From the sequence record MN871445.1: a stretch of 64,000 nucleotides of DNA. One strand, 5' to 3'. The notes under the pieces were generated by a model, which saw only the letters and a list, made by a program, of their open reading frames with translations, ran no database searches and had not been told where the DNA came from. The position numbers and the translations under genes were made by a program. The number at the start of each line of letters is the position of its first letter. Position 1 is the stretch's first letter. Shown piece after piece: positions 1 to 64,000 of this stretch.

Positions 1-2
1 TG

Positions 3-263
3 CGCAAAGTCGTATTTACCACCAACCAAGCATCGCTCGACGATATCGATCCAGCCCTGTATCGTGACGGGCGCTGCTTTGGCGTTATTGATTTCAGGAA
101 CTTGACCCCAGAAGAAGCGGTGATTGCTCGTAAAGTGGCTGGTCTCCCGGACTTTGAAAAGGTGCCTACCAACTCAATGCCCCTGGCTACCGCATTGAAA
201 AAGCCACGTAAACGCCTCTACCTGAATAAAACCAAATCAGGTGTAGGTTACGTTACACACTAA
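3..263 (+). CDS. AAA+ ATPase, C-terminal fragment (gene starts before the window)
   Basis: Manual translation from nt 3: RKVVFTTNQASLDDIDPALYRDGRCFGVIDF. This matches the AAA sensor-1 (TTN) and second region of homology (D.AL.R.GR). Stop TAA at 261-263, followed by a hairpin. Confidence 0.7.
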   Translation, partial: RKVVFTTNQASLDDIDPALYRDGRCFGVIDFRNLTPEEAVIARKVAGLPDFEKVPTNSMPLATALKKPRKRLYLNKTKSGVGYVTH

Positions 264-319
264 CTATCGGGGGGGGGGATAATACCCCCCTCATTCGACA
301 ATAATTCAGGAAAAAGCAA

Positions 320-808
320 ATGTCGCTAATCATAAAAAGAACCGAACATGGTGGGCTGATAGATAATTTAAGAGGCCACCACATCGGGGCTAAACTGACA
401 TTAAACTCAGTACGCCATCACAACTGGGAGGCTCGACGACTTAACCTAAGAGACCTCATCACAATCTGTTTTCAAGCAGGTGATAGAACCGTGCGTATCG
501 TCGACACCACTTTATCGATTGATACTCTAACTCCCTGGCCAGGGTTTTATGAACTGCCGGCCCTCTATCTGGGAGTGGTCAGGGATGAAGAGTATTACAA
601 TGGCTGGAACATAGCTGGGCGTTTAAGTATATTGTTGAACGTTCCACTTCCCGGTCCAAGCGGCGGCGAATATGCCTTCAATGATACCCAATACCCCTAT
701 CTGGTAACCCCGCGGGGCGACTATACTGAACTCTGCATAACCGGTGCAATCGAATGCGCCAATGGGGACATCGGTCTGTATTTGCGGGATTTTCCATATT
801 CACCGTAA
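320..808 (+). CDS. hypothetical protein
   Basis: 162-aa ORF with AGGA RBS, followed by a terminator hairpin. Confidence 0.7.
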   Translation: MSLIIKRTEHGGLIDNLRGHHIGAKLTLNSVRHHNWEARRLNLRDLITICFQAGDRTVRIVDTTLSIDTLTPWPGFYELPALYLGVVRDEEYYNGWNIAGRLSILLNVPLPGPSGGEYAFNDTQYPYLVTPRGDYTELCITGAIECANGDIGLYLRDFPYSP

Positions 809-850
809 CGGCATAGGAGGAGGCGCAAGCCTCCTCCTTTTATGTTGTCC
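808..850. terminator. bidirectional hairpin with CATA/TATG flanks
   Basis: acggcata-ggaggaggc-gcaa-gcctcctcc-ttttatgttg, between convergent genes. Confidence 0.8.
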
Positions 851-857
851 TTTTATT

Positions 858-1190
858 TTATTTCGCCTCGGGCAAATCTAAAGTCTGCCCAGCAAATTGA
901 TGAGTACAATCACTGAGATATTGAATTTTACCATCGGTAATAAAACTATGGCATACTTTATTAATATCTTTCGTCGTATCATCAAATTCATCGGGATTAT
1001 CTGATGGTTCTGTCCAGGTCACTAATACTGACGGCTGGAATGTCGGTTTATCCACATCTCCATTAAACAGCCATTGTGGTTGGGTCGTACCACCGGCACG
1101 CACCTGGTGGCGATGACCACAACCAACGCACATAAATGTGTATCCCAACATCTTACCTGTTGCATCATGGAAAGCTTTTACTCTAGCCAT
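858..1190 (-). CDS. DUF6527-like small metal-binding protein
   Basis: CxxC..H, W.FNG...PTF.PS and CH.FI.DG.I..L.DCTH pattern recalled for this phage/bacterial family. Confidence 0.6.
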   Translation of the reverse strand: MARVKAFHDATGKMLGYTFMCVGCGHRHQVRAGGTTQPQWLFNGDVDKPTFQPSVLVTWTEPSDNPDEFDDTTKDINKVCHSFITDGKIQYLSDCTHQFAGQTLDLPEAK

Positions 1191-1208
1191 AAAACCTCCG
1201 GGAGATTA

Positions 1209-1490
1209 ATGATGTTAGAAAAATTAAAGACAATGCTATTCGGCCATAAACTTGTCACATATTCTCCACCAAAGTCCATTAGAATTATTACAGTAAATGA
1301 GACCCAATTGATTGTATCCTTAGTTAGGATGCGACATATTCGTTCTAAGAGGCCTGGGGTCTATCATAATGGGGATTGGTGGCTACGAGTCCATCCTGCC
1401 AATAATTGCGGACCTAAGATAAATTACCCCGGTTACTGGTCATCTATTCAGGCTGCCTCCCAATACTATTCAGATTATCTGGCGGAGTAA
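1209..1490 (+). CDS. hypothetical protein
   Basis: GGAG RBS directly before ATG 1209; start moved from 1074. Confidence 0.65.
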   Translation: MMLEKLKTMLFGHKLVTYSPPKSIRIITVNETQLIVSLVRMRHIRSKRPGVYHNGDWWLRVHPANNCGPKINYPGYWSSIQAASQYYSDYLAE

Positions 1491-1495
1491 TTACC

Positions 1496-1810
1496 ATGAG
1501 TCAGCGCACTAAAGACACTATCATTAATTTATTCTGTTTGATTTGGTTATTTTCGCTGATGTTTGTGGTGTGCGTTATGCAAAATAAATGGGGTATCGGT
1601 GTATTTCTGGTGGGCTACTTAACCCCTTCTTTATTTTTAGCTATAGCGGGTTGGGTTGGTGGCAATAATCGGATAGATAAAATCGTGGGGTTTGGATACG
1701 GCCTCATTTATATCGGTGATTCCGCAATTATTGCGTTAGAATCTATTCGATATGATATTGCGGATTGGCGCAACACACCGAAACCCAAACACAAAAATTT
1801 TAGGTATTAG
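1496..1810 (+). CDS. small membrane protein
   Basis: 2-3 hydrophobic segments; coupled to its neighbours. Confidence 0.65.
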   Translation: MSQRTKDTIINLFCLIWLFSLMFVVCVMQNKWGIGVFLVGYLTPSLFLAIAGWVGGNNRIDKIVGFGYGLIYIGDSAIIALESIRYDIADWRNTPKPKHKNFRY

Positions 1811-1813
1811 CAA

Positions 1814-2389
1814 ATGAACTATGTCACCGTTGTAGGTAGTCGTGATGTAACCGTGGACGAATATCTTCTAATGGTAGAATTAGGGATGTGGCTGGCCTAC
1901 TATTATGGGTTGTATGCACGTTCCGGTAAGGCTACTGGTTCAGACCAAGCTTGGCAGCGCGGATTTGAAATCGGAGATGTTCTTCGTGGACGGAAAGGTC
2001 GACACCAAATATTTTTGGGGTGGGCTTCTTTTGAACGAAAAAATGGCAAGACCAGTGACCGGTACGACATCGTACCGGAAAAAGGTGCTCTTTGGGATAG
2101 GGCAACAGAAATAGCATCGCGCATACATCCTGCCTGGGATAAAGTTAAACCGGGAGGCAGGTTGCAACACACTCGCAACGTGTATCAACTCTTAGGACCC
2201 GATTTAAGCGAACCGTCAAAATTTTGTTTGTATTGTGCCGATGACGATAAGCATGGGGTACCTAAAGGGGGTACTCGAACCGCGGTAATGTTAGCTCGAG
2301 AGAATAACATACCTCAATTTAATGTCAGAGGTAAAACGCTCGATGAAGCAAAACAATGGGTTCGCAAACAACTCCCTCTAAATGCGTGA
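1814..2389 (+). CDS. SLOG-superfamily (DprA/Smf-like) nucleotide-binding protein
   Basis: VTVVGSR, RSGKATGSD (SG.A.G.D) and GGT..AV.LA...NIP motifs of the DprA/YspA-like Rossmannoid fold. Confidence 0.7.
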   Translation: MNYVTVVGSRDVTVDEYLLMVELGMWLAYYYGLYARSGKATGSDQAWQRGFEIGDVLRGRKGRHQIFLGWASFERKNGKTSDRYDIVPEKGALWDRATEIASRIHPAWDKVKPGGRLQHTRNVYQLLGPDLSEPSKFCLYCADDDKHGVPKGGTRTAVMLARENNIPQFNVRGKTLDEAKQWVRKQLPLNA

Positions 2390-2430
2390 AAACCATCAAA
2401 TAAAATAATTATAAACCTATATCACTTCGA
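2388..2430 (+). promoter_or_regulatory. early (virion RNAP) promoter
   Basis: aaaataattataaacc-TATATCAC, close to the phiKZ early consensus TATATTAC; near-identical copy at 9079-9120. Confidence 0.75.
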
Positions 2431-2469
2431 TGAATAGGTACCTTACTTTACTTTTTTGAGGAGAGCATT

Positions 2470-2883
2470 ATGTTTTATATTTTAGGTTTATTATCAATAT
2501 TTGGTCTCGGTGCTATCAGTGCATATCCGTCTGGCAGTATTGTTGTGTGGGCCGTCATCGCCATGGCTGCATTGGTTTGTATCCTTTCTTTTATCCACGA
2601 AAGAAAAGAAACCGTGGCTGCAGTATGGGCGGTGCTTGACGTAGCGGTAGAGAATGAAGAACACTACTGGGAGTTCACGGAGTTTAATTTGGCTCCTTAC
2701 GTCATCAATAAATTATCGGATTCTGATGCGGGGGCTAATTTCTGGTTAATGGATTATTCTTTTAAATTGAAGCCCGGGATTAATGGTGATACCACCATTG
2801 TGGAACTCACCTTAGGGCGTAAAAAATATCGTCGGGAATATCCGAGCAATTTCTTCTTACCTACTGACCTGAAACAAGCATAA
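2470..2883 (+). CDS. early membrane protein
   Basis: GAGGAG RBS; two N-terminal hydrophobic helices. Confidence 0.7.
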   Translation: MFYILGLLSIFGLGAISAYPSGSIVVWAVIAMAALVCILSFIHERKETVAAVWAVLDVAVENEEHYWEFTEFNLAPYVINKLSDSDAGANFWLMDYSFKLKPGINGDTTIVELTLGRKKYRREYPSNFFLPTDLKQA

Positions 2884-2958
2884 CTCTCAGCAAAGTAAAG
2901 TAAGAAATCAGAGGGTGGGTAAAACCACCCTCATTTATAACGTTATAGGAGTTTTGTT

Positions 2959-3345
2959 ATGTTAGACGAACTGGTTATTGCGGGCGCATTATCTCGATTA
3001 GGGATTACTGGCTTTATTTCTAATTTGGGGGTCATGGCAGTACATCACAACGGGCCGACCGTTACGATTTCTCTGCCCGGTGAACAGACCGACGTTTTGT
3101 CTGGTCGGCAATTCGAAGCCAGCGTCAATGAAACCCATCTGAAAGAAACGGGGAAGCCTATTATCTTTAAAGGTCCTTTATCTTATCGTGATGGTTCCGA
3201 TGACCTAAAAGTTGTATTGTTTGAGAATACTTACGGCCATGCCCTGTTGAACGAAACACTGGGTGTGTGTACCGTATACATCCACAATACGTTGGCCCTG
3301 TCCCTCCATCGCGATAGTGATGGGTTCTGGGTTACCGTTGATTAA
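2959..3345 (+). CDS. hypothetical protein
   Basis: AGGAG RBS; 128 aa. Confidence 0.7.
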   Translation: MLDELVIAGALSRLGITGFISNLGVMAVHHNGPTVTISLPGEQTDVLSGRQFEASVNETHLKETGKPIIFKGPLSYRDGSDDLKVVLFENTYGHALLNETLGVCTVYIHNTLALSLHRDSDGFWVTVD

Positions 3346-3361
3346 ACTGAAGGGGAACACC

Positions 3362-3709
3362 ATGGCAGAAGTAACTATAAAAGATCTGAATAATGAAACG
3401 CTGGATATGTTGCGGGCCGTGACCGTGTGGTTACAACGTTCGCCTTACGACCCGGCTGCACTGCATAATGCGGTCGCATTATTGTCCACATCCGTCACTA
3501 ACCTGTTTCAGTTGATCAACAAACAAACTGAGCAACATGATATCGTGGTCGAGAATATCCGGGCTCTCACCAAGAACAATCAATTGATTATAGATAGCCT
3601 GCAGTTACTGGCCGGTAACTTTGTCAATCTGGCATCCATTACGATACCGAAACCGGACGAAGAAGCGTCGGATGAAAAGCCGACATCAAATTTCGAAACC
3701 AAATACTGA
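3362..3709 (+). CDS. hypothetical coiled-coil protein
   Basis: AGGGG RBS before ATG 3362; heptad-like amphipathic helix and acidic tail. Confidence 0.7.
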   Translation: MAEVTIKDLNNETLDMLRAVTVWLQRSPYDPAALHNAVALLSTSVTNLFQLINKQTEQHDIVVENIRALTKNNQLIIDSLQLLAGNFVNLASITIPKPDEEASDEKPTSNFETKY

Positions 3710-3727
3710 GTATAGGAGCGACGGACC

Positions 3728-4306
3728 ATGGCTATTAGCGCAACAGCAGTTGTAAACCACAATGATAAAGAATATCACTTGGATGTGCTTCCTTTTCTTT
3801 ATGCCGATGGATTAGAAACGGCTGAATTTCGTCGGGTTATTCGACCAGAACCGGAGGGCTGCCGGTTGGGGGTTATAAGGACCTACATCAAAGGCATTAC
3901 CGGTGTCGATGACGATGATGAATTCTCCATCGACATGGGGATGGTTCATCAGGATGACATTGATGCGATGATGGTCACTCACCTACCTCCGGATAAAGAT
4001 AAGTATCCCTTCCAATCCAATCCGCGTATCAAAAAGCTTATTCTAAAAGAATTGGCGTATACTGGGCGTGCCGACCCAATCGGCCTAAAGCGCGAACTCG
4101 CCACTGACGGGAAACGAGTATTCACCTACGACCAAGATTTTACCGGGCTGGAGCATGTCGTCTCTGCCGAAGTAAACATCTGGTATAAAGACGGGCGTCG
4201 GCCACAGGTCCACGTCATTCTAGCTAAAAGCGGCCTACAGGCAACTCAACTGGTTGCTGCGCATCTCTATCTGGCTTACGGCACCTATCGTGCTTACCCG
4301 TATTAA
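3728..4306 (+). CDS. hypothetical protein
   Basis: AGGAG RBS; 192 aa. Confidence 0.7.
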   Translation: MAISATAVVNHNDKEYHLDVLPFLYADGLETAEFRRVIRPEPEGCRLGVIRTYIKGITGVDDDDEFSIDMGMVHQDDIDAMMVTHLPPDKDKYPFQSNPRIKKLILKELAYTGRADPIGLKRELATDGKRVFTYDQDFTGLEHVVSAEVNIWYKDGRRPQVHVILAKSGLQATQLVAAHLYLAYGTYRAYPY

Positions 4307-4318
4307 TTGGAGCTTATC

Positions 4319-4570
4319 ATGTTTGAATGGTTCACTGCTTGGAAAGATGGTCAGCTGCAGCGGTATATTTGTAAAAATAAAGCGCTTGATGGGTTAGACT
4401 ATACCGGGGTAAAAAAACCTCTTCGCTTACATACCACGTCTGCCTTAGTTGATGGTATAGTAGCAGTGTGGCTAATGCGGCAATCTGTGTTTACGCGACG
4501 CTTCTACACCCCGCCCAAATTTAAGTATGTTACATCGGGCGATAAAGTCAGAATTTGTATGTATCGCTAA
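4319..4570 (+). CDS. hypothetical protein
   Basis: GGAG RBS before ATG 4319; followed by a hairpin at about 4578-4602. Confidence 0.6.
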   Translation: MFEWFTAWKDGQLQRYICKNKALDGLDYTGVKKPLRLHTTSALVDGIVAVWLMRQSVFTRRFYTPPKFKYVTSGDKVRICMYR

Positions 4571-4661
4571 AGCGTACATCGGGGAGGAGCCTAGGCTCCT
4601 CCCCATACGCTGCTCATTGATTTTATTTTTTGCCATAATAAGCAACGTAGGGGGGCATACC

Positions 4662-5180
4662 GTGAGAGATAAGTTCTGGGTACCGGAAATCACCCGGGTA
4701 GTCACCCTGGGCATTAACACTCCTACTCCGCAAATAAATAATGATGGTTCTTACGATGTCGTATTAGCTAACCTGAATGCGCAGTCTATAGATGGTCAGC
4801 TTGTTATTATTGACGACGCACTGCTTAGAAATCAGATGGACTTTTTAACGGGACAACAATTAGGACAGTATAATTTTTCAGGAACGATTAACAATATCCC
4901 GTATGGGCCTACTGTAAAGAAGATGGAAGCACGCATTCCCAACCCGATGTATACCTTAAATGGCTATTCGTTACAATATCACGACGATGGTCATGTTACG
5001 GTTATGGGTAATGTCACTCCGACAAACCAAACTTTATGGGATAAACTTGCAATAAATAATCGCGGACTTTTCTTTTCTATGCGTTCGCTGATTACTATTC
5101 ATGGAGAAACCCGTGAAGTCCTAAGCATCATTTCTTTCGATATGGAAAGGCGTGTGGTGCTAAGGCGGTTCAAAGGATGA
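4662..5180 (+). CDS. hypothetical protein
   Basis: probable GTG start after GGGGG RBS; the upstream part of the listed ORF overlaps a terminator. Confidence 0.6.
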   Translation: MRDKFWVPEITRVVTLGINTPTPQINNDGSYDVVLANLNAQSIDGQLVIIDDALLRNQMDFLTGQQLGQYNFSGTINNIPYGPTVKKMEARIPNPMYTLNGYSLQYHDDGHVTVMGNVTPTNQTLWDKLAINNRGLFFSMRSLITIHGETREVLSIISFDMERRVVLRRFKG

Positions 5181-5473
5181 TGAGCAAACAAGAATATTGG
5201 ATAACATGGTTTGTGTTGGGTCTAGTGTTATTGTTTCTTGTCGGAGGGATGTGTTTGGTGGGTTATGCTGTTTATAACCGGTACGTTTCAGCGGGGTTGG
5301 CTTATTTAATTCTGGGTTTAATGGTCTACACAGTGGACCCAGGTAAATATCTTTCTCTAGATGGGCGTATTGGTACTCAACCTAGTTTATGGCCTTTATT
5401 GGGTTGGGTGGTTTATTTGCCTTGGATAATTGTACTTTGGTTTTGTTCGCCATGGTACGTATTTAGGCGTTAG
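5177..5473 (+). CDS. small multi-pass membrane protein
   Basis: three hydrophobic segments; ATGA overlap with the upstream gene. Confidence 0.7.
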   Translation: MMSKQEYWITWFVLGLVLLFLVGGMCLVGYAVYNRYVSAGLAYLILGLMVYTVDPGKYLSLDGRIGTQPSLWPLLGWVVYLPWIIVLWFCSPWYVFRR

Positions 5474-5533
5474 GTATGATACGGTGCCAAATAGCATCTT
5501 TTTTTCTGAAGATTGAGGCAAGAGGCTAACTCA

Positions 5534-5842
5534 ATGAAAATTACTTTCTCGGAACTGTTAATGAATTGGGCACTTACCCTGGTTATTTTACTCACCCTTC
5601 CTTTGAATGCCTATATGGCTTCTCGAGGATTGGGAGCAACCAGTCAAGTGTTTATCGTGTTGTTTTATTTGTGTGGGGTGTTGTTTTCGTTTACGTTGTG
5701 CCGAAACAAATACCGCCAAGAAACCTCATTCAGCTCAGCTGTCTGGTTATCAATATTTTGGTTTGTCGTTACGGTAATCACCACCATCAGCGCAACCCGT
5801 TTCTATTTGTATCCGACATCAACAACACAACAAATTCAGTAG
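5534..5842 (+). CDS. small multi-pass membrane protein
   Basis: GAGG RBS; three hydrophobic segments. Confidence 0.65.
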   Translation: MKITFSELLMNWALTLVILLTLPLNAYMASRGLGATSQVFIVLFYLCGVLFSFTLCRNKYRQETSFSSAVWLSIFWFVVTVITTISATRFYLYPTSTTQQIQ

Positions 5843-5851
5843 TGACGAGTG

Positions 5852-5928
5852 GCTAGGTATTGGGGATAAATCTCCGATACCTAGCTATTTATGCCGTCGA
5901 CGGCATAAAAGGGAGGCCGAAGCCTCCC
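5852..5928. terminator. two back-to-back terminators around a 22-bp palindrome
   Basis: hairpin ctaggtattgggga-taaa-tctccgatacctag, then palindrome tttatgccgtcgacggcataaa (5888-5909), then gggaggc-cgaa-gcctccc. Confidence 0.8.
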
Positions 5929-5933
5929 AGATA

Positions 5934-6452
5934 TTACAGTGAGCCCAGATCGGTTTCCGGAGCTACCGAGGCAACAGTAACCGCCTGAGTTACGGTGATT
6001 ACCACAGTGCCGCTGAAGGCGTAGTTGGTTTCCGTTGCGGCTACGGTGAGGGTATACACTTCACCGGAGGTTACCACTGCGGAAGTAATAACAACATCAT
6101 CCGCGGCCAGACCCAGACCCAGAACGGAATTAACGACCGCCAGAAGATCTTCGGCGCTGGAGGTATCGGTCAGTACCGGAGTTCCGGCCCACGCAAACGT
6201 AGCGTTAGCTACCGCCAGTACGTCGCTAACATAGGCGGCCAGGCCCTTACGCACGTAGTTATACGTGGTCGGGTCTTTATACTTGGTGCTGTCCACCGGC
6301 GACAGCACAACCGCCGCGTCGTGATTTTCGAGCGCAGATGCTTGGACCGCAGACAGAGTGAACTGGTCGCGCAGCGCATCGTAGTTCGGGTTTTTGGTCG
6401 CGATGAGGTCTTTGACGATTTCAACAGGAGATTTGGACCAGGTAATAGCCAT
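5934..6452 (-). CDS. putative virion structural/decoration protein (beta-rich, Ala/Val/Thr-rich)
   Basis: S.vEiv.DLI...N and T.Y.YVR pattern typical of small jumbo-phage virion protein families; host-like optimal codons. Confidence 0.55.
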   Translation of the reverse strand: MAITWSKSPVEIVKDLIATKNPNYDALRDQFTLSAVQASALENHDAAVVLSPVDSTKYKDPTTYNYVRKGLAAYVSDVLAVANATFAWAGTPVLTDTSSAEDLLAVVNSVLGLGLAADDVVITSAVVTSGEVYTLTVAATETNYAFSGTVVITVTQAVTVASVAPETDLGSL

Positions 6453-6497
6453 GATAATCCTCTTAGGGTTTATTGGTGTTACGTAAATTTATTTCCA

Positions 6498-6950
6498 CTA
6501 TTCTATTTTGCCCAGGTCGGTATTTGGGAACAGAATTGAAATGGATTGTGGGTGAATATAGTTGATGTGTAAAATGCCCGTTCCATAAAAGACCGGGTGT
6601 TTCGAACCCAGAGAATATTTTAGATCAAAACCATCATCAGTTACGACCAATTGTCCAGATACAAAATTATCTGGAATGAAAGCCACCCGCAGGTGGGAAC
6701 TTAATATCTGCGATATATCTTGCAGCGTGCTTGATGCACTTAATTGGGTAACATCACCGTTAACAGTCATGGTGGTGTTGTCCCATACTTTTAGGAAACG
6801 GGATAATTTTAGTTTACCTCTGGATTTATCAATGAGGTCTCCTACTGATATATTGACCCCGAAGAAAATGACCAGAAGCGTTAATACAATCACGGCGATA
6901 GACAGCGCCGTCACTGCAAGGCTTACATCAATCATTGCATCACCATTCAA
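6498..6950 (-). CDS. putative virion protein, likely paralog of 5934-6452
   Basis: SVGDLIDKS N-terminal motif and C-terminal .F.G...I..I plus S...L.P..DLG ending resemble the neighbouring gene. Confidence 0.5.
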   Translation of the reverse strand: MNGDAMIDVSLAVTALSIAVIVLTLLVIFFGVNISVGDLIDKSRGKLKLSRFLKVWDNTTMTVNGDVTQLSASSTLQDISQILSSHLRVAFIPDNFVSGQLVVTDDGFDLKYSLGSKHPVFYGTGILHINYIHPQSISILFPNTDLGKIE

Positions 6951-9021
6951 TTGAACGTGGAGTTGGACGAGTTACAATCCCAGAGTACTCAGGTCCATCA
7001 ATGAAATTATTAAAAGTATTCAATACGATTTGCCAGTCGTCGCTGCGGGCCATTTCGCATAATTCTTCCACGGATGTATTTTCAATGTCCGGTAAATCAT
7101 ACCCCATGATAGATGCGACTTGTTCTTTGGACCATTGAACAATTTCTGCGGCGCGTGTTGAAATATTGGGTTTATTACCCGTATCCAACAATACATTCCA
7201 TACTTCAACCTGGGTATCTTGACCAATCCGGTCTGCTCGACTGATAGCTTGTAGTCTATCATGTTCGCGGAAAGGCTGGTTCAGCAGGATAACTGTATTT
7301 GCTACCGTTAATGGTACTGCGGTTGATAGGGAAGGGAAGGTAGCGACCAGAGGGTTGGCTCTAGGGTTACTTTCGAACGTATCAACCAACTTCGGCAAAT
7401 CTTTATTTGTTTCTCCATAAACCAATACCGGTTGGAATCCGTTCTTTTTAAGATAGGTATTAGTTTGTTGTAGCACTTCCACATAACTGGTGAAGATGAG
7501 TGTTTTTTTCTCCGAATTAGCAATGATCTTCGGGAGTCCAGCATATTCCACCAATGCCGCATTACACTCCGCACGCCGTTTACCCAACACCCTACCCAGT
7601 GCTTCTCCCGCCACTTTCAAATTCAAATACTTCAATACCGACCGACAATCTTTGAATTGGTTACGTAACGGCTGTTGCAATACCGGCATGATAACTTGAC
7701 GCTCAAACTTATTGCAAAGTATGGCTTCTTGCTGCATCTGTTGTGGGTCGTACCCTTTACGGATGGTGGCAAATGCTCGCTGGTATTCTTTAAAGTTTTT
7801 CTTTTGGTCTGGCGTTGTGATGTGTTTTCTATACTCATCTAATCCTTGTTCGTATATCTTTTCATACATCTTCATATTCTTTTTGTAGTAAGCCAGTCGT
7901 TCATCAATGAATTTAGTCATATCCATGCGGACATAATCCAGGGTATATTTATTACCCGTTGGAATTTTGACTTTAACCTCGTGTTCTTCTGGCACCATGT
8001 CCGTAAATTGCGATTTGGGAATGCGCATTGAAACCAATCCGATTCGATTACGCAAGATGTCGATAGCCTTGGTGCTAGATTTCCCAAATATCTTCTTAAA
8101 TCGGGTTTCCACATCTGCGGTAAAGAATGGGTCTATTGTGCTGATAAGCGGAATGGTTTCATACCCCATGGCTTTTATTGGCGTCCCTGATGCCCAAATA
8201 ACGTGTTCGGCTTTTACGTTGCGACAAAACTCAACGGTGAGTTGTGTGCGCTTGGCCGAAGTTTCATTAAGGTTGTGGGATTCGTCAATAATAACCACGA
8301 TTTTACGTCCACCCATCTTAGACGCCAGTTGTCTTAGTGGCTCTAGATTTTCGTGGTGGAAAATGTAATACTTGTAGTCATTGATATTGGCTGGGAGTTT
8401 TTGTTGTGCATCCCAAACAAATGCCTTTTGAGGTTCTTTGTACTCTTCAAGCAATGTTTTTTCCCACACTTTATATACCGCCTTCTTGGGCGGGAGCATC
8501 ACTACAAAATCGGGCTCTACACATTCGGCGACATAAAGACTATTTAGTGTTTTTCCTGCCCCGGGCTCAGCAGCCAGCAAATATCCCCGAAGATGGTACT
8601 TCGGCACCATTTCGTTATACCGGTGTAAAAACTTGGTCTGGTGTTCCAGAGGGGGTTTCTTGAATAGGTTGAGTTTACTATAATTGAGGATGTCCGGGTG
8701 TTCTAGTGTGATATCTTTTAACCAGGATTCTTCCAACAACGCATCTATTGCTTTTTGCAAAGCCCGTTTGTTGACTCCGTGCTTAACCGGGGCATCCATA
8801 AGTTGCTGGAGCATATACAGCACTTCTACCGCAAAGAAGCTATCGAAACTTGCTTTCATTGTGGTGAGTTGGGTGAACATGTAACTAGCTAGTTTATTCG
8901 TCCCCCACGTTTTGGTGATGTCTTTACCGAACGTATTCCCAGGCAACCCCTCAAGGCTGATTGTTGTGGGCGTTTCCCGGACGGTAATATTACCCAGTAA
9001 ACGGTTGAATGCAGAAAACAT
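6940..9021 (-). CDS. SNF2/SWI2-like SF2 helicase/translocase
   Basis: Walker A AEPGAGKT, DESH, SGTP, and C-terminal QAISRADRIGQ. Confidence 0.88.
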   Translation of the reverse strand: MFSAFNRLLGNITVRETPTTISLEGLPGNTFGKDITKTWGTNKLASYMFTQLTTMKASFDSFFAVEVLYMLQQLMDAPVKHGVNKRALQKAIDALLEESWLKDITLEHPDILNYSKLNLFKKPPLEHQTKFLHRYNEMVPKYHLRGYLLAAEPGAGKTLNSLYVAECVEPDFVVMLPPKKAVYKVWEKTLLEEYKEPQKAFVWDAQQKLPANINDYKYYIFHHENLEPLRQLASKMGGRKIVVIIDESHNLNETSAKRTQLTVEFCRNVKAEHVIWASGTPIKAMGYETIPLISTIDPFFTADVETRFKKIFGKSSTKAIDILRNRIGLVSMRIPKSQFTDMVPEEHEVKVKIPTGNKYTLDYVRMDMTKFIDERLAYYKKNMKMYEKIYEQGLDEYRKHITTPDQKKNFKEYQRAFATIRKGYDPQQMQQEAILCNKFERQVIMPVLQQPLRNQFKDCRSVLKYLNLKVAGEALGRVLGKRRAECNAALVEYAGLPKIIANSEKKTLIFTSYVEVLQQTNTYLKKNGFQPVLVYGETNKDLPKLVDTFESNPRANPLVATFPSLSTAVPLTVANTVILLNQPFREHDRLQAISRADRIGQDTQVEVWNVLLDTGNKPNISTRAAEIVQWSKEQVASIMGYDLPDIENTSVEELCEMARSDDWQIVLNTFNNFIDGPEYSGIVTRPTPRSIEW

Positions 9022-9078
9022 CAGATGCTCCTTTTATCCGCAATAAATTAAAATAGATTCAAATCATAATCGTTTTAT

Positions 9079-9120
9079 GAAAATCATCAAATAAAATAAT
9101 TATAAGCCTATATAACTTAG
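9079..9120 (+). promoter_or_regulatory. early promoter
   Basis: aaaataattataagcc-TATATAAC; about 45-bp near-repeat of 2388-2430. Confidence 0.75.
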
Positions 9121-9165
9121 GTGAATAAGGACCACTAGACCATCTGACATTACGGAGTAATTGCC

Positions 9166-9651
9166 ATGAGCATGATAGATTTTTTACTTGAACAAAATTA
9201 TCAAGTTACAGTTACTAAAGACCGCGTGGTATTAAAAACACCCGACGGAAAAAATAAAACCATCAATCATAGCGGGGATTACGATTCAGCCATTCGTGAC
9301 TGGCTGTCTACTCAAGAAGTTGTTGGTCCAGAGATAACGGCTATTGTCAATCACGTAAAACGTTTACTGGACGGTAATTTGGAATCTCCGAATGCTACTT
9401 TTGAATATAAAGAGGCATCATGTTTGGTCGGCATACCAACTACCCATAAACCAAGAGCTGTGGAAGACGGTATTAAAATTACCGTACAAACAAACATGCG
9501 GGTGTTAGACGACACCATGTATGAACCACGTCTTGAGGAAATTATCTCGGCGATAAGTAACATGGCCTGCGATTATACCTGCGTGATTAACAAATTGCCT
9601 ACCATCGTAGGTGGCACGTATCGTTTCGAATGCATTTTTAAGAAAAACTAA
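9166..9651 (+). CDS. early protein, paralog family A member 1
   Basis: shares LL..(N/G)Y.VT, TPD..KTI..GD..SA and IVN with 10327-10830. Confidence 0.75.
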   Translation: MSMIDFLLEQNYQVTVTKDRVVLKTPDGKNKTINHSGDYDSAIRDWLSTQEVVGPEITAIVNHVKRLLDGNLESPNATFEYKEASCLVGIPTTHKPRAVEDGIKITVQTNMRVLDDTMYEPRLEEIISAISNMACDYTCVINKLPTIVGGTYRFECIFKKN

Positions 9652-9672
9652 CTAGTTATGAGGATTAAAGAA

Positions 9673-10110
9673 ATGACACTGCAAGATAAAATGAACAAAC
9701 TGTTTACTGCCGGTTTTACTATCACCACTGATGGGAAGAAAACAACGTTTACCAAAACGGTGGAAGGTGACTTAAATGATGCGATCGACAATCTTCTGAA
9801 TACGGGTTTCGTACAAACGAATTCTCCAATCCATGAGGTGCTTTGGGATAATTATTGTTCAGCATTAGTACCTTGCATAAAACAGTTGTTTGGTAGCAAA
9901 CACGAGACAGCGCCAACGTTCGAGTTTATTTGTAAGTTTGGGTGTTACGAGGCCCTCCGTAGAGGTGATTTGGTTTACCTAATAAATAAATTTCCTACCG
10001 CTTACGACAGTGAAAAGCAATTTGCCGAGGAACTACACAGAGTGTTACCGTCAGAGTACTATATTGCTGATATTATCAATAACACCATCCGTATTGCGCA
10101 GGCGGCATAA
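9673..10110 (+). CDS. early protein, paralog family A member 2
   Basis: GAGG RBS; NKLFTAGFTIT...KTVEGDLNDAI N-terminus. Confidence 0.7.
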   Translation: MTLQDKMNKLFTAGFTITTDGKKTTFTKTVEGDLNDAIDNLLNTGFVQTNSPIHEVLWDNYCSALVPCIKQLFGSKHETAPTFEFICKFGCYEALRRGDLVYLINKFPTAYDSEKQFAEELHRVLPSEYYIADIINNTIRIAQAA

Positions 10111-10272
10111 AAGGGAGGGGCTAACCACCCCTCCCGGTTTTACGCACGTTTCGCATCCCGACACATTAGTCGGCACCGCAGTTCCAGTTTCACGACAACC
10201 ACGTACATTACGCCAGAACAACAGCAATTTCGGTGAAAGCTAGGTTCGGCTAACTCACACCTCAGCATATTA
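10104..10272 (-). ncRNA. candidate structured small RNA (unclassified)
   Basis: Intergenic gap. Manually identified stems use G-U pairs only on the minus strand. AAAAATTAC and TATG lie upstream on the minus strand and a hairpin+TTTATGCCG lies at the 3' end. Confidence 0.35.
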
Positions 10273-10326
10273 CTGCTGATTAGTGTAATTTTTAACAGAT
10301 AATCTCAACAATAGAGAGACATCAAG

Positions 10327-10830
10327 ATGAGTAATTCTTTATTCAATCAACTGTTAGCCAAAGGCTATCGCATTACTTTCACGGAATCCCAAGTTGTGTA
10401 CTCCACCCCGGACAGTGAGGCTAAAACAATTCAATATACGGGTGACTTCAATTCGGCGCTGCAGGCTATTATTGTTAATAGCCCGGAAATACCTGATGAT
10501 GACACAATCGTTAACTTGTGTCTGAGGATAGTAGATAATATTCGAAGCCCGTGGGATGGGCCGCTGATGCTCACTCAACCATTTGATGGTGGGTTGATAA
10601 GAATAAATCCGTCTTATCAATTCTGCCAAAATAAAGACCTGCGACTTACCTTCGAAGGGGTTAAAGATGCCGAGGAGGTCAGTATAAAAATTGTTCGTTT
10701 ATTGCAACAAAACGGCTTGCATGGATTTCTGGTCGCGCATGCTCGTTGTCCAACTCTGTTTGTGACCGCAGGACCGGTGACTCAAATAGCATCCCCGAAC
10801 CTAATCCCATTCGATATATCTGGTCTCTAA
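10327..10830 (+). CDS. early protein, paralog family A member 3
   Basis: LLAKGYRITFT..TPDSEAKTIQYTGDFNSA..IVN. Confidence 0.75.
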   Translation: MSNSLFNQLLAKGYRITFTESQVVYSTPDSEAKTIQYTGDFNSALQAIIVNSPEIPDDDTIVNLCLRIVDNIRSPWDGPLMLTQPFDGGLIRINPSYQFCQNKDLRLTFEGVKDAEEVSIKIVRLLQQNGLHGFLVAHARCPTLFVTAGPVTQIASPNLIPFDISGL

Positions 10831-10845
10831 AGGGGAACTGAATAA

Positions 10846-11913
10846 ATGAACACCGAATTCATCAACAAACTTCTCGCCGCTGGTTTTGATGTGCAAACAC
10901 AAAACCAAGGTACTGTCGTGACCGTAAGCTATACTCAGGTAGGCCCATCTTTCGATTCTAATCTAAAGGAAATCGAAAACCAATTCAAGTTGTTCAATGA
11001 TGGTAATAACCCCGTCGATTTTTATTCGGACGCAACTTCAGCAATTGAAGAAATGCGGGCCAACCCCGCCTTAGTTAAGGTTATCCAGGACCATGCGCGG
11101 GGGGCTATGGTTAATGATTGTGGGGACATAGCCACACTCATTAGTGCGGGTGTCGAGGCCAAACGTACCGTTACCATTAATTCATGGGATTGGTTTATTG
11201 CTGGGGTGGAGGACTATTATCGGTTGACTATAAATCCCGACTCCGTAATCTCAAATGATCAAATGCAGCTGGTCAGGGACAATATAAAAACTCAACTGGG
11301 CGATCGATGGATGGTTGTTCTTGGCAGTCGCGTACATGGGATTGATATCTTTAAACCCAGGAATGTTGTCAAATACTTTACTAATCTAATCGATACATTA
11401 TCAGATACTAGTAATCAATCACCCTTGTGTTTTACTTTTTTAGGGGTTGATTGGTTGATACATCGCGGTCCGGCAAGATATATTTTTCAACCCAAAGGAA
11501 TGGTTAGTCCTGAAGATGCTGCTACGGTATACGCCATCATTGAACGTGAGTTGGTGCAGGATGGGCAATACCTCTTTCAACTTGCTGAATATGGTCCATG
11601 GATTACCGTACTCAAGAATATTAAATCTGATACGCTAGATTTCTATAAAGAATTAGATTTGATTTTTCACACCTCTTTTGTAGGTCCTCAGGTAATAGTC
11701 ATCGATGGTCAGGGGTGGTCCATCTCAGGCAGCGATGGTAATTATCAGCTGACCATAAACCCTGATTCAGACATGACTGATAGTGAAATGATGCTGATGC
11801 ATGCCAAAATAGAAACCGGCATGGTGGGGTGGGATGTACGTATTAGTAGTGGTAGTGATGGTCGTCCCGGGTTTGTCGTCGCTAGAAGAGGAGATTCAAA
11901 TGAAATCAATTAA
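10846..11913 (+). CDS. early protein, paralog family A member 4, with internal repeats
   Basis: NKLLAAGFDVQT N-terminus; repeated Y.LTINPDS module. Confidence 0.75.
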   Translation: MNTEFINKLLAAGFDVQTQNQGTVVTVSYTQVGPSFDSNLKEIENQFKLFNDGNNPVDFYSDATSAIEEMRANPALVKVIQDHARGAMVNDCGDIATLISAGVEAKRTVTINSWDWFIAGVEDYYRLTINPDSVISNDQMQLVRDNIKTQLGDRWMVVLGSRVHGIDIFKPRNVVKYFTNLIDTLSDTSNQSPLCFTFLGVDWLIHRGPARYIFQPKGMVSPEDAATVYAIIERELVQDGQYLFQLAEYGPWITVLKNIKSDTLDFYKELDLIFHTSFVGPQVIVIDGQGWSISGSDGNYQLTINPDSDMTDSEMMLMHAKIETGMVGWDVRISSGSDGRPGFVVARRGDSNEIN

Positions 11914-12175
11914 AGTTACTCGTGGCGAATACCACAACGAAGGTAAGAATGCTGCGGCCATCGCTGAAATGTTTGGCGTATCCCCGGAACGTTTTGACGC
12001 GTTCTGTCGTCGCGGGCATTTCATTAAACCCTTCGGCATGTTGCCCGATACAGACATCCCGGGTTGGCGTACCCTGGATGTGCTGAAATGGTCTGCCAAT
12101 CAGGCCGGCGTTACGCTGGGAACTGCAATCAAAAAATATGAGGCAGGTAAACTGCGTCAGCTCATCACTCTTTAA
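11900..12175 (+). CDS. Xis/AlpA/MerR-like winged-HTH protein
   Basis: AAAIAEMFGVS..RF....RG.F.KP.....W...DV pattern; GAGGAG RBS. Confidence 0.6.
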   Translation: MKSIKVTRGEYHNEGKNAAAIAEMFGVSPERFDAFCRRGHFIKPFGMLPDTDIPGWRTLDVLKWSANQAGVTLGTAIKKYEAGKLRQLITL

Positions 12176-12190
12176 CTGAAAAGGTAAACT

Positions 12191-12403
12191 ATGGAATCTT
12201 TGGATAAAATCACCATCGAGCAGTTAGCGACCCAGCTGGATAAAATCACCATCAAGCAGTTAGCGACCCATCTGGGCATCAGCGTTTCCACCGTGCGTAA
12301 TCGACTGTCGAAGGGAAAACTCCCTAACCCAACCGAACGCCGCGGTGATCAGTTGTTCTGGAGTAAGTATGATTTACTGGGTTGGGGGATTGACATCCAA
12401 TGA
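12191..12403 (+). CDS. Xis/AlpA-like HTH protein
   Basis: IKQLATHLGISVSTVRNRLSKGKLPNP...W pattern. Confidence 0.75.
   Translation: MESLDKITIEQLATQLDKITIKQLATHLGISVSTVRNRLSKGKLPNPTERRGDQLFWSKYDLLGWGIDIQ
12201..12272 (+). repeat. 36-bp tandem duplication (2 copies, 2 mismatches)
   Basis: tggataaaatcaccatcgagcagttagcgacccagc / tggataaaatcaccatcaagcagttagcgacccatc. Confidence 0.95.
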
Positions 12404-12831
12404 CGCTTTTAATTAGGCAGGGTGCTGGTACCGATGTTGTATTAAGTTACAATACACCCGACCGGATGTTTCAAGCGGTCATGGAAGAATCTGATGTCGG
12501 TGATGTGGTTTTCAAAATCGATAATCGGCTGCGGTGCTATAATTACCCGGCGACTGTGTCTTTCGGTGAAAAGGCACTCATTCAACAAGCTTTGGATGAG
12601 TATGTTCATTATGATGGATTGGATGTACCGCAGTTCATCTGTCATTCTCTCGATGCCGGCGGGATTAAACTTGAACGGTTCCCTTCGAGTCTTTTAACCG
12701 CGTATTGGTCAGTATTTGACGTGAACCTGGTGGTAATCGTCGATTATGGTCACTATGACGCATTGGAAGGTATCGTCGAATCGTCTCTGGTTTCTCGATT
12801 AAACACCCTACTTAAACCACGTTTCATTTAA
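12400..12831 (+). CDS. hypothetical protein
   Basis: ATGA overlap; followed by a hairpin+TATGCC terminator at about 12836-12867. Confidence 0.7.
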   Translation: MTLLIRQGAGTDVVLSYNTPDRMFQAVMEESDVGDVVFKIDNRLRCYNYPATVSFGEKALIQQALDEYVHYDGLDVPQFICHSLDAGGIKLERFPSSLLTAYWSVFDVNLVVIVDYGHYDALEGIVESSLVSRLNTLLKPRFI

Positions 12832-12885
12832 AATAACGGGTGGGCATATACCCACCCTCTTATGCCATCAAAAGGAAATCTTACT

Positions 12886-13332
12886 ATGCACGTGAAACTT
12901 GTTGAAAAACCAGTAAGCGTTAAGAAAGCCTATTACGCCCTCATGGTCCGTAGCGCCAATAACCGTATTGCTAAACAACAATACGTGATTGTGCAAATTA
13001 CCGATATTCCAGCAAATGCCAATTTGGCATCCATTTATCTTGAGTTTAACCGCCACCCAGATAAACCAAAAGGTTATACCACAGATGCGACTAAATTCGG
13101 TCTGGCTACAGTCGTTCCAGTTGCTGAGCATCAATGCGCTGCACTGTATATTGGGATGACCGAAGTGGCACGAATTTATGACCGCCCAACCATCGGCTCA
13201 ACCGCTGTGGACCTGGCAATAAAAACGTTATATATAACCCCAGCACCCAACATGGCGTTGAGACCAAATGCTATCGAACAGTTAGCTGCATTGGGTACCT
13301 TGGTTGCTCCAGGTGCCGTGTGGCGTTTTTAA
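12886..13332 (+). CDS. hypothetical protein
   Basis: AAGGA RBS before ATG 12886. Confidence 0.7.
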   Translation: MHVKLVEKPVSVKKAYYALMVRSANNRIAKQQYVIVQITDIPANANLASIYLEFNRHPDKPKGYTTDATKFGLATVVPVAEHQCAALYIGMTEVARIYDRPTIGSTAVDLAIKTLYITPAPNMALRPNAIEQLAALGTLVAPGAVWRF

Positions 13333-13358
13333 TATCTTACCTTACCGAGGACAGTACC

Positions 13359-13481
13359 ATGAATAAAGTTCAGAATATGTTTTTTTGGAATTTTGTAGCC
13401 TGGATTGTTTTGATTATTCTGGTGGGTGTGGGATATAAAGTCTATCCCTACGTAGTTGCTGGATTAAAATACTTGTTCTAA
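13359..13481 (+). CDS. 40-aa single-pass membrane microprotein
   Basis: Manual translation MNKVQNMFFWNFVAWIVLIILVGVGYKVYPYVVAGLKYLF; GAGGA RBS; terminator hairpin at about 13498-13525. Confidence 0.65.
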   Translation: MNKVQNMFFWNFVAWIVLIILVGVGYKVYPYVVAGLKYLF

Positions 13482-13561
13482 TAATACGAGATCCGTAAGG
13501 GGGTGGGCATTAGCCCACCCCCTCGACCAGCGCTTTAATTTTTTATTTTTTGGAGCCTAAC

Positions 13562-14077
13562 ATGCACCAATTCGTATTAGTGGGCGGGCAATGGGTGCCA
13601 GTCAGATCGGACGCCATGCAGGCCATGAATAATGCTTGCTCGACTACCGGACAAATACTTAGAACCAGTACGTCAGCAACTCCCGTTAAATTTTCTGGTG
13701 GGTTTATCGTAAATGGATTAAGTGTGGTAATCAATGCCACTGAGTTGTCTGCACAACAAACTGTTAATGCTGCCTCTGATTTAATTACACCGATTATTTA
13801 TATCCCAACAAACAGCATTTATAAATATAACACCACGACTTCAACCTGGGCGGTTGATGGTAGTGACTCCATCTCTAATTACCTTTCTCCAGGATTGCAT
13901 TATTACAATAATACAACAGGAAGGCTCTTTTTTGCTTTAGACAATACTAATCTGGTTTATATTGGTAATCGGGGGGTAGTAGCCGCAACCGATTCTGAAG
14001 CCATAGCGGGTACTCGAACTGATGTTGCTATCACTTCCACCCAAGCAAAATTGGCCTGGACTACCTGGGGGGTATAA
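13562..14077 (+). CDS. paralog family B member 1 (beta-rich, tail-fibre-type C-terminal repeat)
   Basis: GGAG RBS; YYYN.T.G.LFF module; C-terminal ATDSEAIAGTRTDVAITS. Confidence 0.7.
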   Translation: MHQFVLVGGQWVPVRSDAMQAMNNACSTTGQILRTSTSATPVKFSGGFIVNGLSVVINATELSAQQTVNAASDLITPIIYIPTNSIYKYNTTTSTWAVDGSDSISNYLSPGLHYYNNTTGRLFFALDNTNLVYIGNRGVVAATDSEAIAGTRTDVAITSTQAKLAWTTWGV

Positions 14078-14082
14078 TACTC

Positions 14083-14586
14083 ATGCCGGTTTATAAATCT
14101 ATTAAATATGGATCTTCGTTTATTTCGGTCAGCTCAGATACGCTGGCGCCATTAAACGCCTTATACGCCACCAGAACCTACGGGTTGTTGTTTAAAGATG
14201 ATAGCCTGTCTTTTTTACAATACACCCCAGAGCGTCTGTATAACACAGCACCGTACGTAATCGATACGTCAGCTGAACTGAGCGCGGTTCAAGCAGCAGC
14301 AACCACCGGATACATCGTCAACATGAACACTGCTGAAGTATACACTTATAGTGGTGGTACGTGGGTATTATCCACTGATAACACGTTATACTTGACTTTG
14401 ATTAAACCCGGACGCCTGTACCGCAACACTGTGACCAAATTTACGTTCTACGCTGATGCAACCCAAACTTTATTCAAGATGTTGGGTGTAGACCGAGGTA
14501 TGGCGACTCAAACAGACGTAACCAATGGCACGGGTACTCAGTGGGTATCACCACTTACGTTGGCCAATGCACATGGGAGTTGGTAA
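14083..14586 (+). CDS. paralog family B member 2
   Basis: IKPGRLYRN module; C-terminal ATQTDVTNGTGTQWVSPLTL. Confidence 0.7.
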   Translation: MPVYKSIKYGSSFISVSSDTLAPLNALYATRTYGLLFKDDSLSFLQYTPERLYNTAPYVIDTSAELSAVQAAATTGYIVNMNTAEVYTYSGGTWVLSTDNTLYLTLIKPGRLYRNTVTKFTFYADATQTLFKMLGVDRGMATQTDVTNGTGTQWVSPLTLANAHGSW

Positions 14587-14589
14587 GTC

Positions 14590-15075
14590 ATGGCGGAAAT
14601 TAATGAGTTTGTTAAATACGGCAGTGGTCGCCAGCAAGTTATCTCTCCGGATACGACTGGTCTGAACGCTATTGCCACAACCAATAACGCTGCCGTTATA
14701 ACCGGCACTAGTAGCGGTAATCCCATAACGCTAACGGACATCGCTGACGATTTACTTATCGTCCCGGCGACTGGGGTTGCATCGGCGCAGGCTGGGAATG
14801 AAGATTTTGTCGACGCAGACAATCTTTTATTGTACGTTTATGCTAGTTCCGGTTGGAGTACGGTAGCATTGCCTACCGCATCTATTCGTCCAGGAAAACA
14901 TTTTTACAGCACCACTTCTAAAAATATTTATTATTACGACCCGGCAACCTCCGGCCTGATATTGATTGCCTCCATGGCCCCAGAGTTTGCAACAATTACG
15001 GATATCACTGCAGGTACTGCGGGTAATTTACTTATTTCTCCGTATCTGCTGCGTTATGCGTACGACCATCGTTAA
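14590..15075 (+). CDS. paralog family B member 3
   Basis: IRPGKHFYS module; C-terminal ATITDITAGTAGNLLISPYLL. Confidence 0.7.
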   Translation: MAEINEFVKYGSGRQQVISPDTTGLNAIATTNNAAVITGTSSGNPITLTDIADDLLIVPATGVASAQAGNEDFVDADNLLLYVYASSGWSTVALPTASIRPGKHFYSTTSKNIYYYDPATSGLILIASMAPEFATITDITAGTAGNLLISPYLLRYAYDHR

Positions 15076-15095
15076 TCCCGTGTAGGAGTTATCCC

Positions 15096-15704
15096 ATGAC
15101 TGACATCAGTAATCAATACAAACCTATGGGCGTGACTGTAATCAATCCACACACTGAGTATCGTTATTATGAGGTGGGTGGATATCCACTAATGTTGGTT
15201 ATGCGTGACGGGATTGCCGTAGGGCAATTAGAATTTGATGTACTTCCTCCATTCGGGGAATATACGCGGGTGGTATTAGACCCTAGCGGTGAAGGGAACT
15301 TCACAATCATGTTTATGTCGTGGATGCATCTTGATGAAGGTGCCCTGGATGAAGATGAGCTGTGTGACGCTGAACTGCACTTCATGGATTTGCTGGGATA
15401 CCCTGAAGATGCACCAACGCATGCTGGATATTTGGAATGGGCATTCAACTCACCTAGTGAAGCCATCATCTATGTCATTGAAAACCCCGATGACCCGGAG
15501 TGTGTAGGCTCACTCATTATGAAGTATGAAGTTCAAAATACGGATACCCACATGTTCTATCAACCCGCTAAGAAGTGGATACCTTCATTCCTGATGGAAG
15601 TTAGGGCAACTAACACACTACGTGGGTGGTGTACTAATACTGCCAGTCAAATTCAAGATTTGGCCGTAATGCATTTTCCGGGTAGTGGGGAAACCATTCA
15701 CTAA
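15096..15704 (+). CDS. acidic hypothetical protein
   Basis: AGGAG RBS; 202 aa. Confidence 0.7.
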   Translation: MTDISNQYKPMGVTVINPHTEYRYYEVGGYPLMLVMRDGIAVGQLEFDVLPPFGEYTRVVLDPSGEGNFTIMFMSWMHLDEGALDEDELCDAELHFMDLLGYPEDAPTHAGYLEWAFNSPSEAIIYVIENPDDPECVGSLIMKYEVQNTDTHMFYQPAKKWIPSFLMEVRATNTLRGWCTNTASQIQDLAVMHFPGSGETIH

Positions 15705-15924
15705 ATCAGGCAGGCCGCGGGATATAACTGTGTGTAACGAATCTAAATGGGTAAACCTATAACGTGATTGTTTTTATGAAAAATGCGTTATGTCTTTTCT
15801 CAATTCTGAGGAGGGCTCTTGCCCTCCTTTTAATTTGTCTTCCTTAAGTCATAAAAAAATACTTCGCTTATATATAGAGTGAGCTGCTATGCAAGCGAAC
15901 GATAAAGACCCTTAGAAATAAGGC

Positions 15925-16020
15925 CGTTATCCGAAAACACCCGTAGGGTTTTCGGGGGAAAGGGGGTTTAAGAAATTGGGAAGGGAAAGGATTGTTAAGG
16001 AAAGGGAAACCTTTTTTATT
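15925..16020 (+). other. hairpin plus purine/G-tract-rich non-coding element
   Basis: ccgaaaa-ca-ccc-gta-ggg-ttttcgg, then GGGGG aaa GGGGG..GGG aa GGG aaa GG..GG aaa GGG. Confidence 0.6.
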
Positions 16021-16039
16021 TTTGATTCGGAGAAATACA

Positions 16040-16393
16040 ATGTATTCTAGCTTTGTAGAGGCGGATAATAAATGGGATTTCCTAAGAAACATTCCGATGG
16101 TTGGTTTTCATATACCCAACGATAATAGAACGGTCATGTACACCGATGTGAGTATGTTCACCACGCAATTAATTGGTGGGTATATTCAAAATGCTTATTT
16201 GGTTATACCTATTAATGCGTTGATTCATTTTGAAGAAAAAGAAGGTGAGTTCCTTCGTAAATACTTTGAACTGTATAAGACTTGTATAGGCGACTTATGC
16301 ATCATCAGAGTATCTCTCGCTGATTACCCACCGATTGTATTTAAAGGCATCATTGACCACTGGCAGCTGGTCAATTGCACCACCTATAACTAA
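16040..16393 (+). CDS. hypothetical protein
   Basis: GGAG RBS before ATG 16040. Confidence 0.65.
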   Translation: MYSSFVEADNKWDFLRNIPMVGFHIPNDNRTVMYTDVSMFTTQLIGGYIQNAYLVIPINALIHFEEKEGEFLRKYFELYKTCIGDLCIIRVSLADYPPIVFKGIIDHWQLVNCTTYN

Positions 16394-16436
16394 CAGCATA
16401 AAAGAGAGGCTGTTAAGCCTCTCCTTATGTCGTCTA
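16394..16436. terminator. bidirectional hairpin with CATA/TATG flanks
   Basis: cagcataaaa-gagaggc-tgttaa-gcctctc-cttatgtcg, between convergent genes. Confidence 0.8.
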
Positions 16437-17276
16437 TCGTTGAGTACCCAGAAAATTGCGGATATGTTTGACGTGAGCAGATTGAGATTGCATCATGGCA
16501 ACTTTGTACCAGGTATTTTTGAGGAAGTCTTTGTAATTCTGGTTAGCGTCACTATAACCCTCAATGACGCTTTTAAAAATACCAAAATCAAAACCGCCGA
16601 CGATTTCACCCTCATTCAGTTTGACGATAAGGTGTTTGTAGATATACGCTTTAGCCGCATATTCAACTAATTGGGCGAATTCACCGTATACTGCGGGTCG
16701 AAGAGTGGATAGTTCGTCATCATAAGTCAGCCAGCATGATAACCAACACCGATCGGGAATACGTACTTGGTCTTCAACCAATACCGTGTTGACGTTTACT
16801 AGAGATACGCGTGCAGAACCCACGATGGGCATGTTGGCATAGGCGTTCCATAGTGCGGCTCCCGTAACCAATACCCCAGCATTACCGGAACCCTTTTGTT
16901 GCATCTGGTCAAACCACGGGTTGTAGTTAGAATACGCAATGGAATAACCGTATCCGTAAGACACCCATTCTGGAGAGATGATTTGACGGCCTTGGAGGTA
17001 TTCTGACGGGATGATGTATAAACTGCTACGTTCGTCAGGGATCTCTCTTGGAATCGATGTGAGATTGATTAATGCCCGCTCAGAGTACTTTAAGTTAATA
17101 TCTCGCATGACCCTCGAACGAATCACTTTATTTTCGATAAAATGATCGATATCTGGGACTACGTGGGAAAACAACCGAACGTTATCCAGGAAAGCACGCT
17201 CCAGGATTTCCTCGGGGATGTCTGAATTATGTAAGCTATTTAAGGCGTAGCTGATCGCCGACGAAGTGGCTGGCAT
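16434..17276 (-). CDS. conserved phiKZ-like virion structural protein (neighbour of phuZ)
   Basis: 280 aa, GGAGG RBS, divergent from phuZ as recalled for related phages; function not identified. Confidence 0.6.
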   Translation of the reverse strand: MPATSSAISYALNSLHNSDIPEEILERAFLDNVRLFSHVVPDIDHFIENKVIRSRVMRDINLKYSERALINLTSIPREIPDERSSLYIIPSEYLQGRQIISPEWVSYGYGYSIAYSNYNPWFDQMQQKGSGNAGVLVTGAALWNAYANMPIVGSARVSLVNVNTVLVEDQVRIPDRCWLSCWLTYDDELSTLRPAVYGEFAQLVEYAAKAYIYKHLIVKLNEGEIVGGFDFGIFKSVIEGYSDANQNYKDFLKNTWYKVAMMQSQSAHVKHIRNFLGTQR

Positions 17277-17369
17277 AGAAGCCTCCTGGCGTTGGTAAAA
17301 AAATTACGTGGTAAAGTGACAGTATGTCGTTGTACCACATTTTAACTAGACTATTAGGGACCACTACAA

Positions 17370-18341
17370 ATGACTGACCGCACTCTTTCTTTATACGGCG
17401 CCGGTGGCGCTGGCAGTAATCAGGTTAAACCATTTATTGGTGTAAGTACTCTCCCAGGCTATGCTAAAATGGCCTGTACGCTTATCGACACCAGTGATAG
17501 CAACATCACCGATGGCGTACCGGAAGAGAACGTATTTATCCTGGACGGCGTGGATGGTTCCGGCAAGGTCCGCGCCCAGAACTATGAGGTCATCCTCAAC
17601 ACTACCCGTCAAATTCTTCTTCAGCATCCCTTCGGTGACGTCGCAGTCATCGTGTTTTCTGCAAGCGGCGGTTCCGGTTCGGTGTTCGCCCCAATCATCA
17701 TGCAGGAAGCCATCGCCAAAGGCGTGCCAATTATTGGTATCGTTATTGGTACCCACGGCACTGCTAAAGAAGCGGAAAACACAGTTAATACACTGAAGTC
17801 CATGGACAACATGGCACGTAAGAACGGCGTCCCGTTTGTTATCATCTATGAACGCAACCGTCGCGATTACGGCCGCAAAAAGGTGGACGAAGCAATCCGC
17901 GCAGCCATCCTGCAAATTTCACTGCTGGTTGGTACCATGAACAACAACTCGGGCCTGGACAGCGCCGATATCAAAAACTGGGTCTATTTCCAGTCGGTGA
18001 CGGATGTCCCACCACAATTGGCTTTGCTGGATATTATTCTTAATGAAGAATGTTCTAAGGATATCAGCGATCCTATTTCGGTGGCCAGCATCTATGAAGA
18101 AGGGCACGATGCTGAGTTTCCTTTTGCTTCTGACTACGGTTGCGAAGGGTTTAAAGCCAGTGGAATTGCCCCGGAACATAAAGAAGTTCATTTCGTCATT
18201 TCTATCAGTGATGTGCCCCAGCTCTTCAGTATGGAAAAAGAGCAGGTCGACCGGTATCGTGAGGTTAAAAACTCACGAGTAGTCCAATCATCCCTCACGG
18301 ATAAAAACGACAAAACTACCGACGACGGCATGGTTCTTTAA
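17370..18341 (+). CDS. phuZ: PhuZ phage tubulin
   Basis: YGAGGAGSN, DTSDSN, DGSGK and the tubulin signature SGGSGS; C-terminal DDGMVL tail. Confidence 0.95.
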   Translation: MTDRTLSLYGAGGAGSNQVKPFIGVSTLPGYAKMACTLIDTSDSNITDGVPEENVFILDGVDGSGKVRAQNYEVILNTTRQILLQHPFGDVAVIVFSASGGSGSVFAPIIMQEAIAKGVPIIGIVIGTHGTAKEAENTVNTLKSMDNMARKNGVPFVIIYERNRRDYGRKKVDEAIRAAILQISLLVGTMNNNSGLDSADIKNWVYFQSVTDVPPQLALLDIILNEECSKDISDPISVASIYEEGHDAEFPFASDYGCEGFKASGIAPEHKEVHFVISISDVPQLFSMEKEQVDRYREVKNSRVVQSSLTDKNDKTTDDGMVL

Positions 18342-18345
18342 AACG

Positions 18346-18392
18346 CAACATAAACCACAGGGAGAGGCTAATAGCCTCTCCCCATATGCCGC
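18346..18392 (+). terminator. hairpin with CATA/TATG flanks
   Basis: caacata...gggagaggc-taata-gcctctccc-catatgccg. Confidence 0.75.
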
Positions 18393-18479
18393 TTTACCAA
18401 AATACCAATAATTAACTAGAACGCGTTTTAGGGTAGTTAAAAAAGACATCTTCGATTAATGGTAGGACGGATACAAAAA

Positions 18480-18500
18480 CTCTTTACATTTATATTACTA
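18480..18500 (+). promoter_or_regulatory. early promoter
   Basis: exact TATATTAC at 18491-18498, ahead of the 11-gene array. Confidence 0.7.
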
Positions 18501-18535
18501 CATTGACTACCAGCCACAAATTCCTGGAGTACGTA

Positions 18536-18931
18536 ATGTACAAAACTGATAATAAAAGTTATCGGGCAGTTTATTTGTTTGACGTGAGTGAATCATTGCG
18601 GGACCTCGATGATATCATTGCCACCAACTTTCAAATGCCCGATGACCGAATGCGCGGACAAATCATAATTTTGGGTATTGTCCAAGCAATGAAGCAATGG
18701 GGATTGCCTGGTCTGAAAATAAATCCATCAACATATATCCAAGGAGAGGAATGGTTTCATTGGGAAACTCTCGGTGAATCTATTATGGATTTACTAAACG
18801 ACATGGCCCTTTATTTTCGAACTCGACATGGCCAAACATTATATCGATATTGTTCTTCCATCCCGACCTTAGAAATTGATGATATTATTCTGGATGAAGG
18901 AAACATCTTCTTCTGCTTTGAGGCAATATAA
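18536..18931 (+). CDS. acidic array C gene 1
   Basis: GGAG RBS; helical core followed by IDDIILDEGNIFFCF hairpin-like end. Confidence 0.7.
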   Translation: MYKTDNKSYRAVYLFDVSESLRDLDDIIATNFQMPDDRMRGQIIILGIVQAMKQWGLPGLKINPSTYIQGEEWFHWETLGESIMDLLNDMALYFRTRHGQTLYRYCSSIPTLEIDDIILDEGNIFFCFEAI

Positions 18932-19494
18932 TGGAAAACACCAATGTATTACTCGCAACAGGCGTCGTTGCTGACAATATTCGATATCAATCAGAACTCT
19001 TATTTCAACCGGTAGGTCTGACGCCACTAACTCAACAAGAAGCTATTGCTATTGTGCATCGAATGATGGGTGAACTCATCGAAGTTACACAAGCATGGAG
19101 CCGCCGTCAGATGATATCCTGGCCCACCATATTAGAAGTTTGCCGACCAGAATTACTGCACACGCATTTAGAAATCCTCTGGCCAACTAATTGGACCCCA
19201 ACGAACGAAGACGATGAGCCGCCGTACTGTCCTTTGGCGGATGTATTCGTGTCGGAGATATTGGGGGCTGCGGTTAATGTCCTGGATCATCGAATTTTGC
19301 GTGCTATTGTGCGGGATACAAAGAGCTGGGATGTATTCACTTTAATCCCTATCGGCGATACCGGGGACCTCATTTTAAAAAATGAGGGCGATTACCGCAT
19401 CATGGATTGGATGCAGCGATATCAAAATATTGAAGATGAAAAAGCCCGTAGAGAGGCATTGGCCTGGAGTAAACGTAATGGGTATGGATTATGA
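18931..19494 (+). CDS. acidic array C gene 2
   Basis: TAATG stop-start overlap. Confidence 0.7.
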   Translation: MENTNVLLATGVVADNIRYQSELLFQPVGLTPLTQQEAIAIVHRMMGELIEVTQAWSRRQMISWPTILEVCRPELLHTHLEILWPTNWTPTNEDDEPPYCPLADVFVSEILGAAVNVLDHRILRAIVRDTKSWDVFTLIPIGDTGDLILKNEGDYRIMDWMQRYQNIEDEKARREALAWSKRNGYGL

Positions 19495-19939
19495 TGATTA
19501 TGGTGAGTTGTTGGATAAATTGACCCAACCCCCCGTTAACTCGGAACCAGAACCACCCAAACCTGCATCGATTTGTTTGTCGTTTGAAGATGTTATTGAG
19601 TACGCCAATCTGGAATTGGAACAACTTAATGACGTAGCCGCAATTGCATTCAATGCTCAATCAATGCTCCTACCTATCCTGACTGAAGTATTTTATCAAG
19701 AAAAAACGCGGATGGCCGGTAGGATGAGAACGATCACTGAACTTGAGTATTATGGTATCCCCACTCTAGTCGCTGAATCGTTTTATAATGATATCCGCGA
19801 CCGAGTGTTAAATAAGGTATTGAGGCATTATCCGAACGGGGTGCATCAGGTGGATACGGGGTTTTCGTTCATGACTCCCATGGATGTTTTATTTATGCCG
19901 GTGAGATTATCGGAGGTAAAGCATGGTCGTTGGGGATAA
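19478..19939 (+). CDS. acidic array C gene 3
   Basis: GGAG RBS inside the upstream gene. Confidence 0.7.
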   Translation: MGMDYDDYGELLDKLTQPPVNSEPEPPKPASICLSFEDVIEYANLELEQLNDVAAIAFNAQSMLLPILTEVFYQEKTRMAGRMRTITELEYYGIPTLVAESFYNDIRDRVLNKVLRHYPNGVHQVDTGFSFMTPMDVLFMPVRLSEVKHGRWG

Positions 19940-20405
19940 ACCACATTGTTGGATCACTACAGTACAGCCCACGGATGGGCTGTTTGATTACCATTGTCTA
20001 CTTGCACTTACGGGCTTCGCCATCGGTTCTACGGAACTCATGGCTGAAGCCTTGCGTTATGCCCTCGCTATGGTGAATCCAAAGGAAGATGACCCGGTTG
20101 ACGCTGAGATGCTTTGGGAAAATATCGTTGAATATATTCGAGAACTCCCAGCAGAAATGCTAGAACAGTATTTATATTTACGGCGTTGTAACTGGGCAGA
20201 TTTCATACAACTTGAAGCGGATGCTATTACGCAGGCGGTGGTCGCAGTGGCTCAAGAATACAGTGAAATTATTAGGCCAATGATTCGTTGTGGGATCACG
20301 CCTAGAAGCATCACCGATATTGTTGTTATTGATGATGCCGCGTATATTTATTATTACCCAGAGGTAATCTCTAGAGAACATAATCGCTGGATGCTAACTT
20401 CATGA
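19923..20405 (+). CDS. acidic array C gene 4
   Basis: GGAGGT RBS, overlapping start. Confidence 0.7.
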   Translation: MVVGDKPHCWITTVQPTDGLFDYHCLLALTGFAIGSTELMAEALRYALAMVNPKEDDPVDAEMLWENIVEYIRELPAEMLEQYLYLRRCNWADFIQLEADAITQAVVAVAQEYSEIIRPMIRCGITPRSITDIVVIDDAAYIYYYPEVISREHNRWMLTS

Positions 20406-20770
20406 AACCAAATGTCGTTATCTTAAATACTATCTTTATACCTGGTATGGTAACCCACATGAACGTAGACAATAAACTTTACGTTCAAGAGTTATTCCGT
20501 GTGGTCAATATGGCTGACCAACAACACCAGTGTTGGGACCAATGGGATTCAGTAAATCAGGTATTTGAAGAACAATATCCCAATTTACATTATGACATTG
20601 TTGGAGATATCACCAACACGACCATTCAAGAAGCCATGTCCAACTTTGACCAAACCAAAGCCATAATGCGCGAAATAGAGGTAAAGGAAGGTGGGTATTG
20701 TGATTTCGTTGTATTGGGGGTTGATGTTGACTGTATAGCCGTTGAGGTCACCATGTATGAACCGTTTTAA
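20402..20770 (+). CDS. acidic array C gene 5
   Basis: ATGA overlap. Confidence 0.7.
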   Translation: MKPNVVILNTIFIPGMVTHMNVDNKLYVQELFRVVNMADQQHQCWDQWDSVNQVFEEQYPNLHYDIVGDITNTTIQEAMSNFDQTKAIMREIEVKEGGYCDFVVLGVDVDCIAVEVTMYEPF

Positions 20771-21140
20771 TGTTGTTTATCCCTCAACACTCGAACTGTT
20801 GGAGTATTACCCCAATTTAGGATCTAAAACAGCATTCATTAATATCGTATTTTGGATTATTCAAGACCCCACCTTAGAGAGGGTAGAATGCATAGATAAG
20901 CAGGATATTATCGATATCCTGGATTGGGATAATCCGAATCTAACCCCAAATCAAATAAATACATTAGCCAATTGTGTTTACCACGCCGTCAGTATTTATT
21001 GGCGCAAGTATCGACCGTGGTTTGTTGAAATAGGAAGAATCCATCGTGATGGTATCATCAAACTCAATGAAGTTAATCGCCACGCCACCATTTTCTCGGT
21101 CACCCCAATACGACAAGGTAATCATCAATACACCAGCTGA
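20757..21140 (+). CDS. acidic array C gene 6
   Basis: GAGG RBS; FINIVFWIIQ...IIDIL...RHATIF. Confidence 0.7.
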   Translation: MNRFNVVYPSTLELLEYYPNLGSKTAFINIVFWIIQDPTLERVECIDKQDIIDILDWDNPNLTPNQINTLANCVYHAVSIYWRKYRPWFVEIGRIHRDGIIKLNEVNRHATIFSVTPIRQGNHQYTS

Positions 21141-21141
21141 A

Positions 21142-21474
21142 ATGGTATTCGATTGCCCGAACGGGATTGCCTTTAACAAATTCATTGATATGGTGTTAGT
21201 GATTATTCAGCTTGCTAAAAATAGGCATGTGTTAAATACTCATCCGGAGAAAATTACGGCACTTATTCTTACGACGTATCCTGAATTCGGCACCCATTAC
21301 TGCGAAATGGTCAGTCGGCGAGTATTGGCGGCGGCATTAGTACATTACTCGACGCTTAAACCGGCGCTGCCCGCTGATACAACGGCAGATACCATATATC
21401 GGGTAGTTGCAATGGATAAGTACGCCACCGTATTGATGCCAAGAGGACTTCAAAATGATTACTTACGTCTTTGA
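21142..21474 (+). CDS. array C gene 7 (start uncertain, 21046-21142)
   Basis: FIDMVLVIIQ...KYATVL resembles gene 6. Confidence 0.6.
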   Translation: MVFDCPNGIAFNKFIDMVLVIIQLAKNRHVLNTHPEKITALILTTYPEFGTHYCEMVSRRVLAAALVHYSTLKPALPADTTADTIYRVVAMDKYATVLMPRGLQNDYLRL

Positions 21475-21898
21475 GTTACACCCATTTATAGAAGCCAACC
21501 CTGATGTGGCTATTGGGGTGTATCCCTACAACGTATTCTTGAGGGACGTTATTTGGGTGGCTCATCGAGGGCATCGCAAAGCTGCCGACCTCTACGAGTC
21601 CATTTTCGATATACTGGAAACAGTAGACCCCGAGGCCAAGTTACATACAGTGGGAGACATACTTAAATGTATTTGTCAGACAGCAGAGAAATTAAAACCG
21701 TGGCTAGCCCCAACGCTAAAAACATTCGGGACAGAACCAATTCAGCTATCTCAGCTCGAAGTGGTATCGGTATCCATGATGGGGGGAGTAGTATTAAAAG
21801 TAATGACTACTCCTGGATTATCCTATCAGTCGGAGAAAAAATGGACGCCCTGCGAGCCATCCTCAATCTCCCGGCCCTGTATTTCGACGACGCGCTAA
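21455..21898 (+). CDS. array C gene 8
   Basis: GAGGA RBS; FLRDVIW..IFDIL..LKPW. Confidence 0.7.
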   Translation: MITYVFELHPFIEANPDVAIGVYPYNVFLRDVIWVAHRGHRKAADLYESIFDILETVDPEAKLHTVGDILKCICQTAEKLKPWLAPTLKTFGTEPIQLSQLEVVSVSMMGGVVLKVMTTPGLSYQSEKKWTPCEPSSISRPCISTTR

Positions 21899-22242
21899 CC
21901 TTAACCTGTACCGGCTGGGAAAATTATTATGTCCAGTACCGCCAGGAAACAAAACAGTTTCTCTTTTATGACGTGGAAGAATTATTGTCTGCCGCAATAG
22001 AAGAGTGCTTCATGAACCAGGCGGAGTATGATACAAATAGCGCCGCGTTTAATACAATAAGTCAAGTGCAATTCATCACGGATCATCTGTATGAAGCGAT
22101 GCAGTTACTCGATGATATACTTACCATCAATCTTATCGCACGACTGGACGATCAACATCAGATAGGGCTCGTGCGAACGATCGGCGAAGATATAGCCATA
22201 AGGATAGACCGTGCTTGCTACTTTGACAAAAACAGAAAATAA
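21841..22242 (+). CDS. acidic array C gene 9
   Basis: GGAG RBS before ATG 21841. Confidence 0.7.
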   Translation: MDALRAILNLPALYFDDALTLTCTGWENYYVQYRQETKQFLFYDVEELLSAAIEECFMNQAEYDTNSAAFNTISQVQFITDHLYEAMQLLDDILTINLIARLDDQHQIGLVRTIGEDIAIRIDRACYFDKNRK

Positions 22243-22561
22243 ATGGTTGATTATAGACCTCTGCGGACTCATTCAAGAAATAGCTGACAGGGTCCAACGT
22301 TTTAGATTGGACCCAGATAAACTTATTTCCATCGCGGTATTTCATCTGAATTCCAGAGAAAGCCCAATTGTGGTGGACCCAGTATTCGAGAATTTAGAAG
22401 ATGACATCCGTGACAATGATGCTGCATGGGACTTGGTGGAACAACAAATTACTTTATTGATTAAACAATTGGAACTCAAAGTGTCCGCGGACATTTCCAG
22501 TATACTGCAATATGAGTACTTGGAAGATGGCTTGGCCTTAAAGTACTGCTGCGAGAATTAA
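22211..22561 (+). CDS. acidic array C gene 10
   Basis: AAGGA RBS; GTG start overlapping the upstream gene. Confidence 0.65.
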   Translation: MLATLTKTENKWLIIDLCGLIQEIADRVQRFRLDPDKLISIAVFHLNSRESPIVVDPVFENLEDDIRDNDAAWDLVEQQITLLIKQLELKVSADISSILQYEYLEDGLALKYCCEN

Positions 22562-22563
22562 CT

Positions 22564-22935
22564 ATGACCACATATGTCGTCGATGAAGCATCTTCCCGAG
22601 ATGTTATTGAAAAAACAATGGCATTGTTGTTTGAACCTGACGAATGCCTGGCGTGGGAACACATTAATTTAGCTATAAAGACAGCCAATAATGTTATCCA
22701 CGCTTTTTTTACTGACCCTGGCGACATATTGAGTGTAGTTAAAGGGGCTGTCGGCATCTATGATGATTGCGATGATTGGTTAACTGAAGACCACCCTCTG
22801 TTTATTGATTTGATGGAGGCATGTGACGAATTAGTTATGGCGGTTGATGTTCTGGTCGATGACTTGCATTTACCCAACCACGTTAGCAGAGTCAAGATAG
22901 GTGATAATGAAGGCACGGTACTCATTATTGTTTGA
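22564..22935 (+). CDS. acidic array C gene 11
   Basis: 2-nt gap from the upstream stop; highly acidic. Confidence 0.7.
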   Translation: MTTYVVDEASSRDVIEKTMALLFEPDECLAWEHINLAIKTANNVIHAFFTDPGDILSVVKGAVGIYDDCDDWLTEDHPLFIDLMEACDELVMAVDVLVDDLHLPNHVSRVKIGDNEGTVLIIV

Positions 22936-22965
22936 TGATATAACCCTTCCCCGGAGCTAATTCCC

Positions 22966-23394
22966 ATGCCACAAATTCTTAATAAAATGGATATTGGTGA
23001 TACCGTCACTTTCGACGTATATCCAGCGCCCATTCTAGGCACCCAGTTTAAAAACTGTACCAACTTAGCGATTCTCGATTACGATACCGTTAAGCTGATG
23101 AATATCGACCCCGACGCGATGCATGCAAAAGTGGTAGGGTATCTACCCGCCGCACAAAAACAGGGCAGTTGGGCGAAGGCCAGTGGCTACCCCTGGATTC
23201 GCATTCGTTTGGCAAACGGTACGATAACTGCCATTGGGCAAACCTGGATTAATGCAGACACCATCGTAATTAATGATTCCCTGACAATTACGCTTGTTTT
23301 GACCGATGCCAATCAAACGGATATTGATAAACTCTCGGTTATGATGTCTGCTAATGGCTACGACGCCACCAAGTACTCAATTACCAGTAGTTAA
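22966..23394 (+). CDS. conserved phiKZ-like beta-barrel (SH3-like) protein upstream of the DNA polymerase
   Basis: GDTVTFDVYP..ILG..F..., YPWIRIRL..G...AIG..WI; syntenic position. Confidence 0.55.
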   Translation: MPQILNKMDIGDTVTFDVYPAPILGTQFKNCTNLAILDYDTVKLMNIDPDAMHAKVVGYLPAAQKQGSWAKASGYPWIRIRLANGTITAIGQTWINADTIVINDSLTITLVLTDANQTDIDKLSVMMSANGYDATKYSITSS

Positions 23395-23477
23395 AAAATA
23401 CTGGACTACCCTATTGTTTAGTAGGTCCCAGGAAACAGTACTCACATGTAGTGCACCATTTTTTATCCCCTAAACTT

Positions 23478-23512
23478 ATTTGCCTCTCCTTCGGGAGAGG
23501 CTCTTTTTTTCG
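23478..23512 (+). terminator. intrinsic terminator
   Basis: gcctctcc-ttcg-ggagaggc followed by a T-tract. Confidence 0.8.
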
Positions 23513-23578
23513 CCTTTTTATTTTTTTACTTCGGACGTACATCGTGTACTAGATAACAAAAATATAGGATTGTGAACC

Positions 23579-25813
23579 ATGCGCTCGCCATTTCTTTATC
23601 CTGAAGATGCAGATTACAAACGTGATTTTGCTATCTTTGGTAGATATATTAAAGATGCTGCTTTTTTGCTACACAAGCAAACGGGATATGACTTAGACTA
23701 CTGCACAGACTGGGTACGTAAGTCTATCAATAAAGGTGGGAAGCACGAAGCGAAAAACCCTAAGGCGTTTATACTCAATTCTGAGAATAATGGTAACCGT
23801 AAACGCCAAGTAACGACCGTCACTGAATACATTGCAAATATCGTCAAAAACAATAAGATTGTTGCACCCTCCATGACGGTGTATTCTCATCCGAAACAGA
23901 AAAAGTCATTACTTGCTGAATTTATTTTGCATAAATTGGATATGCGTAAGAAAGCTAAGAAAGAAATGTTCTTAGCTGAAAAACAAATGAACGAAGCAAA
24001 CCGCCTTGTAAAAGAAGCTACGGCGAATAATGACCAAACCATGGCATCACAGCAAGCTATAGTAGCCGCGACCATGTCTACCGAAAAAGCATACTTTAAC
24101 TGCTTACAGACATCTGCAAAAATTGCGGCTAACAGTTTATCCGGTACGTTCGGTTTTGCGGGAACGGTACTCTTTAATAAAACAGCACACTCATCATTAA
24201 CTTCTATTTGCCGTTGCGCTGCGAGTAATGCAAATGCGAATAATGAAAGATTCCTGTCGGGGAATCGACATTATTGGTCCCTCGAAGTAACGTTGAATAA
24301 TATTGTTAATATCTTGACCACGGTAGACTGCAATCGGGTTCGTGAAGTTGTGGAACGTTACGGTCTGGTTTATCCTACCGTTGAACAAGTTGTAGAAGCG
24401 GTTCGGGGATGCACCGATTACTATTGGAGTAAAAGCAGCCCAGCACTATTTCAAAAAGTCGTGGACTTCATACACACCCTGACCCCAGAAGAGCGGGCCG
24501 GGTATCTGTATAACCAGGATGCTTACCATGTAATGAAATGTAATGATCATTTCTTTAGAGTACTCGTTAAGAAAATGATCACCATCCCCGATGAATTACC
24601 GGATGACCCAGACCACTGGATGAAACTAATGGATGAAGATATCCTAATGTTTGCATCGAGGCTATGTAGTCCTTTCATGTCTGGTAAATCAGTAAAAGAT
24701 TTAGAGAACGCTTATAAGGAAGGAAAAAATAAAGATTATTTGCGTTTTGTAGCCGTCGTTAAAAACGTACTGGTAAACCTGCAAGATTATGCTGATTTCA
24801 TTCAAACATTTTGGGCTACCTCGAACCCACCTATGAGTTTGGCTATGATACCGACCATGATGCGGCGTTGCGCAGTACTGTCGGATACAGACTCCACTAT
24901 TTTCACTACTCAAGATTGGACTACATGGTATCAAGGAAAACTTGATTTTACTTATGAGTCAGAATCCGTATCGGCATTGATGGTTTATTTTACCAGTTGC
25001 ATGACTACACATCTCCTGGCAATGCATTCCGCTCAAATGGGTGTGGACCGAGAACAACTGTATACGTTAGCAATGAAATCAGAATTTGCCAACCCTCTAT
25101 TAGGACTAACTACTCGAGGAAAACATTATTACTCTTACGTCAGTGCTAAAGAGGGCAACGTATATAGTGAATACGTTCTGGATATTAAGGGCGTAGGGTT
25201 ACGTAACTCAAAATTACCGCCAAATATCCGAGAATCGAGCGATAACTTTATTCGTCACGTAATGGATACTATCATGAAAGGCGAGAAACTGTCCGTACAT
25301 GAAGTACTTACGCGGGTTGCCGATGAAGAACGAGAAATTATCCGTTCCATTCATGCTGGCGAACCAACTTACTTATCCGTAGCAAAAATCAACACAGCTG
25401 ATGCCTACAAACAAAAAGAACTGAACTCCACATATCAACTATACGGATTATGGGAACAGGTGTTCGCACCCAAGTATGGACATGCCCCATTACCGCCGTT
25501 TGATTGCGTAGCAGTAAATATCGATGCTAACAATAAAAGCGACATGGCGGCTTGGTTGGATAATTCCGGGGACGAGCAGTTCGCTCAACGTTTCAGAAAT
25601 TGGTTGGCAGCAACCGGCAAAGATAAAATAACGCGTATTTTACTACCTACCGAAATACTGCGGGTACATGGGTTACCTAAAGAAATTATTAATGCGTTAG
25701 ATCTACGTAAAGTTTTGATGAATCTGATGGATGCACACTACCTGATTTTAGAATCATTGGGTGTCTTTATTCGCAACCAACGTATCTCCCACCTCGTCTC
25801 TGATACCTATTGA
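23579..25813 (+). CDS. split family-B DNA polymerase, motif B/C (palm-thumb) subunit (phiKZ gp50-like)
   Basis: motif B KIAANSLSGTFG, motif C LSDTDS, GKHY and IKG; no exonuclease domain or motif A. Confidence 0.9.
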   Translation: MRSPFLYPEDADYKRDFAIFGRYIKDAAFLLHKQTGYDLDYCTDWVRKSINKGGKHEAKNPKAFILNSENNGNRKRQVTTVTEYIANIVKNNKIVAPSMTVYSHPKQKKSLLAEFILHKLDMRKKAKKEMFLAEKQMNEANRLVKEATANNDQTMASQQAIVAATMSTEKAYFNCLQTSAKIAANSLSGTFGFAGTVLFNKTAHSSLTSICRCAASNANANNERFLSGNRHYWSLEVTLNNIVNILTTVDCNRVREVVERYGLVYPTVEQVVEAVRGCTDYYWSKSSPALFQKVVDFIHTLTPEERAGYLYNQDAYHVMKCNDHFFRVLVKKMITIPDELPDDPDHWMKLMDEDILMFASRLCSPFMSGKSVKDLENAYKEGKNKDYLRFVAVVKNVLVNLQDYADFIQTFWATSNPPMSLAMIPTMMRRCAVLSDTDSTIFTTQDWTTWYQGKLDFTYESESVSALMVYFTSCMTTHLLAMHSAQMGVDREQLYTLAMKSEFANPLLGLTTRGKHYYSYVSAKEGNVYSEYVLDIKGVGLRNSKLPPNIRESSDNFIRHVMDTIMKGEKLSVHEVLTRVADEEREIIRSIHAGEPTYLSVAKINTADAYKQKELNSTYQLYGLWEQVFAPKYGHAPLPPFDCVAVNIDANNKSDMAAWLDNSGDEQFAQRFRNWLAATGKDKITRILLPTEILRVHGLPKEIINALDLRKVLMNLMDAHYLILESLGVFIRNQRISHLVSDTY

Positions 25814-25870
25814 CGGCATAGATGGAGAGGCTTTTTCGGCCTCTCCATCTTAGGGGGCTTTATGCCGCGG
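25813..25870. terminator. bidirectional hairpin with CATA/TATG flanks
   Basis: gacggcata-gatggagaggc-tttttcg-gcctctccatc...tttatgccg. Confidence 0.8.
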
Positions 25871-26945
25871 AAAAATACGGTGAGATATGTTCCAACAAAT
25901 CTTGGTTAACATACCCCGAGTCATCTCCGCGAATACCAGTAAGTAATCGTTCTTGGCTAATCCGTTTTAATGCAATCTGAATATCTACTTCAGCATGTTT
26001 GTTGGCTACATGTCCGGTACTCATGTCAAGGACCAATAACGTTTCCAATAATGGAATTTCAGCAAATGTCGTTACCCATTTATCTTGGGTAGTGGGGAGA
26101 ACCCCAGTCAGTACTGTTTTTCTAACGTTCTGAGAAAACACTTGCGGGAATGTGTCCAGTAATCCAGAAAAACTTCTAGGTTTGACTGTGGCCCAATCCA
26201 CGTAAGTGGAAATAACTTTATCTACGAACGTATATGGAGTAGCTAAATTGACGATTTGTTTCTTTTGAATGGGTAAGGTATCGATACCCACAACTTGCTT
26301 TCGTACTAAATTAATAAGTGCAACGTCACACTGAGACGGAAGCATGCCTGGAAGTACGTACTGATAAATAAAGTTAGCTGGAGTTCCTCGCATCCCTTCA
26401 GGGCGCTGTAATTGCTCACGTAACCACATCCGATACATCAAACCTAACACCGGGACGTCGATACTGAATACGGCATATCCGGTAGAATATCCGTGGTTAT
26501 CCGGGAGATGTAAGTCTAGTGAAGTATAATCGTTACGAATAACTTTCACTGGGGATTGTGTTTTCCAATCCAGACTCAATCTATTTGGATCTACGAATGA
26601 CTCAACGGCAATGTAGGCCTCTTTGGATGAACGCCCATAAAAACTTCCAGTGGGTGGAATATAGCCTCGGTTCGTCGGTGTGGTAATACCTACAGCCCGG
26701 CAGGCAGCATCGTAACGATCGGTAATTAAATCATAATAAACAGATGCCGGATGATACCACCCATCGGATAGGTTATCCAACAATTTAATTAGAATGTGTC
26801 TGCTATCTACCCAACCACCTGATTGTTGATAATATTCCCGCATGCGCACGAAGTTGTTATTCAATCTTTCTTTTATATATCGCATAGGGGTTAGGGTGGG
26901 TCCGCCCACCTGTGGGCCTTGTACCGCCAAGACGTCCGTAAACAT
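25860..26945 (-). CDS. conserved virion protein adjacent to chimallin (phiKZ gp52-like)
   Basis: GGAG RBS before ATG 26945; syntenic between the polymerase and chmA. Confidence 0.6.
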   Translation of the reverse strand: MFTDVLAVQGPQVGGPTLTPMRYIKERLNNNFVRMREYYQQSGGWVDSRHILIKLLDNLSDGWYHPASVYYDLITDRYDAACRAVGITTPTNRGYIPPTGSFYGRSSKEAYIAVESFVDPNRLSLDWKTQSPVKVIRNDYTSLDLHLPDNHGYSTGYAVFSIDVPVLGLMYRMWLREQLQRPEGMRGTPANFIYQYVLPGMLPSQCDVALINLVRKQVVGIDTLPIQKKQIVNLATPYTFVDKVISTYVDWATVKPRSFSGLLDTFPQVFSQNVRKTVLTGVLPTTQDKWVTTFAEIPLLETLLVLDMSTGHVANKHAEVDIQIALKRISQERLLTGIRGDDSGYVNQDLLEHISPYFSAA

Positions 26946-27087
26946 GGGTCGGCTCCAATTAATGTAAAAAAATACACGGTTATACATATACTGTAGAGGA
27001 AGTACCAACGACCTCTACGATTCCACACGGAGTCGGAAAGGGTTGTGATGTCGTTTGGTTATCTTGGCACTGGTACGGGCTAAACCA

Positions 27088-27118
27088 ATCCAAAATAATT
27101 AAACACCTATATCATTTT
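27088..27118 (+). promoter_or_regulatory. early promoter P1 of chmA
   Basis: aaaataattaaacacc-TATATCAT. Confidence 0.7.
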
Positions 27119-27164
27119 TACGCATATCTATCGTGATGACAAAACGCATTCCAAAAAACCGTGA

Positions 27165-27195
27165 TTGTAAATTTACATAAACGTATATTACTTAG
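27165..27195 (+). promoter_or_regulatory. early promoter P2 of chmA
   Basis: aaatttacataaacg-TATATTAC-ttaggtg. Confidence 0.75.
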
Positions 27196-27320
27196 GTGAT
27201 GGGAGTGCAGTAGATTTTCTACAGCTCATCCGAACATTGTGTTCCAAACCGTCAATGGCGTCTTGGCCCGACGCAGACCAACATTGACTTTATCTACTCC
27301 TTATAAGGGAAAATTAAACT

Positions 27321-29207
27321 ATGAGTATTAACGACGCTCGCAATCCTGGTAACAACGACGCTGCTCAAGAACGTGCTCACACTGCGGCGCCGCAGTTTGA
27401 CGAGTCTCAAGTGCGCCAGGCTGCTCCGCATCGCAAAACCATTACCGGTAAAGGCGGTGTGAACGCACTCCTGTCCCGTCGTCTCAACCGCGTAGGCGGT
27501 AACGAAGACATCAGCAAAATCGCTGAAATGATGCGCAGCTATCTGCGCAGCCAACTGGATGAACGCTATGTTCCGACTTTCATCATTGTCGACGGCGCTA
27601 CTTACGACCTGGCGGTATCCGCCATCGTCCCGACAGTGCTACTGACCGTACGCGGTGTTAAAACGGTGCTGGCTTATCCGATTCTCGTCGAGCCGCGCGA
27701 TCGTTCCATGGACACTGTCCGTACCGTCCGTGAAAACAACCGCGAACTGTCTCTGCCGGTGGTGACCTCTGATTTCTACGATAATCGTACCGAAGAGAAA
27801 ATCCACAATTCTATCGCTCGTCAGTTCAGCCTGAACCCGGCCGATAGCGACATCAAACTGATCGGTTATTGCACCCTGCCGGTTGAAGTATCTTCCGACG
27901 ATAAATCTGAAATCGAAGACCTGGCCGCCAACGTATTCTCGGCGCTGGAATCCTGGGTCCGCGAACAACCTGGTTCTGAAGAGCCGCGTTTCAACCTGGC
28001 AGAAATCGACAATACCCAAACTCGCTTCACCGGCAAACTGGATTTCTCTCCGGCGCCGATCAAAACTCTGACTGGCCTGCCCGTCCGTAACGACGTGACC
28101 ATCACCACCAAAATGCGTGATATCACGGTCGACAGTCTGCACAGCCAATCCGGCGTTCTGTCCGAAGTGAGCGGTTATATGGACCTGCTCTACGTCGATC
28201 CGCAGATGGAACAAAACCAGTACACTCGTCAGATGTATCTGAACCCGGCGTGCTACCTCCCGAACTTCGTGATTTCTCATCAGGAAATTCTGGTTAACGC
28301 CGTGACTCCGGAACTGGTTCTGTTCGGCCTGGCATCTGCACGTCTGATGCAGCAACCGAACAACGCATTCTACAATGCGTTCAAACCACGCCATGGCGTC
28401 AAAAACGATACCCGTGATATCGGGGCTATCGGTTACGAGTTCGATCCGACTGGCGAAGGCAAAGGCCTCAAAGCGCCTATCGATACCGCAGACTCGACTT
28501 TCAACCTGCAGACTCTTCTGAGCACTGCATTCCGCCCGGGCATGCTGTACAGCCTGGATGTGGTTGACGGCGGTGAGTATTCCTGGGTATACGAAGCGCT
28601 GGTGTATGCTGCGAATGGCGATGCCGCTGCAGAAAACGATGTAATTCAGTACGCAGATAACCTGACCAACGGCCATTTCCGTGCGCTGTGGAACCCGGTT
28701 GAAAACCGCGTTGCGGTAGATTCCGGCGACCTGATTCCGATCGGTTACTACATCGATCCGGAAGGCCAACGTAAAGACCTGCGTGACATCGACTATCTGG
28801 CGCTGCTGAACATGTTCGGTGGTAGTGACATGGACCTGGTTTATCGCTGGTCTGAAACCTTCGGTAATGCAAGTCAATCTCCGCAGCAACGTCTGGATGC
28901 ACGTGTACGTATCCTGAAATCGCTGCTGAACAACAACCTGTTCATCAAACGTATCGCCCATCGCATCACCCTGACCCCGGCGTTCATCGACGTGCTGGCT
29001 ACCGCTATTTCCAAAGCGGGTATCACGATCGTTCCGGAAACCGTGTTCAGCGAACAGCAGACCTATACCCGTGGGTCTACTACCCTGGCTAACTACGCGC
29101 TTACTGGTGGCCAGTCCCCGCTGTTCGCGGGTACCCAGCAGCCGTCCGTAGCCGGTTACAGTTCTGTATACCAGCCGCGTGGCGCAGGCGGCCGTTTCGG
29201 CGGTTAA
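27321..29207 (+). CDS. chmA: chimallin, phage nuclear shell protein
   Basis: 628 aa; LLSRRLNR, G.PVRND.TIT, GYMDLLY, GGEYSW, IP.GYY..P.G..KDLRDID features shared with chimallins; immediately upstream of nvRNAP beta'; early promoters; optimal codons. Confidence 0.93.
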   Translation: MSINDARNPGNNDAAQERAHTAAPQFDESQVRQAAPHRKTITGKGGVNALLSRRLNRVGGNEDISKIAEMMRSYLRSQLDERYVPTFIIVDGATYDLAVSAIVPTVLLTVRGVKTVLAYPILVEPRDRSMDTVRTVRENNRELSLPVVTSDFYDNRTEEKIHNSIARQFSLNPADSDIKLIGYCTLPVEVSSDDKSEIEDLAANVFSALESWVREQPGSEEPRFNLAEIDNTQTRFTGKLDFSPAPIKTLTGLPVRNDVTITTKMRDITVDSLHSQSGVLSEVSGYMDLLYVDPQMEQNQYTRQMYLNPACYLPNFVISHQEILVNAVTPELVLFGLASARLMQQPNNAFYNAFKPRHGVKNDTRDIGAIGYEFDPTGEGKGLKAPIDTADSTFNLQTLLSTAFRPGMLYSLDVVDGGEYSWVYEALVYAANGDAAAENDVIQYADNLTNGHFRALWNPVENRVAVDSGDLIPIGYYIDPEGQRKDLRDIDYLALLNMFGGSDMDLVYRWSETFGNASQSPQQRLDARVRILKSLLNNNLFIKRIAHRITLTPAFIDVLATAISKAGITIVPETVFSEQQTYTRGSTTLANYALTGGQSPLFAGTQQPSVAGYSSVYQPRGAGGRFGG

Positions 29208-29221
29208 GTCTGAAGTAACGT

Positions 29222-29260
29222 CATAATAGCGGGAGGGGTAAAACCCTCCCGCTTTATTTC
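29222..29260 (+). terminator. hairpin after chmA
   Basis: gcgggagggg-taaaa-ccctcccgc-tttattt. Confidence 0.75.
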
Positions 29261-29300
29261 CCACAGCTTCTTTTTTTAGTTAAGCAAACAAAGGGTAATC

Positions 29301-30860
29301 ATGGAAATAAAAGAATTCATCCCTACGAAACGCGCCCCGTATGGGTATGCGGCTTCGACCGGATGCGATATCTATTATGACCCCAGAAGGAAAGGTGTTT
29401 ATCCGGAAATAGCGAATCATGAAGCAACCTTAGCTCGGTTACGCGGCACCCCTATTTTCATCAATGATATCGACACCTCCACCGCTGAAGGTCAGGATAA
29501 ACTTGATTCTCTTCTTTATACCAAATACGACGGCGGGAGTATCAGCATCCTCCCTAGTTGTGAATGTGGGGAAACTACTACTGTATCCAAACTAAATACG
29601 TATTGCCCTAACTGCTCGACAATTGTAGTCCCTCCATCCGAACGTCCAATAGAATCCAACCTCTGGATTCGGGCCCCAGAAGGAGTAAAAGCATTAATCA
29701 ACCCCCAAATGCTTATCATTTTATCGAAAGCGTTTACCATCAATGGTTGTAACTTTCTGGAATGGTTGCTAAATCCCACTTATAAAAATGGGACTCACAA
29801 CAACTTAAAGTTAGAACTTTTCAAAGCGTATAACTTCCCAAGAGGCATCAATGCTTTCTATGACAATTTTGACGACATAGTCACTGCGCTATTGGACCGG
29901 TCCATTTTCAATGGCAACAACTCCAAGCGATTAGAAGTGAAAATGTTCATCGAACAAAACAGGGATCGAGTATTTACTCGGTATATTCCAATACCCAACC
30001 GCATTCTGTTCATTACGGAAAAGGCGATCACTGCAACCTATGCCGACAAACACATGGCCTCGGCACTTGATGCGGTACGCACTATCTCCGATCTAAATCA
30101 ACACATGGAACCCCCGTCAATCCGTAGACGCGAATATGCTGCAGCAAAAGCATGCCTGCAACTAGCGTCGTATTACGTGATGCAGTATAAAAAGATTATC
30201 GGGGGTAAGTATGGGTTCTTGCGAAAACACTTGTTTGGTACTCGACAAGCGTATAGTTTCCGTGCAGTTATTAGTAGTTTGCACGAAGCACATCGCATGG
30301 ATGAACTACATATTCCGTGGGGGGTAGCGGTAGGGGTATTCAGGAAACATCTGGAGAGCAAACTGTTAAGGCGGGGGTATACTCCGAATGAAGCAGTAAA
30401 ACTTTTGTTCGACCATACCCTAACGTACCATCCATTGTTGGACACGCTGTTCAAAGAAATCATTGGCGACCACCCATCTGGGAAAGGGTTTCCATGTTAT
30501 TTCTTGCGTAACCCGACTCTGGACAGATTGTCAGGACAACTATTCCACATTACGTTAGTTAAACCAGATCCAAACATCAAAACGGTAAGTCTATCACTAA
30601 ACGTCATAGCGCCAATGAATGCTGATTTTGACGGCGATGCGCTTGGCGGATTACTCATACTCGACAAAAAGATGTATGAGCGTTTTGAGAGAACTTCTCA
30701 ACACACTGGGGTTCTAGACTTACAGAAAGCCAGAACACTATCCGGTAAAATAACTTTACCGAAACCTGTATTGGCAATTTATGCGAGTTGGATGCATGAA
30801 CCCCCAGCTGACGTAGAAGAAGCCAAGCTGTTCAAAAAGCTATTAGGACAGCATGATTAA
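29301..30860 (+). CDS. non-virion RNA polymerase beta' N-terminal subunit (phiKZ gp55-like)
   Basis: Zn-finger CECG..CPNC, RKHLFG.R, RAVI, RNPTL and the catalytic NADFDGD. Confidence 0.93.
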   Translation: MEIKEFIPTKRAPYGYAASTGCDIYYDPRRKGVYPEIANHEATLARLRGTPIFINDIDTSTAEGQDKLDSLLYTKYDGGSISILPSCECGETTTVSKLNTYCPNCSTIVVPPSERPIESNLWIRAPEGVKALINPQMLIILSKAFTINGCNFLEWLLNPTYKNGTHNNLKLELFKAYNFPRGINAFYDNFDDIVTALLDRSIFNGNNSKRLEVKMFIEQNRDRVFTRYIPIPNRILFITEKAITATYADKHMASALDAVRTISDLNQHMEPPSIRRREYAAAKACLQLASYYVMQYKKIIGGKYGFLRKHLFGTRQAYSFRAVISSLHEAHRMDELHIPWGVAVGVFRKHLESKLLRRGYTPNEAVKLLFDHTLTYHPLLDTLFKEIIGDHPSGKGFPCYFLRNPTLDRLSGQLFHITLVKPDPNIKTVSLSLNVIAPMNADFDGDALGGLLILDKKMYERFERTSQHTGVLDLQKARTLSGKITLPKPVLAIYASWMHEPPADVEEAKLFKKLLGQHD

Positions 30861-30869
30861 GGAGACAAC

Positions 30870-31517
30870 ATGGCACAACTGATATCGGGTGGTCCGAGCA
30901 CGATGGCGGCTTACCTGTTCGGTGAAAACCATCCCAATGTACAAAACTATCTGGAAACGGCGTATCAGCAAGCTCAAGAATCTATTACTGACATCGGTCA
31001 AGCAATGATTCAGGCCGGGCGGCAGTTGGCTGAACGCACAATAAATACGGGCGCTTTCCGACTGGCGCGGGCAGCACTACGCAAAGTGGGTTCTCTCGGG
31101 GTGCAGGATACTATCCAACCACTCGAGACCATCGGTGCGTTGCAGCACGCCCCTACGGCCATGATTCCCGTCATCATGAGTCATCCCGAAATTAAATCTC
31201 GGTATTTGATGGGGCGGTGTGAAGGGTACGGAGATGAGTGGGTTAACCCAACAGGGTCCGCAGTCGCTGGGGACGATCCATTATATCGGGCAGTTATGCA
31301 TACTGCCGTAATCGAACCTGATTCGGAATATGCTAAGTATGACCCTATTTTAGCAGAAGAAACTAACTGGGGGGCATGGCAATACTGGGACGATGTATCT
31401 GAAGATATAGGACTGACGGAAAACAACCGTCTGGACAGTCAGATTACCTATGACGCATTATGGTTAGCGGTAAAAGGTATCGACGATCCGACCTCACGTT
31501 GGAATGCTTCACTGTAA
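30870..31517 (+). CDS. conserved core protein (syntenic candidate for phiKZ gp59/Imp3)
   Basis: AGGAG RBS; directly after nvRNAP beta'N; assignment by synteny only. Confidence 0.45.
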   Translation: MAQLISGGPSTMAAYLFGENHPNVQNYLETAYQQAQESITDIGQAMIQAGRQLAERTINTGAFRLARAALRKVGSLGVQDTIQPLETIGALQHAPTAMIPVIMSHPEIKSRYLMGRCEGYGDEWVNPTGSAVAGDDPLYRAVMHTAVIEPDSEYAKYDPILAEETNWGAWQYWDDVSEDIGLTENNRLDSQITYDALWLAVKGIDDPTSRWNASL

Positions 31518-31597
31518 TGGTGTGTCTGGGAGGAGGGGCTTAGGCTCCTCCTCTTTTTTTACGGATTACCTTTATTTTTTGTCTGTGGAGCGTACTT

Positions 31598-31999
31598 ATG
31601 GCTAAAACAATACCTGTCCCTAGTTTATCCGTAGATGGTTGGATTATAACCCCTACTAAAAAAGTAGATAAATTGTTATGTTATTATTTTTTATCTGAGC
31701 CGTCGCAAAGTCAACTATACACTGTGATCTCACTACCCTCAGAAATTGCAAAGAAAGGAAACTGGCCGAATCAACTTAAAGAGTTGGTTAGCAACGATTT
31801 ACAAACCTTTTTTAGTGCCTATTTCACTGAAGGCGTAAGTGTATATGTTGAAATAAAAGACACTGATGATAATGGAAACCAAATATCACAATACAAAATT
31901 TATAGTCAAGTTATCGTCACCATTGCTGGACAAAAATATTCTGTGGCAAAAATGGCTACAGTATTAAATTCTCAGATTGTTAATCTCGCAGATGCATAG
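31598..31999 (+). CDS. conserved core protein, possibly gp25-like baseplate/sheath initiator
   Basis: 133 aa, PSLS..GW, size and beta-rich C-terminus; function is inferred. Confidence 0.45.
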   Translation: MAKTIPVPSLSVDGWIITPTKKVDKLLCYYFLSEPSQSQLYTVISLPSEIAKKGNWPNQLKELVSNDLQTFFSAYFTEGVSVYVEIKDTDDNGNQISQYKIYSQVIVTIAGQKYSVAKMATVLNSQIVNLADA

Positions 32000-32010
32000 A
32001 GGTAATCAAA

Positions 32011-32604
32011 ATGGCAAGTAAAGAAGATATCAAAATGGCAGTGGATTTAGGACTCAAGGCTGCTAACGCTTTGATTGGTTCTGCCGAAGAAATGCGCCGG
32101 GGTATCTACATCGATGAATTTCGCCAGATGTACTTGCCTATTTTGGCCACCCCAGGTTCAGATTGGTCTCCATGGTTCAGATTCGTAACTGACCCCCGTG
32201 CCGTCACTGATGTTTATGACCGCTCGGGTAAGCTGATGTATACCGTTCCGGCGATGGCAGTGCCTATCGGCACCCAGGTTAGTGGTGACCGGGGTGAATC
32301 CTACTACGATAAAATCCAAAGGGTAATGTTAGTTGCCAGAAATAACCCCAAGGCAGCCATCGCGATGCAGGAACAAGCCATGCATGATGCGGTAGTTGGT
32401 GGCGGGGGCAATAAACATATTTTGGATAATCGAATTAAACTCAACAAAATCCTGGTGGCTGAAGGGTACCCCCCATTACCGATTCCAGGGACCAATGGGT
32501 TTACTGGAATTACTGAAAAAGATACTCAGCCCAACACAGAAAACCAGACAACAAACGAAACTTTAGCGAAGGCCAAATACACCGATGAGTACGACGAGCT
32601 CTGA
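32011..32604 (+). CDS. conserved hypothetical protein
   Basis: GAGGT RBS; 197 aa. Confidence 0.7.
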   Translation: MASKEDIKMAVDLGLKAANALIGSAEEMRRGIYIDEFRQMYLPILATPGSDWSPWFRFVTDPRAVTDVYDRSGKLMYTVPAMAVPIGTQVSGDRGESYYDKIQRVMLVARNNPKAAIAMQEQAMHDAVVGGGGNKHILDNRIKLNKILVAEGYPPLPIPGTNGFTGITEKDTQPNTENQTTNETLAKAKYTDEYDEL

Positions 32605-33718
32605 TACAACAATAGCTTCATTTCACGATGTTCATTTTGGGCATCCAAATACGCGCTATGATAACATTATTCGTGGGATGGAAAAAGACATTTGTGCATC
32701 AGATCCGTTTATTCGTAACCTGACCTATTTGTTTTATCCTGGCGATGTTTTTGACCGGTTATTAATTTTACCGGAACAGGGAATCCCGGCGATCCGCCGG
32801 GAGTTCAGACGCCAACTAGAAATATGTCAAGCTTACGGTATTTCTGTTCGTGTATTAGAAGGCACCCCGTCCCACGACTGGCATCAATCTAAATTGATAT
32901 TAAGTGTCGCTGAAGAAATGGGGTTTACTGGTGATTTAAAGTACGTCGATACTTTGTGTGTCGAAATCACGCCCAAAGGCCACAGCATTTTGTATGTTCC
33001 TGACGAGTGGCGTACCGATCTCCAACAAACCTATCTGGAAGCCCTGGAGGCGATTAAAGCTGCTGGATTAGAACAGGTGGATTATTGTTTATTCCACGGT
33101 CAATTTACCCATCAGTTTCCTCCGGAGTGGCAGGTAGGGTGTCATGATGTCGATGCCTGGCAGTTATTGGTAAAGCATTATCTTTTTGCAGGGCATATCC
33201 ACACACCATCTAAAAAAGGAAAGATTATTGTTGCGGGGTCCTATGACCGACTGCGACATGGTGAGGAACACCCGAAAGGACATTACCGGGTAACGGTAAA
33301 AAGGGATGGGGATGACGTTATTGAATTTATTGAGAATAAAGAAGCAAAAACTTATTTGACTCTTGATGTCAGTGGACAAAGCGTCGAATCCATTTATGGT
33401 TATGTTGAATCGAAAATACATGGGCTTCCGGTTAATTCTTTTATTCGGATAAGCGGCAATCGAGACCAAAGTCTAAGAATGGTCAAGAAAGCACTTACTG
33501 ATAATTATCCCGAATATAGATGGGATATTATGTTTGAAAAAACAAAAAAGCAACCGAAAACAGTAAGTCTAGATTCCACACCCATACAAAAAACTACCGT
33601 GACCCTAGGGGCGTTAGAAGATGCAATACTGCAACGTTTAGAACAATCTGGCCTATCTCCTAATGTGATAGACCACGCCAAACAACTATATAAGGACAGC
33701 AAACATGAGTTTGCGTGA
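32585..33718 (+). CDS. SbcD/Mre11-like metallophosphoesterase nuclease
   Basis: DVHFG, GDVFD, GTPSHD, HG and GHIH motifs. Confidence 0.9.
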   Translation: MSTTSSDTTIASFHDVHFGHPNTRYDNIIRGMEKDICASDPFIRNLTYLFYPGDVFDRLLILPEQGIPAIRREFRRQLEICQAYGISVRVLEGTPSHDWHQSKLILSVAEEMGFTGDLKYVDTLCVEITPKGHSILYVPDEWRTDLQQTYLEALEAIKAAGLEQVDYCLFHGQFTHQFPPEWQVGCHDVDAWQLLVKHYLFAGHIHTPSKKGKIIVAGSYDRLRHGEEHPKGHYRVTVKRDGDDVIEFIENKEAKTYLTLDVSGQSVESIYGYVESKIHGLPVNSFIRISGNRDQSLRMVKKALTDNYPEYRWDIMFEKTKKQPKTVSLDSTPIQKTTVTLGALEDAILQRLEQSGLSPNVIDHAKQLYKDSKHEFA

Positions 33719-34523
33719 TTTTTCTTTACGGGAGATGGGTGCAATACCCATCTCCATTGGGACAAGCTTGGCTATAGAAGCATTACGTCAACCCAACGTA
33801 CCCAACTACGACGCACTCTGGGTAAATTTAAGAACACTGTTTCGCAATCTAATGTCATGTGTTCCCACTCATGTCCGTGACGACGCCAACGATAGAGATG
33901 TATCTACCGTACTCGAAGAAGAGATGGGGCATATCGCTGAAGCAGTAGCTATACTCAGTAATGGCACCAAAGCCGTTAAGTGGTACATGAGTAAACCAGA
34001 AACGTTGGTCAAAATACTACCAGACGCCATTATAAGGGCACCCAAAACAAATCTACAAAAGTCTCAGGCTGCCTTATGCGATGCTGTGTTAGGTAGGCTG
34101 ATTGCAAAATATCAGAAAGATATCCAGGTATTTTCTCCGATTATGTATGGGCAAGGGAAAGCCATGGTACTTACTCATTTCCCCGAAGACCTGTTGAGTC
34201 GCAAGCATTTCTCTGAAATGTATTTATTAGAGTCCCACACAGGTAAAATAAAAGGACATGATGAATTCAATACAAAACTCGGAGATATCGATCAATATCC
34301 TAAACTCCCATTTAATGGATTTACGCTAACAATATTTGGTGATAAGCAAGTATTGATTTATCAGATGCCAAATAAAATCAGGACCATGGTGTTAGAGGTG
34401 GCTAAGAAAGCTGACTGGACTCCAATGACCACCAAGGATAGAATGTTGTTAACGTTAAACACCATAAAAAATCAATACGACCGTGAAGTACTTAAAAGCA
34501 TTTTAATGAAATGCAAGTATTGA
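33705..34523 (+). CDS. FEN/T4 RNase H-like (PIN-fold) conserved protein
   Basis: LWVNLRTLFRN resembles FEN motif I; LTH.P.D and ESHTG conserved blocks. Confidence 0.5.
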   Translation: MSLRDFSLREMGAIPISIGTSLAIEALRQPNVPNYDALWVNLRTLFRNLMSCVPTHVRDDANDRDVSTVLEEEMGHIAEAVAILSNGTKAVKWYMSKPETLVKILPDAIIRAPKTNLQKSQAALCDAVLGRLIAKYQKDIQVFSPIMYGQGKAMVLTHFPEDLLSRKHFSEMYLLESHTGKIKGHDEFNTKLGDIDQYPKLPFNGFTLTIFGDKQVLIYQMPNKIRTMVLEVAKKADWTPMTTKDRMLLTLNTIKNQYDREVLKSILMKCKY

Positions 34524-34585
34524 TTTTTTACCGTAGATAACCATCATTTGTACTGTTATCACTATAAATAAGGAATCACACCACC

Positions 34586-35281
34586 ATGGCCGACCAACCA
34601 ATTAAACGCCAAACGTACCTCGATGACCTGCGAGCTAAGCTGTTCGCTAAGCCACTGCAGGGAGGTACTAAACGTCCTATTCTGACTTTTGGTTATGTTA
34701 CTCGGAAGTACGATACCAACTGCGCAGAAATCAAAATCAAAACTAACGTCCCGAACGATGCAGATAACGGGCAGATTAAAGTGGTCGTACCCGTGCCGGA
34801 TCTGTTTGGTTATTTCCGAGCAATCCAAAATATGGCGACCCAATCCGGAAAACAGGAACGTAGTTTCCGGGTGTATTCTACCTTCGCAAAAGGCGGTAAA
34901 GTAGATCCGTATCCGTCGGCCATGATCCACCTGGGCAAAGAAGACGACGGTCGCATGTATATTGCGGTGACTAAAAAGAACCGACCGAACATTAAGTTCT
35001 ACATGTGTCCGGACGAAATGTATCGCCTGGTTGTAAATGGCGAAGAAATGACCACCGAACAAACTTACGCCGAATACGCGCTGGGTTATATTGACATGAT
35101 TCGCGGTATTTATCAGACCATCATGGACCGCGATTACGTGCCGTGGGAAAACCCGCATAACAACGGCGGTGGCGGTCAACGTGGCAATGGTGGAAATGGC
35201 GGTAACTGGAATGGGGGTGGTAACTCCAATTCGGGTGGCGGTCAATCAAACAACAGTTACGATGATGATGTTTGGGGTTGA
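34586..35281 (+). CDS. chmC: ChmC / Imp6-like nucleus-associated RNA-binding protein (Whirly-like fold)
   Basis: directly upstream of the gp68-like subunit and picA, as in PhiPA3/Goslar; Gly/Asn-rich disordered C-tail. Confidence 0.75.
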   Translation: MADQPIKRQTYLDDLRAKLFAKPLQGGTKRPILTFGYVTRKYDTNCAEIKIKTNVPNDADNGQIKVVVPVPDLFGYFRAIQNMATQSGKQERSFRVYSTFAKGGKVDPYPSAMIHLGKEDDGRMYIAVTKKNRPNIKFYMCPDEMYRLVVNGEEMTTEQTYAEYALGYIDMIRGIYQTIMDRDYVPWENPHNNGGGGQRGNGGNGGNWNGGGNSNSGGGQSNNSYDDDVWG

Positions 35282-35283
35282 CG

Positions 35284-35322
35284 TCATATACGGGAGGGCT
35301 TTTGCCCTCCCTTTATGCCGTA
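35284..35322 (+). terminator. hairpin with CATA/TATG flanks
   Basis: cgtcatatac-gggagggc-tttt-gccctccc-tttatgccg. Confidence 0.8.
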
Positions 35323-35382
35323 TTACCTAAAAGGTAGTTTCTTACAGACGGTCGCCATGTTATACGTAGTAAAAGGATGCAT

Positions 35383-35412
35383 TCAAAAAACTTAAACACC
35401 TATATTACTATT
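35383..35412 (+). promoter_or_regulatory. early promoter
   Basis: aaaaaacttaaacacc-TATATTAC. Confidence 0.78.
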
Positions 35413-35438
35413 GGGACTATCTGTATAAGGGGATATCC

Positions 35439-36986
35439 ATGCAAATGACACTAGCTCCGTATTCTAACGGAGTGTCTGAAATCACAGTCAGTCATAGGCA
35501 GCAATCCATTACGTTTAAAGGTACGACGTATAATCGCACCATCCTCAAAGAAAAAGAAGCATTCTTTCAGGACATTAATGCGTATTGGGATAGTTTGCCC
35601 ATGTCGACCCAGGATGCCATATGGGCCACGTATTTGGAATTGGATCGTGCATTTGTTTCAGAAGAAGGTACCAACAGTGTACACAAAACACTCCATCAAC
35701 TACTCCTGCAATTGTATCAGTACCACAGCATGGACAGCTTTCGGTATTGGATACGTTTCAAATCCCGTGTCAAATATCCCCCCGATTTAAAAGAAAAATA
35801 CAGTCCAGAATACCCCAAAGAAATGACCTACCTGCTAGAAGACTATCGCGGTCTATTGGCATTGACTTTGGGTTTGCGGATCGTGCTACCAATTGTGTTA
35901 CGTTATACCTTGGCGGTAGAGCGTGAACAAAAAGGAAAGTATAAAGAGTTCATGTGCCTCAAGTTGCTTGAGGGTACTGAGTTAATGAATTCACCGGAAA
36001 TGGCACAGATCAAAGGTTACGTTACCGCGGCCGCTAACGTCAATGAGAAACCGCCATCAATGTCGGCGATACTGGGTGGGTTGGGGTCTACACAAATCCC
36101 AATGTTCTTCCTGGCGCACGCCATCATTCGGCGGGTTATCGTTAGTGAGCTGAAAACCGAAGGGGACCCAGTTAACATAGTTTCGAATGTGTGGAACTTT
36201 GTTTCTCAAATGGATTTGGATAAACGTTTCGGTGGGGCTACAAAGGATAAGAACCCGACTGGCGCAGTGGCTGAGGATGATAAACAATCAGTCGCTGAGA
36301 TTTATAAGAATAAGGAACGTATCTCTGCGTCTTCACCAGTGACGGAAACTGTGTTTGTTGGTATGTATCTAAGTGCCAAGAAATACATCGATCCTACCAT
36401 GGATGATGATCTAGCCGAAATGCTTTGGGCCCATCATAAACAACTGAAATCGTTCGACCCTGAACCTTGGCAGCTGGTGTTGATGGGTTGGGTGTTGGCA
36501 CCACAAGTAACGTTTAAAACCAGGGACTATTTAGAACCTGAGGATCGCAATCGGGGGATTGCTATCGCACAAGCGTTATTGTGGCATTGGGGATTCCCGC
36601 AGCTGGCTGCGTTGTTGACCGCTACAAGAGCAGTACCCATCCACTTCGAAGGAGCGTCGCAATCCAGTGCACAACTTTCCATCATGAAGCGAGCCTGGCG
36701 TGGACCTACCGAAGAAATGGTGCGTGAAATTAATGAACAATACCCACATCACAAGTTGATACGCAATAAGTTCGATCCAAATCAATCGAACTATGCGGTG
36801 GTAGCCATCAATGAGTTGTTCTCCATGGTGGTCTCAGGGGATTGGGATTTGAACTGCCCGCGGTCGTTGATTGATGTTTGTGGGATGTCTGAAGATTTAT
36901 CGGGATATGCCCCACCGACCGATCTGAAATATCAGCTGTATGATTTTGTTATAAAGAACAACCGCCGTAAAAGCGGAAAACAGTAA
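35439..36986 (+). CDS. nvRNAP promoter-specificity (sigma-like) subunit, phiKZ gp68-like
   Basis: 515 aa, early promoter, position between chmC and picA, LWHWGF.QLA C-terminal block. Confidence 0.75.
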   Translation: MQMTLAPYSNGVSEITVSHRQQSITFKGTTYNRTILKEKEAFFQDINAYWDSLPMSTQDAIWATYLELDRAFVSEEGTNSVHKTLHQLLLQLYQYHSMDSFRYWIRFKSRVKYPPDLKEKYSPEYPKEMTYLLEDYRGLLALTLGLRIVLPIVLRYTLAVEREQKGKYKEFMCLKLLEGTELMNSPEMAQIKGYVTAAANVNEKPPSMSAILGGLGSTQIPMFFLAHAIIRRVIVSELKTEGDPVNIVSNVWNFVSQMDLDKRFGGATKDKNPTGAVAEDDKQSVAEIYKNKERISASSPVTETVFVGMYLSAKKYIDPTMDDDLAEMLWAHHKQLKSFDPEPWQLVLMGWVLAPQVTFKTRDYLEPEDRNRGIAIAQALLWHWGFPQLAALLTATRAVPIHFEGASQSSAQLSIMKRAWRGPTEEMVREINEQYPHHKLIRNKFDPNQSNYAVVAINELFSMVVSGDWDLNCPRSLIDVCGMSEDLSGYAPPTDLKYQLYDFVIKNNRRKSGKQ

Positions 36987-37011
36987 AAATACTGATCCTG
37001 GAGCTATAAAA

Positions 37012-38529
37012 ATGAGAGTACTGAATTTCTTCCTGACGCATACTGGTACGCACTCTGACGCAATGCTGCGTTCCTACGACGTTTCGGTGTCTCAACAAAA
37101 CATCGACGCCGTAAGGGAAACAACATTGCGAGGTGCGGTAACCGACATGCGAGCTATTGCAATGGGGGTGACTGAAATAGCATCTTCGGTGATGCGTCAG
37201 AAAACAACTCCAGATGCAGTGGTTTCAATCCCCAACGGGATGGGTGAGCAGCGATTACGTTTCTATCTGGAAATAGAAACGGATCGTACTAGTCTCACAG
37301 TGAACCGTCAAATTATCACCGGATTCACCGATCACCTTGGTTATCACGACCATATGGGGCGGGTTAGTATTGACCCCAACATGCAATACTACCCTAATAA
37401 CATCATTTGTCTTAGGGACCAAATTACTTTCGACCCAGCGCGGGGTATCAATACCACCACCACCGTGGTGAGTGATAGCTCTCAGATTCTTCGCGGGGAT
37501 TGCCTGGTCGTAAATCCGGGGGTAGTGCAACCTCCAGTTCACGACGTCTGGGGACATCAAATGCCAGTCAGACCAATTGTGGCTGGAACGGTGAATGCGA
37601 ATGACGTCTATGCAGTTCGTCCGCAGGATGTATTTCGTCATAAAGCAGCTACCGAAATGGTCCGTCAGCATGGAGGTGGTGCTACTACCGATAAGCGCTT
37701 AAGTTTTATGGACGGGGTTCGTAAAAGTCATCGCGATAATGCCAATGGTACTCGGTATCTGGCCAAGACGTTGGCGGCAATGAACCAGGCGTACACCATG
37801 GATGATGCCGACAGTAACTACATCACTACCCTGTATAATCAGGCTGGGGGGTTAATCGGTGAGGCTACTATCGCCCAAGACCGCTTTCTGGGGATGTTAA
37901 ACTCCGGTGGTGGATTTACTCAACGGGGGTTCTTCACACACCAAGAACTACTCAACCACGTACCTGACGCGGAAAATATCGCTGTCATTATTAAACCAAC
38001 AACGCCCACCGAAATCAATGAGCTTTGCAACCGTGGCAACACCGATGGTTGGGGTGGTGGTGATTGGGAAACTTTGATTGCTACGCGTCTAAGTTCAGCA
38101 ACCCCGGGCATCATGATGGAATCCTCCATTTCCAGGATCTGGTTTGAAGGCACCAACATGACCCACAACGGGCGTTTCCAAATTAACATCATGCCCGATC
38201 ATTTCGCAATGATGACACAAGTGGCGGATGTAGAGTCCATGATTACCCGTTTTAAAATTAACATGGAAACGCAAGTGCTGCCAGGCATGCTGCCCAATAG
38301 CCAAATGCCGGTAACCGTAACCGCGGTAATGGACTGGGCCGGCGAATCGCGGATTTGGGTAAGTGTGGATGGTCGCCCACCGGTACCATTCGAGCACGCC
38401 AATTTCTGCGATGGTTTAAGCTCTCCGGTTATCTGTGCAAACCCGGAAGCGGCATCACACATCTCTAACGACCTGGTCAACCTGGCCGAATTAGCACGTT
38501 TACCTTACCATAATGCAATGGGGAATTAA
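37012..38529 (+). CDS. picA: PicA/Imp1 phage-nucleus protein import factor (phiKZ gp69-like)
   Basis: 505 aa directly after the gp68-like gene in the conserved gp67-gp70 block; assigned mainly by synteny and size. Confidence 0.72.
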   Translation: MRVLNFFLTHTGTHSDAMLRSYDVSVSQQNIDAVRETTLRGAVTDMRAIAMGVTEIASSVMRQKTTPDAVVSIPNGMGEQRLRFYLEIETDRTSLTVNRQIITGFTDHLGYHDHMGRVSIDPNMQYYPNNIICLRDQITFDPARGINTTTTVVSDSSQILRGDCLVVNPGVVQPPVHDVWGHQMPVRPIVAGTVNANDVYAVRPQDVFRHKAATEMVRQHGGGATTDKRLSFMDGVRKSHRDNANGTRYLAKTLAAMNQAYTMDDADSNYITTLYNQAGGLIGEATIAQDRFLGMLNSGGGFTQRGFFTHQELLNHVPDAENIAVIIKPTTPTEINELCNRGNTDGWGGGDWETLIATRLSSATPGIMMESSISRIWFEGTNMTHNGRFQINIMPDHFAMMTQVADVESMITRFKINMETQVLPGMLPNSQMPVTVTAVMDWAGESRIWVSVDGRPPVPFEHANFCDGLSSPVICANPEAASHISNDLVNLAELARLPYHNAMGN

Positions 38530-38531
38530 TA

Positions 38532-39917
38532 ATGAGCTTACACACTGAGTTAGTCGAAAAGTATCAGGACCTGCTAACCAGCATGGGACTAACTGTCGAC
38601 CTCCCCTACGTGCGTTTGGCTGAAAGCAACGGCGTTGAAACACCGGTTACGGTGCATGATAAACCGCTGGTTTTACCGACGCTCGATCTTCTGAAAGAAA
38701 ACAACTGGGATAGCCTGCAGCCATTCCATCCGCTGGCGGAAAACCCACTGCGGGGAGAATCAGTTATTCTCAAGAAACTTCGGGTTCTGGTGGCATTTCA
38801 TGCGACTAGCGTTATCCTGACCCTGGCTGAAGAACTGCTGACCATCGCGTCAGATGGCGCACTACAAGCTAAGTTATCTCCGAAGGCCAGTGAGTTTCTT
38901 TCTCACGTAGGTGACGTCGATGCGAAAACTCTGAAAGCAATGGACTCGGTACGGAAGAAAGTTACCGTACTTGGTGACCATCGTTTAGTTGGGTTCTATT
39001 TTAGTCGTCCCGGCGACCAACGTAAAGACAGTTACACCCGCCTGTGTCGCGTAGACTTTCCAATCTTCGATGCGCTGGCCGATAAAGAACCAACTATCTT
39101 CGGGGTGACTATGCGCCATCGAGATAAGAAAGCGATCCTTGGCGTATTGGATTGGCTAATCTATCCAAAACACGACGAAGATGCTGACCTGGCTGGGTTC
39201 TATAACGCCGGTACCAGAACCTTAAACGCACCGTATTTTGTTACGCTGATGTCGGCGTTCAAAAAACTGATGCATGAATTGAACAGCAAAATCAAACTGT
39301 TCAAGAAAACTATTCCGGATGTCGTCGCAGAAACACTGACCGATCTGAGCTGGGCGGATCTCATCGATGATATCGATCATTATCGCGATGTCATCCCGAC
39401 TCTTCCGGGTAATGAAGGTACGGTCTCCAGTCATCCTAAAAATGATGGCGCTGAAGTCAAAGGAACCCCAATGCTAAACATCAATACGCCGATTGGCGGT
39501 CAACGTGAAGAACCAACTCAGGTAACGCCACCGCCGGTTATCCGCCCTGCGCAGCAACAAGCTACTGAAGAAAGTGACGATGGGTATATCACGAATAGCC
39601 TCGGCATTCGTATGCCTAAATCACCCAATCTGACGCCTGCCCGCGTACCGATGCCGGTCCAAGCACCAACCCCGTACGTACCACCGGTCCCCACCTATGT
39701 AGCGCCACCGACAGTACAAGCGCCACCAGTTCAGGCGCAGGTACAATCGAACGGTAAAGTACGGATGGGCGATCTGATGCCAGGCGTGCAACAGCAACAG
39801 GCCGGTGGTTATCAACCACCTCAACCGTTGACTGGGCGTCAGGCATTCCGAGCCCAACAAACTGCACAGCAGGCTATCATCACCCCGGGGTTTATCCAAC
39901 CCCATCGTCGCTGGTAA
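38532..39917 (+). CDS. conserved core protein (phiKZ gp70-like) with Pro/Gln-rich tail
   Basis: FHPLAENP.RGES block; about 130-aa low-complexity C-terminus. Confidence 0.7.
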   Translation: MSLHTELVEKYQDLLTSMGLTVDLPYVRLAESNGVETPVTVHDKPLVLPTLDLLKENNWDSLQPFHPLAENPLRGESVILKKLRVLVAFHATSVILTLAEELLTIASDGALQAKLSPKASEFLSHVGDVDAKTLKAMDSVRKKVTVLGDHRLVGFYFSRPGDQRKDSYTRLCRVDFPIFDALADKEPTIFGVTMRHRDKKAILGVLDWLIYPKHDEDADLAGFYNAGTRTLNAPYFVTLMSAFKKLMHELNSKIKLFKKTIPDVVAETLTDLSWADLIDDIDHYRDVIPTLPGNEGTVSSHPKNDGAEVKGTPMLNINTPIGGQREEPTQVTPPPVIRPAQQQATEESDDGYITNSLGIRMPKSPNLTPARVPMPVQAPTPYVPPVPTYVAPPTVQAPPVQAQVQSNGKVRMGDLMPGVQQQQAGGYQPPQPLTGRQAFRAQQTAQQAIITPGFIQPHRRW

Positions 39918-39920
39918 CAT

Positions 39921-39955
39921 AACGGCATAAAGGGAGAGGCTTCGGCCTCTCCCTC
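39921..39955 (-). terminator. hairpin with TATG flank
   Basis: on the minus strand: gggagaggc-cgaa-gcctctccc-tttatgccg. Confidence 0.75.
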
Positions 39956-39977
39956 CCACCACTTCGACTATTTATTT

Positions 39978-40322
39978 TTACACACTACCAAATGTAGTGT
40001 TATAAGCAGAAGCCAGCTGCTGTAATGTGGTTTGATTGGGTATATACAGCGTTCGTATTGACGAATTAAATTCCCTAAAATGATACATGTAATTTAGTCG
40101 CATAATAAGCCAATACATGTAAGGAGAATACCCCAATGATTTTAAATAAAGTTCTGGGCGATATTCGTAAGTGTAAGCATCTTCCGGGGTAATGGAAAGT
40201 TCCGTTGTCGAAGCGAGGCTACGAATCCATTCGATATGGTCTTCAAATAATCGCCTAAACCCCAACAGGTAATAAACATCATTTCCTTGGTCAGCTGCTT
40301 TACTAATAAGCGATACGGTCAT
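39978..40322 (-). CDS. LysM-like baseplate wedge protein (T4 gp53-like)
   Basis: YEYRPELYL..LG....YWLIMRLN......F......LYIP pattern. Confidence 0.65.
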   Translation of the reverse strand: MTVSLISKAADQGNDVYYLLGFRRLFEDHIEWIRSLASTTELSITPEDAYTYEYRPELYLKSLGYSPYMYWLIMRLNYMYHFREFNSSIRTLYIPNQTTLQQLASAYNTTFGSV

Positions 40323-40337
40323 GAATGCCTCTCGATA

Positions 40338-40368
40338 GCCAAAATAATTATAGACCTATATTACTAGA
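40338..40368 (+). promoter_or_regulatory. early promoter
   Basis: aaaataattatagacc-TATATTAC. Confidence 0.8.
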
Positions 40369-40410
40369 ATGTAGTACCACAATAAATTGATAGAGTCATA
40401 GGATAAAAAC

Positions 40411-42477
40411 ATGGTAGAGTATATCCATAATGAGTTAACTGTTGAAAACCTGGGCGGTATATCCAGTCTTCAGGTTTTTCCAGGGAATAACTCAAGTCCG
40501 CGTGAACAAATGGCTACCAGCCAAATAGGTCAATCATTGCTCCCGTATGGTTGCGCAGAGCGGTTTCTACAGACGGGTGACGAATTTCAGTATGGGACAT
40601 GTACTTTCAATGTTAGTATTCCGGTAGATGCCGAAATTATTGATGTCGTGCATAAGGTTAATACTGCCGTTCATCACGGTAAAATCAAAGTCAATCCGGT
40701 GATGTCCGTTATTTGGCGCGATATCGATAAAGTGTCTGTATTCGGTGTAACTCATATTGAGCGATTTCATGCCGCACATCAGGCTTTCGGTATTCGCTAT
40801 AAAGAACACAAAACCAACATGGCTAAAATTCGACCTGGTATGGGGGTCGAACGTGGTACGGTACTGATGCATTCCCCAGGCATTTCTGAGACCGGCGCCT
40901 ATGCATATAGTGTCAACGCTAACGTGGCGTTCCTATCGGTCCCAGGGGTGGATAACGATGGGATTATCATGGGAAGTCAGCTCATCCATGATTTTACCGC
41001 AACCGGGATTGTTAGCCTCAATGCGAAATGGGGGTCTGATAAGTATCCATTGAATCTGTATGGCACAAAGGACTATTATCAACCGTTCCCTAACATTGGG
41101 GATAAAATCCGACCAGATGGACTGGTCATGGCGTTTCGAGAGTACGACCTCTTTAGCGCCGTTGTTGACATGACCCCTGAAGCTTTAATGGAAGTTGATT
41201 ATACTTGGGATACCTGTTATTACGGTAAACCAAATGGCGAGGTTCTGGACATCACGGTGTTGCATCAAAACACCCGCCCTGAAATCACCCCAACGGGAAT
41301 GTCCGAACAAGCCAGAATGTATTTCAACGAATCCCAGCGGTATTATGGCCAGTTAAGGAACACCTATAATGAATTACGTCGCAAGTATCGTAACCTTACG
41401 CTGACGCCAGCGCTGCAAAATCTGCTCGTTCGTGCAGAAGCAGAAAATCCGGAGCAGCAAAGCAACGTTCAGAAAACAATGCATAAAGACTCACTGGATG
41501 ATTGGCATGTGTATCTCACGTTTGCCTATGACGTCATCCCGTCGATCGGTTCAAAGCTCACAGACCACCATGGGGGTAAAGGTGTTATTGTCGGTATCTG
41601 GGACGAGCAAGACATGCCTATTGATGAATGGGGTACCCGGGCTGGATTAATCATGGACCCAGAATCCACCATTAACCGCATGAACCTAGGCCGTATCTAT
41701 GAGCACGGTACAAATTGGTATTCGGCCAGAATAATTAACCGGTTGCTATATCTGCGCGAAACTCGCCCCACTACATTCTATCAGGATGCGTGGGATGAAT
41801 TGATGCGGTATTACAAAACAGTATCCATTAGACATTATAGACTAATGGAACACCACTATCGTAATGATAAAGATATTATCAATCACGTCAACTATGTCAT
41901 GCAGTTCCGTGATGGTATTCATCTTCACATGCCGCCAGATCGTGAAGATGCGGGCTATCCGTCTTATTGCAATCTTAAAGAAACCTACCCTGAGTTCAAA
42001 GCAGGGCCGGTTGAATATAGGACTCGCAAAGGTCGTTGGATTACTACCAAGAAACCCGTTAAGATTGCTAGCATGGCAATCATTCTCTTAGAGAAAACCG
42101 GGGAAGATTGGTCCGCAGTATCCACGCCAAAAATGCAGCATTACGGTATCCCGGCGATGGTCACGAACGATGATAAGTATTCCACCCCCGGTCGTGAGCA
42201 GGCGGTTAAATTGCCAGGCGAAGCTGAAACTCGGTTGCTTGGTTCTACGGTTGGTGGTGACGTGACGGCAGACCTGGTCGATCTCCCGAATATTCCTGGA
42301 GGGCAAAAACAAATTGCGAAGACATTGTTGTTGGCAGAAAACCCATCCGATGTTGGGGATATCTTGAATAAAGAACAATTCCCTGATGGTTCCAATAGGG
42401 CACTCCAATTGAACAAACATGTTCTGCTTTGTTCCGGTATCACGTTTGCTTCTGAAGGTGACTCATGCGACAAATAA
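40411..42477 (+). CDS. nvRNAP beta C-terminal subunit (phiKZ gp71-73-like, uninterrupted here)
   Basis: NSSPREQM, D.DGII, GSKLTDHHGGKGVI, NRMNLG. Confidence 0.92.
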   Translation: MVEYIHNELTVENLGGISSLQVFPGNNSSPREQMATSQIGQSLLPYGCAERFLQTGDEFQYGTCTFNVSIPVDAEIIDVVHKVNTAVHHGKIKVNPVMSVIWRDIDKVSVFGVTHIERFHAAHQAFGIRYKEHKTNMAKIRPGMGVERGTVLMHSPGISETGAYAYSVNANVAFLSVPGVDNDGIIMGSQLIHDFTATGIVSLNAKWGSDKYPLNLYGTKDYYQPFPNIGDKIRPDGLVMAFREYDLFSAVVDMTPEALMEVDYTWDTCYYGKPNGEVLDITVLHQNTRPEITPTGMSEQARMYFNESQRYYGQLRNTYNELRRKYRNLTLTPALQNLLVRAEAENPEQQSNVQKTMHKDSLDDWHVYLTFAYDVIPSIGSKLTDHHGGKGVIVGIWDEQDMPIDEWGTRAGLIMDPESTINRMNLGRIYEHGTNWYSARIINRLLYLRETRPTTFYQDAWDELMRYYKTVSIRHYRLMEHHYRNDKDIINHVNYVMQFRDGIHLHMPPDREDAGYPSYCNLKETYPEFKAGPVEYRTRKGRWITTKKPVKIASMAIILLEKTGEDWSAVSTPKMQHYGIPAMVTNDDKYSTPGREQAVKLPGEAETRLLGSTVGGDVTADLVDLPNIPGGQKQIAKTLLLAENPSDVGDILNKEQFPDGSNRALQLNKHVLLCSGITFASEGDSCDK

Positions 42478-44396
42478 AAGCCAGGGACTTACTCAATCTG
42501 ACTCGTGAAGAACTCAATCACGACGAGCAATTCATGTTAGAGCTTGAGTTTGACGACGGCGTGATGGTGACATCCTGGCGCACTACGCTTTATAGTTGGT
42601 ATATTTGGGAGTTCCAACGGCGGTATCCCAAAGCACCATTGTTAATGCATCACCATGTGGGAAATCGTCGATTCAATAAAGGAACCACGAATAAAACGAT
42701 GAACCATTGTTTTTGGGATACTTTCAGCGCGTATGGTGGAGAACTTCATCCCGAAGACCTGGCCAAAACTGTCGATGATATTCGTCAACAATTATTCAAT
42801 GACGTGGAGTACGTCGAAGAGTATGTTCCGACATTAGATATCGATGATTTTATTGGGGTGCTAAACCACCCCAAAATCAAAGAAATCAATAATGCGGTTC
42901 AACCTAACGAGACTAGTATTCAGCAGGCCTATAAAGCAATTACCGTTGTATTGAAAGACGAAGACGAATTGCGAGATAATGAATTGGCTGAAGCCATTAA
43001 ATCAGAGTTTCCTAAAGTAGGACAGGCGCTACAGTGCGTTGGTCCTCGAGGCTATCTGACTGATATGGATTCTCACCGATTTGATTTTCCGATCCTAACG
43101 TCTTACGGTAACGGCATATATACGTTGGCTGAATCGCTGATTGAATCACGGTCAGCGACCAAGTCTCTCATATTTAACAAGGAGCTTATTAAAGAAACCG
43201 AATATTTCAACCGTGAGATGCAATTATTGTGTCACGTCATGGCTGGGCTATCGGGTAAAGATTGCGGCACTACTCGAACATTACCGGTACGTATTAGAAA
43301 TAAGGATGATTTGAAAACGTATAACGGTAAATATCGGGTCACGGATAAAGGGCTGGCTGCCATCAAATCAACGGACACTGAATTGATTGGCGAAATCGTC
43401 CGCATCAGGGCTGTAAGTTGTTGCGAAGAAAAAGCACGCGGGTATGTGTGTCCGGTTTGTTATGGTGACTTGCATTTATCGGTCCCGTATGGTTCTAATA
43501 TCGGGCATGTTGCAGCTACTGAGATTTGTCGTGAAATCACTCAGAGGGTATTGTCGAATAAACACCTTGACCAATCCTCGATGATTGAACGTATCGTCCT
43601 ATCTCAATACGATGCTAAATTCCTTACAGTGCATCCGTGCGGCTCCAAGCTCGGACTGGCGCAGGGGATTAAACCGGGAAGTGTGCGTATTCAGTTCAGC
43701 CGTAAGTGTGCGCCGTATTTGGCGGACATCAGAGGCATGGATGAAATTCCGGAACATAACCTGGCTCGCTATTCCCACATCGATAATGTCATTTTGAATA
43801 TCGATCGTCCTGGGGAAGTTACTTTGTCAGTACCCATCACTGTTGCGATGGGTTCCCGTATCGGTTATTTCACCGGCTCGTTCTTAAAGCACATGCGTGC
43901 TACCGGCTGGTCAATGACGGCTAACGGGGATTATGAAGTTTCCCTGACTGGGTGGGATAGCAAGCGCCCTATCTTCGCATTACCGATGAAACAGATGAAC
44001 ATGCTGGACTTCAAACAAGAGTTCGAAGCACTCATCAAACGCTCTAAGAAATACGGTACGGGGCGCCAATCTCCGGATCTTAACAATCCAGAAGTGATGG
44101 CGCAAGAAGTGCAAATTATGGCTGACCTCCTGAACTCCAAAATTTCGACCAACGTGGTTCATGTCGAAATCATGCTGCAGGCCACCATGGTGATATCTGA
44201 AAATGACCGGGATTATCGAATCCCGCATCCTACAGAACATCGCGAATATGGTGGGTTCAACAACTTGATTAGATTCAGAAGTATCTCTGGTGCATTGGCT
44301 CACGAAAAACAAGCTGATACATTGAATACCATGAGTTCTTATCTGGTAACGAACAGGCAACCGCATCCGGTATATGACCCGTTCTTGCGGGTATAA
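42465..44396 (+). CDS. nvRNAP beta' C-terminal subunit (phiKZ gp74-like)
   Basis: GPRGYLTD, ESRSA, DCGT, CPVCYG Zn site, TQRVLSNKH trigger-loop-like segment. Confidence 0.9.
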   Translation: MRQIKARDLLNLTREELNHDEQFMLELEFDDGVMVTSWRTTLYSWYIWEFQRRYPKAPLLMHHHVGNRRFNKGTTNKTMNHCFWDTFSAYGGELHPEDLAKTVDDIRQQLFNDVEYVEEYVPTLDIDDFIGVLNHPKIKEINNAVQPNETSIQQAYKAITVVLKDEDELRDNELAEAIKSEFPKVGQALQCVGPRGYLTDMDSHRFDFPILTSYGNGIYTLAESLIESRSATKSLIFNKELIKETEYFNREMQLLCHVMAGLSGKDCGTTRTLPVRIRNKDDLKTYNGKYRVTDKGLAAIKSTDTELIGEIVRIRAVSCCEEKARGYVCPVCYGDLHLSVPYGSNIGHVAATEICREITQRVLSNKHLDQSSMIERIVLSQYDAKFLTVHPCGSKLGLAQGIKPGSVRIQFSRKCAPYLADIRGMDEIPEHNLARYSHIDNVILNIDRPGEVTLSVPITVAMGSRIGYFTGSFLKHMRATGWSMTANGDYEVSLTGWDSKRPIFALPMKQMNMLDFKQEFEALIKRSKKYGTGRQSPDLNNPEVMAQEVQIMADLLNSKISTNVVHVEIMLQATMVISENDRDYRIPHPTEHREYGGFNNLIRFRSISGALAHEKQADTLNTMSSYLVTNRQPHPVYDPFLRV

Positions 44397-44496
44397 AGCG
44401 TCTAGGGGGTGGGTAAATCCCACCCCCAATTCTGTTGTGATTTTTACAACACCCCATAATTGTAGGACGCTATGCTTCAATGAGGATATTCTTAGC

Positions 44497-46056
44497 ATGT
44501 CAACGCCTAAGCTTGCTCAAATTGAAATATTCTCGCATGGGGTGCGTATATCTAAAGTCTCGCCAGAGATAGACCACATCATCCGAGAATTTTGTCACAC
44601 CTTCATCCAATATAAATTAGAGAAAGTCAATGGGCGGTGGGTTAAGAAACAGGACAAGATATATGGCTACATAAATAAAGTAGACCGTACGCTTCTTTTC
44701 CATCGCAATCAATTCCATGATTTCGTCAACCGTTGCAAGTTAAGCGGGTATGACATGGAACGGTTCGATCTGATTGAATACGAGATTGAACCTGGTGTTG
44801 ATACTTATATTAAAATGAAACCTGAATTCACGCTCAGGGAAAAACAAGTTCCAGCAGCTAACTGGTTGCGTGAGGATAATCGCATCCGTACGGCTGAACT
44901 GCAGACAGGATTTGGTAAAAGTTTCCTGTATTGTAATGAAGTCGCCGCTTCTGGTAAACGTGGTGGGTTGGTGGTGCTGCCCCGATATATCGACAAGTGG
45001 TATGGTGACTTCGGTAAGTACTACGATATTGAGCCTCAGGATATACTGCTAATCAAAAGCGGTAAGACCCTGATGGATGCCATGCTGTTGATTCGAGATG
45101 GTCGTTTGCCTGATTTCAAAGTAGCGATGTTCTCATTGTCCACCATTAACAAATTCATTGAGCACTTTGAATCTTCAGATGCTGAAACCTACATGTACCC
45201 CTTTACGCCGTTTGAATTTATGCAGCTTCTGGGCATTCATGTATTGGGTTTTGATGAAGTACACCAGTGTGCTTTGCAGGTGTTTACCACCATTATCCAT
45301 TTCCACGTACCAAAGCAGGTTTATTTATCCGCTACGTTAGTAAGCGATGATGATTTCACTTTGCAAATGTACAATGTTGCCTTTCCTAACGGTGAGCGGT
45401 TCAGGACCGTGGATTACAACAGATACATTGACGTGGTGGCCATTGAGTATGGGATAAGGGAACCCAGAAAGATACGGTGTTCTTATCGCGGTAAGGAATA
45501 TAATCATGCCGCATTTGAAGACAGCCTGCGACGTAACGGTAAGTTGTTTAAACAATACCTTAATCTCATCTGGTCGATTGTCAAACATGACTTCCTGACT
45601 ATGCGCACTCCAGGGATGAAGATGCTCATCTTTGCGGCCAAGAAAGAGACCTGTGATGCGATTGTAGGCCACATCAAGAAAAGGTTGGGAGATAACCCAG
45701 CTAATCTGAGAGTGTCTAAATACGTCGCTGAGGACGCATACGAGGTATTGCTAGAATCGGATATTACTGCATCAACCTTAGGTTCATCGGGTACTGCCGT
45801 GGATATTCCGGATCTCGTAAAAGTGTTGATGACTAACAACCTGGCGGCGATTGCCGCAAATATCCAGGCGGTAGGTCGTTTGCGCGAACTGAAGAAATGG
45901 CCTGACGTGAAATTGGAATTCTTCTATTTGTATTGTAGAGACATTCCAAAACATGTCGAGTACCATCGTAAGAAAATAGGGGACCTGAAAGGACGGGTTC
46001 GGAGTCATCGTACTCTGGTTTCACCTGTAACCTTGGATGTGAACTTACCGGCATAA
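44497..46056 (+). CDS. SF2 DExH helicase (UvsW-like, phiKZ gp75-like)
   Basis: LQTGFGKS, DEVH, SAT and QAVGRLR; GAGGA RBS before ATG 44497. Confidence 0.9.
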   Translation: MSTPKLAQIEIFSHGVRISKVSPEIDHIIREFCHTFIQYKLEKVNGRWVKKQDKIYGYINKVDRTLLFHRNQFHDFVNRCKLSGYDMERFDLIEYEIEPGVDTYIKMKPEFTLREKQVPAANWLREDNRIRTAELQTGFGKSFLYCNEVAASGKRGGLVVLPRYIDKWYGDFGKYYDIEPQDILLIKSGKTLMDAMLLIRDGRLPDFKVAMFSLSTINKFIEHFESSDAETYMYPFTPFEFMQLLGIHVLGFDEVHQCALQVFTTIIHFHVPKQVYLSATLVSDDDFTLQMYNVAFPNGERFRTVDYNRYIDVVAIEYGIREPRKIRCSYRGKEYNHAAFEDSLRRNGKLFKQYLNLIWSIVKHDFLTMRTPGMKMLIFAAKKETCDAIVGHIKKRLGDNPANLRVSKYVAEDAYEVLLESDITASTLGSSGTAVDIPDLVKVLMTNNLAAIAANIQAVGRLRELKKWPDVKLEFFYLYCRDIPKHVEYHRKKIGDLKGRVRSHRTLVSPVTLDVNLPA

Positions 46057-46154
46057 TTCTGACCTAAGGAATACGAGGTGTCTATTAAGGGCACCTCGTA
46101 ATCTGGTATTAGACAAATGTTCTAAACTGATTTAATCATTTTGGGGTTACGCAC

Positions 46155-46520
46155 ATGTCAATCGATATTACCGAACAAGATTGGAGAGAAGTAGATGTAA
46201 CGACAGACCGCCTTGCTGCAACGGCCTGCCCAGTTGATGATGACCTTTACGATGAAATTGAACATTTCATCGAATTCATTAAACCGATAGCCCATGCCAG
46301 AACCCCTTTTCGATTGGGTTCATTATATCGACAATGGCGTGATTATCGGGGACAGGATATTATCTATTCTCTGTCCCTCAACGAGCTTAAGCGAGTCTGG
46401 ACTGCAATAGCGGTGGTTTGTAACTCTAAGTCCTTACCATCGTATTGCGGCCAAATACCTGAACAATGTATTCTTTACGATAATGCGACTCACCGCATTG
46501 TTCGGTATCTTAAAGATTGA
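46155..46520 (+). CDS. hypothetical protein
   Basis: GGGG RBS; flanked by hairpins. Confidence 0.6.
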   Translation: MSIDITEQDWREVDVTTDRLAATACPVDDDLYDEIEHFIEFIKPIAHARTPFRLGSLYRQWRDYRGQDIIYSLSLNELKRVWTAIAVVCNSKSLPSYCGQIPEQCILYDNATHRIVRYLKD

Positions 46521-46524
46521 TGTG

Positions 46525-46568
46525 TCGGCATAAAGGGAGAGGCTTCGGCCTCTCCCTGTTTATGTTGC
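46525..46568. terminator. bidirectional hairpin with CATA/TATG flanks
   Basis: tcggcataaa-gggagaggc-ttcg-gcctctccc-tgtttatgttg. Confidence 0.8.
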
Positions 46569-46571
46569 CTT

Positions 46572-46898
46572 TTATTTTTTGGCTTTTTTCTTCTCTTCAG
46601 CTAATGCCCGCTCAAGCTTAGTTTGTTCACTCTCAGCTTGGTTGACTCCCTCAGAGTTAGCCAATTCGCATTCCTGCAGTATCCACTCGATCATGTGTCT
46701 GGGTAAAGCCATGAACTCAGTGAACCCCAACCCAAACAAATCCCAAACACGTTGCGCTCTATACTCACGCATCCTCAACTGCCACCCAGTATGTACGCCC
46801 AGAGCTTCGCTCGGGTGTACTAATTGACTGGCAAATGGGGGTATCTTACCAGACCGATCATCGAACAACCCGTAGGTTGTATCGTAGGCTTCCATCAT
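46572..46898 (-). CDS. tail-assembly-chaperone T-like segment (T4 gp51-like); probably translated through a -1 frameshift from the upstream gene
   Basis: VWDLFGLGFTEFMALP..I.W motif; no SD before the ATG; the frame is open back to and beyond the slippery site at 47054-47060. Confidence 0.6.
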   Translation of the reverse strand: MMEAYDTTYGLFDDRSGKIPPFASQLVHPSEALGVHTGWQLRMREYRAQRVWDLFGLGFTEFMALPRHMIEWILQECELANSEGVNQAESEQTKLERALAEEKKKAKK

Positions 46899-47014
46899 GG
46901 TAACTTGAAGGGCGATGGAGTTAGTGATAGTCGGTTTGATTTTCTCAAGCGCAAGTAGGTCATTGTGAACCCCCCTAGGCGGTAAACCAAACCTAGGGTG
47001 GGTAACGTGCAGAC

Positions 47015-48676
47015 CTAGAGCAGAATTTTCTGGAGTCGATTTGATACTAGGGTAAAAAAAGTGCTCACCACGTCCAGAGGTAAGATGATCTGTTCTTTAG
47101 CGTCCGGACGTAGTTGGGTTTCACCGCAACGTTCGCAGGCGTAGTTGACAATACCAATTACCGTAGTAGTGGCATCTTCGACGAACTGATCAACCGTACC
47201 GACGATCAGGTCAACGATTTCACGGTCCGCAGAGAAAGTCCGCGATAGTTCTTCCAAGGTCGAAACGGAATCAATAACCGATTCAGACATCTCACCGGCA
47301 TCAATAATGATGCGGCCAAAATACATGCTGTAGTTACGTAAGGTTTCTACCGTGGCCAGCTGTTGAATGTAAACGTCGCGGTCGACGCCGTGCAGAACGG
47401 AACCAAATGCGGCGTCTGTTTGTTCAACAATACCGTCAACCCAACGAAGTCCAGAGTCCTCATATTCGGTATATGTTGGAACCCTTAACTCCATGGTCAT
47501 TTGGTTGCCCAGGTCGATGGTTGCCGATGCAGGTACTGGGAAGCTAGACTGCATCGCTTTTACGTCGTCCAACTTCATACTGGCGCCTGCGCGATTTTTA
47601 CTCATAAATCTACGCTGGTCTTCACTAAACCGTTTGCGATCCACAAACAAGAGTTTGTTTAAATCTACCACACCACGGTTGACGTGATGACATTTGCTAA
47701 GATCCGCAGTACATGGTTGGGATAGCGGGTACCCATTAGGGTAAATACATGAAACAAATCCCAGAATCATGGAAGGGATATCGGTGATCAGTAGATGATC
47801 TTTGATGGCCTGCCGCTTACCTTCCTCACTGGAATATTCGAGGGAGGTATCATCAACATGGTCTAGAATAAGATCCATGACGTATTTGATAATATAAATA
47901 CGATCGTTATCAAACACGGCGCCTTTGGTTTGGCGGCCCAGCTTAATCTTTTCGGTCTGAATACGACGATCCAGCTCTAAGAGCGCTGCTTCCTGTGGTG
48001 GGATGAAGGTCACCCAGAACATCGAGTTATACATCGGCCATTGTGCATGACCGCCCAAAGACATGCGTGCTTGAACCCGACGGATGGCGGCTTGACCCGA
48101 TAGCTTCGGAGCATTGCTTTCTTGGATTTTTGGTCTTGCGGCACGCAGGCGATCGGCACCGTGGCTCAGATATTGCGCCCAGTCGCGGTCAGCTTGCCAT
48201 GCCGCATAGGTCACATTCTCTTCATCGGCCGGTGACATAAAGTTGACCGCACTTCCGGCAGCCATTACCCAGTCCATACTTGATTCAGGGTCTGGCAGCC
48301 CACCCAAGCTTTTTACGTTGGCGGTGATGTGGGCGATCTGGCGGTATGTTGCAAACAGTAAATTAATTGATTCGGCCGGGGTGATAGCTTTTTTCTGTTT
48401 TTCGTTGATGTCTTTAAACAGGGGCAGCTCGACAGTAGCGTTTGCCGGGAACTCTCGCAAATCTGGGCCGGGGTCAAAAACACCGTCGTCCTTTTCTTTG
48501 CTATCTACTTCCGGTACTTCATCTGAAGGCGCTACTGTTTCTGGTGCGGGTGCGTCTTTTTGGGGTTGCTGTGCGGTAGTAGATTCTTCATCGCCAGCAT
48601 CAAATGCATCCCATGCTGATTTACCCGGGGTAGTTTCATGCATCGGTACGTCGTTGCCGATATTGTTATCGCTCAT
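47015..48676 (-). CDS. tail/baseplate-hub assembly chaperone G-like (T4 gp26-like; phiKZ gp77-like)
   Basis: acidic disordered N-terminus, C-x6-C-H and C-terminal CERCG motifs, GGAG RBS. Confidence 0.55.
   Translation of the reverse strand: MSDNNIGNDVPMHETTPGKSAWDAFDAGDEESTTAQQPQKDAPAPETVAPSDEVPEVDSKEKDDGVFDPGPDLREFPANATVELPLFKDINEKQKKAITPAESINLLFATYRQIAHITANVKSLGGLPDPESSMDWVMAAGSAVNFMSPADEENVTYAAWQADRDWAQYLSHGADRLRAARPKIQESNAPKLSGQAAIRRVQARMSLGGHAQWPMYNSMFWVTFIPPQEAALLELDRRIQTEKIKLGRQTKGAVFDNDRIYIIKYVMDLILDHVDDTSLEYSSEEGKRQAIKDHLLITDIPSMILGFVSCIYPNGYPLSQPCTADLSKCHHVNRGVVDLNKLLFVDRKRFSEDQRRFMSKNRAGASMKLDDVKAMQSSFPVPASATIDLGNQMTMELRVPTYTEYEDSGLRWVDGIVEQTDAAFGSVLHGVDRDVYIQQLATVETLRNYSMYFGRIIIDAGEMSESVIDSVSTLEELSRTFSADREIVDLIVGTVDQFVEDATTTVIGIVNYACERCGETQLRPDAKEQIILPLDVVSTFFTLVSNRLQKILL
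47054..47060 (-). other. candidate -1 ribosomal frameshift site U-UUU-UUU
   Basis: minus-strand codons ACT TTT TTT ACC (T539-F540-F541) 12 codons before the stop; the -1 frame joins 46572-46898. Confidence 0.6.
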
Positions 48677-49172
48677 TGTTCTCTCCAGATTCTTCTCGGG
48701 TTTTTCCCATCAGGTTAGAAAGCTCAAGATAGGTAGGGATGACCTCGTTGGTCCAATCGGCCTGCCAGGCGTAGAATGCCTCACCCATTGGAATAGTATT
48801 GAATTCTATACCTTCCATTTGGTGGGTAATGCTCACCACTGCTTCTTTATTACCGGCTTTGCGATGTGTTTTTACCTCCGCCCTTAATGCTTCCCATTCT
48901 GCTTGCAGGGCCGTATATTGTTGGCATAGTCTCTCTACCCTGGTTACCATGTTTTTGGCTTTAGCATTAAGGTCTTTACTAAGACGTAGAATTTCACCGT
49001 GGTAAGGAGACCCAACTCCGAACATCGGTAATCGCAATACTGGACCAATCTCACATACCGCGGCGACCTGATTGAGGCATGCACGGTATAACGTATCTAG
49101 TTCCACCCAGGTTTGCCCGGGAGTTTGTTTTGCATTAACTCGCGCTTTGCGAGGTTTTTCTGAAGCTGGCAT
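48666..49172 (-). CDS. conserved helical hypothetical protein
   Basis: 168 aa, overlaps the downstream start. Confidence 0.7.
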   Translation of the reverse strand: MPASEKPRKARVNAKQTPGQTWVELDTLYRACLNQVAAVCEIGPVLRLPMFGVGSPYHGEILRLSKDLNAKAKNMVTRVERLCQQYTALQAEWEALRAEVKTHRKAGNKEAVVSITHQMEGIEFNTIPMGEAFYAWQADWTNEVIPTYLELSNLMGKTREESGENNER

Positions 49173-49259
49173 ATTCTAATCCCTTTTAGGTTAAGTAAAA
49201 TTTACACCAAACCGTATGTATCCTGTGTTAATAATTACTGACCCCCACAAGGAATAACC

Positions 49260-50123
49260 ATGTTTGATGATTTAGAGCATTATCTGGTTACCATCTGTAG
49301 CCAACAAAGGGTGGACACCATTATCCGCTTGCTTGAAGCATTAGGAGGCATGGTTGGTGTCGAGCACGTGTTGCCTATGAGTCAATTTTCTATCGGGTTA
49401 CCGGATGGCATTGATACCGCGGAATCCATTTCAAGACTCGACGACTCTCTCGTAGATATTAGTCAGGCATGTTTTTCTGAACTCGGTATTGTATTAAATG
49501 AAGACAATATCGATTCTACCTCATTCATTGCTATTGAAAAGATGGTACACGCACTCACCCACGCTCCTTCCTGGGAAGACCCTGAACGACTGCTTGGATT
49601 TTTAACGGCATCAGATGACAGGGAGATGGGATTAGCTGAAGTTATAGGTGAGATTAATGGGGATGATGCAGGCCAGTATGCTTTATTGTTAGAAAGTGTA
49701 TCTCTGGCCTTCTACAATAATCTCATAGAGGCGATTGAGGTATCACTGGAAGCGGTGATAGCCAAGGACCCCGATACCATAAAAGCACCGCCCGACAGAA
49801 TACGGGCATTCTTTAATTCAATGTCCGATGAACAGTTTGTTAAAAACGCTATTCTGGATGGTAGTTTTGCGTTTAATATGTCCCTAGAAGTTTACGAAGG
49901 ACTTTACGCCAATGTGCTGTATGGGTTGGAGCCGACCGCAGTACCCGACGCATTATTGAGTCTGGCGGTGTGCAGCGATCTTAAAGACAGTCAACTATTC
50001 CCAGAAATCATCGCGGCTCTGGACAAGTATATTGAAACCCCCGAGATTGGCATCGCCATGAAACATCGGATTGGCGAATTAAAAGCACGTTATCCGGAGT
50101 GGAATAATAATGAAAAAGCATGA
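49260..50123 (+). CDS. acidic virion protein (phiKZ gp79-like)
   Basis: AAGGA RBS; directly upstream of the vRNAP subunit. Confidence 0.6.
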   Translation: MFDDLEHYLVTICSQQRVDTIIRLLEALGGMVGVEHVLPMSQFSIGLPDGIDTAESISRLDDSLVDISQACFSELGIVLNEDNIDSTSFIAIEKMVHALTHAPSWEDPERLLGFLTASDDREMGLAEVIGEINGDDAGQYALLLESVSLAFYNNLIEAIEVSLEAVIAKDPDTIKAPPDRIRAFFNSMSDEQFVKNAILDGSFAFNMSLEVYEGLYANVLYGLEPTAVPDALLSLAVCSDLKDSQLFPEIIAALDKYIETPEIGIAMKHRIGELKARYPEWNNNEKA

Positions 50124-51420
50124 TTATTTCTTTAATGCCTGTAATGCCGGTGCGTATCGTTATCGTGAATGGGTTTTGGATTGTTTTTCTGCGGCTGGGG
50201 TTATCACGACAGAAAACGATGCCGCTCAAAGCGATACGCAATATCCGTACCAATTGCGTTTACAAGAAAACGGTAAGGTTGACTTTATCGATGAACATGG
50301 TGAACGGGGTACCATAGACGATGTCGTTAAAGGGGAGGCGCTGTTTGAGTTCAAAACAGTATTTACTTTGAAGCCCAACGTAATGCCCAACCAACCTAAC
50401 GAAGTGGAAACGACCTACGGTGAATGCTATATCAACTATTTAATTTTAGTCTATCCGTTTGGTAATCGTGTACCATTCACCCCGGGCAAAGTGAAACCAA
50501 CCAAGGTCATCACTTCCCTGCTGCCAAAGATTAATGACGATCCGGAAGGTGAAATCCCCGATGATGGTAAGCTATACGTCAGTCATTTAACTACCTACAT
50601 CGAAGCGGTAATGTCAACATTAGGCATAGTGCCGCTGGCAGTCCCTTCGGCAACGCCGTACACCATCACTACTGATCCTAAAATCAGGGAACGTCGAGAT
50701 GAGCTATTAACCAAATATGCTGATAGGTTGCACGACCCAGCAGTCATTGCGAACATCGATAAAGAACTCACTCAGATGGACCGTGAATGGATTGCTAAAG
50801 ACCCGGATGGTGGTTTCTACTATAAAGACAAATCATTCGATGTTACTCGCAAGAAAATGCATTTATTTCACGGGGCTGAGTCCGGGTTCAGTGCAGATGG
50901 CTCCATTACGGTTATTCGCAATTCCCTGGCTGAAGGTTGGGACATGGATAAACTACCAGCCATGGCTAACTCCATGCGTGAAGGTAGCTTCTCTCGCGGT
51001 GCCGAAACAGCATTGGGTGGTGAAGCAGTAAAATTCTTCCAGCGGGTGTTACAAAACGCCGCCATCACCATTGATGATTGTGGAACCTCCCTTGGGTTAC
51101 CCACATACATCACTAAAGATAACGTTATGGATTATGTCGGCCTGTACATGAAAATCGGTGATGAGTGGAAGTCATTTGATGAAGAAGGGGTAACTCAATT
51201 CATCGGTAAAGAGATGATTGTCAGATCACCATTATTCTGTAAAGCAACAGAAACCGATTTTTGCAAGCATTGCATGGGAGATAAATTATCGCTGTCTCCT
51301 AACTCACTAGCTTCAAGCGCCTCCCAAGTAGGTTCCGTATTCCTGAACACCTTCATGAAACGAATGCATGGTACTGCGCTGAAACTCGCCCACTACGATT
51401 ACACCAAATCACTAACATAA
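50110..51420 (+). CDS. virion RNA polymerase beta' subunit fragment (phiKZ gp80-like)
   Basis: NSLAEG, REGSFSRGAETALGG bridge-helix region, DCGT, RSPLFC..CKHCMG. Confidence 0.85.
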   Translation: MKKHDYFFNACNAGAYRYREWVLDCFSAAGVITTENDAAQSDTQYPYQLRLQENGKVDFIDEHGERGTIDDVVKGEALFEFKTVFTLKPNVMPNQPNEVETTYGECYINYLILVYPFGNRVPFTPGKVKPTKVITSLLPKINDDPEGEIPDDGKLYVSHLTTYIEAVMSTLGIVPLAVPSATPYTITTDPKIRERRDELLTKYADRLHDPAVIANIDKELTQMDREWIAKDPDGGFYYKDKSFDVTRKKMHLFHGAESGFSADGSITVIRNSLAEGWDMDKLPAMANSMREGSFSRGAETALGGEAVKFFQRVLQNAAITIDDCGTSLGLPTYITKDNVMDYVGLYMKIGDEWKSFDEEGVTQFIGKEMIVRSPLFCKATETDFCKHCMGDKLSLSPNSLASSASQVGSVFLNTFMKRMHGTALKLAHYDYTKSLT

Positions 51421-51433
51421 ATAGGGTTCAATT

Positions 51434-52039
51434 ATGTCTGAAGATGCAAAACTCACAATCACGGATGATGTTGGGCAGGCCTCAGGTCAAGATGTTATCC
51501 GAGAAGAAACGCCAATCATCAGCCCGGCTAGCGTTGCCCCGGCGGCTACCATGGTTAAGGTAATGACTGCTGAACCTCAACCAGTCCAGCAGGTCGGTTC
51601 TATCATCCGGCTCACTGCTGAAATGGCCCGCTACGAAGAAAGCATGAATATTCGTCGTAGCATCGACCCGGTGGAGGGCGGTAAAAATCAAGTAAAATTC
51701 CTACGGGCAATTCAGAATCTGGTATATACCCCAGATGCTTCTGATTTTGTGGTGGGGATGGATTACCTGATGAAGAAAATGTCCGAAGATGCCAACGGCC
51801 TATTTAATGATCGTACCGCATTTCGTTTTTGGGACCAGATGAAACTGGCCAGACTCGAGCGCCAAGAAATAGAAAATCTTTGGCGTCTCCTGGTATCGGT
51901 AACCCAAGCCAAGGACCGCAAACAGGTACTGGAAAAACAAATTGACCTGGATAAGGCCCTGGGATACATCAAGGACTCTAAAGTCAGCGAACGTCTGCGC
52001 GCGTACATCGCCAAGATTAGTAAAGTTAATCTTGGATAA
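51434..52039 (+). CDS. conserved helical hypothetical protein
   Basis: 201 aa; followed by a bidirectional terminator. Confidence 0.7.
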   Translation: MSEDAKLTITDDVGQASGQDVIREETPIISPASVAPAATMVKVMTAEPQPVQQVGSIIRLTAEMARYEESMNIRRSIDPVEGGKNQVKFLRAIQNLVYTPDASDFVVGMDYLMKKMSEDANGLFNDRTAFRFWDQMKLARLERQEIENLWRLLVSVTQAKDRKQVLEKQIDLDKALGYIKDSKVSERLRAYIAKISKVNLG

Positions 52040-52042
52040 TAT

Positions 52043-52080
52043 GCATAAAAGGGAGGGCGAAAGCCCTCCCGATATGTTGT
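52043..52080. terminator. bidirectional hairpin with CATA/TATG flanks
   Basis: gcataaaa-gggagggc-gaaa-gccctccc-gatatgttg. Confidence 0.8.
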
Positions 52081-53817
52081 CTAGTGTTTATGATCTTCTT
52101 TGAAAGATTCTAATAACTGGTCGAGTGTAGGTACACCAAACAACGTACAGCATAATTCTACTGCATTCACTTGTGCCGACATTAAATTAATACCTGCACG
52201 TCGTTGGTCTATTTCTTCTAACCCCTCAATCCCGCACAATTCCCGTTCAGTAGTATCTTTAGAAATGTTACCTAACAAAACACCATTAGGATAACTCGAT
52301 CTCACGTCGAGGTCAGCTATGTGGGCTCGAAGGTATGACCTAAGTTCAGGCAAATCTTTAAACGCTGGGATGCCATTATCTACCATCATGTAGGTAGGTA
52401 ACATAACAATCCATCCCGTCAAGTCCAATGTATCGTCATCTAATTCCGTTTGTACTGTTGATGAACCAGTACCAATCACCTTACCGTGACCCAGATAGAA
52501 GAAATGGAGGTCATTTACCAACATAACGGGTTGGCGGTTATATTGGGAATACTCAGAGATACCCACCAGGGTTGGCAACATCTGACTGATGTCTTTGATA
52601 GTTTCATCAAGTATCTCGGTAACGATGTCATCGAATAGTGCGTATGCACAGTAAACATCCCGGTAATGGGTTTGCATGATTTCGTGCCATTTAGCACTAC
52701 CGTCTTCGACGTCTTCCAGTAAAGGGAGTTTAACATATAGCTTACCTATCTTGGAGCCGACCTCACGTTTTACTACGGCATCAAGGCCGTAAGAGAAATC
52801 TTGTCCGCCTGCTAAACGTACCCGTCGATAAGTACACATACCGCAGATGATGGTAAATGAGGCGGTGCAATAAAGCATGTGCCATTGATCTGCTGGTTTA
52901 ATTGTGACTTCACGGCCCGACGCCGCCTTTTTGCGTTTATTCCCTTCTTCATATTTGCACCTTCTGAAGTTCTTCGGCACCCGGGGGTCACACAGCACGT
53001 CTTTGGGATCTACCCCGAAGTCTTCCAGTACGCGCATAATAACAGGGACGTCGAAGTCCTGGTTCCAAATTTCTATAATATCGGGTTGCCATTCGTGGGC
53101 ACGCTCGAACAACGCTTGGATGATTTCAACGGGGCCGTTAACAATGCGTATCTCAATGTTTTCCAATGGGATACGTTCTTTAATTTTTGGTCCTATTTCA
53201 GAATCATCGTACAGATGCTTTTTAATAGATGCTCGAATCTCTTCTTCGGCATTTGGCGAAGCTCCATACCACCCGCGGTCTACTGCTAGAATTGCTTTAT
53301 CCTGGAATGATAACTGACCAGTGATCGGATACTGGTCTTCAGTAAACATGTTGGTTTCTAAGTCGAGCACAGCAACGGTATTATTGCTACGTGCTTTTGG
53401 CCATTGTTGTTGGTAGTTATGTTTCAAAATGCAGGTGGTATTGATGTCCGCACCGTATAAATACGGAGACTGCGCTAATTTGCGTAATCCCCCATTTGGG
53501 TCGCCATACCCCAGCGCCTGAACAATTCGTTTAGGCATGTTGATTTGTGTTGTAGAGAATTCATTACATTTTTTTCGTTCTTCAAATTCTTTCTTGTCAG
53601 AATAATTTTGATATTCTTTTTTGGTTACCCAAAATTTACGTTGATAATCACCCCAGAAACTTAAACGGTTCTCGGTGTGACCATCTTCAAAAAACAATCT
53701 TTCTTTAATGGTTAGTAAATCATGAGGTGTGCCGTCTAAAGCCTCGCTGTAAACGACATGCTTGCACTCATAACCAATTACCCCAGGGACATCGAAACGT
53801 GGACGTGGTGGTGCCAT
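52081..53817 (-). CDS. split family-B DNA polymerase, 3'-5' exonuclease plus motif A subunit (phiKZ gp82-like)
   Basis: ExoI VLDLET, ExoII WNQDFD, ExoIII YALFDD and motif A DLDVRSSYPN. Confidence 0.88.
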   Translation of the reverse strand: MAPPRPRFDVPGVIGYECKHVVYSEALDGTPHDLLTIKERLFFEDGHTENRLSFWGDYQRKFWVTKKEYQNYSDKKEFEERKKCNEFSTTQINMPKRIVQALGYGDPNGGLRKLAQSPYLYGADINTTCILKHNYQQQWPKARSNNTVAVLDLETNMFTEDQYPITGQLSFQDKAILAVDRGWYGASPNAEEEIRASIKKHLYDDSEIGPKIKERIPLENIEIRIVNGPVEIIQALFERAHEWQPDIIEIWNQDFDVPVIMRVLEDFGVDPKDVLCDPRVPKNFRRCKYEEGNKRKKAASGREVTIKPADQWHMLYCTASFTIICGMCTYRRVRLAGGQDFSYGLDAVVKREVGSKIGKLYVKLPLLEDVEDGSAKWHEIMQTHYRDVYCAYALFDDIVTEILDETIKDISQMLPTLVGISEYSQYNRQPVMLVNDLHFFYLGHGKVIGTGSSTVQTELDDDTLDLTGWIVMLPTYMMVDNGIPAFKDLPELRSYLRAHIADLDVRSSYPNGVLLGNISKDTTERELCGIEGLEEIDQRRAGINLMSAQVNAVELCCTLFGVPTLDQLLESFKEDHKH

Positions 53818-53923
53818 GTCAATTACTCCAATTCTTTTTTGATTTGTGCCCAATTACATCATCGACATCACTCGTGATAAATTACTTCGTTGAATTATGT
53901 GTCGGCAGCCTGAGGAAACTACC

Positions 53924-55279
53924 ATGTCCATGAAGTCATATGCCCGTGTTAGCCTTGAAGCGCTAGCACCGCAAAAAGAAAATAAATTCGGTGCATTCGC
54001 CATCCCTTTATTACGGCAATGGCGCGAATATAGCGATATTGATTATACCACTTCTTTTCGTAAAAGTGTTGCACCGATGCTGGTGAAACTGATTAAAGAT
54101 ACGACTGGCATGTCCGTTAAATTTCGGATAGTGCAGGATGCCTCCGATGCTTATACCTGCACTATCATGCCTGGCGTATTTACAGAAAAACATCCGTTGT
54201 TGTTTGAAGTATTAGGCAATCGCTCACATACCCCTGCATTTATCAATCTCGTGCGCAAAATGCGCGAAGATAAAACGAATATCCTGGAAGGTAGCGTTGA
54301 CCAACGTACTGGTAAGGTGGGCGGTATTCTTGCCGAGGTCGATCATTTAATCACCATCGGCACATCTATTCTGGAAAATGATACCTTTACTCCGGCGTGG
54401 ATTGTGGGTTTAATCGGCCATGAATTGGGTCATGCGCACAGCTTCTTGGTATCTTTAGCGTATCGTTCGACGACCGCCTGGGCGATCCGTACTGCAATTG
54501 AAGCCCTGCACGGCACCAATAGCGATACTAAAGGGTACGTTATCACCATGGAAGCCATGGCGGATTACCTTAATCTGGATGATATTCAACGTAAAGCGTT
54601 GGTCGAATCCAAAGCTAAAGATGAGGCTCTAACCTTAATCGTTCTGGATAAAGCAGCTGAGGCGGCTAAATCAGAATTAGGTACTTCTTTAGCTGACCGT
54701 TCAGGTACCGAATTTCTCGCCGATCAGTACTTGGTTCGCTTGGGAGTTACCCGCGGATTTGCTGAAGCGTATAATTTTGTCCAACGTCAACGTAACCCCG
54801 AAGACTATTATAGTACGCATAAGTTTTTATTTGTTGAGTCTATGAAGGTTGCTTTGGCGGGTGCCGGCTGGATTGCTGGGGCTGCTCTCACCGGTAGCGT
54901 TATTGCTGGAGCCCTCCCCGTGACCTTAGTTGTTTCAGCGTGTGTCTCCATGACCGCAGACAACATTATTGAATCCACGCATACTGACCTATATAGCCGA
55001 CTGACGCAAATGCGGAATGATTTAATCCAATCAACCAAAGAAGTTGATGACCCGGCCATTCGTCATCGTTTATTATCGGACATTGATTTTGTGGACAATC
55101 TATTAAAAGATATCAAACCCCACAAAAGCATCGTACAAAAATTAGCTGGGGTATTTATACCCAACGTCCGCACATTGAACAAACAACAACAGCATCTCGC
55201 GATGCTCGAATCATTATTTAATAATCCGCTATATCTTCGTCAAGCCCAACTTAACCAACTTGCTAATCAACCCGAATAA
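53924..55279 (+). CDS. virion/internal-head protein with zincin (HExxH) metallopeptidase motif
   Basis: GHELGHAH and downstream EFLAD (M48-like); N-terminal VSLE propeptide-type site; long hydrophobic segment. Confidence 0.7.
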   Translation: MSMKSYARVSLEALAPQKENKFGAFAIPLLRQWREYSDIDYTTSFRKSVAPMLVKLIKDTTGMSVKFRIVQDASDAYTCTIMPGVFTEKHPLLFEVLGNRSHTPAFINLVRKMREDKTNILEGSVDQRTGKVGGILAEVDHLITIGTSILENDTFTPAWIVGLIGHELGHAHSFLVSLAYRSTTAWAIRTAIEALHGTNSDTKGYVITMEAMADYLNLDDIQRKALVESKAKDEALTLIVLDKAAEAAKSELGTSLADRSGTEFLADQYLVRLGVTRGFAEAYNFVQRQRNPEDYYSTHKFLFVESMKVALAGAGWIAGAALTGSVIAGALPVTLVVSACVSMTADNIIESTHTDLYSRLTQMRNDLIQSTKEVDDPAIRHRLLSDIDFVDNLLKDIKPHKSIVQKLAGVFIPNVRTLNKQQQHLAMLESLFNNPLYLRQAQLNQLANQPE

Positions 55280-55285
55280 GGAACC

Positions 55286-55804
55286 ATGACCATGGCCAAT
55301 TATGCACTGACCCAGCTGGCACGTAAACTGTTGACCCTGGCAGGCTCAGCCCCGAAAGACAGCCGTTGGGCCTCTAACGAAACCACTACTACTGTGCGGG
55401 ATGAAAACACCCGCATGGAAAACTTACTGGCTGCCGGGATCGCCTATAGCCTCCCCCTTCCGCCAGATGCCGTGCCGTCTATTGACGTATTTTTCGGTCA
55501 GGCTTACGGTACCAAACTCACCGCTCTTGTTTCTGAGATTTGTGAGCAGCGGGTACTTAACCCAGAACTTATTATTCTGGCCGTAAAACAAGCCTGGAGT
55601 TTCCGTTATGCTCAAACGCATGACATCAATATTCTTTTGCTGAACGGCCTGATGAAATTTAATTCCATCGGCGGGCTGAGTAATACTTACGAATACGCGC
55701 TGGGTGAATACCAGAACGATTATTCAATGCTGTTCACCATTCTTAGCCAAATCAAATCTACGGTGCAGCCGTATTTCGCCGAGGATAGCCAAGATGCAGA
55801 ATAA
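55286..55804 (+). CDS. putative virion protein
   Basis: AAGGA RBS; inside a structural operon. Confidence 0.6.
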   Translation: MTMANYALTQLARKLLTLAGSAPKDSRWASNETTTTVRDENTRMENLLAAGIAYSLPLPPDAVPSIDVFFGQAYGTKLTALVSEICEQRVLNPELIILAVKQAWSFRYAQTHDINILLLNGLMKFNSIGGLSNTYEYALGEYQNDYSMLFTILSQIKSTVQPYFAEDSQDAE

Positions 55805-57077
55805 TGACATTTATGGGTTTTCGGATACCATCTCCATGGAGTCGTTTGACAACATGGGTGGGTTTGAGCCCCTTGAAGCCGCGTCCACCCTAAATGACTT
55901 GGTCACGACGGCCAACCAAATTCAGGGTATTCGCGACAGCATTCTCAGTGATGGTGTATCCAAAACAGATGCGCTGGCGCTGGAGAGTTTAAATCCGGGA
56001 TTCTTTCCGCAGTATGTGCCAATGCATTCCTTTACCCAGATGCGGTCTCATACTAACCTCACCGTCACGCTGGAATCCATTAAATCGTGGACCACGATGT
56101 CGATTGCGAATATGGTTAAAGCGCTGTATCGTTTTCTGATGTCTTGTGTCAATTGGGTTAAAAATGCAATCAAAGGTTTCTTTGGTACTGGGAAAGATGC
56201 TAAACGTGTAATTTCCAATACGGAAGCCACGGTAAAAGCAACGAATGAAATTGTAACCCAGACTCGGGGAGCGACGGATAGTAAAACCGATGAGGCATTC
56301 CACAAAGCCAAAGAAAAAGCAAAACTATTAATTTCTGATCACTACACCCAACTGATGCGTCGAATGGTGTCTGACCGCGGTACTGAGAATATGGTTCGGC
56401 ATTTGCGCGGTCAACTACATACCGCCTACGCTAAACTGGACGTATTAACTGAGAAATACGTCCATGCCTTAGATATTTCCAGTAAAGGTGAAATTAACTA
56501 TCAGGAAGCCAACAGTATTTTTGCTGATTTGGCGAGCTTTAATCCGGGAAGTTTGTTGGACCTGGATTTAGAGTTATCTTATTTTGACCTAAAACAAAAG
56601 CTATCTCACGTAAATGGTTCGGTTTTGGTTCAATCGCTGTGGGATTCTTTGAAACAGCAGAACATGAAACGGGCATCTTGGGAAGTGAAAACCAGTGATG
56701 TCATTTCCGGCATGTTGCAGTTGACTACTCGCTTGGAAGAACTTGCCGACGACATCATCGATCCCGAGCTGGACACCACAGTCCCTACGGTAGTTGATTT
56801 CTCTAGCAAGGTACGTAATGCACCGGAGGGTATTACTCCTAACCTGGCTTTAGCAAGTCAACGGCTCACAGAAGGGTTTACTGTAGCTCAGCATGGTATT
56901 GGAATTTATGTTGAGTTGTTGAAAGCTTTTATTACCCTGACCGACCTGGGGTGGAAAGCCTCGAAAAGTATGATGGGCGACATTGCCACTAAAGCAAAAA
57001 CCGATTGTACGGAGTACGCCGCAGTCATCAAAGATATCGAGCAACGTTTAAAAACAACGCTACAAAAACAAAGTTAG
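55794..57077 (+). CDS. internal head protein with S/A-x-E propeptide sites
   Basis: ISMES and ALES in the first about 70 aa; GAGGA RBS. Confidence 0.65.
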   Translation: MQNNDIYGFSDTISMESFDNMGGFEPLEAASTLNDLVTTANQIQGIRDSILSDGVSKTDALALESLNPGFFPQYVPMHSFTQMRSHTNLTVTLESIKSWTTMSIANMVKALYRFLMSCVNWVKNAIKGFFGTGKDAKRVISNTEATVKATNEIVTQTRGATDSKTDEAFHKAKEKAKLLISDHYTQLMRRMVSDRGTENMVRHLRGQLHTAYAKLDVLTEKYVHALDISSKGEINYQEANSIFADLASFNPGSLLDLDLELSYFDLKQKLSHVNGSVLVQSLWDSLKQQNMKRASWEVKTSDVISGMLQLTTRLEELADDIIDPELDTTVPTVVDFSSKVRNAPEGITPNLALASQRLTEGFTVAQHGIGIYVELLKAFITLTDLGWKASKSMMGDIATKAKTDCTEYAAVIKDIEQRLKTTLQKQS

Positions 57078-57078
57078 A

Positions 57079-57118
57079 CAACATATTGGGAGGGCTTTCG
57101 CCCTCCCTTTTATGCCGT
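57079..57118. terminator. bidirectional hairpin with CATA/TATG flanks
   Basis: caacatatt-gggagggc-tttc-gccctccc-ttttatgccg. Confidence 0.8.
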
Positions 57119-60061
57119 CGTAGTGCTAGCAGTGCTGGTTAAATGATTATAAAAGTTTACTGTAATGTCATCTTGCACTTGAAGTGTGCCGTCAGACAGT
57201 GTGGTCAATTTACGTTTGATGGATGGCCTGGTGACGTTGTCTTGGGCTGTGAAGACAGTAATGTCTTTATTTGGCCCAACGGGATAAACGTACACCGCCA
57301 ATGCATCATCACCGAGTGCTGTTCCAATATCAGCACCTACCGCATCAATGCTGAAGGTAGCATCACTAAGCGCCGTATAGATCACCGAATGCACTTTATC
57401 TTTCATCGAAGCAATCAGACTTTCACTGTTGTAATTGGTGGAAGTCAGATATACATCTACTTGGAAAGACAGATTACTATCGATAGTCTGGGTTTCGCCA
57501 GCACCAACAATAACTGTGGTATCACCCAAGGTGGTTTGGGGGATGTAATAAAGTGCAGTATTTTCCAGTAAGGAATCATTCAGTCCGGTAATGGTTTCCA
57601 GATAAGACAGCACCGAAGTTGGTAACGATTTGCGATAGGCCACGCCATTGACATCTGTTGCAAAATAGAACAACCCGTCAACTACGCAGATATCAATTTG
57701 GCGCGCGATTGCCCGTGCCCCTAACTCCACAGGAGAGCCATCTACCATCACCACATCGGTTGGCTCGTGTAATACAATCCGGTTACCGGTCGAATCCAGG
57801 ACGTAGTCTCCTTTGCGATGCAGAATTTCAGCCAGGTATGTTCCATCTGACTGTTGTACCAGTTCGATGTCACCTGCTGAGTTAGTCAAATAAATATCTT
57901 CATCGTAAGTCGAGTATACGGTAATCCCGTAAGTCTGGTATTGAACGGAATCCTTGACCGTTCTAGAGGACCGCCACAGGTAGGTCATCGCTGTACCGAA
58001 CTGTAGCGCCACCGATTCCTGTACCACGCCGAGAGTAGTGCTTGGAACTTGCTCAGTGTAGACAAAATTATCAATGTCTGAACCGGTAATGGTTGATGTA
58101 TCCAAACCAGATAGTTCCCAGACTAAATAAAAAGTCTGAGTTAGTGTCGCCATGGTTTTGATTATTTCACCATTATACATACTAAATCCAGTCATCTCCA
58201 TATTGTCATTAGCGTCAATATAGAACGTCGGATTTAATTGAAACTGCCAACAACGTTCACCGTTGATCGTCCCAATCAACGTACCCGTCATGTAGGCATA
58301 ATCCGATTCACCCACAGGCAAATATGCTAACTGCAGATGGCATTGATCGTCACTGAGATTTTTGTAGTTGGCATCAGACGCCGCAACCACAGTCAATGTG
58401 TAACCCGTAGATGACCGACTAATCGCAATACTACCAGTAGCAATTGAATACGCAATCGTTGGGTTTTCGGCAATAAAGTTTCTAGCCGAAATGGCTGGGG
58501 AGTCAAGGTAATACGGTCGCAGTGCGAAAGTATTGTTGGCAGTATCTAAAACATAATGCCACGGGGTGTAGACAACCTTACCTATATCAGCCCCCAAAGC
58601 AGCGACCAAATCATCGTAAGCTTTGTTGTTCCATAATGAAATATAAGACTGATAATCAGCTTCTGGCAACATGGTCAGTACGCCGCTTGTAATTCTAAAC
58701 AGCGTGGACGGGGTAATAGTAATTGATGTATTGTTGTCAATCACCGTGCTGCGGGTGATTAACGACTCCATGGTATCTTCCATCGTGTACACCGCAGCAC
58801 CCGCCCCGGACTTAAGTACGGAAGTATCATCGGGGGTAGGTAGCATTCTGGAAGCTGCGTAAGTACGGGAGGTGATGATGTCTTTTGTTTTAATAACATT
58901 GAAATCATCTAACGTCAATGCCGTTTCCAGTTGACCGATGGTGATTGGCGTGTCTACCTTGGTGTTTTTCATGATGACCTGCTCACGTAAAACATCAAAG
59001 CCAATCGGTGATGTTCCGCCAGAGGTAGTATCATCAGAATAAATCGGCGTATCTATACTCGCCAAAGGTGCCGTGTAAACGGTATCAGTCGCATCGTAAT
59101 CATTAAATACAGCACTGAAACTGGAGGTGCTATAATTCGACAAATTGATGTTGGACGGGCCTTTGGTGGTATAAATGTCAACACGAATTTGACTTCCCAC
59201 CAAACCAGTGGTCTGGTAGATTTGCGGAATGCTGACTTGTAATTTATTCGTCCCGACGGATAATACTGCGGTTACCGTGCTGGCATCAAATACCTGGTCC
59301 GAATGCGTGGTCTGATACTCGGTCCAGGTAGTGCCGTCAGTAGACCCATAAACCCGACAATAGTAGTAATTGTCCGTGAGGGTATACGTTTTATTGAATG
59401 GTGCCGAAGACGTCATCTGTGATGTAAAGTGACTCAGGGTGAACTGTTTGAGCGGAACGACAATATCAATCCAGTCCTCGTAAGCACTATCATCACCGCT
59501 TTTCAAACTTTTAATTGACCAAGATACCAGGTTAGATACCAGAGACTCCATTGGGGATATGATATCGTTGGTATACACCACTTGGAAACTTCCATGAGGC
59601 ATTAAACGAATATCGATAGGGTATTCCAACCCAAAGTTATAGGAATCGACCGTGACCTGTGTATTGCGTGGAATGACGATTTTCGATACGCCAGTGTCGC
59701 CAACCGGCACTACATTTTTCTTGACGCTTGCCACCTTTAATAAAAAGTGGAATGTTGCGGTGTCCGGGGTGCTGAACCGATTAAGGTAATCGGTATCGGT
59801 CATATGCAAATAAAGGTCTTCTTGTGTAGTCGCCAATGCGGGATACATTTTACGATATACTGTATCCATTTCGTTCATGCAAGCGGCTGTCCCACACGCA
59901 TTTGCTTCCAGCAAAAAGATAAATGGGTTTGTGGCATCCACGATGTCGATGTCGCCGGAATATGCTGCCTCTACGGCATTTAGTTGATATTGCTGCACCA
60001 TCGCCGGATTACTCCGCACATTGGTGATATTAGCGATTAGGTCGCTGGCTTTATAAGACAT
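57110..60061 (-). CDS. large baseplate wedge protein (phiKZ gp87-like / T4 gp6-like)
   Basis: about 980 aa, Thr/Ser-rich beta content, GG..(P)..FD.LRE.VI BppB/gp6-type motif; GGAG RBS before ATG 60061. Confidence 0.65.
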   Translation of the reverse strand: MSYKASDLIANITNVRSNPAMVQQYQLNAVEAAYSGDIDIVDATNPFIFLLEANACGTAACMNEMDTVYRKMYPALATTQEDLYLHMTDTDYLNRFSTPDTATFHFLLKVASVKKNVVPVGDTGVSKIVIPRNTQVTVDSYNFGLEYPIDIRLMPHGSFQVVYTNDIISPMESLVSNLVSWSIKSLKSGDDSAYEDWIDIVVPLKQFTLSHFTSQMTSSAPFNKTYTLTDNYYYCRVYGSTDGTTWTEYQTTHSDQVFDASTVTAVLSVGTNKLQVSIPQIYQTTGLVGSQIRVDIYTTKGPSNINLSNYSTSSFSAVFNDYDATDTVYTAPLASIDTPIYSDDTTSGGTSPIGFDVLREQVIMKNTKVDTPITIGQLETALTLDDFNVIKTKDIITSRTYAASRMLPTPDDTSVLKSGAGAAVYTMEDTMESLITRSTVIDNNTSITITPSTLFRITSGVLTMLPEADYQSYISLWNNKAYDDLVAALGADIGKVVYTPWHYVLDTANNTFALRPYYLDSPAISARNFIAENPTIAYSIATGSIAISRSSTGYTLTVVAASDANYKNLSDDQCHLQLAYLPVGESDYAYMTGTLIGTINGERCWQFQLNPTFYIDANDNMEMTGFSMYNGEIIKTMATLTQTFYLVWELSGLDTSTITGSDIDNFVYTEQVPSTTLGVVQESVALQFGTAMTYLWRSSRTVKDSVQYQTYGITVYSTYDEDIYLTNSAGDIELVQQSDGTYLAEILHRKGDYVLDSTGNRIVLHEPTDVVMVDGSPVELGARAIARQIDICVVDGLFYFATDVNGVAYRKSLPTSVLSYLETITGLNDSLLENTALYYIPQTTLGDTTVIVGAGETQTIDSNLSFQVDVYLTSTNYNSESLIASMKDKVHSVIYTALSDATFSIDAVGADIGTALGDDALAVYVYPVGPNKDITVFTAQDNVTRPSIKRKLTTLSDGTLQVQDDITVNFYNHLTSTASTTTA

Positions 60062-60075
60062 GGGAAAACGCTCCA

Positions 60076-61215
60076 TTAAGAGGTGGAGGTAGTCGTCGTA
60101 ATCGACTCGTATTCGGAGGGGGTTAACCACCAGGTTAATTCATTCGTGGCCAGATTGATATATGGTAACGCCATGTAGTTATATTTCTTGACTTCATCCG
60201 TGGTCAGCTGTTTCAGTGAAGACGGTCCGGTTAAATCACCGGTGGTCATATTCACTTTAATGTTTCCCATCGGAGAATACCAATCAGCAACCAGGTCATT
60301 GAACTCTTTTAGTACAATGGGGTCATTGTATTCCGCACCAATGCAGGTAAACGGAACTGATATCTGTTGGTTGTTGAAGTTATAGGGTCGGGTAGCATCA
60401 AAGTTAAATGCAGCGCCCATGGGTGTTGATGTCGGAAATGCAGCACCCGTATTTGCCCACTTCTGAATGTATCGCCTGCCCGGGTCTAACACAAACATAT
60501 AAATTCGAGTTTGGTAATCAACTTCATTATCCACAACCTGATCCGGGTAGGGTGTCATGATGTTGTTGTAGATATTTGAGGCGTATGTACACCAGGAATC
60601 AATCAACAATGATATAGGATCTCCCGGAACGTTTGTGAAGTTGGCCTGGAGGTTAAAAACTCCTACCTGTTTATAGATTCCGTCAACCTGGGCGGTTGAT
60701 TCACGCCATATGCCCGAGGGCGAGGTCCAGTAATCTAACACTGGGTCGGGCCATCCCGATAACGATATTAACGTGTTGGTTAATAACGGCATAAAAGGAA
60801 GTCGTGGGTCGACCAGCGGAGTAGTGATTCCACGAGATACTTCTCCAACGTGGTCCAGATAACAGCGGACAGCTCGCTGTAAAGTCATTGGTTCGTTGGT
60901 ACCTAATTGGGACATCTTTCTATCTTGTCCCAGGTTATCGTACGTTAGACAGCATCTCGGGCGGGTCATAAATGCAATCCCGGAGTTGTCCAGGTTAGAA
61001 ACAACGGGGTTACCCATGCCTCTGAAATTCAGACCACGCATGAGATACATATTTGAGCGTTTAAGGTCGCCATAGCCACTTTCACGGGTAATAGACTCTA
61101 CTTCTTTCAACCAGTCTGTCTGAATTGTAGTCTGGTTGACATCAGTACGGTATACACCGGTAGTATCTTCGGCCGACGTGTACGCAGTCAAGGGAAGTGT
61201 TCCTGAATTTGCCAT
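60076..61215 (-). CDS. baseplate hub / tail-tube-like protein (phiKZ gp88-like)
   Basis: GLAFMTRP-like block (GIAFMTRP), LL.NTL.SLSGWPD and Y..RIY.FVLD blocks; operon with the wedge gene. Confidence 0.6.
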   Translation of the reverse strand: MANSGTLPLTAYTSAEDTTGVYRTDVNQTTIQTDWLKEVESITRESGYGDLKRSNMYLMRGLNFRGMGNPVVSNLDNSGIAFMTRPRCCLTYDNLGQDRKMSQLGTNEPMTLQRAVRCYLDHVGEVSRGITTPLVDPRLPFMPLLTNTLISLSGWPDPVLDYWTSPSGIWRESTAQVDGIYKQVGVFNLQANFTNVPGDPISLLIDSWCTYASNIYNNIMTPYPDQVVDNEVDYQTRIYMFVLDPGRRYIQKWANTGAAFPTSTPMGAAFNFDATRPYNFNNQQISVPFTCIGAEYNDPIVLKEFNDLVADWYSPMGNIKVNMTTGDLTGPSSLKQLTTDEVKKYNYMALPYINLATNELTWWLTPSEYESITTTTSTS

Positions 61216-61255
61216 CGATAAAACCTTTTCTTTTTTGACTATAAGGGGTTACACC

Positions 61256-62371
61256 ATGCCATTACCACTCTTGCCCGCAGTGGCGGGTGCCGGTTCCATG
61301 ATCACAATATTGGGCGCTATTAAAAAGGCCATGGCAGCCGGTAAAGGCGTTTTGGCGGCGAACGCTAAAGAGACGAGCCTGGTCGAATATACGCGAGGTA
61401 CTCGTGCTGAATTCGTTACTTTATTAGAAGACAGTTTGTCCGCGCTGCCGTACATCGACGTCATTTTGCAGAACTCGCTTAGCCTTTGCACCGCGTATTA
61501 CCTTCAGGCCGCTGCAGTGGACACCACAGTATCCGGCGTTCGTGTAGTTGACCGCCTGAATAAAATCAACCCTAACCGTTATGGTAGTGTTGGTAAAGTC
61601 ATTTCCGCTACCATGGAAGGGATCGACAACGATGCTGAACTTCCAAACTATCTTTCTATGGAAGCTGCGGGTAGTCCGGCTGCTAAAGTAGAAGGCTATG
61701 GTGGCGTTGTTGGCGGTAAGCTCGGTGATACCATCAAAGCTTACGATTCGATGTTGGTTGGTAAAAACGTCGAAGTATCAATCATTGAAAATGGCCAGAA
61801 GGCCGTTATTCCAGTTACAGTGCGGCTGAATGTGCTGGGTGCGTCTGGTAATGAAATTACCGATATCCTGGCCCTGTCTTCAGGCGATGTAGCAAGTAAA
61901 GTCTACAACTACCGTTTCCGTCCCGGTACGCTGGCAGCTATTCGCGAAATGCTGCTTTGCGATAATCAAGTTAATCTGCATCGCAAAACGCTGCTGAAAG
62001 AAAAATCGGGTTTTTATGCTGCGACTTTGAAACGTCGGGCAGAAAATAAACTCGCCGCTCTCGCGTCCGGTGAAGTGTCTTTAGCGGCAGCCAGTAGTCT
62101 CATCATCATTAGTAAAGAAACCCAGCTGAAAGTTGAAGCAGCTCTGGGTGGTAAGCTGGACAATGATCGCATTCGTGAAATCATTTTCCAAACCACTTCA
62201 TCCATGATTCTCGCCGTGGTTGATACCAAATGGGAAGAGGTCACCATGTACGTTAAGTCGCAAGACCTGCCGTACGAAGCACCGGTCTCTCGCCTGAAAC
62301 AACTGAACAAAGATGGTGGTGAAGGCATTCTGGACGCCATGCAGAAACTGCTGGCCGGCAAACCGCTCTAA
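61256..62371 (+). CDS. virion head protein (phiKZ gp89-like)
   Basis: AAGGGG RBS before ATG 61256; LSME site. Confidence 0.6.
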   Translation: MPLPLLPAVAGAGSMITILGAIKKAMAAGKGVLAANAKETSLVEYTRGTRAEFVTLLEDSLSALPYIDVILQNSLSLCTAYYLQAAAVDTTVSGVRVVDRLNKINPNRYGSVGKVISATMEGIDNDAELPNYLSMEAAGSPAAKVEGYGGVVGGKLGDTIKAYDSMLVGKNVEVSIIENGQKAVIPVTVRLNVLGASGNEITDILALSSGDVASKVYNYRFRPGTLAAIREMLLCDNQVNLHRKTLLKEKSGFYAATLKRRAENKLAALASGEVSLAAASSLIIISKETQLKVEAALGGKLDNDRIREIIFQTTSSMILAVVDTKWEEVTMYVKSQDLPYEAPVSRLKQLNKDGGEGILDAMQKLLAGKPL

Positions 62372-62384
62372 GAGGTTAACGGAC

Positions 62385-63296
62385 ATGAGCTTATTTGATT
62401 TTGTAAAAGGCATCACCCAGAAATTCGAGCGTAACGAGGTCTATGACGATATCGACCAACTGCGTAAATTTCTGACGGGCGATCTGGGCGCCAAATATAA
62501 AGACGTCGCTAAACAGTTTGCGCGTGGAGGCTTTGATTCCCCTTACGCCAAGAAAGTTACCGACGTCTACGTTTCAGCTATCAATGACCGTCGACCAACT
62601 GAAAACTACCTGGTGTATACCTCGGAAGTGTTGGAAAAAATGGCGGGGCACACCAAAGTACTGCGTGAGCTGGCTGCAACTCATCTGAACAATACCGTTC
62701 AAAAAGACGGGCTATCGTTTACGGCGTCTTATCTCCTACAGGTCATTACTGTAGCTGATTTCGTCGTTGAATACGCCAGCCGTAATCTGTATGCGACGAT
62801 GGCTAATCTAGCATATCAGAACTCTAAAGGCGATACACTAGTTGCCCCTCAGTTAGTCCCAGCTGAAATTTCTTGGTTGGACGATAACTGCCGTGCATTC
62901 TTCACGGCGTTGAAATTGTTCGATGTTGACTCCGCCACGTTGAAACGTAAATTGAATTCTGTACCGGACATGGTCCCGGATATGGCTGATTTCCAGGCCA
63001 TCGCAGAAACGGTCGGTGTTTATACATTGGACCCACTCGGCGTCGGTTTTGTAGAAACCCGTCAAGGTAATCCGTTGCTGCAATTCCGTCTTTGGGTAGC
63101 TAACCGTCAGGTTGCCAAGTATCGTGCGATGGAAGCTGAAATGCAGGCGATTGAGCTGCGTCTGCTGCAACTGAAATATCAGACGGCGGGCAAACCCGAT
63201 CCGGCCGTAGACCAGGAAGTGCGGTATGCGGAAGAGCATCTGTCTTCTTTATATTCTAAGAAGGCCAAGCTTGACGAAAAATACGGGCTGGTCTGA
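62385..63296 (+). CDS. virion protein (phiKZ gp90-like)
   Basis: GAGG RBS before ATG 62385; C-terminal coiled coil. Confidence 0.6.
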   Translation: MSLFDFVKGITQKFERNEVYDDIDQLRKFLTGDLGAKYKDVAKQFARGGFDSPYAKKVTDVYVSAINDRRPTENYLVYTSEVLEKMAGHTKVLRELAATHLNNTVQKDGLSFTASYLLQVITVADFVVEYASRNLYATMANLAYQNSKGDTLVAPQLVPAEISWLDDNCRAFFTALKLFDVDSATLKRKLNSVPDMVPDMADFQAIAETVGVYTLDPLGVGFVETRQGNPLLQFRLWVANRQVAKYRAMEAEMQAIELRLLQLKYQTAGKPDPAVDQEVRYAEEHLSSLYSKKAKLDEKYGLV

Positions 63297-63311
63297 TAAA
63301 GGAGCACCATC

Positions 63312-63806
63312 ATGGCTATGCCGTACACGCGTATTTATTCCATCGGTTATACTCGCACTACTACGGATGCGGGTTCCATCATGGAACTCAATTCGGATAG
63401 TGAGGCGATTGCTCTGTTTGAGCAGTTAGCCCAAGGTGATGTGGGTCTGAGTAATTGGCCGTATACCAGAAACGCTATTACCTGTGCCAGTCGATTATTC
63501 GGTTCCGATCTCCAAGAATGGTTCGATTCCCAGGCATCGAATGACCGACTGACCGCCAATGCCCGTGGATTGCTCAATGACACCATCGGTTACATTAATA
63601 CGGGCAATCGCAAGGTGTCCTTGCAGTCATGGGCTCGCATCTTAATGCGTGAGCAGGATATGGACTTACCTAAAGGTCCAGGCAAAATTGAAGTCATTAC
63701 CGACCTCAAAACAAATGCACTCACTCAGTGGCTTCGTCACGACCGTGGGCTTATCGACCTGGTAACCACCATGAATATTTTATTCGGGAAAGGGGTTAGC
63801 CAGTAA
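63312..63806 (+). CDS. conserved hypothetical protein (phiKZ gp91-like)
   Basis: AAGGAG RBS; 164 aa. Confidence 0.65.
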   Translation: MAMPYTRIYSIGYTRTTTDAGSIMELNSDSEAIALFEQLAQGDVGLSNWPYTRNAITCASRLFGSDLQEWFDSQASNDRLTANARGLLNDTIGYINTGNRKVSLQSWARILMREQDMDLPKGPGKIEVITDLKTNALTQWLRHDRGLIDLVTTMNILFGKGVSQ

Positions 63807-63895
63807 GATAGTATGCTTTTGACGGTTGTTATTTCGACCGTCGCAAACGACATGTCTATTTGAGTTATAACGTTAACGTTTAAAGGATAAATACC

Positions 63896-64000
63896 ATGGT
63901 AATGAAATTGAAAGGTCGCCGTATTAGCCTGGAAGAGCTGGCTGAAGGCAACGTAGACGCAGGCGCCGCGGATGCAGTTGCAGCAGGCGACATCGAAACC
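63896..64000 (+). CDS. internal head / inner-body-type protein, N-terminal fragment
   Basis: AAGGA RBS; MVMKLKGRRISLEELAEGNVDAGAADAVAAGDIET has an S-L-E site and an acidic propeptide; runs off the window. Confidence 0.65.
   Translation, partial: MVMKLKGRRISLEELAEGNVDAGAADAVAAGDIET

Follow-up and report, generated by a model that had tools for sequence, protein, structure and literature searches.

Hairpins with a conserved TATGYYG tail at gene ends of Serratia phage KpHz_2 are probable phiKZ-type transcription terminators

Genes of Serratia phage KpHz_2 repeatedly end at a GC-rich hairpin followed by the letters TATGYYG, and the question is what such an element does there. The first-pass annotation of this DNA had pointed out that TATG is the published core of phiKZ late promoters; the G serves as +1 there, as described by Yakunina et al. 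(2015) and Chen et al. (2026). The window analyzed here comprises bases 1–64,000 of the record MN871445, which is without annotation. KpHz_2 is a nucleus-forming jumbo phage with a genome of 270 kb that encodes a phiKZ-type system of virion and non-virion RNA polymerases. Homologues of phiKZ proteins in the window are PhuZ, chimallin (only ~25% identical to that of phiKZ), DNA polymerase, and the non-virion RNA polymerase (nvRNAP) subunits gp55, gp68, gp71–73, and gp74; the gp123 homologue lies outside it, at genome positions 87200–88825. An Rfam search of the window returned no family match, and sigma-70-like promoters were not enriched in it (36 found vs 45 expected). We estimate at roughly 80% the probability that the elements are transcription terminators of the phiKZ-type nucleus-forming jumbo phage rather than a new kind of promoter.

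All 13 sites listed in the first-pass annotation proved to be GC-rich hairpins, with perfect stems of 7–12 bp, an RNA dG of −13 to −26 kcal/mol, and loops mostly of 4 nt (GAAA, TTTC, or TTCG). Eleven perfect-stem hairpins and the long imperfect hairpin at 5850–5887 have strict TATGYYG on one or both strands, and two listed sites, 12838 and 29228, have partial tails. The sites, followed by two hairpins of a contrast class, are as follows.

809–847, two-faced: 10-bp hairpin 815–838 with loop GCAA, tails TATGCCG 809–815 (−) and TATGTTG 841–847 (+), between convergent genes 320–808 (+) and 858–1190 (−).
5850–5896, + strand: hairpin 5850–5887 (dG −26.5), then TTTATGCCG at 5888–5896; one-directional, ends the + gene 5513–5842.
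5901–5928, − strand: 7-bp hairpin 5911–5928, tail TATGCCG 5901–5907 on the − strand; one-directional, ends the − gene 5934–6452.
10103–10135, no strand assigned: hairpin 10113–10135 after the + gene 9658–10110; the + side is GGTTTTAC.
12838–12867, + strand: hairpin 12838–12857, partial tail TATGCCA 12861–12867.
16394–16432, two-faced: hairpin 16404–16423, tails 16394–16400 (−) and 16426–16432 (+), between convergent genes 15992–16393 (+) and 16434–17276 (−).
18346–18391, no strand assigned: after the PhuZ gene 17370–18341, hairpin 18360–18382, + tail TATGCCG 18385–18391; on the − side, tail TATGTTG 18346–18352 with a 7-nt spacer.
25814–25867, two-faced: 12-bp hairpin 25820–25850, − tail 25814–25820, + tail TATGCCG 25861–25867 with a 10-nt spacer, between the DNA polymerase gene 23579–25813 (+) and gene 25860–27008 (−).
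29219–29261, no strand assigned: hairpin 29228–29253 downstream of the gene for chimallin, the nuclear shell protein; the tails are partial, TATTTCC (+) and TATGACG (−); a T7 run lies ~20 nt downstream.
35282–35320, + strand: hairpin 35292–35311, tail TATGCCG 35314–35320, − side TATGACG 35282–35288, at the tandem junction from 34586–35281 to 35439–36986; a separate TATATTAC box at 35401–35408 lies ahead of the next gene.
39923–39954, − strand: hairpin 39931–39954, TATGCCG 39923–39929 on the − strand only, between convergent genes 38532–39917 (+) and 39978–40322 (−).
46526–46567, two-faced: hairpin 46534–46557, tails 46526–46532 (−) and 46561–46567 (+), between convergent genes 46155–46520 (+) and 46572–46898 (−); a near-identical copy is at genome position 91272.
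52041–52079, no strand assigned: cassette GGGAGGGC-GAAA-GCCCTCCC at 52051–52070, + tail GATATGTTGT with TATGTTG at 52073–52079, − side partial TATGCAT, between convergent genes 51434–52039 (+) and 52081–53853 (−).
57079–57117, no strand assigned: the cassette of 52041–52079 reversed, hairpin 57088–57107 with loop TTTC, tails 57079–57085 (−) and 57111–57117 (+), between convergent genes 55704–57077 (+) and 57110–60130 (−).
23482–23510, + strand, contrast class: C-rich arm first, ordinary T7 run, no TATG tail.
31529–31560, + strand, contrast class: hairpin, then TCTTTTTTT, no TATG tail.

A motif search over hairpins against shuffled controls, which the first pass had proposed, revealed strong enrichment of the tail. 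With TATGYYG counted within ≤12 nt of the stem, strong GC hairpins in the window carried it on 17 of their 56 oriented flanks (mean 0.23 and maximum 3 in flank shuffles), and those of the whole genome on 58 of 228 (0.98 in shuffles). The genome contains 242 TATGYYG sites, and in 59 of them the fold of the upstream 36 nt was below the first percentile of the background (2.4 expected). Among the remaining 183 sites, which lack an extreme upstream fold, only 10 were outside called genes in the 270 kb. The sequence TTATGCCG occurred 12 times in the window vs 2.8 in dinucleotide shuffles. TATG began 2–3 nt past the stem in 41 of the 58 units, and the base after TATGYYG was T in 39; exact TTATKYYGT was found in 19, and the other tails begin with RA or have another spacer. 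About 13 copies share an identical ~30-nt cassette consisting of GGGAGGGC, GAAA, GCCCTCCC, and RATATGTTGT. Bare TATGYYG inside genes was not avoided (ratio 1.2 in both orientations), and therefore the tail alone has no detectable cost.

The elements are tied to gene ends. Strict tails were found on 28 of 42 convergent sides and 13 of 54 terminating sides of single genes (plus 17 partial); for hairpins inside genes, the count was 4 of 66 sides (Fisher p = 1e-7). At single-gene ends, strict or partial tails were present on 30 of 54 terminating and 21 of 54 opposite sides, which is not a significant difference (p = 0.12). The missing side bias may stem from errors in gene calling or from a function unconnected with the nearest gene, and the two-faced elements at many single-gene ends probably block transcription from the other side. 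The 22-nt palindrome reported at 5888–5909 is real and represents two separate one-directional units lying tail to tail, since the tails of 5850–5896 and 5901–5928 abut. A second such pair, in which both tails again follow their own hairpins on the 3′ side, is located at genome positions 165514–165588.

Comparison of orthologous elements in KpHz_2, Eowyn, and KpGz_1 showed that stem pairing and TATG/G7 are under selection, with purifying selection acting on the tail. Compensatory stem changes were found at 12848, 13511, 15819, 25835, and 2922. TATG was invariant at every varied site, and G7 changed once (A to G at 12848); at the YY positions, C and T replace each other, and the spacer drifts freely. 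The Eowyn ortholog of 809–847 retains TATG-Y-TG and differs in the spacer and one Y; the KpGz_1 ortholog of 12838–12867 combines the complete tail TATGCTG with a compensatory change in the stem. In KpGz_1, the element at 25814–25867 carries a compensatory change of AT to GA and AT to TC. At 13511 and 44416, the hairpin loop of Eowyn is in the flipped orientation relative to that of KpHz_2. The positions of the elements, at orthologous gene ends, are fixed in the three phages.

In canonical intrinsic terminators, a run of ~7–9 U directly follows the hairpin, and bidirectional ones have an upstream A-tract. The KpHz_2 elements resemble them in the stable GC hairpin directly after the stop codon, the hairpins common to convergent genes, and the T-rich start of one tail flavour, but TATGYYG, with its G and pyrimidines conserved from one phage genus to another, takes the place of the 7–9 U. 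The description of the tail as standing "in place of a long U-tract" counts as fair wording: tails read TTTTATGCCGT, which satisfies the 5-of-8 T rule of intrinsic terminators, or RATATGTTGT, which has no U-run. The strongest elements were found by a generic terminator scan. Hairpins with a T7 run, such as those at 23482 and 31529, are a minority in the window.

The conserved terminator of phiKZ, a distant relative of KpHz_2, is a stem-loop followed by TTATKYYGT, present at 61 mapped RNA 3′ ends (Putzeys et al. 2024, PMC10914365), although termination and processing are not fully separable in such ONT 3′ ends. Terminator motif A of phage 201phi2-1 (n = 59) resembles it (PMC11512511); in vivo validation covered eight terminators of 201phi2-1, and 201phi2-1 terminators also stop the host polymerase in vivo, with activity in uninfected host cells. 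The KpHz_2 elements share with both phages a GC-rich stem-loop with the immediate tail (T)TAT-G/T-Y-Y-G-T and dozens of gene-end copies per genome, some of them bidirectional, in the setting of a two-polymerase system and a phage nucleus. The tail was also found 3′ of hairpins in the sampled phiKZ, 201phi2-1, Erwinia phage Deimos-Minion, KpGz_1, and E. coli phage Goslar, in which both annotated terminators carry it. It is common to five chimallivirus genera, while the stems differ completely between genera. KpHz_2 stems have the G-rich arm first and phiKZ stems the C-rich arm (CCYCCCC ... GGGRRGG); due to this mirrored polarity, the full phiKZ consensus had no matches at ≤3 mismatches in the 270 kb of KpHz_2, compared with 2 in a 50-kb sample of phiKZ and 4 in one of 201phi2-1. 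About one-third of KpHz_2 tails start with RA instead of TT and, unlike in phiKZ, have no U-run. KpHz_2 also differs from phiKZ in its enterobacterial host.

One of the readings offered in the first pass, phage-RNAP-specific terminators needing a downstream sequence, is supported by analogy as regards a conserved downstream sequence, which may be required: the hairpin-tail grammar matches that of mapped phiKZ and 201phi2-1 3′ ends, and the tail is selected and tied to gene ends. The "phage-RNAP-specific" part is unsupported, given that transcription is halted by 201phi2-1 terminators even when the host cells are uninfected. We infer that RNA 3′ ends in KpHz_2 would likewise be formed by termination.

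Under the terminator reading, each unit is directional and consists of a stable GC RNA hairpin, 2–3 variable bases, and TATG-Y-Y-G-(T). At convergent genes, one hairpin is common to two units, which produces the apparent CRRCATA-hairpin-TATGYYG palindrome. The hairpin would form behind the polymerase, with the tail located in the RNA:DNA hybrid and the active-site region and the 3′ end falling 7–9 nt beyond the stem, on YYG, so that the tail would do the job of the U-tract. The tail may slow or destabilize the complex, enabling the hairpin to release the RNA, and the hairpin kept on the RNA could shield its 3′ end. Survival of the 7-letter tail alongside ~25%-identical shells and fully replaced stems suggests that the phage transcription machinery makes a sequence-specific contact with it. 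A more speculative and rather doubtful extension is that the tail is more than a weak hybrid, TATG meaning "start" in a freshly opened bubble and a sequence-specific "pause and release" (or else stop-and-restart) to an elongating enzyme just after a hairpin. If true, this would explain why the tail is kept across chimallivirus genera with unrelated stems and why loss of the U-run is tolerated. For the unannotated record, the terminator reading would provide a map of ~14 elements in the window and ~60 in the genome, fixing gene ends and operon boundaries.

It is quite improbable that the tails serve instead as start sites, with the non-virion RNA polymerase initiating RNA at the G of TATG after termination or independently of it. 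Tandem genes would then be expected to show stop-start transcription, and convergent genes antisense RNA; the first-pass annotation had suggested both terminator-coupled TATG starts and antisense firing into convergent genes. The likeness to phiKZ late promoters lies in the letters TATG and in the gp123 pocket, which in phiKZ recognizes TATG on the non-template strand and has largely been conserved in KpHz_2: in the gp123 homologue (32% overall identity), 5 of 7 pocket residues are identical, and one more is still aromatic. Moreover, of all tetranucleotides on the sense strand of genes, only one is more depleted than TATG (ratio 0.81, z = −12), and therefore the word seems to matter in KpHz_2. 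Neither suggestion, however, is supported by the placement of the tails. They are commonest at the convergent ends, where a promoter would have nothing to drive, and the tandem junctions at 18360 and 35292 have their own promoter-like TATATTAC box further downstream, before the next gene. In phiKZ, antisense RNAs with a defined start numbered only 4, vs 61 motif terminators. Late promoters of phiKZ have no conserved bases after TATG and no upstream hairpin, as exemplified by P119L (TATGTAG), whereas in KpHz_2 every tail comes after a hairpin, YYG(T) is retained, and most tails point toward the 3′ end of a gene on the opposite strand; they do not show the late-promoter arrangement of TATG upstream of and co-directional with a driven gene with no other conserved bases. 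Intergenic TATGYYG without a hairpin is almost absent, amounting to the 10 sites mentioned above. Depletion of CATA was considered separately as a sign of antisense-promoter avoidance and rejected: the ratio was 0.65 (rank 2) under a Markov null but only 0.88 (rank 36) under a synonymous-codon shuffle.

RNA processing or stability stems, in which CAUA–UAUG pairing would extend the helix, creating a target for a binding protein or a double-strand RNase, with 3′ ends arising by cleavage, are very improbable. Many elements are two-sided even at single-gene ends, as the 21 tailed opposite sides show, and in 201phi2-1 a hairpin made longer by co-occurring motifs has a stronger effect. The pairing of CATA with TATG proposed in the first pass nevertheless fails on geometry: the two tail-to-stem distances are unequal in 13 of 13 two-sided elements, so the tails cannot extend the helix in register, and a continuous flank and stem helix of ~20 bp (RNase III type) was not found in any of them. 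Pairing would need asymmetric internal loops and then add only ~4 bp. Besides, one-sided units are numerous (for example, 5850–5896, 5901–5928, and 39923–39954), and orthologues alter the spacer of one side without compensation on the other.

The idea of a DNA-level element (a palindromic protein site, a cruciform recombination or replication signal, or a tolerated selfish dispersed repeat) could draw on the identical cassette copies and on the loop flips, which are DNA-level events, but it is very improbable, given that compensatory changes keep stem pairing rather than sequence, a dimeric DNA-binding site is at odds with the unequal spacing of the half-sites and with the one-sided units, the tail is retained in phage genera with wholly different stems, and the positions are the same orthologous gene ends in all three phages.

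The window covers bases 1-64000 of the 270,429-bp genome of Serratia phage KpHz_2 (MN871445), whose record names Klebsiella pneumoniae as the host and carries no annotation. The annotated Klebsiella phage Eowyn is 98% identical to it, and the phage KpGz_1 is 87% identical. The window encodes homologues of the phiKZ proteins PhuZ, DNA polymerase gp50, chimallin gp54, gp69, gp70, and helicase gp75, as well as four of the five subunits of the non-virion RNA polymerase (gp55, gp68, gp71-73, and gp74). The homologue of the fifth subunit, gp123, lies outside the window at genome positions 87200-88825 (E = 3e-78 against phiKZ gp123). Since its chimallin is at most about 25% identical to any chimallin beyond the small KpHz_2 group, KpHz_2 branches deeply within the nucleus-forming jumbo phages. 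In coding regions of the whole genome, GATC shows by far the strongest depletion of any tetranucleotide (ratio 0.37-0.42, z = -26), pointing to avoidance of a host enzyme specific for GATC.

The genome holds 114 perfect GC-rich hairpins (stem of at least 7 bp with at least 5 G:C pairs, loop of 3-9 nt), 28 of them in the window. A large subset of these hairpins is stereotyped, with stems GGGAGGGC, GGGAGAGGC, or GGAGGAGGC, loops GAAA, TTTC, or TTCG, the left flank GCATAAAA or CAACATATY, and the right flank TTTTATGCCGT or RATATGTTGT. Every hairpin was read in both orientations, and the tail TATGYYG was sought within 12 nt 3' of the stem. Of the 56 window flanks, 17 carried it, versus 0.23 after per-flank shuffling; genome-wide, 58 of 228 did, versus 0.98. 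This agrees with the first-pass annotation, all 13 of whose hairpin-and-tail sites were recovered, those at 12838 and 29228 with partial forms of the tail. In 41 of the 58 cases, TATG starts 2 or 3 nt beyond the final base pair of the stem, and the TATG-aligned consensus reads C-rich stem, TT or RA, TATG, Y, Y, G, T. About one-third of the tails open with RA instead of TT and therefore lack any U-run. The 36-nt fold upstream of each genomic TATGYYG was also scored against random positions; it fell below the first percentile at 59 of 242 sites (2.4 expected), and only 10 of the remaining 183 sites lie outside called genes.

A second, smaller class of terminators has an ordinary T7 run and no TATG tail; possibly each class works with its own polymerase or at its own stage of infection.

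Hairpins followed by a T7 run
Window 23482-23510: C-rich arm first
Window 31529-31560
Genome 100109
Genome 167896

The tails are concentrated at gene ends (Fisher p = 1e-7 for gene-end versus intragenic hairpins).

Tails by gene context (strict, full TATGYYG; partial, near forms)
Convergent-gene hairpins: strict on 28 of 42 sides
Single-gene ends, terminating side: strict on 13 of 54, partial on another 17
Single-gene ends, opposite side: strict on 9 of 54, partial on another 12
Intragenic hairpins: strict on 4 of 66 sides

Where a single gene ends, the surplus of tails on its terminating side was not significant (p = 0.12), and elements with tails on both strands are numerous even there. The perfect palindrome at 5888-5909 is formed by two hairpin units placed tail to tail and is not a single element. 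On the plus strand, a long hairpin (5850-5887) is followed by TTTATGCCG and closes a plus-strand gene, while the hairpin at 5911-5928, followed by TTTTATGCCG on the minus strand, closes a minus-strand gene. A second such pair was found at genome positions 165514-165588. The two pairs indicate that the working unit is a hairpin followed, 5' to 3', by a tail, and that the symmetry of CRRCATA-hairpin-TATGYYG is only apparent, arising where one hairpin serves two units. The element often includes the stop codon of the gene that enters or opposes it (10103-10110, 25860-25862, 57110-57112, and others), as TAA within CATAA or its complement TTA within TTATG; the gap between convergent genes with such built-in stops is only about 40-50 nt and is terminator throughout.

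Orthologous elements of KpHz_2, Eowyn, and KpGz_1 were aligned. At 12848, the stem GGGTGGG/CCCACCC is replaced by GGGTAGGG/CCCTACCC, and similar compensatory changes occur at 13511, 15819, 25835, and 2922. TATG is invariant at the varied sites, the two pyrimidines interchange between C and T, and the final G is altered once (12848, A in KpHz_2 versus G in KpGz_1). The 2-3 nt spacer is unconstrained (TT, AA, GA, CA, CC). Judging from these alignments, it is pairing that is constrained in the stem and sequence in the tail.

In phiKZ, RNA 3' ends were mapped by ONT-cappable-seq, and 61 predicted intrinsic terminators share the stem-loop CCYCCCC, loop, GGGRRGG, followed by BY-TTATKYYGT (Putzeys et al., PMC10914365). 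A study of 201phi2-1 reported a closely similar motif (n = 59), with the hairpin lengthened where motifs co-occur; eight of its terminators, picked to span the different motifs, halted transcription in uninfected host cells. Among 5-mers following hairpins in syntenic samples of 50 kb, TTATG and TATGC were the most enriched in phiKZ and Deimos-Minion, and TTTAT and TATGT were enriched in 201phi2-1. In Goslar the tail follows imperfect hairpins, including both annotated terminators of the record. By sequence comparison, the tail is common to at least five genera and the stems are lineage-specific. The complete published phiKZ consensus has no match in KpHz_2, whose stem polarity mirrors that of phiKZ and which differs further in its tail flavour free of U-runs and its heavy two-sidedness. 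Analogy supports assigning these elements to the known phiKZ-type terminators, with local variations.

The first-pass annotation also considered the tails as TATG start sites. The core of phiKZ late promoters is TATG, whose G is +1; in a 2026 structure, a gp123 pocket that is incomplete in the transcribing complex holds the TATG of the non-template strand. The KpHz_2 homologue (32% overall identity) retains five of the seven pocket residues (F151, K158, H185, K190, H331), with Y406 replaced by W and Y399 by T, and, by synonymous-codon shuffle, sense-strand TATG ranks second in depletion among tetranucleotides in genes (0.81, z = -12). Therefore, TATG is probably a polymerase signal in KpHz_2 as well. 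However, a start-site role for the tails is not supported. They are commonest where transcription from them would enter an opposing gene from its 3' end, and they keep YYG(T), which is absent from phiKZ late promoters; the late promoter P119L is TATGTAG without a hairpin upstream. No hairpin-free intergenic class of TATGYYG exists among the 242 genomic sites, phiKZ gave no more than four antisense RNAs whose start is defined, and a separate TATATTAC box lies between tail and next gene at 18491 and 35401.

Genome-wide, the words with the strongest enrichment ahead of genes have TATATTAC as their core (7-mers TATATTA and ATATTAC, 10-14 fold, often as ACCTATATTACT). The four copies of TATATTAC in the window are all intergenic, just upstream of plus-strand genes that include those for chimallin and the gp68-like and gp71-73-like polymerase subunits. 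We take this box to match the phiKZ early promoter, and the copies are probably early (virion polymerase) promoters. At tandem junctions a TTACC word directly follows the terminators and resembles the phiKZ middle-promoter box AAAnTTACC.

Promoter-like boxes in the window
18491-18498, plus strand: TATATTAC
27184-27191, plus strand: TATATTAC
35401-35408, plus strand: TATATTAC
40357-40364, plus strand: TATATTAC
About 35321-35327: TATTACC
About 18392-18398: CTTTACC
About 31564-31570: GATTACC

Pairing of CATA with TATG to extend the helix, likewise proposed earlier, is not supported, since none of the 13 two-sided elements has equal tail-to-stem distances, so that CAUA and UAUG could not stack onto the helix and would form at best about 4 bp past an asymmetric internal loop.

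The elements are thus most likely hairpin-dependent terminators, in line with one of the readings in the first-pass annotation, by analogy with relatives whose RNA 3' ends were mapped. Analysis of the KpHz_2 genome shows enrichment, directionality, placement at gene ends, and selection; the coincidence with 3' ends comes from the literature on those relatives. As for the mode of action, we infer that the tail would sit in the hybrid and active-site region when RNA is released, the point 7-9 nt beyond the stem being YYG. The bare 7-mer TATGYYG is not avoided within genes and so has no noticeable effect without a hairpin. Sequence-specific reading of the tail by the elongating non-virion polymerase is unlikely, and is considered because the tail is kept across genera and the TATG pocket is conserved.

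Two loops read as the reverse complement of their Eowyn counterparts, with the stem unchanged (13509-13512, ATTA versus TAAT; 44414-44418, TAAAT versus ATTTA), which looks like small hairpin-mediated inversion at the DNA level. Elements at 39931, 46534, and 91272 and about 13 GAAA-loop cassettes in the genome are identical over 30-45 nt at unrelated loci, and the identity runs past the tail (e.g., GTTTATGTTGCCTTTTATT at 46558 and 91296), suggesting copying between sites besides selection.

Follow-up and report, generated by a model that had tools for sequence, protein, structure and literature searches.

The window analysed here, a 64,000-nucleotide stretch of record MN871445.1, comes from Serratia phage KpHz_2, a nucleus-forming jumbo phage of the genus Eowynvirus (a chimallivirus). 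The public runs that hold KpHz_2 DNA are wastewater metagenomes, stored as contigs. Between the genes for the tubulin PhuZ and the DNA polymerase, at 18536–22935 on the plus strand, lie 11 co-directional genes (g1 to g11; Table 1) encoding proteins of 110–187 aa, with the same boundaries as those annotated in Klebsiella phage Eowyn (98% identical). The coupling of 11 ORFs of about 110–190 aa given in a preliminary description of this DNA was borne out, as all the junctions either overlap or leave at most 2 nt (from g1 to g11, -1, -17, -17, -4, -14, +1, -20, -58, -32 and +2 nt), and a GGAG/GAGG-like site precedes most of the starts. The same description had placed the 11 genes behind one promoter; an intergenic TATATTAC does stand before g1, but the transcription unit has 12 genes, with g12, a gp49/SH3DP homolog, preceding the terminator that closes it. 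The domain of g12 (PF20287) has an SH3 fold and is found in association with DNA polymerases of phages.

Table 1. Features of the PhuZ-to-polymerase interval and core import genes of KpHz_2 (window positions)
Feature	Position	Strand	Description
PhuZ stop codon	18341		followed 3' by the hairpin below
Hairpin	18356–18386		14-bp stem; upstream boundary of the operon
TATATTAC promoter-type motif	18491–18498	+	45 nt 5' of the g1 ATG
g1	18536–18931	+	131 aa, pI 4.5; single-copy frame gene; orthologs L020, L021, L023, L024
g2	18931–19494	+	187 aa, pI 4.8; single-copy frame gene
g3	19478–19939	+	153 aa, pI 4.7; single-copy frame gene
g4	19923–20405	+	160 aa, pI 4.4; central family, marginal
g5	20402–20770	+	122 aa, pI 4.2; central tandem paralog family
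g6	20757–21140	+	127 aa, pI 6.4; central paralog family
g7	21142–21474	+	110 aa, pI 8.6; central paralog family
g8	21455–21898	+	147 aa, pI 6.1; central paralog family
g9	21841–22242	+	133 aa, pI 4.3; single-copy frame gene; 58-nt overlap with g8
g10	22211–22561	+	116 aa, pI 4.3, GTG start; single-copy frame gene; position similar to phiKZ gp47 (Imp2)
g11	22564–22935	+	123 aa, pI 4.1; single-copy frame gene; position similar to phiKZ gp48 (Imp4)
g12, phiKZ gp49 homolog	22966–23394	+	142 aa; Pfam PF20287 SH3DP; core gene, last of the unit
Intrinsic terminator-like hairpin	23482–23501	+	8 bp (6 GC), then T-run; end of the unit
DNA polymerase gene	23579–25813		divergent family B; 3' of the terminator
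Imp3 homolog	31047–31496		core import gene
Imp6 homolog	34640–35200		core import gene
Imp1/PicA homolog	37009–38490		core import gene

The TATATTAC motif occurs four times in the window against 3.1 expected, which is not a significant excess; each of the four lies in an intergenic region, in plus-strand orientation, with g1, chimallin, the gp68 homolog or an RNAP subunit as the gene 3' of it. Motifs of this type constitute the published promoter of phiKZ and 201phi2-1 (PMC7058600), and as judged by its sequence and position the KpHz_2 element is a chimallivirus early (virion RNA polymerase) promoter-type motif.

Each of the 11 genes is real and under purifying selection: dN/dS with respect to KpGz_1 ranges from 0.006 to 0.28 (g1–g9 and g11), and for g10, in which saturation of dS precludes a ratio, dN is 0.10. 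The most conserved of them is g2 (dN/dS 0.006), on par with core genes. The description of the array as acidic holds for eight of the 11 proteins (pI 4.1–4.8), against 7 of 34 window proteins of matched size (Fisher p=0.003), but not for g6, g7 and g8, which are neutral or basic.

A diverged paralog family at the centre of the array

The whole array had been proposed to be one degenerate family of paralogs, to be checked by HHalign and AlphaFold/Foldseek comparisons. Profiles joined its centre, where g5 to g8 form one old, very diverged tandem paralog family. When family HMMs were run against the 426 six-frame ORFs of the window, the best non-self match was another array gene for g5, g6, g7, g8, g9 and g11. 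Against the same 426 ORFs, leave-one-out merged HMMs recovered g7 from g6 and g8 (E 1.8e-5), g8 from g6 and g7 (E 1.3e-3) and g5 from g6, g7 and g8 (E 9.7e-4). Moreover, HMM iteration converged at 24 sequences, all of them central-array genes, with no false positives from outside the slot between PhuZ and gp49. The g4 gene, which enters the family solely at a threshold of E<0.01, is probably also a member. The motifs previously noticed as common to g6 and g7 (FI..V..IIQ and (R/K).AT(I/V)) and to g6 and g8 (V.W, I.DIL and PW) are real and are aligned in the family alignment. Fold support for g5–g8 is modest, with a pLDDT of 64 for the AF2 model of g6, which shows a four-helix body and an unfolded C-terminal tail. 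Among the at most 2,000 aligned candidates reported for this model from BFVD, ranks 19 and 24 were taken by two Eowyn proteins as long as g7 (110 aa) and g8 (147 aa), the first with TM-scores of 0.41/0.47 (prob 0.69) and the second with 0.35/0.31. Outside Eowynvirus, the g5–g8 family was detected in no more than a few related uncultured phages, in which its copy number varies from one to four or more; its tree is star-like, with long branches and stems of 1–3 substitutions per site.

This variable centre is framed by g1-g2-g3 on the 5' side and g9-g10-g11 on the 3' side, all of which have single-copy orthologs in related phages and are strongly constrained (dN/dS 0.006–0.11). The g2 family is also present in Moabite (gp30), FBKp24, KpLz-2_45, L025 and meta44k, and weakly in RP12 (common GDYRI motif), g3 has an ortholog in Erwinia phage pEa_SNUABM_54, and g11, like its remote homologs P0008 and P0009, invariably stands last before the gp49 homolog. 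No significant link of the frame genes to the centre or to each other was detected by blastp, hhalign or profile searches, nor by Foldseek with the g11 model; g6–g8 were not among the BFVD matches of that model, and a cross-validated motif search across the array failed to find a common motif. What stands of the single array of 11 is therefore g5–g8, with g4 marginal, and not g1–g3 or g9–g11, which remained unlinked by sequence, profile or fold. Sub-threshold matches fell on slot ORFs more often for slot-family HMMs (17.2 of 20) than for control HMMs (12.3 of 20, p=0.0017), an enrichment that may reflect composition, as two of the seven control HMMs likewise favoured slot ORFs. Paralogy was not detectable within the slots of Moabite, phiKZ and RAY.

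A common layout of the 11 proteins had also been put forward, but its elements proved weak or were not confirmed. The I.(D/E).L motif is not significantly enriched in the array, its strict form being present in four of the 11 proteins (not significant, p=0.09). For the terminal beta-hairpin, a hairpin-like pattern, expressed as a regex written after the data had been inspected, matched 4–5 of the 11 proteins against about 10% of the controls (p about 0.01–0.04), but AF2 leaves the tail unfolded in both proteins modelled, g6 and g11. The Chou-Fasman profiles of the array and the controls did not differ clearly, with p=0.035 for the last 10 residues alone. The g11 model shows four helices and an unfolded C-terminal tail with a pLDDT of 75, although four of the five g11 models were near 50; thus, both models are of middling confidence, and they are alike in having a four-helix body and an unfolded hydrophobic tail. 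Among the better fold matches of the g11 model was a 100-aa protein of Ea35-70, the length of the last slot gene of that phage. Scans of g1–g10 against Pfam and PHROGs, and of g11 against Pfam, revealed no recognisable domains and nothing bearing on function. Nor did anything informative on function come from the PDB, queried by sequence with the family profiles of g5–g8 and g11 and by fold with the models of g6 and g11, or from the ESM Atlas, queried with the sequence of g8 and the model of g11.

The slot in the core block and the phiKZ import factors

In the Chimalliviridae, the core block runs in the order gp42-like, PhuZ, slot, gp49/SH3DP, DNA polymerase, gp52-like and chimallin. A slot with small overlapping genes was found in every chimallivirus genus examined, always within this core replication/nucleus block and not in a variable accessory region, and its gene number, gene size and tight coupling are kept across genera. 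As a structural and evolutionary description of the whole, the array is very probably an operon transcribed early and coupled in translation, with a conserved frame and a variable paralogous centre, whose small, mainly acidic and for the most part helical accessory proteins occupy a fixed slot in the core block.

In phiKZ, Imp2 (gp47) and Imp4 (gp48) are cargo-specific phage-nucleus import factors; Imp2 is needed for import of the cargo Nlp1 and is itself imported in an Imp1-dependent manner, and Imp4 is needed for import of host TopA (bioRxiv 10.1101/2024.03.27.586873; 10.64898/2026.09.21.753271). The preliminary description had correctly given gp47 as Imp2 and the synteny of the slot, but gp48 is Imp4, and Imp5 is gp287 (orf287), elsewhere in the genome. 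Similarly, the phiKZ interval gp40–gp49 that it had named is broadly syntenic, but the true counterpart is gp43–gp48, because the reverse-strand gp42 splits the interval. The genes for Imp2 (orf47) and Imp4 (orf48) are directly 5' of gp49 in phiKZ, and g11 has the position of the Imp4 family, last in the slot and followed by the gp49/SH3DP homolog and the DNA polymerase. KpHz_2 also carries homologs of the core import genes for Imp1/PicA, Imp3 and Imp6 (Table 1).

No significant similarity of the array proteins to Imp2, Imp4 or any phiKZ gp40–48 protein was detected by blastp, tblastn, HMM, hhalign or Foldseek searches. Homology to the Imp2 family (gp47 and PhiPA3 gp44) was not found by blastp, by tblastn on the window or by hhalign of family profiles, the best weak signal being with a central-family gene of L024 (z 4.4). 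Homology to the Imp4 family was likewise not found by tblastn, hhalign or Foldseek; hhalign of this family (A10) against the g11 family gave an E of 0.097 (rank 5 of 87, global mode), and phiKZ proteins were absent from the best 50 BFVD matches of both the g11 and g6 models. A weak local likeness of Imp4 to central-family members ("YPNG + hairpin", z 3.7) equals that of Imp4 to its PhiPA3 positional ortholog. Since even Imp4 goes undetected beyond the genus Phikzvirus, the missing homology to Imp2 and Imp4 constitutes weak evidence.

Candidate functions of the array proteins

A reasonable lead, and a possible function by analogy with phiKZ, is that the array proteins are import adaptors. Each lineage would have its own adaptors, which would bind certain proteins of the phage or the host and hand them to Imp1/PicA so that they enter the phage nucleus. 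The duplication and rapid divergence seen in the central family would then track the cargo set or the host, and the conserved hydrophobic C-terminal tail, unfolded in AF2, could speculatively act as a docking element. Position alone predicts function poorly, because just two of at least six phiKZ slot genes are known import factors. It is quite improbable that the entire PhuZ-to-gp49 slot of the Chimalliviridae encodes a single, hyper-diverged superfamily of cargo adaptors dependent on Imp1/PicA, Imp2 and Imp4 among them, in which an N-terminal strand and a four-helix body would be followed by a C-terminal hydrophobic hairpin docking on the import machinery, and the central tandem duplication would lead to new cargo or hosts.

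The early-type promoter, the small and acidic proteins without recognisable domains, the variable copy number and star-like tree of the central family, and the genus-restricted, fast evolution (between phages with 96–97% identity in the flanking genes, g5, g6 and g8 are only 69% identical) would also suit early host-takeover or anti-defence proteins, that is, cytoplasmic inhibitors or mimics unrelated to import, with the central family engaged in an arms race with the host. This explanation is likewise possible, though it has to account for a slot fixed in the core replication/nucleus block of every genus examined, for the strong constraint on the frame genes and for the fact that the sole phiKZ slot genes with known function encode import factors. 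We consider it doubtful that the proteins have no common function or origin, the slot being a permissive site that gathers unrelated ORFans, only g5–g8 being duplicates and the shared size, charge and layout being general traits of small phage proteins. The array is significantly more acidic than size-matched controls, the number, size and tight coupling of the slot genes are kept across genera, slot-family HMMs place more of their sub-threshold matches inside the slot than control HMMs do, and the g6 and g11 models share their architecture; on the other side stand the unlinked frame genes, the failure of the g11 model to match other array proteins and of the motif search to cross-validate, the control-like Chou-Fasman profile and the unenriched I.(D/E).L motif.

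An unlikely explanation is that the array encodes replisome accessory subunits or assembly factors, co-expressed with SH3DP and acting with the neighbouring divergent family B polymerase. Most array members change much faster than the polymerase and are not conserved from one genus to another, which is unusual for stoichiometric replisome parts, and known replication proteins were not matched by fold or sequence, whereas the transcription unit common with the SH3DP gene and directly 5' of the polymerase, the family-wide adjacency and a g2 conservation equal to that of core genes are consistent with it.

The phiKZ-like Pseudomonas phages are the only ones from which cargo-specific phage-nucleus import factors are known, and these have been reported as not conserved elsewhere. 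If the slot holds their functional counterparts, as the import-adaptor proposal would have it, it provides a short list of 11 candidate genes, which would help to find how chimalliviruses of Klebsiella, Serratia, Erwinia and E. coli select nuclear entrants, host proteins included, and the variable central family would show the evolution of cargo range. If the genes encode cytoplasmic host-takeover factors instead, the slot would be a family-wide hotspot of fast-evolving early genes inside the core block.

Comparison with known systems

Imp2 and Imp4 of phiKZ resemble the array genes in several respects. Like g10 and g11, they close the slot, just before gp49/SH3DP and the DNA polymerase, and they are similar in size (178 and 127 aa for Imp2 and Imp4, 116 and 123 aa for g10 and g11), acidic (pI 4.5 and 4.7) like most of the array proteins, and genus-restricted by sequence like the array genes; unlike that of KpHz_2, the phiKZ slot lacks detectable internal paralogy. 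The PhuZ-to-gp49 slots of other chimalliviruses (Moabite gp27-36, FBKp24 gp320-327, RAY gp211-218, Goslar gp235-242 and PhiPA3 gp38-45) share position, strand and tight overlaps, and contain 7–11 genes, mostly of 100–190 aa, all annotated as hypothetical and, except for g2 and g3, belonging to genus-specific families. The central family also resembles the gene "accordions" of large viruses in its head-to-tail copies, copy number varying between close relatives, long branches and star-like tree, but differs from them in that the KpHz_2 copies are very old and each under purifying selection, without signs of recent amplification.

The gene array and its transcription

The interval 18536–22935 of KpHz_2 is filled by eleven small plus-strand genes (g1–g11) encoding proteins of 110–187 aa. 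Their boundaries are those of the Eowyn annotation and neighbours overlap by 1–58 nt or are spaced by 1–2 nt, confirming the eleven coupled genes between PhuZ and the polymerase noted in the preliminary description. A Shine-Dalgarno-like site precedes most of the starts, which were taken from the Eowyn annotation and include a GTG codon for g10. The overlaps between g8 and g9 (21841–21898, 58 nt) and between g9 and g10 (22211–22242, 32 nt) are unusually long. The TGA that ends g6 in Eowyn is CGA in KpHz_2 (21111–21140), adding nine codons up to a new stop that abuts the g7 ATG. All the genes are annotated as hypothetical proteins only.

KpHz_2 is a nucleus-forming jumbo phage (chimallivirus), and the window spans bases 1–64000 of its record. 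Across the region it shares 98% identity with vB_KvM-Eowyn, a Klebsiella phage of the genus Eowynvirus, and 82% with KpGz_1. The record MN871445 is named a Serratia phage, yet its host field reads Klebsiella pneumoniae and its closeness is to a Klebsiella phage. DNA near-identical to the window was also found in contigs from several public wastewater metagenome runs. As homologs of phiKZ Imp3, Imp6/ChmC and Imp1/PicA are present (Table), core import machinery is encoded in the same window as the array.

A single upstream promoter had been proposed for the array, and a copy of TATATTAC, the motif published for phiKZ and 201phi2-1 promoters (PMC7058600), does precede the first ATG. The octamer occurs four times in the window against 3.1 expected, which is not significant, but each copy sits on the plus strand in an intergenic gap, a short way before a gene (g1, chimallin, the gp68 homolog or an RNAP subunit). 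An A-rich/TTTACA-like upstream element is common to the four, and since it lies 10–25 nt upstream in each of the three other copies, these resemble a group of early promoters. Given the hairpins that follow PhuZ and the gp49 homolog, the predicted transcription unit most likely comprises twelve genes, with the core gene gp49/SH3DP at its end. The T-run of the PhuZ-side hairpin is on the minus strand only, and a role as PhuZ terminator is not obvious.

Table. Features in and around the array
Feature	Position	Strand	Remark
PhuZ	17370–18341		
Strong hairpin	18356–18386		14-bp stem; between PhuZ stop codon and operon promoter
TATATTAC promoter motif			45 nt upstream of g1 ATG
gp49 homolog (Pfam SH3DP)	22966–23394		
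GC-rich hairpin and T-run	23482–23501		3' of gp49 homolog
Divergent family B DNA polymerase	23579–25813		
TATATTAC copy	27184–27191	+	upstream of chimallin
Chimallin	start 27321		ATG
phiKZ Imp3 (gp59) homolog	31047–31496		tblastn E 1e-8
phiKZ Imp6/ChmC (gp67) homolog	34640–35200		tblastn E 7e-17
TATATTAC copy	35401–35408	+	upstream of gp68 homolog (35439)
phiKZ Imp1/PicA (gp69) homolog	37009–38490		tblastn E 7e-29
TATATTAC copy	40357–40364	+	upstream of RNAP subunit gene (40411)

The central family and its frame

Pairwise blastp among the eleven proteins, phiKZ gp40–48 and Moabite gp27–36 gave no significant match, and single-family iterative HMMs produced no significant link between any of the eleven. 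With shallow genus-level families, hhalign linked only g2 and the Moabite gp30 family; this comparison lent no support to kinship among the eleven or with phiKZ proteins. These hhalign negatives carry little weight, because the Moabite and FBKp24 positional orthologs themselves reach only ~10% probability. When the g11 alignment was run with HMMER against 1.84 billion representatives, three remote homologs emerged; their contigs, together with a metagenome scan with the gp49 homolog, provided four syntenic loci of related uncultured chimalliviruses (L020, L021, L023 and L024). The query of that scan was a 5-sequence gp49 alignment, a 13-sequence version being too diverse, and scanning IMG/VR with the gp49 alignment gave four loci only.

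When the complete set of 426 six-frame ORFs in the window was searched with family HMMs, the top non-self match was another array gene for g5, g6, g7, g8, g9 and g11 (for example g6 to g7, E 0.0044; g8 to g6, E 0.0089). Leave-one-out profiles recovered g7 from g6+g8 (E 1.8e-5), g8 from g6+g7 (E 1.3e-3) and g5 from g6+g7+g8 (E 9.7e-4). An iterated profile converged on 24 sequences, namely g5–g8 of four Eowynviruses, three genes each from L024 and L021 and one each from L020 and L019; all of them come from the centre of the slot, as we call the PhuZ-to-gp49 interval, and zero ORFs were recruited from elsewhere. Relaxing the threshold to 0.01 brings in g4. The family alignment carries FI..V..IIQ, I.DIL, KPW/KP.L and, within the C-terminal strand pair, (R/K).AT(I/V), which are motifs named beforehand as shared. 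In the tree, long stems lead to seven orthologous groups and the base is unresolved, indicating that the duplications are old. A search of 5.8 billion proteins with the alignment returned the same clade only, and no paralogy was detected inside the Moabite, phiKZ or RAY slots.

The AlphaFold2 model of g6 (pLDDT 64, pTM 0.62) matched itself in BFVD and, at ranks 19 and 24, two other Eowyn proteins, whose lengths of 110 and 147 aa are those of g7 and g8. Among the non-self matches listed, the 110-aa protein had the highest probability (0.69). The g11 model (pLDDT 75; four of five models near 50) had no other array protein among its BFVD matches listed.

Each of g1, g2, g3, g9, g10 and g11 has a single ortholog in each related phage, with gene order kept, and profile comparisons joined g1–g3 and g9–g11 neither to the central family nor to each other. 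Given this separation, the array consists of a conserved frame (g1–g3, g9–g11) that encloses a central family whose copy number varies. It is a real feature whose first interpretation was partly correct, the single paralog array shrinking to g5–g8 and, marginally, g4. In the literature searched, neither a paralog family nor this frame-and-centre layout was found described.

Other matches and insertions were observed around these genes. The g3-family HMM weakly matches a 143-aa ORF outside the array (12400–12831, plus strand; E 0.007 among 426 ORFs), which may be a distant copy. Between PhuZ and the g1 ortholog, L020 (2590–4277) has extra ORFs of 485 and 75 aa, and L021 (1–3235) an extra ORF of >1086 aa plus one of 75 aa. 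Within a set of 30 ORFs from phiKZ 28000–48000, profiles of gp46 and gp41.2 match gp36 (E 0.0014) and gp53 (E 0.0019), pairs that may be phiKZ-internal paralogs.

The g6 and g11 models are alike in having four helices and then a conserved hydrophobic tail of ~22 residues left unfolded. Judged by eye, a strand-turn-strand C-terminal ending recurs in many slot proteins of many genera, Imp2 and Imp4 included, and a regular expression composed after the data were seen matched 30% of slot proteins versus 10% of controls. An unsupervised EM search for a common C-terminal motif, trained without Eowynvirus, neither converged nor separated slot from controls, and in Chou-Fasman profiles no clear difference was apparent, p=0.035 being reached over the final 10 residues alone with all slot proteins pooled. 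The terminal hairpin layout proposed earlier is favoured by the post hoc expression and not by these two analyses or the models. Slot ORFs received 14–20 of the 20 best sub-threshold matches of slot-family HMMs versus 8–17 for seven control HMMs (p=0.0017), an enrichment that could be partly due to composition. Like the four-helix models and the C-terminal endings, it is a hint of a possible relationship wider than the central family.

Candidate functions and the phiKZ import factors

The proposed acidity applies to eight of the eleven proteins (pI 4.1–4.8), compared with 7 of 34 size-matched window proteins (Fisher p=0.003), the exceptions being g6, g7 and g8. Evolutionary rates relative to KpGz_1 are uneven, with 98.9% identity for g2, ~69% for g5, g6 and g8 and 96–97% for the flanking core genes. 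Position, size, charge, this evolutionary behaviour and the presence of core import genes weakly favour a tentative reading of the array proteins as lineage-specific nucleus-import adaptors. Pfam and PHROGs scans of g1–g10 and a Pfam scan of g11 gave nothing above threshold, PDB sequence searches with family profiles gave no match, and PDB fold and ESM Atlas searches indicated no function; early host-takeover or anti-defence proteins would be about as likely as import adaptors.

Slightly less probably, the array may be a collection of ORFans without mutual kinship at a permissive site, and less probably again its products may be replisome accessory proteins. All eleven genes are under purifying selection relative to KpGz_1 (dN/dS 0.006–0.28; g10 not computable, its dS being saturated). 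The order of small overlapping genes, gp49/SH3DP and polymerase is kept in every genus fetched. With import adaptors as the working reading, the array offers a testable candidate list for such factors outside Pseudomonas phages.

According to the literature, phiKZ orf47 is Imp2, which is needed for Nlp1 import and is itself imported, while orf48 is Imp4 and Imp5 is orf287, the latter two being needed for TopA import. All three are described as adaptors for specific cargo whose conservation is confined to phiKZ-like phages of Pseudomonas, and imp2 and imp4 were without disruptive transposon insertions. The preliminary description was thus right about the syntenic slot and about gp47, and mistaken in taking gp48 for Imp5.

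None of the eleven proteins was linked to Imp2 or Imp4 by blastp, tblastn, hhalign or fold searches with the g6 and g11 models. This is a weak negative, since tblastn detects Imp4 within Phikzvirus only (identity at least 95%) and Imp4 scores z 3.7 even against its PhiPA3 positional ortholog. The same z 3.7 was obtained against a central-family gene of L021, with which Imp4 has a 'YPNG + hairpin' stretch in common. A weak profile match of g2 to phiKZ gp43 (14–21% probability) was rejected as inconsistent, because it aligns the gp43 N-terminus but the RP12 relative of g2 matches via the C-terminus. Among the better fold matches of the g11 model is a 100-aa protein from Erwinia phage Ea35-70 (TM 0.50/0.59), which by its length might be the product of the final slot gene in this phage, likewise 100 aa.

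In phiKZ the interval runs PhuZ, gp40–41.3, gp42 (reverse strand), gp43–48, gp49 and polymerase. Because a gp42-like gene lies upstream of PhuZ in KpHz_2, the counterpart of the array is gp43–48, and not gp40–49 as initially proposed; the positions of phiKZ Imp2 and Imp4 are held in KpHz_2 by g10 and g11.

Follow-up and report, generated by a model that had tools for sequence, protein, structure and literature searches.

A conserved putative -1 frameshift in a gene of phiKZ-related jumbo phages

Gene arrangement at the locus

We analyzed a 64,000-nucleotide stretch (the window) of Serratia/Klebsiella phage KpHz_2 (MN871445.1), in which two neighboring open reading frames lie on the minus strand. 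ORF-A (48676..47015) encodes 553 aa, ends in a TAG stop and belongs to the family of phiKZ gp77, 201phi2-1 gp136 and SPN3US gp39 (phrog_4585); it is preceded by an SD-like GGAG. ORF-B (46898..46572) encodes 108 aa from its first ATG and lies in the -1 frame relative to ORF-A, with no SD-like 4-6-mer at positions -20 to -4, and is probably not an independent gene. Upstream, a 168-aa ORF (49172..48666, minus strand) overlaps the start of ORF-A; it matched no family but sits in the position that the phiKZ gp78/201phi2-1 gp137 homologue holds in relatives and is syntenic with A and B in all annotated relatives. Downstream, a G+C-rich hairpin at 46534..46557, between the convergent ORF-B and a 121-aa plus-strand ORF, is a likely bidirectional terminator ending the transcription unit.

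Twelve sense codons before its stop, ORF-A carries a T7 run (47060-47054, minus strand) that is in phase as ACT TTT TTT ACC, providing a U_UUU_UUU heptamer of the X_XXY_YYZ type. The -1 frame is open from 47096 to 46572 (174 codons) and contains no ATG, GTG or TTG before 46898. Read from the last base of the heptamer (47054..46572), it comprises 160 codons plus stop and corresponds to phrog_12109, here called the B domain. The 116 nt between the 0-frame stop and the first ATG (47014..46899) would be annotated as intergenic, but they are coding in the -1 frame and hold a conserved H-x-x-x-P-x-F-G motif at 47009-46986. Everything that the sequence-only reading had described here, namely the heptamer, the stop-free -1 frame running into an ORF without SD and the stems downstream, is present in the sequence.

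Both stems appear in the predicted RNA fold, but for the 94-nt stretch the fold was not clearly better than those of shuffled sequences (z -1.8; 11 of 200 shuffles fold as well). The larger predicted hairpin (47006..46965, CCCACCCUAGG...CCUAGGGGGG) starts 47 nt after the heptamer, in contrast to the 5-9 nt typical of the common but not obligatory stimulatory hairpins and pseudoknots, is only partly kept in KpGz_1, and is doubtful as a stimulator. No structure was shared across the family (median z -0.3); an alignment-based covariation test was not attempted, as the nucleotide sequences are too diverged outside the heptamer, and we identified no upstream SD-like stimulator. The efficiency of a shift may therefore be low.

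Chance can be excluded as the origin of the arrangement. The window has only 3 in-phase T_TTT_TTN heptamers in 14,186 codons of long ORFs, and only this one lies near a 3' end. The density of -1-frame stops inside gene A of the family is 0.084 per codon, giving a 160-codon open stretch a probability of about 8e-7 per locus, and the same arrangement recurs in all 100 distinct related loci examined.

Conservation among relatives

Conservation of the heptamer and of an open -1 frame in orthologous gene pairs had been proposed in advance as one test of the frameshift, and loss of either as part of its refutation. We examined 100 distinct loci, comprising 80 IMG/VR contigs plus named phages of Pseudomonas, Erwinia, Salmonella, Serratia, Klebsiella, Vibrio, Proteus, Cronobacter, Xanthomonas, Burkholderia, Escherichia and Bacillus, most sharing only 23-35% identity with ORF-A. 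An in-phase T_TTT_TTN heptamer was present in 90 loci, while the remaining ten have noncanonical sites (G_ or A_TTT_TTY, or T_TTT followed by another codon). The first Phe codon was TTT in all 100 loci, against a background TTT share of 0.36, and the preceding codon ended in T in 95, against a background of 0.28, although it encodes ten different amino acids (V, T, L, I, G, A, Y, S, F or H). The loci are phylogenetically related and the counts thus overstate the number of independent events. The signal is conserved at synonymous sites, and its phase is fixed while the length of the T run varies from 5 to 9, which fits ribosomal slippage better than polymerase slippage.

The -1 frame stays open for 150-203 codons after the heptamer in every locus, against a median of 11 for the +1 frame. 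In 28 loci the last upstream -1-frame stop lies 1-4 codons before the heptamer, and there is never one after it, which pins the frame change to this site. The first start-like codon (ATG, GTG or TTG) in this frame lies anywhere from 2 to 151 codons after the heptamer, and no start is conserved.

Several comparisons showed that the extension is coding upstream of any start codon. The PHROG match grew from profile positions 47-145 (45 bits) to 11-145 (55 bits) when the supposedly intergenic stretch was included; tblastn and phmmer alignments started at residues 2-20 of the extension; the H-x-x-x-P-x-F-G motif aligns in A2; and 13 of 19 substitutions against KpGz_1 fall at third codon positions of the -1 frame. 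The split itself is maintained: among the best 150 of 177 hits in 1.84 billion representatives, every B-domain protein has 91-180 aa and none is a long natural fusion.

The A protein has tblastn matches in about 200 phage records. In the roughly 20 annotated records that we inspected, the pair appears as two unrelated hypothetical genes, the second called from arbitrary start codons at 74-182 aa, with 40-200 nt of real coding sequence labelled intergenic and no joined CDS. Our literature searches found no paper on a frameshift in phiKZ-like phages; "gp77" in the Goslar and PCH45 papers refers to other proteins, and the essentiality of the PCH45 pair was not assessed.

Similarity to assembly chaperones

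The sequence-only reading had taken the pair for the G/GT tail-assembly chaperones, with a T/gp51-like motif in the downstream segment. Searches of ORF-A and the extension against Pfam, NCBIfam and PDB sequences, as single proteins and as profiles, gave nothing, and PHROGs gave only families of unknown function. The AF2 model of ORF-A (pLDDT 75, pTM 0.76) found nothing below E 3 with Foldseek against the PDB, and its only matches to annotated tail-assembly or tape-measure chaperones were nonsignificant (E 0.4-2, probability 0.1-0.6). The AF2 model of the extension (pLDDT 86) is helical with a long C-terminal helix, and Foldseek returned only uncharacterized jumbo-phage orthologues.

The comparison with T4 gp51 that had been suggested for the extension was carried out with hhalign and gave a probability of 0.1%, and the T/gp51-like motif is not supported; the lambda T domain was not compared directly, although no named T-domain protein came back from any search. 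Cross-controls of ORF-A against gp51 and of the extension against T4 gp26 were also negative.

A better candidate relative of ORF-A is T4 gp26 (Pfam PF12322; NC_000866 gene 26), named a "hub assembly chaperone" in PMC3004832; the link rests on predicted fold and a short C-terminal motif. With Foldseek against BFVD, the predicted fold of ORF-A matched gp26-type proteins of other large myoviruses (E 2e-5 to 1e-3, TM about 0.5 over the target); eight entries of 246-285 aa annotated as baseplate hub assembly protein, chaperone or hub subunit were found at E 2e-5 to 4e-3, probability 1.0 and TM 0.42-0.53 over the target, both sides being predicted models and not solved structures. The two also share a C-terminal CxxCG...FFxL(L) motif ending within a few residues of the C-terminus; in the ORF-A family, Cys 322, 329, 514 and 517 are nearly invariant and F540, F541 and L543 invariant. 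The profile-profile match to gp26 had a probability of 24-27% (E about 7e-4) but covered only the 26-27 columns of this motif, and leaves homology undecided. No PF12322 match was found for ORF-A even at E up to 10, nor for 19 family members at E up to 0.1, whereas true gp26 relatives all carry this domain. T4 gp26 has 208 aa and encodes its FF motif as TTC TTT, which is not slippery, and its gene is followed by gene 25 rather than a B-like domain. T4 gene 26 also yields two nested products, annotated 26 and 26', but the second is made from an internal start, giving an N-terminal truncation, and not by frameshift.

Interpretation

We consider a conserved programmed -1 ribosomal frameshift the best explanation, and hold it with good confidence. 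In this view, ORF-A and ORF-B are one recoded gene: most ribosomes would translate ORF-A in the 0 frame and stop 12 codons after the two Phe codons, giving the 553-aa short form, while a fraction would slip back one base on U_UUU_UUU, with the P- and A-site tRNA-Phe re-pairing in the -1 frame, and read 160 further codons through the supposedly intergenic stretch and all of ORF-B. The resulting long form of about 700 aa would share the first 541 residues and carry a helical C-terminal domain, the two forms being made from one message in a ratio set by slippage efficiency. Our comparisons demonstrate the site, the open frame and the coding nature of the extension, whereas the slippage itself, its efficiency and the ratio are inferred; we had no direct expression evidence, in the form of a junction peptide, ribosome-profiling data or protein bands. 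That a long form is made by recoding at this site is very likely and, given that, the mechanism is probably ribosomal rather than transcriptional. As the split is kept in every reliable record and contig examined, in phages of hosts from Pseudomonas to Bacillus, both forms and their ratio probably matter.

The observation of the sequence-only reading is thus confirmed and holds across the family. Its interpretation is partly supported: the frameshift fusing two conserved genes has strong comparative support, but the G/GT label holds only as an analogy of expression strategy. As in lambda G/GT and other tail assembly chaperone pairs (P2 E/E+E', phage G gp181/gp182 as cited in PMC8570332), a -1 slip on a heptamer near the 3' end of the first ORF would give a minor, C-terminally extended form sharing the N-terminal part, and the split is kept across very divergent phages; lambda needs no strong RNA stimulator. 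However, the upstream protein has 553 aa rather than about 100-150, the heptamer is U_UUU_UUN, the extension resembles no named T domain, and the pair does not lie between tube and tape-measure genes: its neighbors, here and in relatives, are a helicase, a gp78-like ORF, a gp79-like ORF and a virion RNA-polymerase subunit. Absence of the products from virions is only suggested, as gp77/gp76 and gp39/gp40 are not mentioned in the phiKZ virion atlas or the SPN3US virion mass-spectrometry paper, and the 201phi2-1 record marks neighboring proteins, but not gp136 or gp135, as found by mass spectrometry; binding to tape-measure or tube proteins was not assayed. In E. coli dnaX (tau/gamma), one gene likewise gives two products in a set ratio by -1 slippage on a homopolymeric heptamer, but the shifted frame ends at once and gives the shorter product, and strong stimulators flank the site; here the shifted frame would give the longer product and no stimulator was found. 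The case would represent a frameshift family on U_UUU_UUN with no evident stimulator, showing a G/GT-like expression logic outside the classical chaperone family.

The function is inferred more weakly. The protein is probably a nonvirion assembly factor distantly related to T4 gp26, and the extension would add a second binding surface to a minority of copies. A gp26-like role in tail or baseplate-hub assembly is plausible but not shown, and we consider it about as likely as not; a true functional equivalent of the G/GT tape-measure chaperone is unlikely. The finding gives a handle on a conserved jumbo-phage gene of unknown function and points to tail or baseplate assembly, a step for which we found no assembly factor described in the structural papers that we read. 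A more speculative possibility, which we regard as doubtful, is that across the phiKZ-related jumbo phages, nucleus-forming ones included, the tail or baseplate-hub assembly factor is a large gp26-like protein whose dose of an extended form is set by an ancient and almost universally kept -1 frameshift. If so, gp26-type hub chaperones and G/GT-type tape-measure chaperones would be two solutions to the same assembly problem, and the two-product gene 26 of T4 a third.

Alternative explanations

The same long protein could result from transcriptional slippage, the phage or host RNA polymerase stuttering on the T run and adding one U to part of the transcripts. The site is a homopolymer of 7 bases here and of 7-9 bases in 81 of 100 loci, no RNA stimulator was found, and these phages use their own multisubunit RNA polymerases, whose stuttering behavior was not examined. 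However, the run is always anchored in the X_XXY_YYZ phase, extending 5' into the preceding codon in 95 of 100 loci but rarely 3', and a polymerase would not care about phase. Nineteen loci have runs of only 5-6 T, shorter than the 8-9 or more usually needed for efficient stuttering by bacterial RNA polymerase, and we consider this explanation unlikely. The window contains 9 T-runs and 5 A-runs of 7 or more bases.

Alternatively, B could be a separate gene, translated from the ATG at 46898, from a noncanonical start or by termination-reinitiation, with the T run present only because the protein needs Phe-Phe. Gene callers predict small independent ORFs everywhere, FF is an invariant protein motif shared with T4 gp26, and some relatives have an ATG overlapping the stop of A; in 201phi2-1, for example, independent translation of B is also possible. 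This does not explain the constant TTT and the nearly constant preceding T across ten amino acids, when T4 uses TTC TTT, nor why the -1 frame is open from the heptamer rather than from the stop of A in all loci, with upstream stops crowding up to the heptamer. Conserved residues precede every start codon, start positions are not conserved and the ATG in the window has no SD, making this explanation very unlikely.

Finally, a homopolymer sequencing error or a frameshift mutation splitting one gene is contradicted by the same split and phase in about 100 independently sequenced genomes and metagenome contigs, although homopolymers are error-prone and one record of the SPN3US species (SEGD1) shows the two parts in a single 795-aa ORF. 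SEGD1 differs from both SPN3US and Lh1B by 7 indel columns over the pair, and we set it aside as the odd and unreliable record.

The Proposed Frameshift Site in the Source Phage

The region analyzed, from Serratia phage KpHz_2 (MN871445.1; host given as Klebsiella pneumoniae), is 97% identical to Klebsiella phage vB_KvM-Eowyn and 80% identical to KpGz_1, and all the features of the gene pair are on the minus strand. We first verified the features of the sequence-only reading, and every element that it described was present. ORF-A runs from 48676 to 47015 (553 aa, stop TAG), and ORF-B, running from 46898 to 46572 (108 aa), is in the –1 frame relative to A. The T7 run at 47060–47054 is read ACT TTT TTT ACC, an in-phase X_XXY_YYZ heptamer with 12 sense codons before the stop. 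The –1 frame is open from 47096 to 46572, and its first ATG, GTG, or TTG is the ATG at 46898, which has no SD-like motif, while ORF-A has GGAG. The two stems named in that reading appear in the predicted fold, but the 94 nt after the heptamer fold only marginally better than shuffled sequences (z –1.8), and the main hairpin begins 47 nt downstream. A 10-bp G+C-rich hairpin with a GNRA-like loop at 46534–46557, between the convergent ORF-B and the 121-aa plus-strand ORF (46155–46520), is a likely bidirectional terminator. Two other in-phase T_TTT_TTN heptamers, at 11436 and 23662 on the plus strand, lie inside long ORFs (10846–11913 and 23579–25813) and far from the 3′ ends; whether any –1 ORF follows them was not examined.

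The first sign that the gap between the two ORFs is coding came from protein profiles. ORF-B matches phrog_12109 only from profile position 47 (45 bits), while adding the –1-frame stretch upstream of the ATG extends the match to position 11 and raises the score to 55 bits. Using the 160-aa –1-frame piece as the query, a tblastn search found the distant phages pPa_SNUABM_DT01, FLC9, pEa_SNUABM_54, Xoo-sp14, and PCH45. For the first four, the alignments begin at residues 2–16 of the piece, 63–210 nt upstream of the annotated starts of their small ORFs, and for PCH45, 27 nt upstream; in three of the five, the alignment overlaps the end of the upstream gene.

Conservation of the Heptamer and the Open –1 Frame

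Conservation of a slippery heptamer and of an open –1 frame in related gene pairs had been set out in advance as one test of the model, with loss of the site or stops in the intervening frame counting against it. To perform this test, we collected the region from 80 IMG/VR contigs, found with an alignment of ORF-A relatives, and from the named phages Eowyn, KpGz_1, 201phi2-1, RAY, AH06, OMKO1 (a Phikzvirus), PS119XW, Vibrio pir03, Proteus phage 10, Bacillus AgentSmith, CR5, Derbicus, Caitlin, Kwan, SPN3US, and Lh1B. This resulted in 100 distinct loci, most of which share only 23–35% identity with ORF-A.

The heptamer was T_TTT_TTT in 53 loci, T_TTT_TTC in 34, T_TTT_TTG in 2, and T_TTT_TTA in 1, giving 90 canonical sites. 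Of the remaining loci, five have G_ or A_TTT_TTY and five have T_TTT followed by another codon. These noncanonical sites (G_TTT_TTT, A_TTT_TTC, or T_TTT followed by ATT, ATC, ACC, or TCA) occur in the FLC9 group (our loci L004, L053, L054, and L062), in PS119XW (L096), and in loci L018, L030, L071, L074, and L080; the open –1 frame is fully kept, and slippage may there rely on a single tRNA-Phe or be less efficient. The first Phe codon is TTT in all 100 loci, although TTT makes up only 36% of Phe codons in the rest of the gene. The codon before it ends in T in 95 loci, against a background of 28%, while encoding V, T, L, I, G, A, Y, S, F, or H, which indicates selection on the base and not on the amino acid.

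After the heptamer, the –1 frame is open for 150–203 codons in every locus, in comparison with a median of 11 codons for the +1 frame. The –1-frame stop density inside the gene body is 0.084 per codon; in 28 loci, the nearest upstream –1 stop is only one to four codons before the heptamer and no locus has one after it, placing the change of frame at the heptamer. The first start-like codon in the –1 frame lies 2 to 151 codons after the heptamer (median 35), and there is thus no conserved initiation site. The T run is 5–9 bases long, but its phase is fixed. In a subgroup consisting of PCH45 (L006) and loci L073, L078, and L079, which include the FBKp24-like contigs, the 0 frame runs on for about 38–44 codons after the heptamer instead of 8–20, such that the short form has a longer private tail; these loci also have a second in-phase heptamer, G_GGT_TTT, just before. 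The phage vB_BspM_AgentSmith (L090, 3563–5266), recorded with a Bacillus host, carries the same gene pair with T_TTT_TTA and a –1 frame open for 149 codons past the stop of A, and the arrangement is therefore not confined to phages of Gram-negative hosts.

Further support came from the pattern of substitutions. Between the source phage and KpGz_1, the 116 nt separating the 0-frame stop from the ATG carry 19 substitutions, 13 of them at third positions of the –1 frame, and an H-x-x-x-P-x-F-G motif in this stretch aligns with the N-terminal parts of relatives' predicted proteins. A full HMMER scan of 1.84 billion representatives with the 160-aa piece gave 177 hits. The best 150 of these all have 91–180 aa, with alignments starting anywhere from residue 12 to 71 of the query, and none is a long in-frame fusion; the split is therefore maintained, as expected if both products are needed. 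A single record, Enterobacteria phage SEGD1 (L093, KU726251.1, 1748–4135; SPN3US species), has the two parts in one 795-aa ORF, the C terminus of which matches a B-domain profile (E 2e-12). It differs from each of SPN3US and Lh1B, of the same genus, by 7 indel columns over the gene pair, which looks like sequence noise rather than biology, and these siblings have the usual two-ORF arrangement with the heptamer. We consider SEGD1 unreliable.

Mechanism

The comparison establishes a real and conserved recoding signal, while the slippage event itself is inferred from it. The simplest reading is tandem –1 slippage of tRNA-Phe on U_UUU_UUN, giving a short form that ends 12 residues after the two Phe and a long form of about 700 aa. 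We found no conserved downstream structure and the efficiency is therefore probably modest, as for lambda G/GT. Polymerase stuttering on the T run would give the same protein; the strict phase and the 19 loci with runs of only 5–6 T speak against it but, in the absence of RNA data, do not exclude it. Our literature search, which did not cover subscription journals and thus does not exclude a prior description, found no report of a frameshift in phiKZ-like phages, and none of the annotated records inspected joins the two ORFs.

Predicted Structure and Relationships of the Two Parts

According to the notes in the 201phi2-1 record, ORF-A belongs to the family of phiKZ gp77, 201phi2-1 gp136, and EL gp47, and its neighbors are homologs of gp75 (helicase), gp78, gp79, and gp80 (virion RNA polymerase). 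A tblastn search found the family in about 200 phage records, whereas searches of sequence libraries and the PDB gave no match. An AlphaFold model of ORF-A (pLDDT 75, pTM 0.76) matches, after its orthologs, a series of proteins of about 250 aa that are annotated as T4-like baseplate hub assembly protein, chaperone, or hub subunit (Foldseek E 2e-5 to 4e-3, probability 1.0, TM about 0.5 over the target). Below them comes a tail of nonsignificant tail-assembly and tape-measure chaperone entries (E 0.4–2).

The T4 tail review lists gp26 and gp51 as hub assembly chaperones, and comparison with these two proteins had been proposed beforehand as a check of the functional assignment. With T4 gene 26 (NC_000866, 10803–11429, minus strand; L103), hhalign aligned only the C-terminal CxxCG...FFxL(L) motif (probability 24–27%, E about 7e-4), both for the single sequence and for a 19-member gp26 profile, and profile homology between the families is left undecided by this short match. 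In T4 gp26, the motif, CxxCG...FFxLL, is the very C terminus and aligns with the frameshift region of the jumbo-phage family, but the FF is encoded TTC TTT. Four nearly invariant cysteines in two pairs (residues 322, 329, 514, and 517 of ORF-A; 47018–48676, minus strand) suggest a zinc-binding site, and T4 gp26 relatives also have invariant C82, C84, C187, and C190. The extension is predicted to fold as a helical domain with a long C-terminal helix (pLDDT 86) and matches only uncharacterized jumbo-phage orthologs; it shows no likeness to T4 gp51, and the gp51-like motif claimed for it was not supported.

The sequence-only reading had taken the two genes for the tail assembly chaperone pair of the G/GT type, an interpretation that our results support only in part. 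The expression logic is that of G/GT, but three defining features of that family, the small size, the chaperone fold, and the position before the tape-measure gene, were lacking. The protein is best described as a distant, much enlarged relative of the T4 gp26 hub-assembly chaperone, although that relation rests on predicted folds and a short motif, and the Pfam criterion for the family was not fulfilled. A function in tail or baseplate assembly is plausible but unproven. Neither part is mentioned in the phiKZ virion atlas of 40 proteins or in the SPN3US virion mass-spectrometry paper. T4 gene 26 also makes two nested products, annotated 26 and 26′, but by a different route, the second being an internal product.
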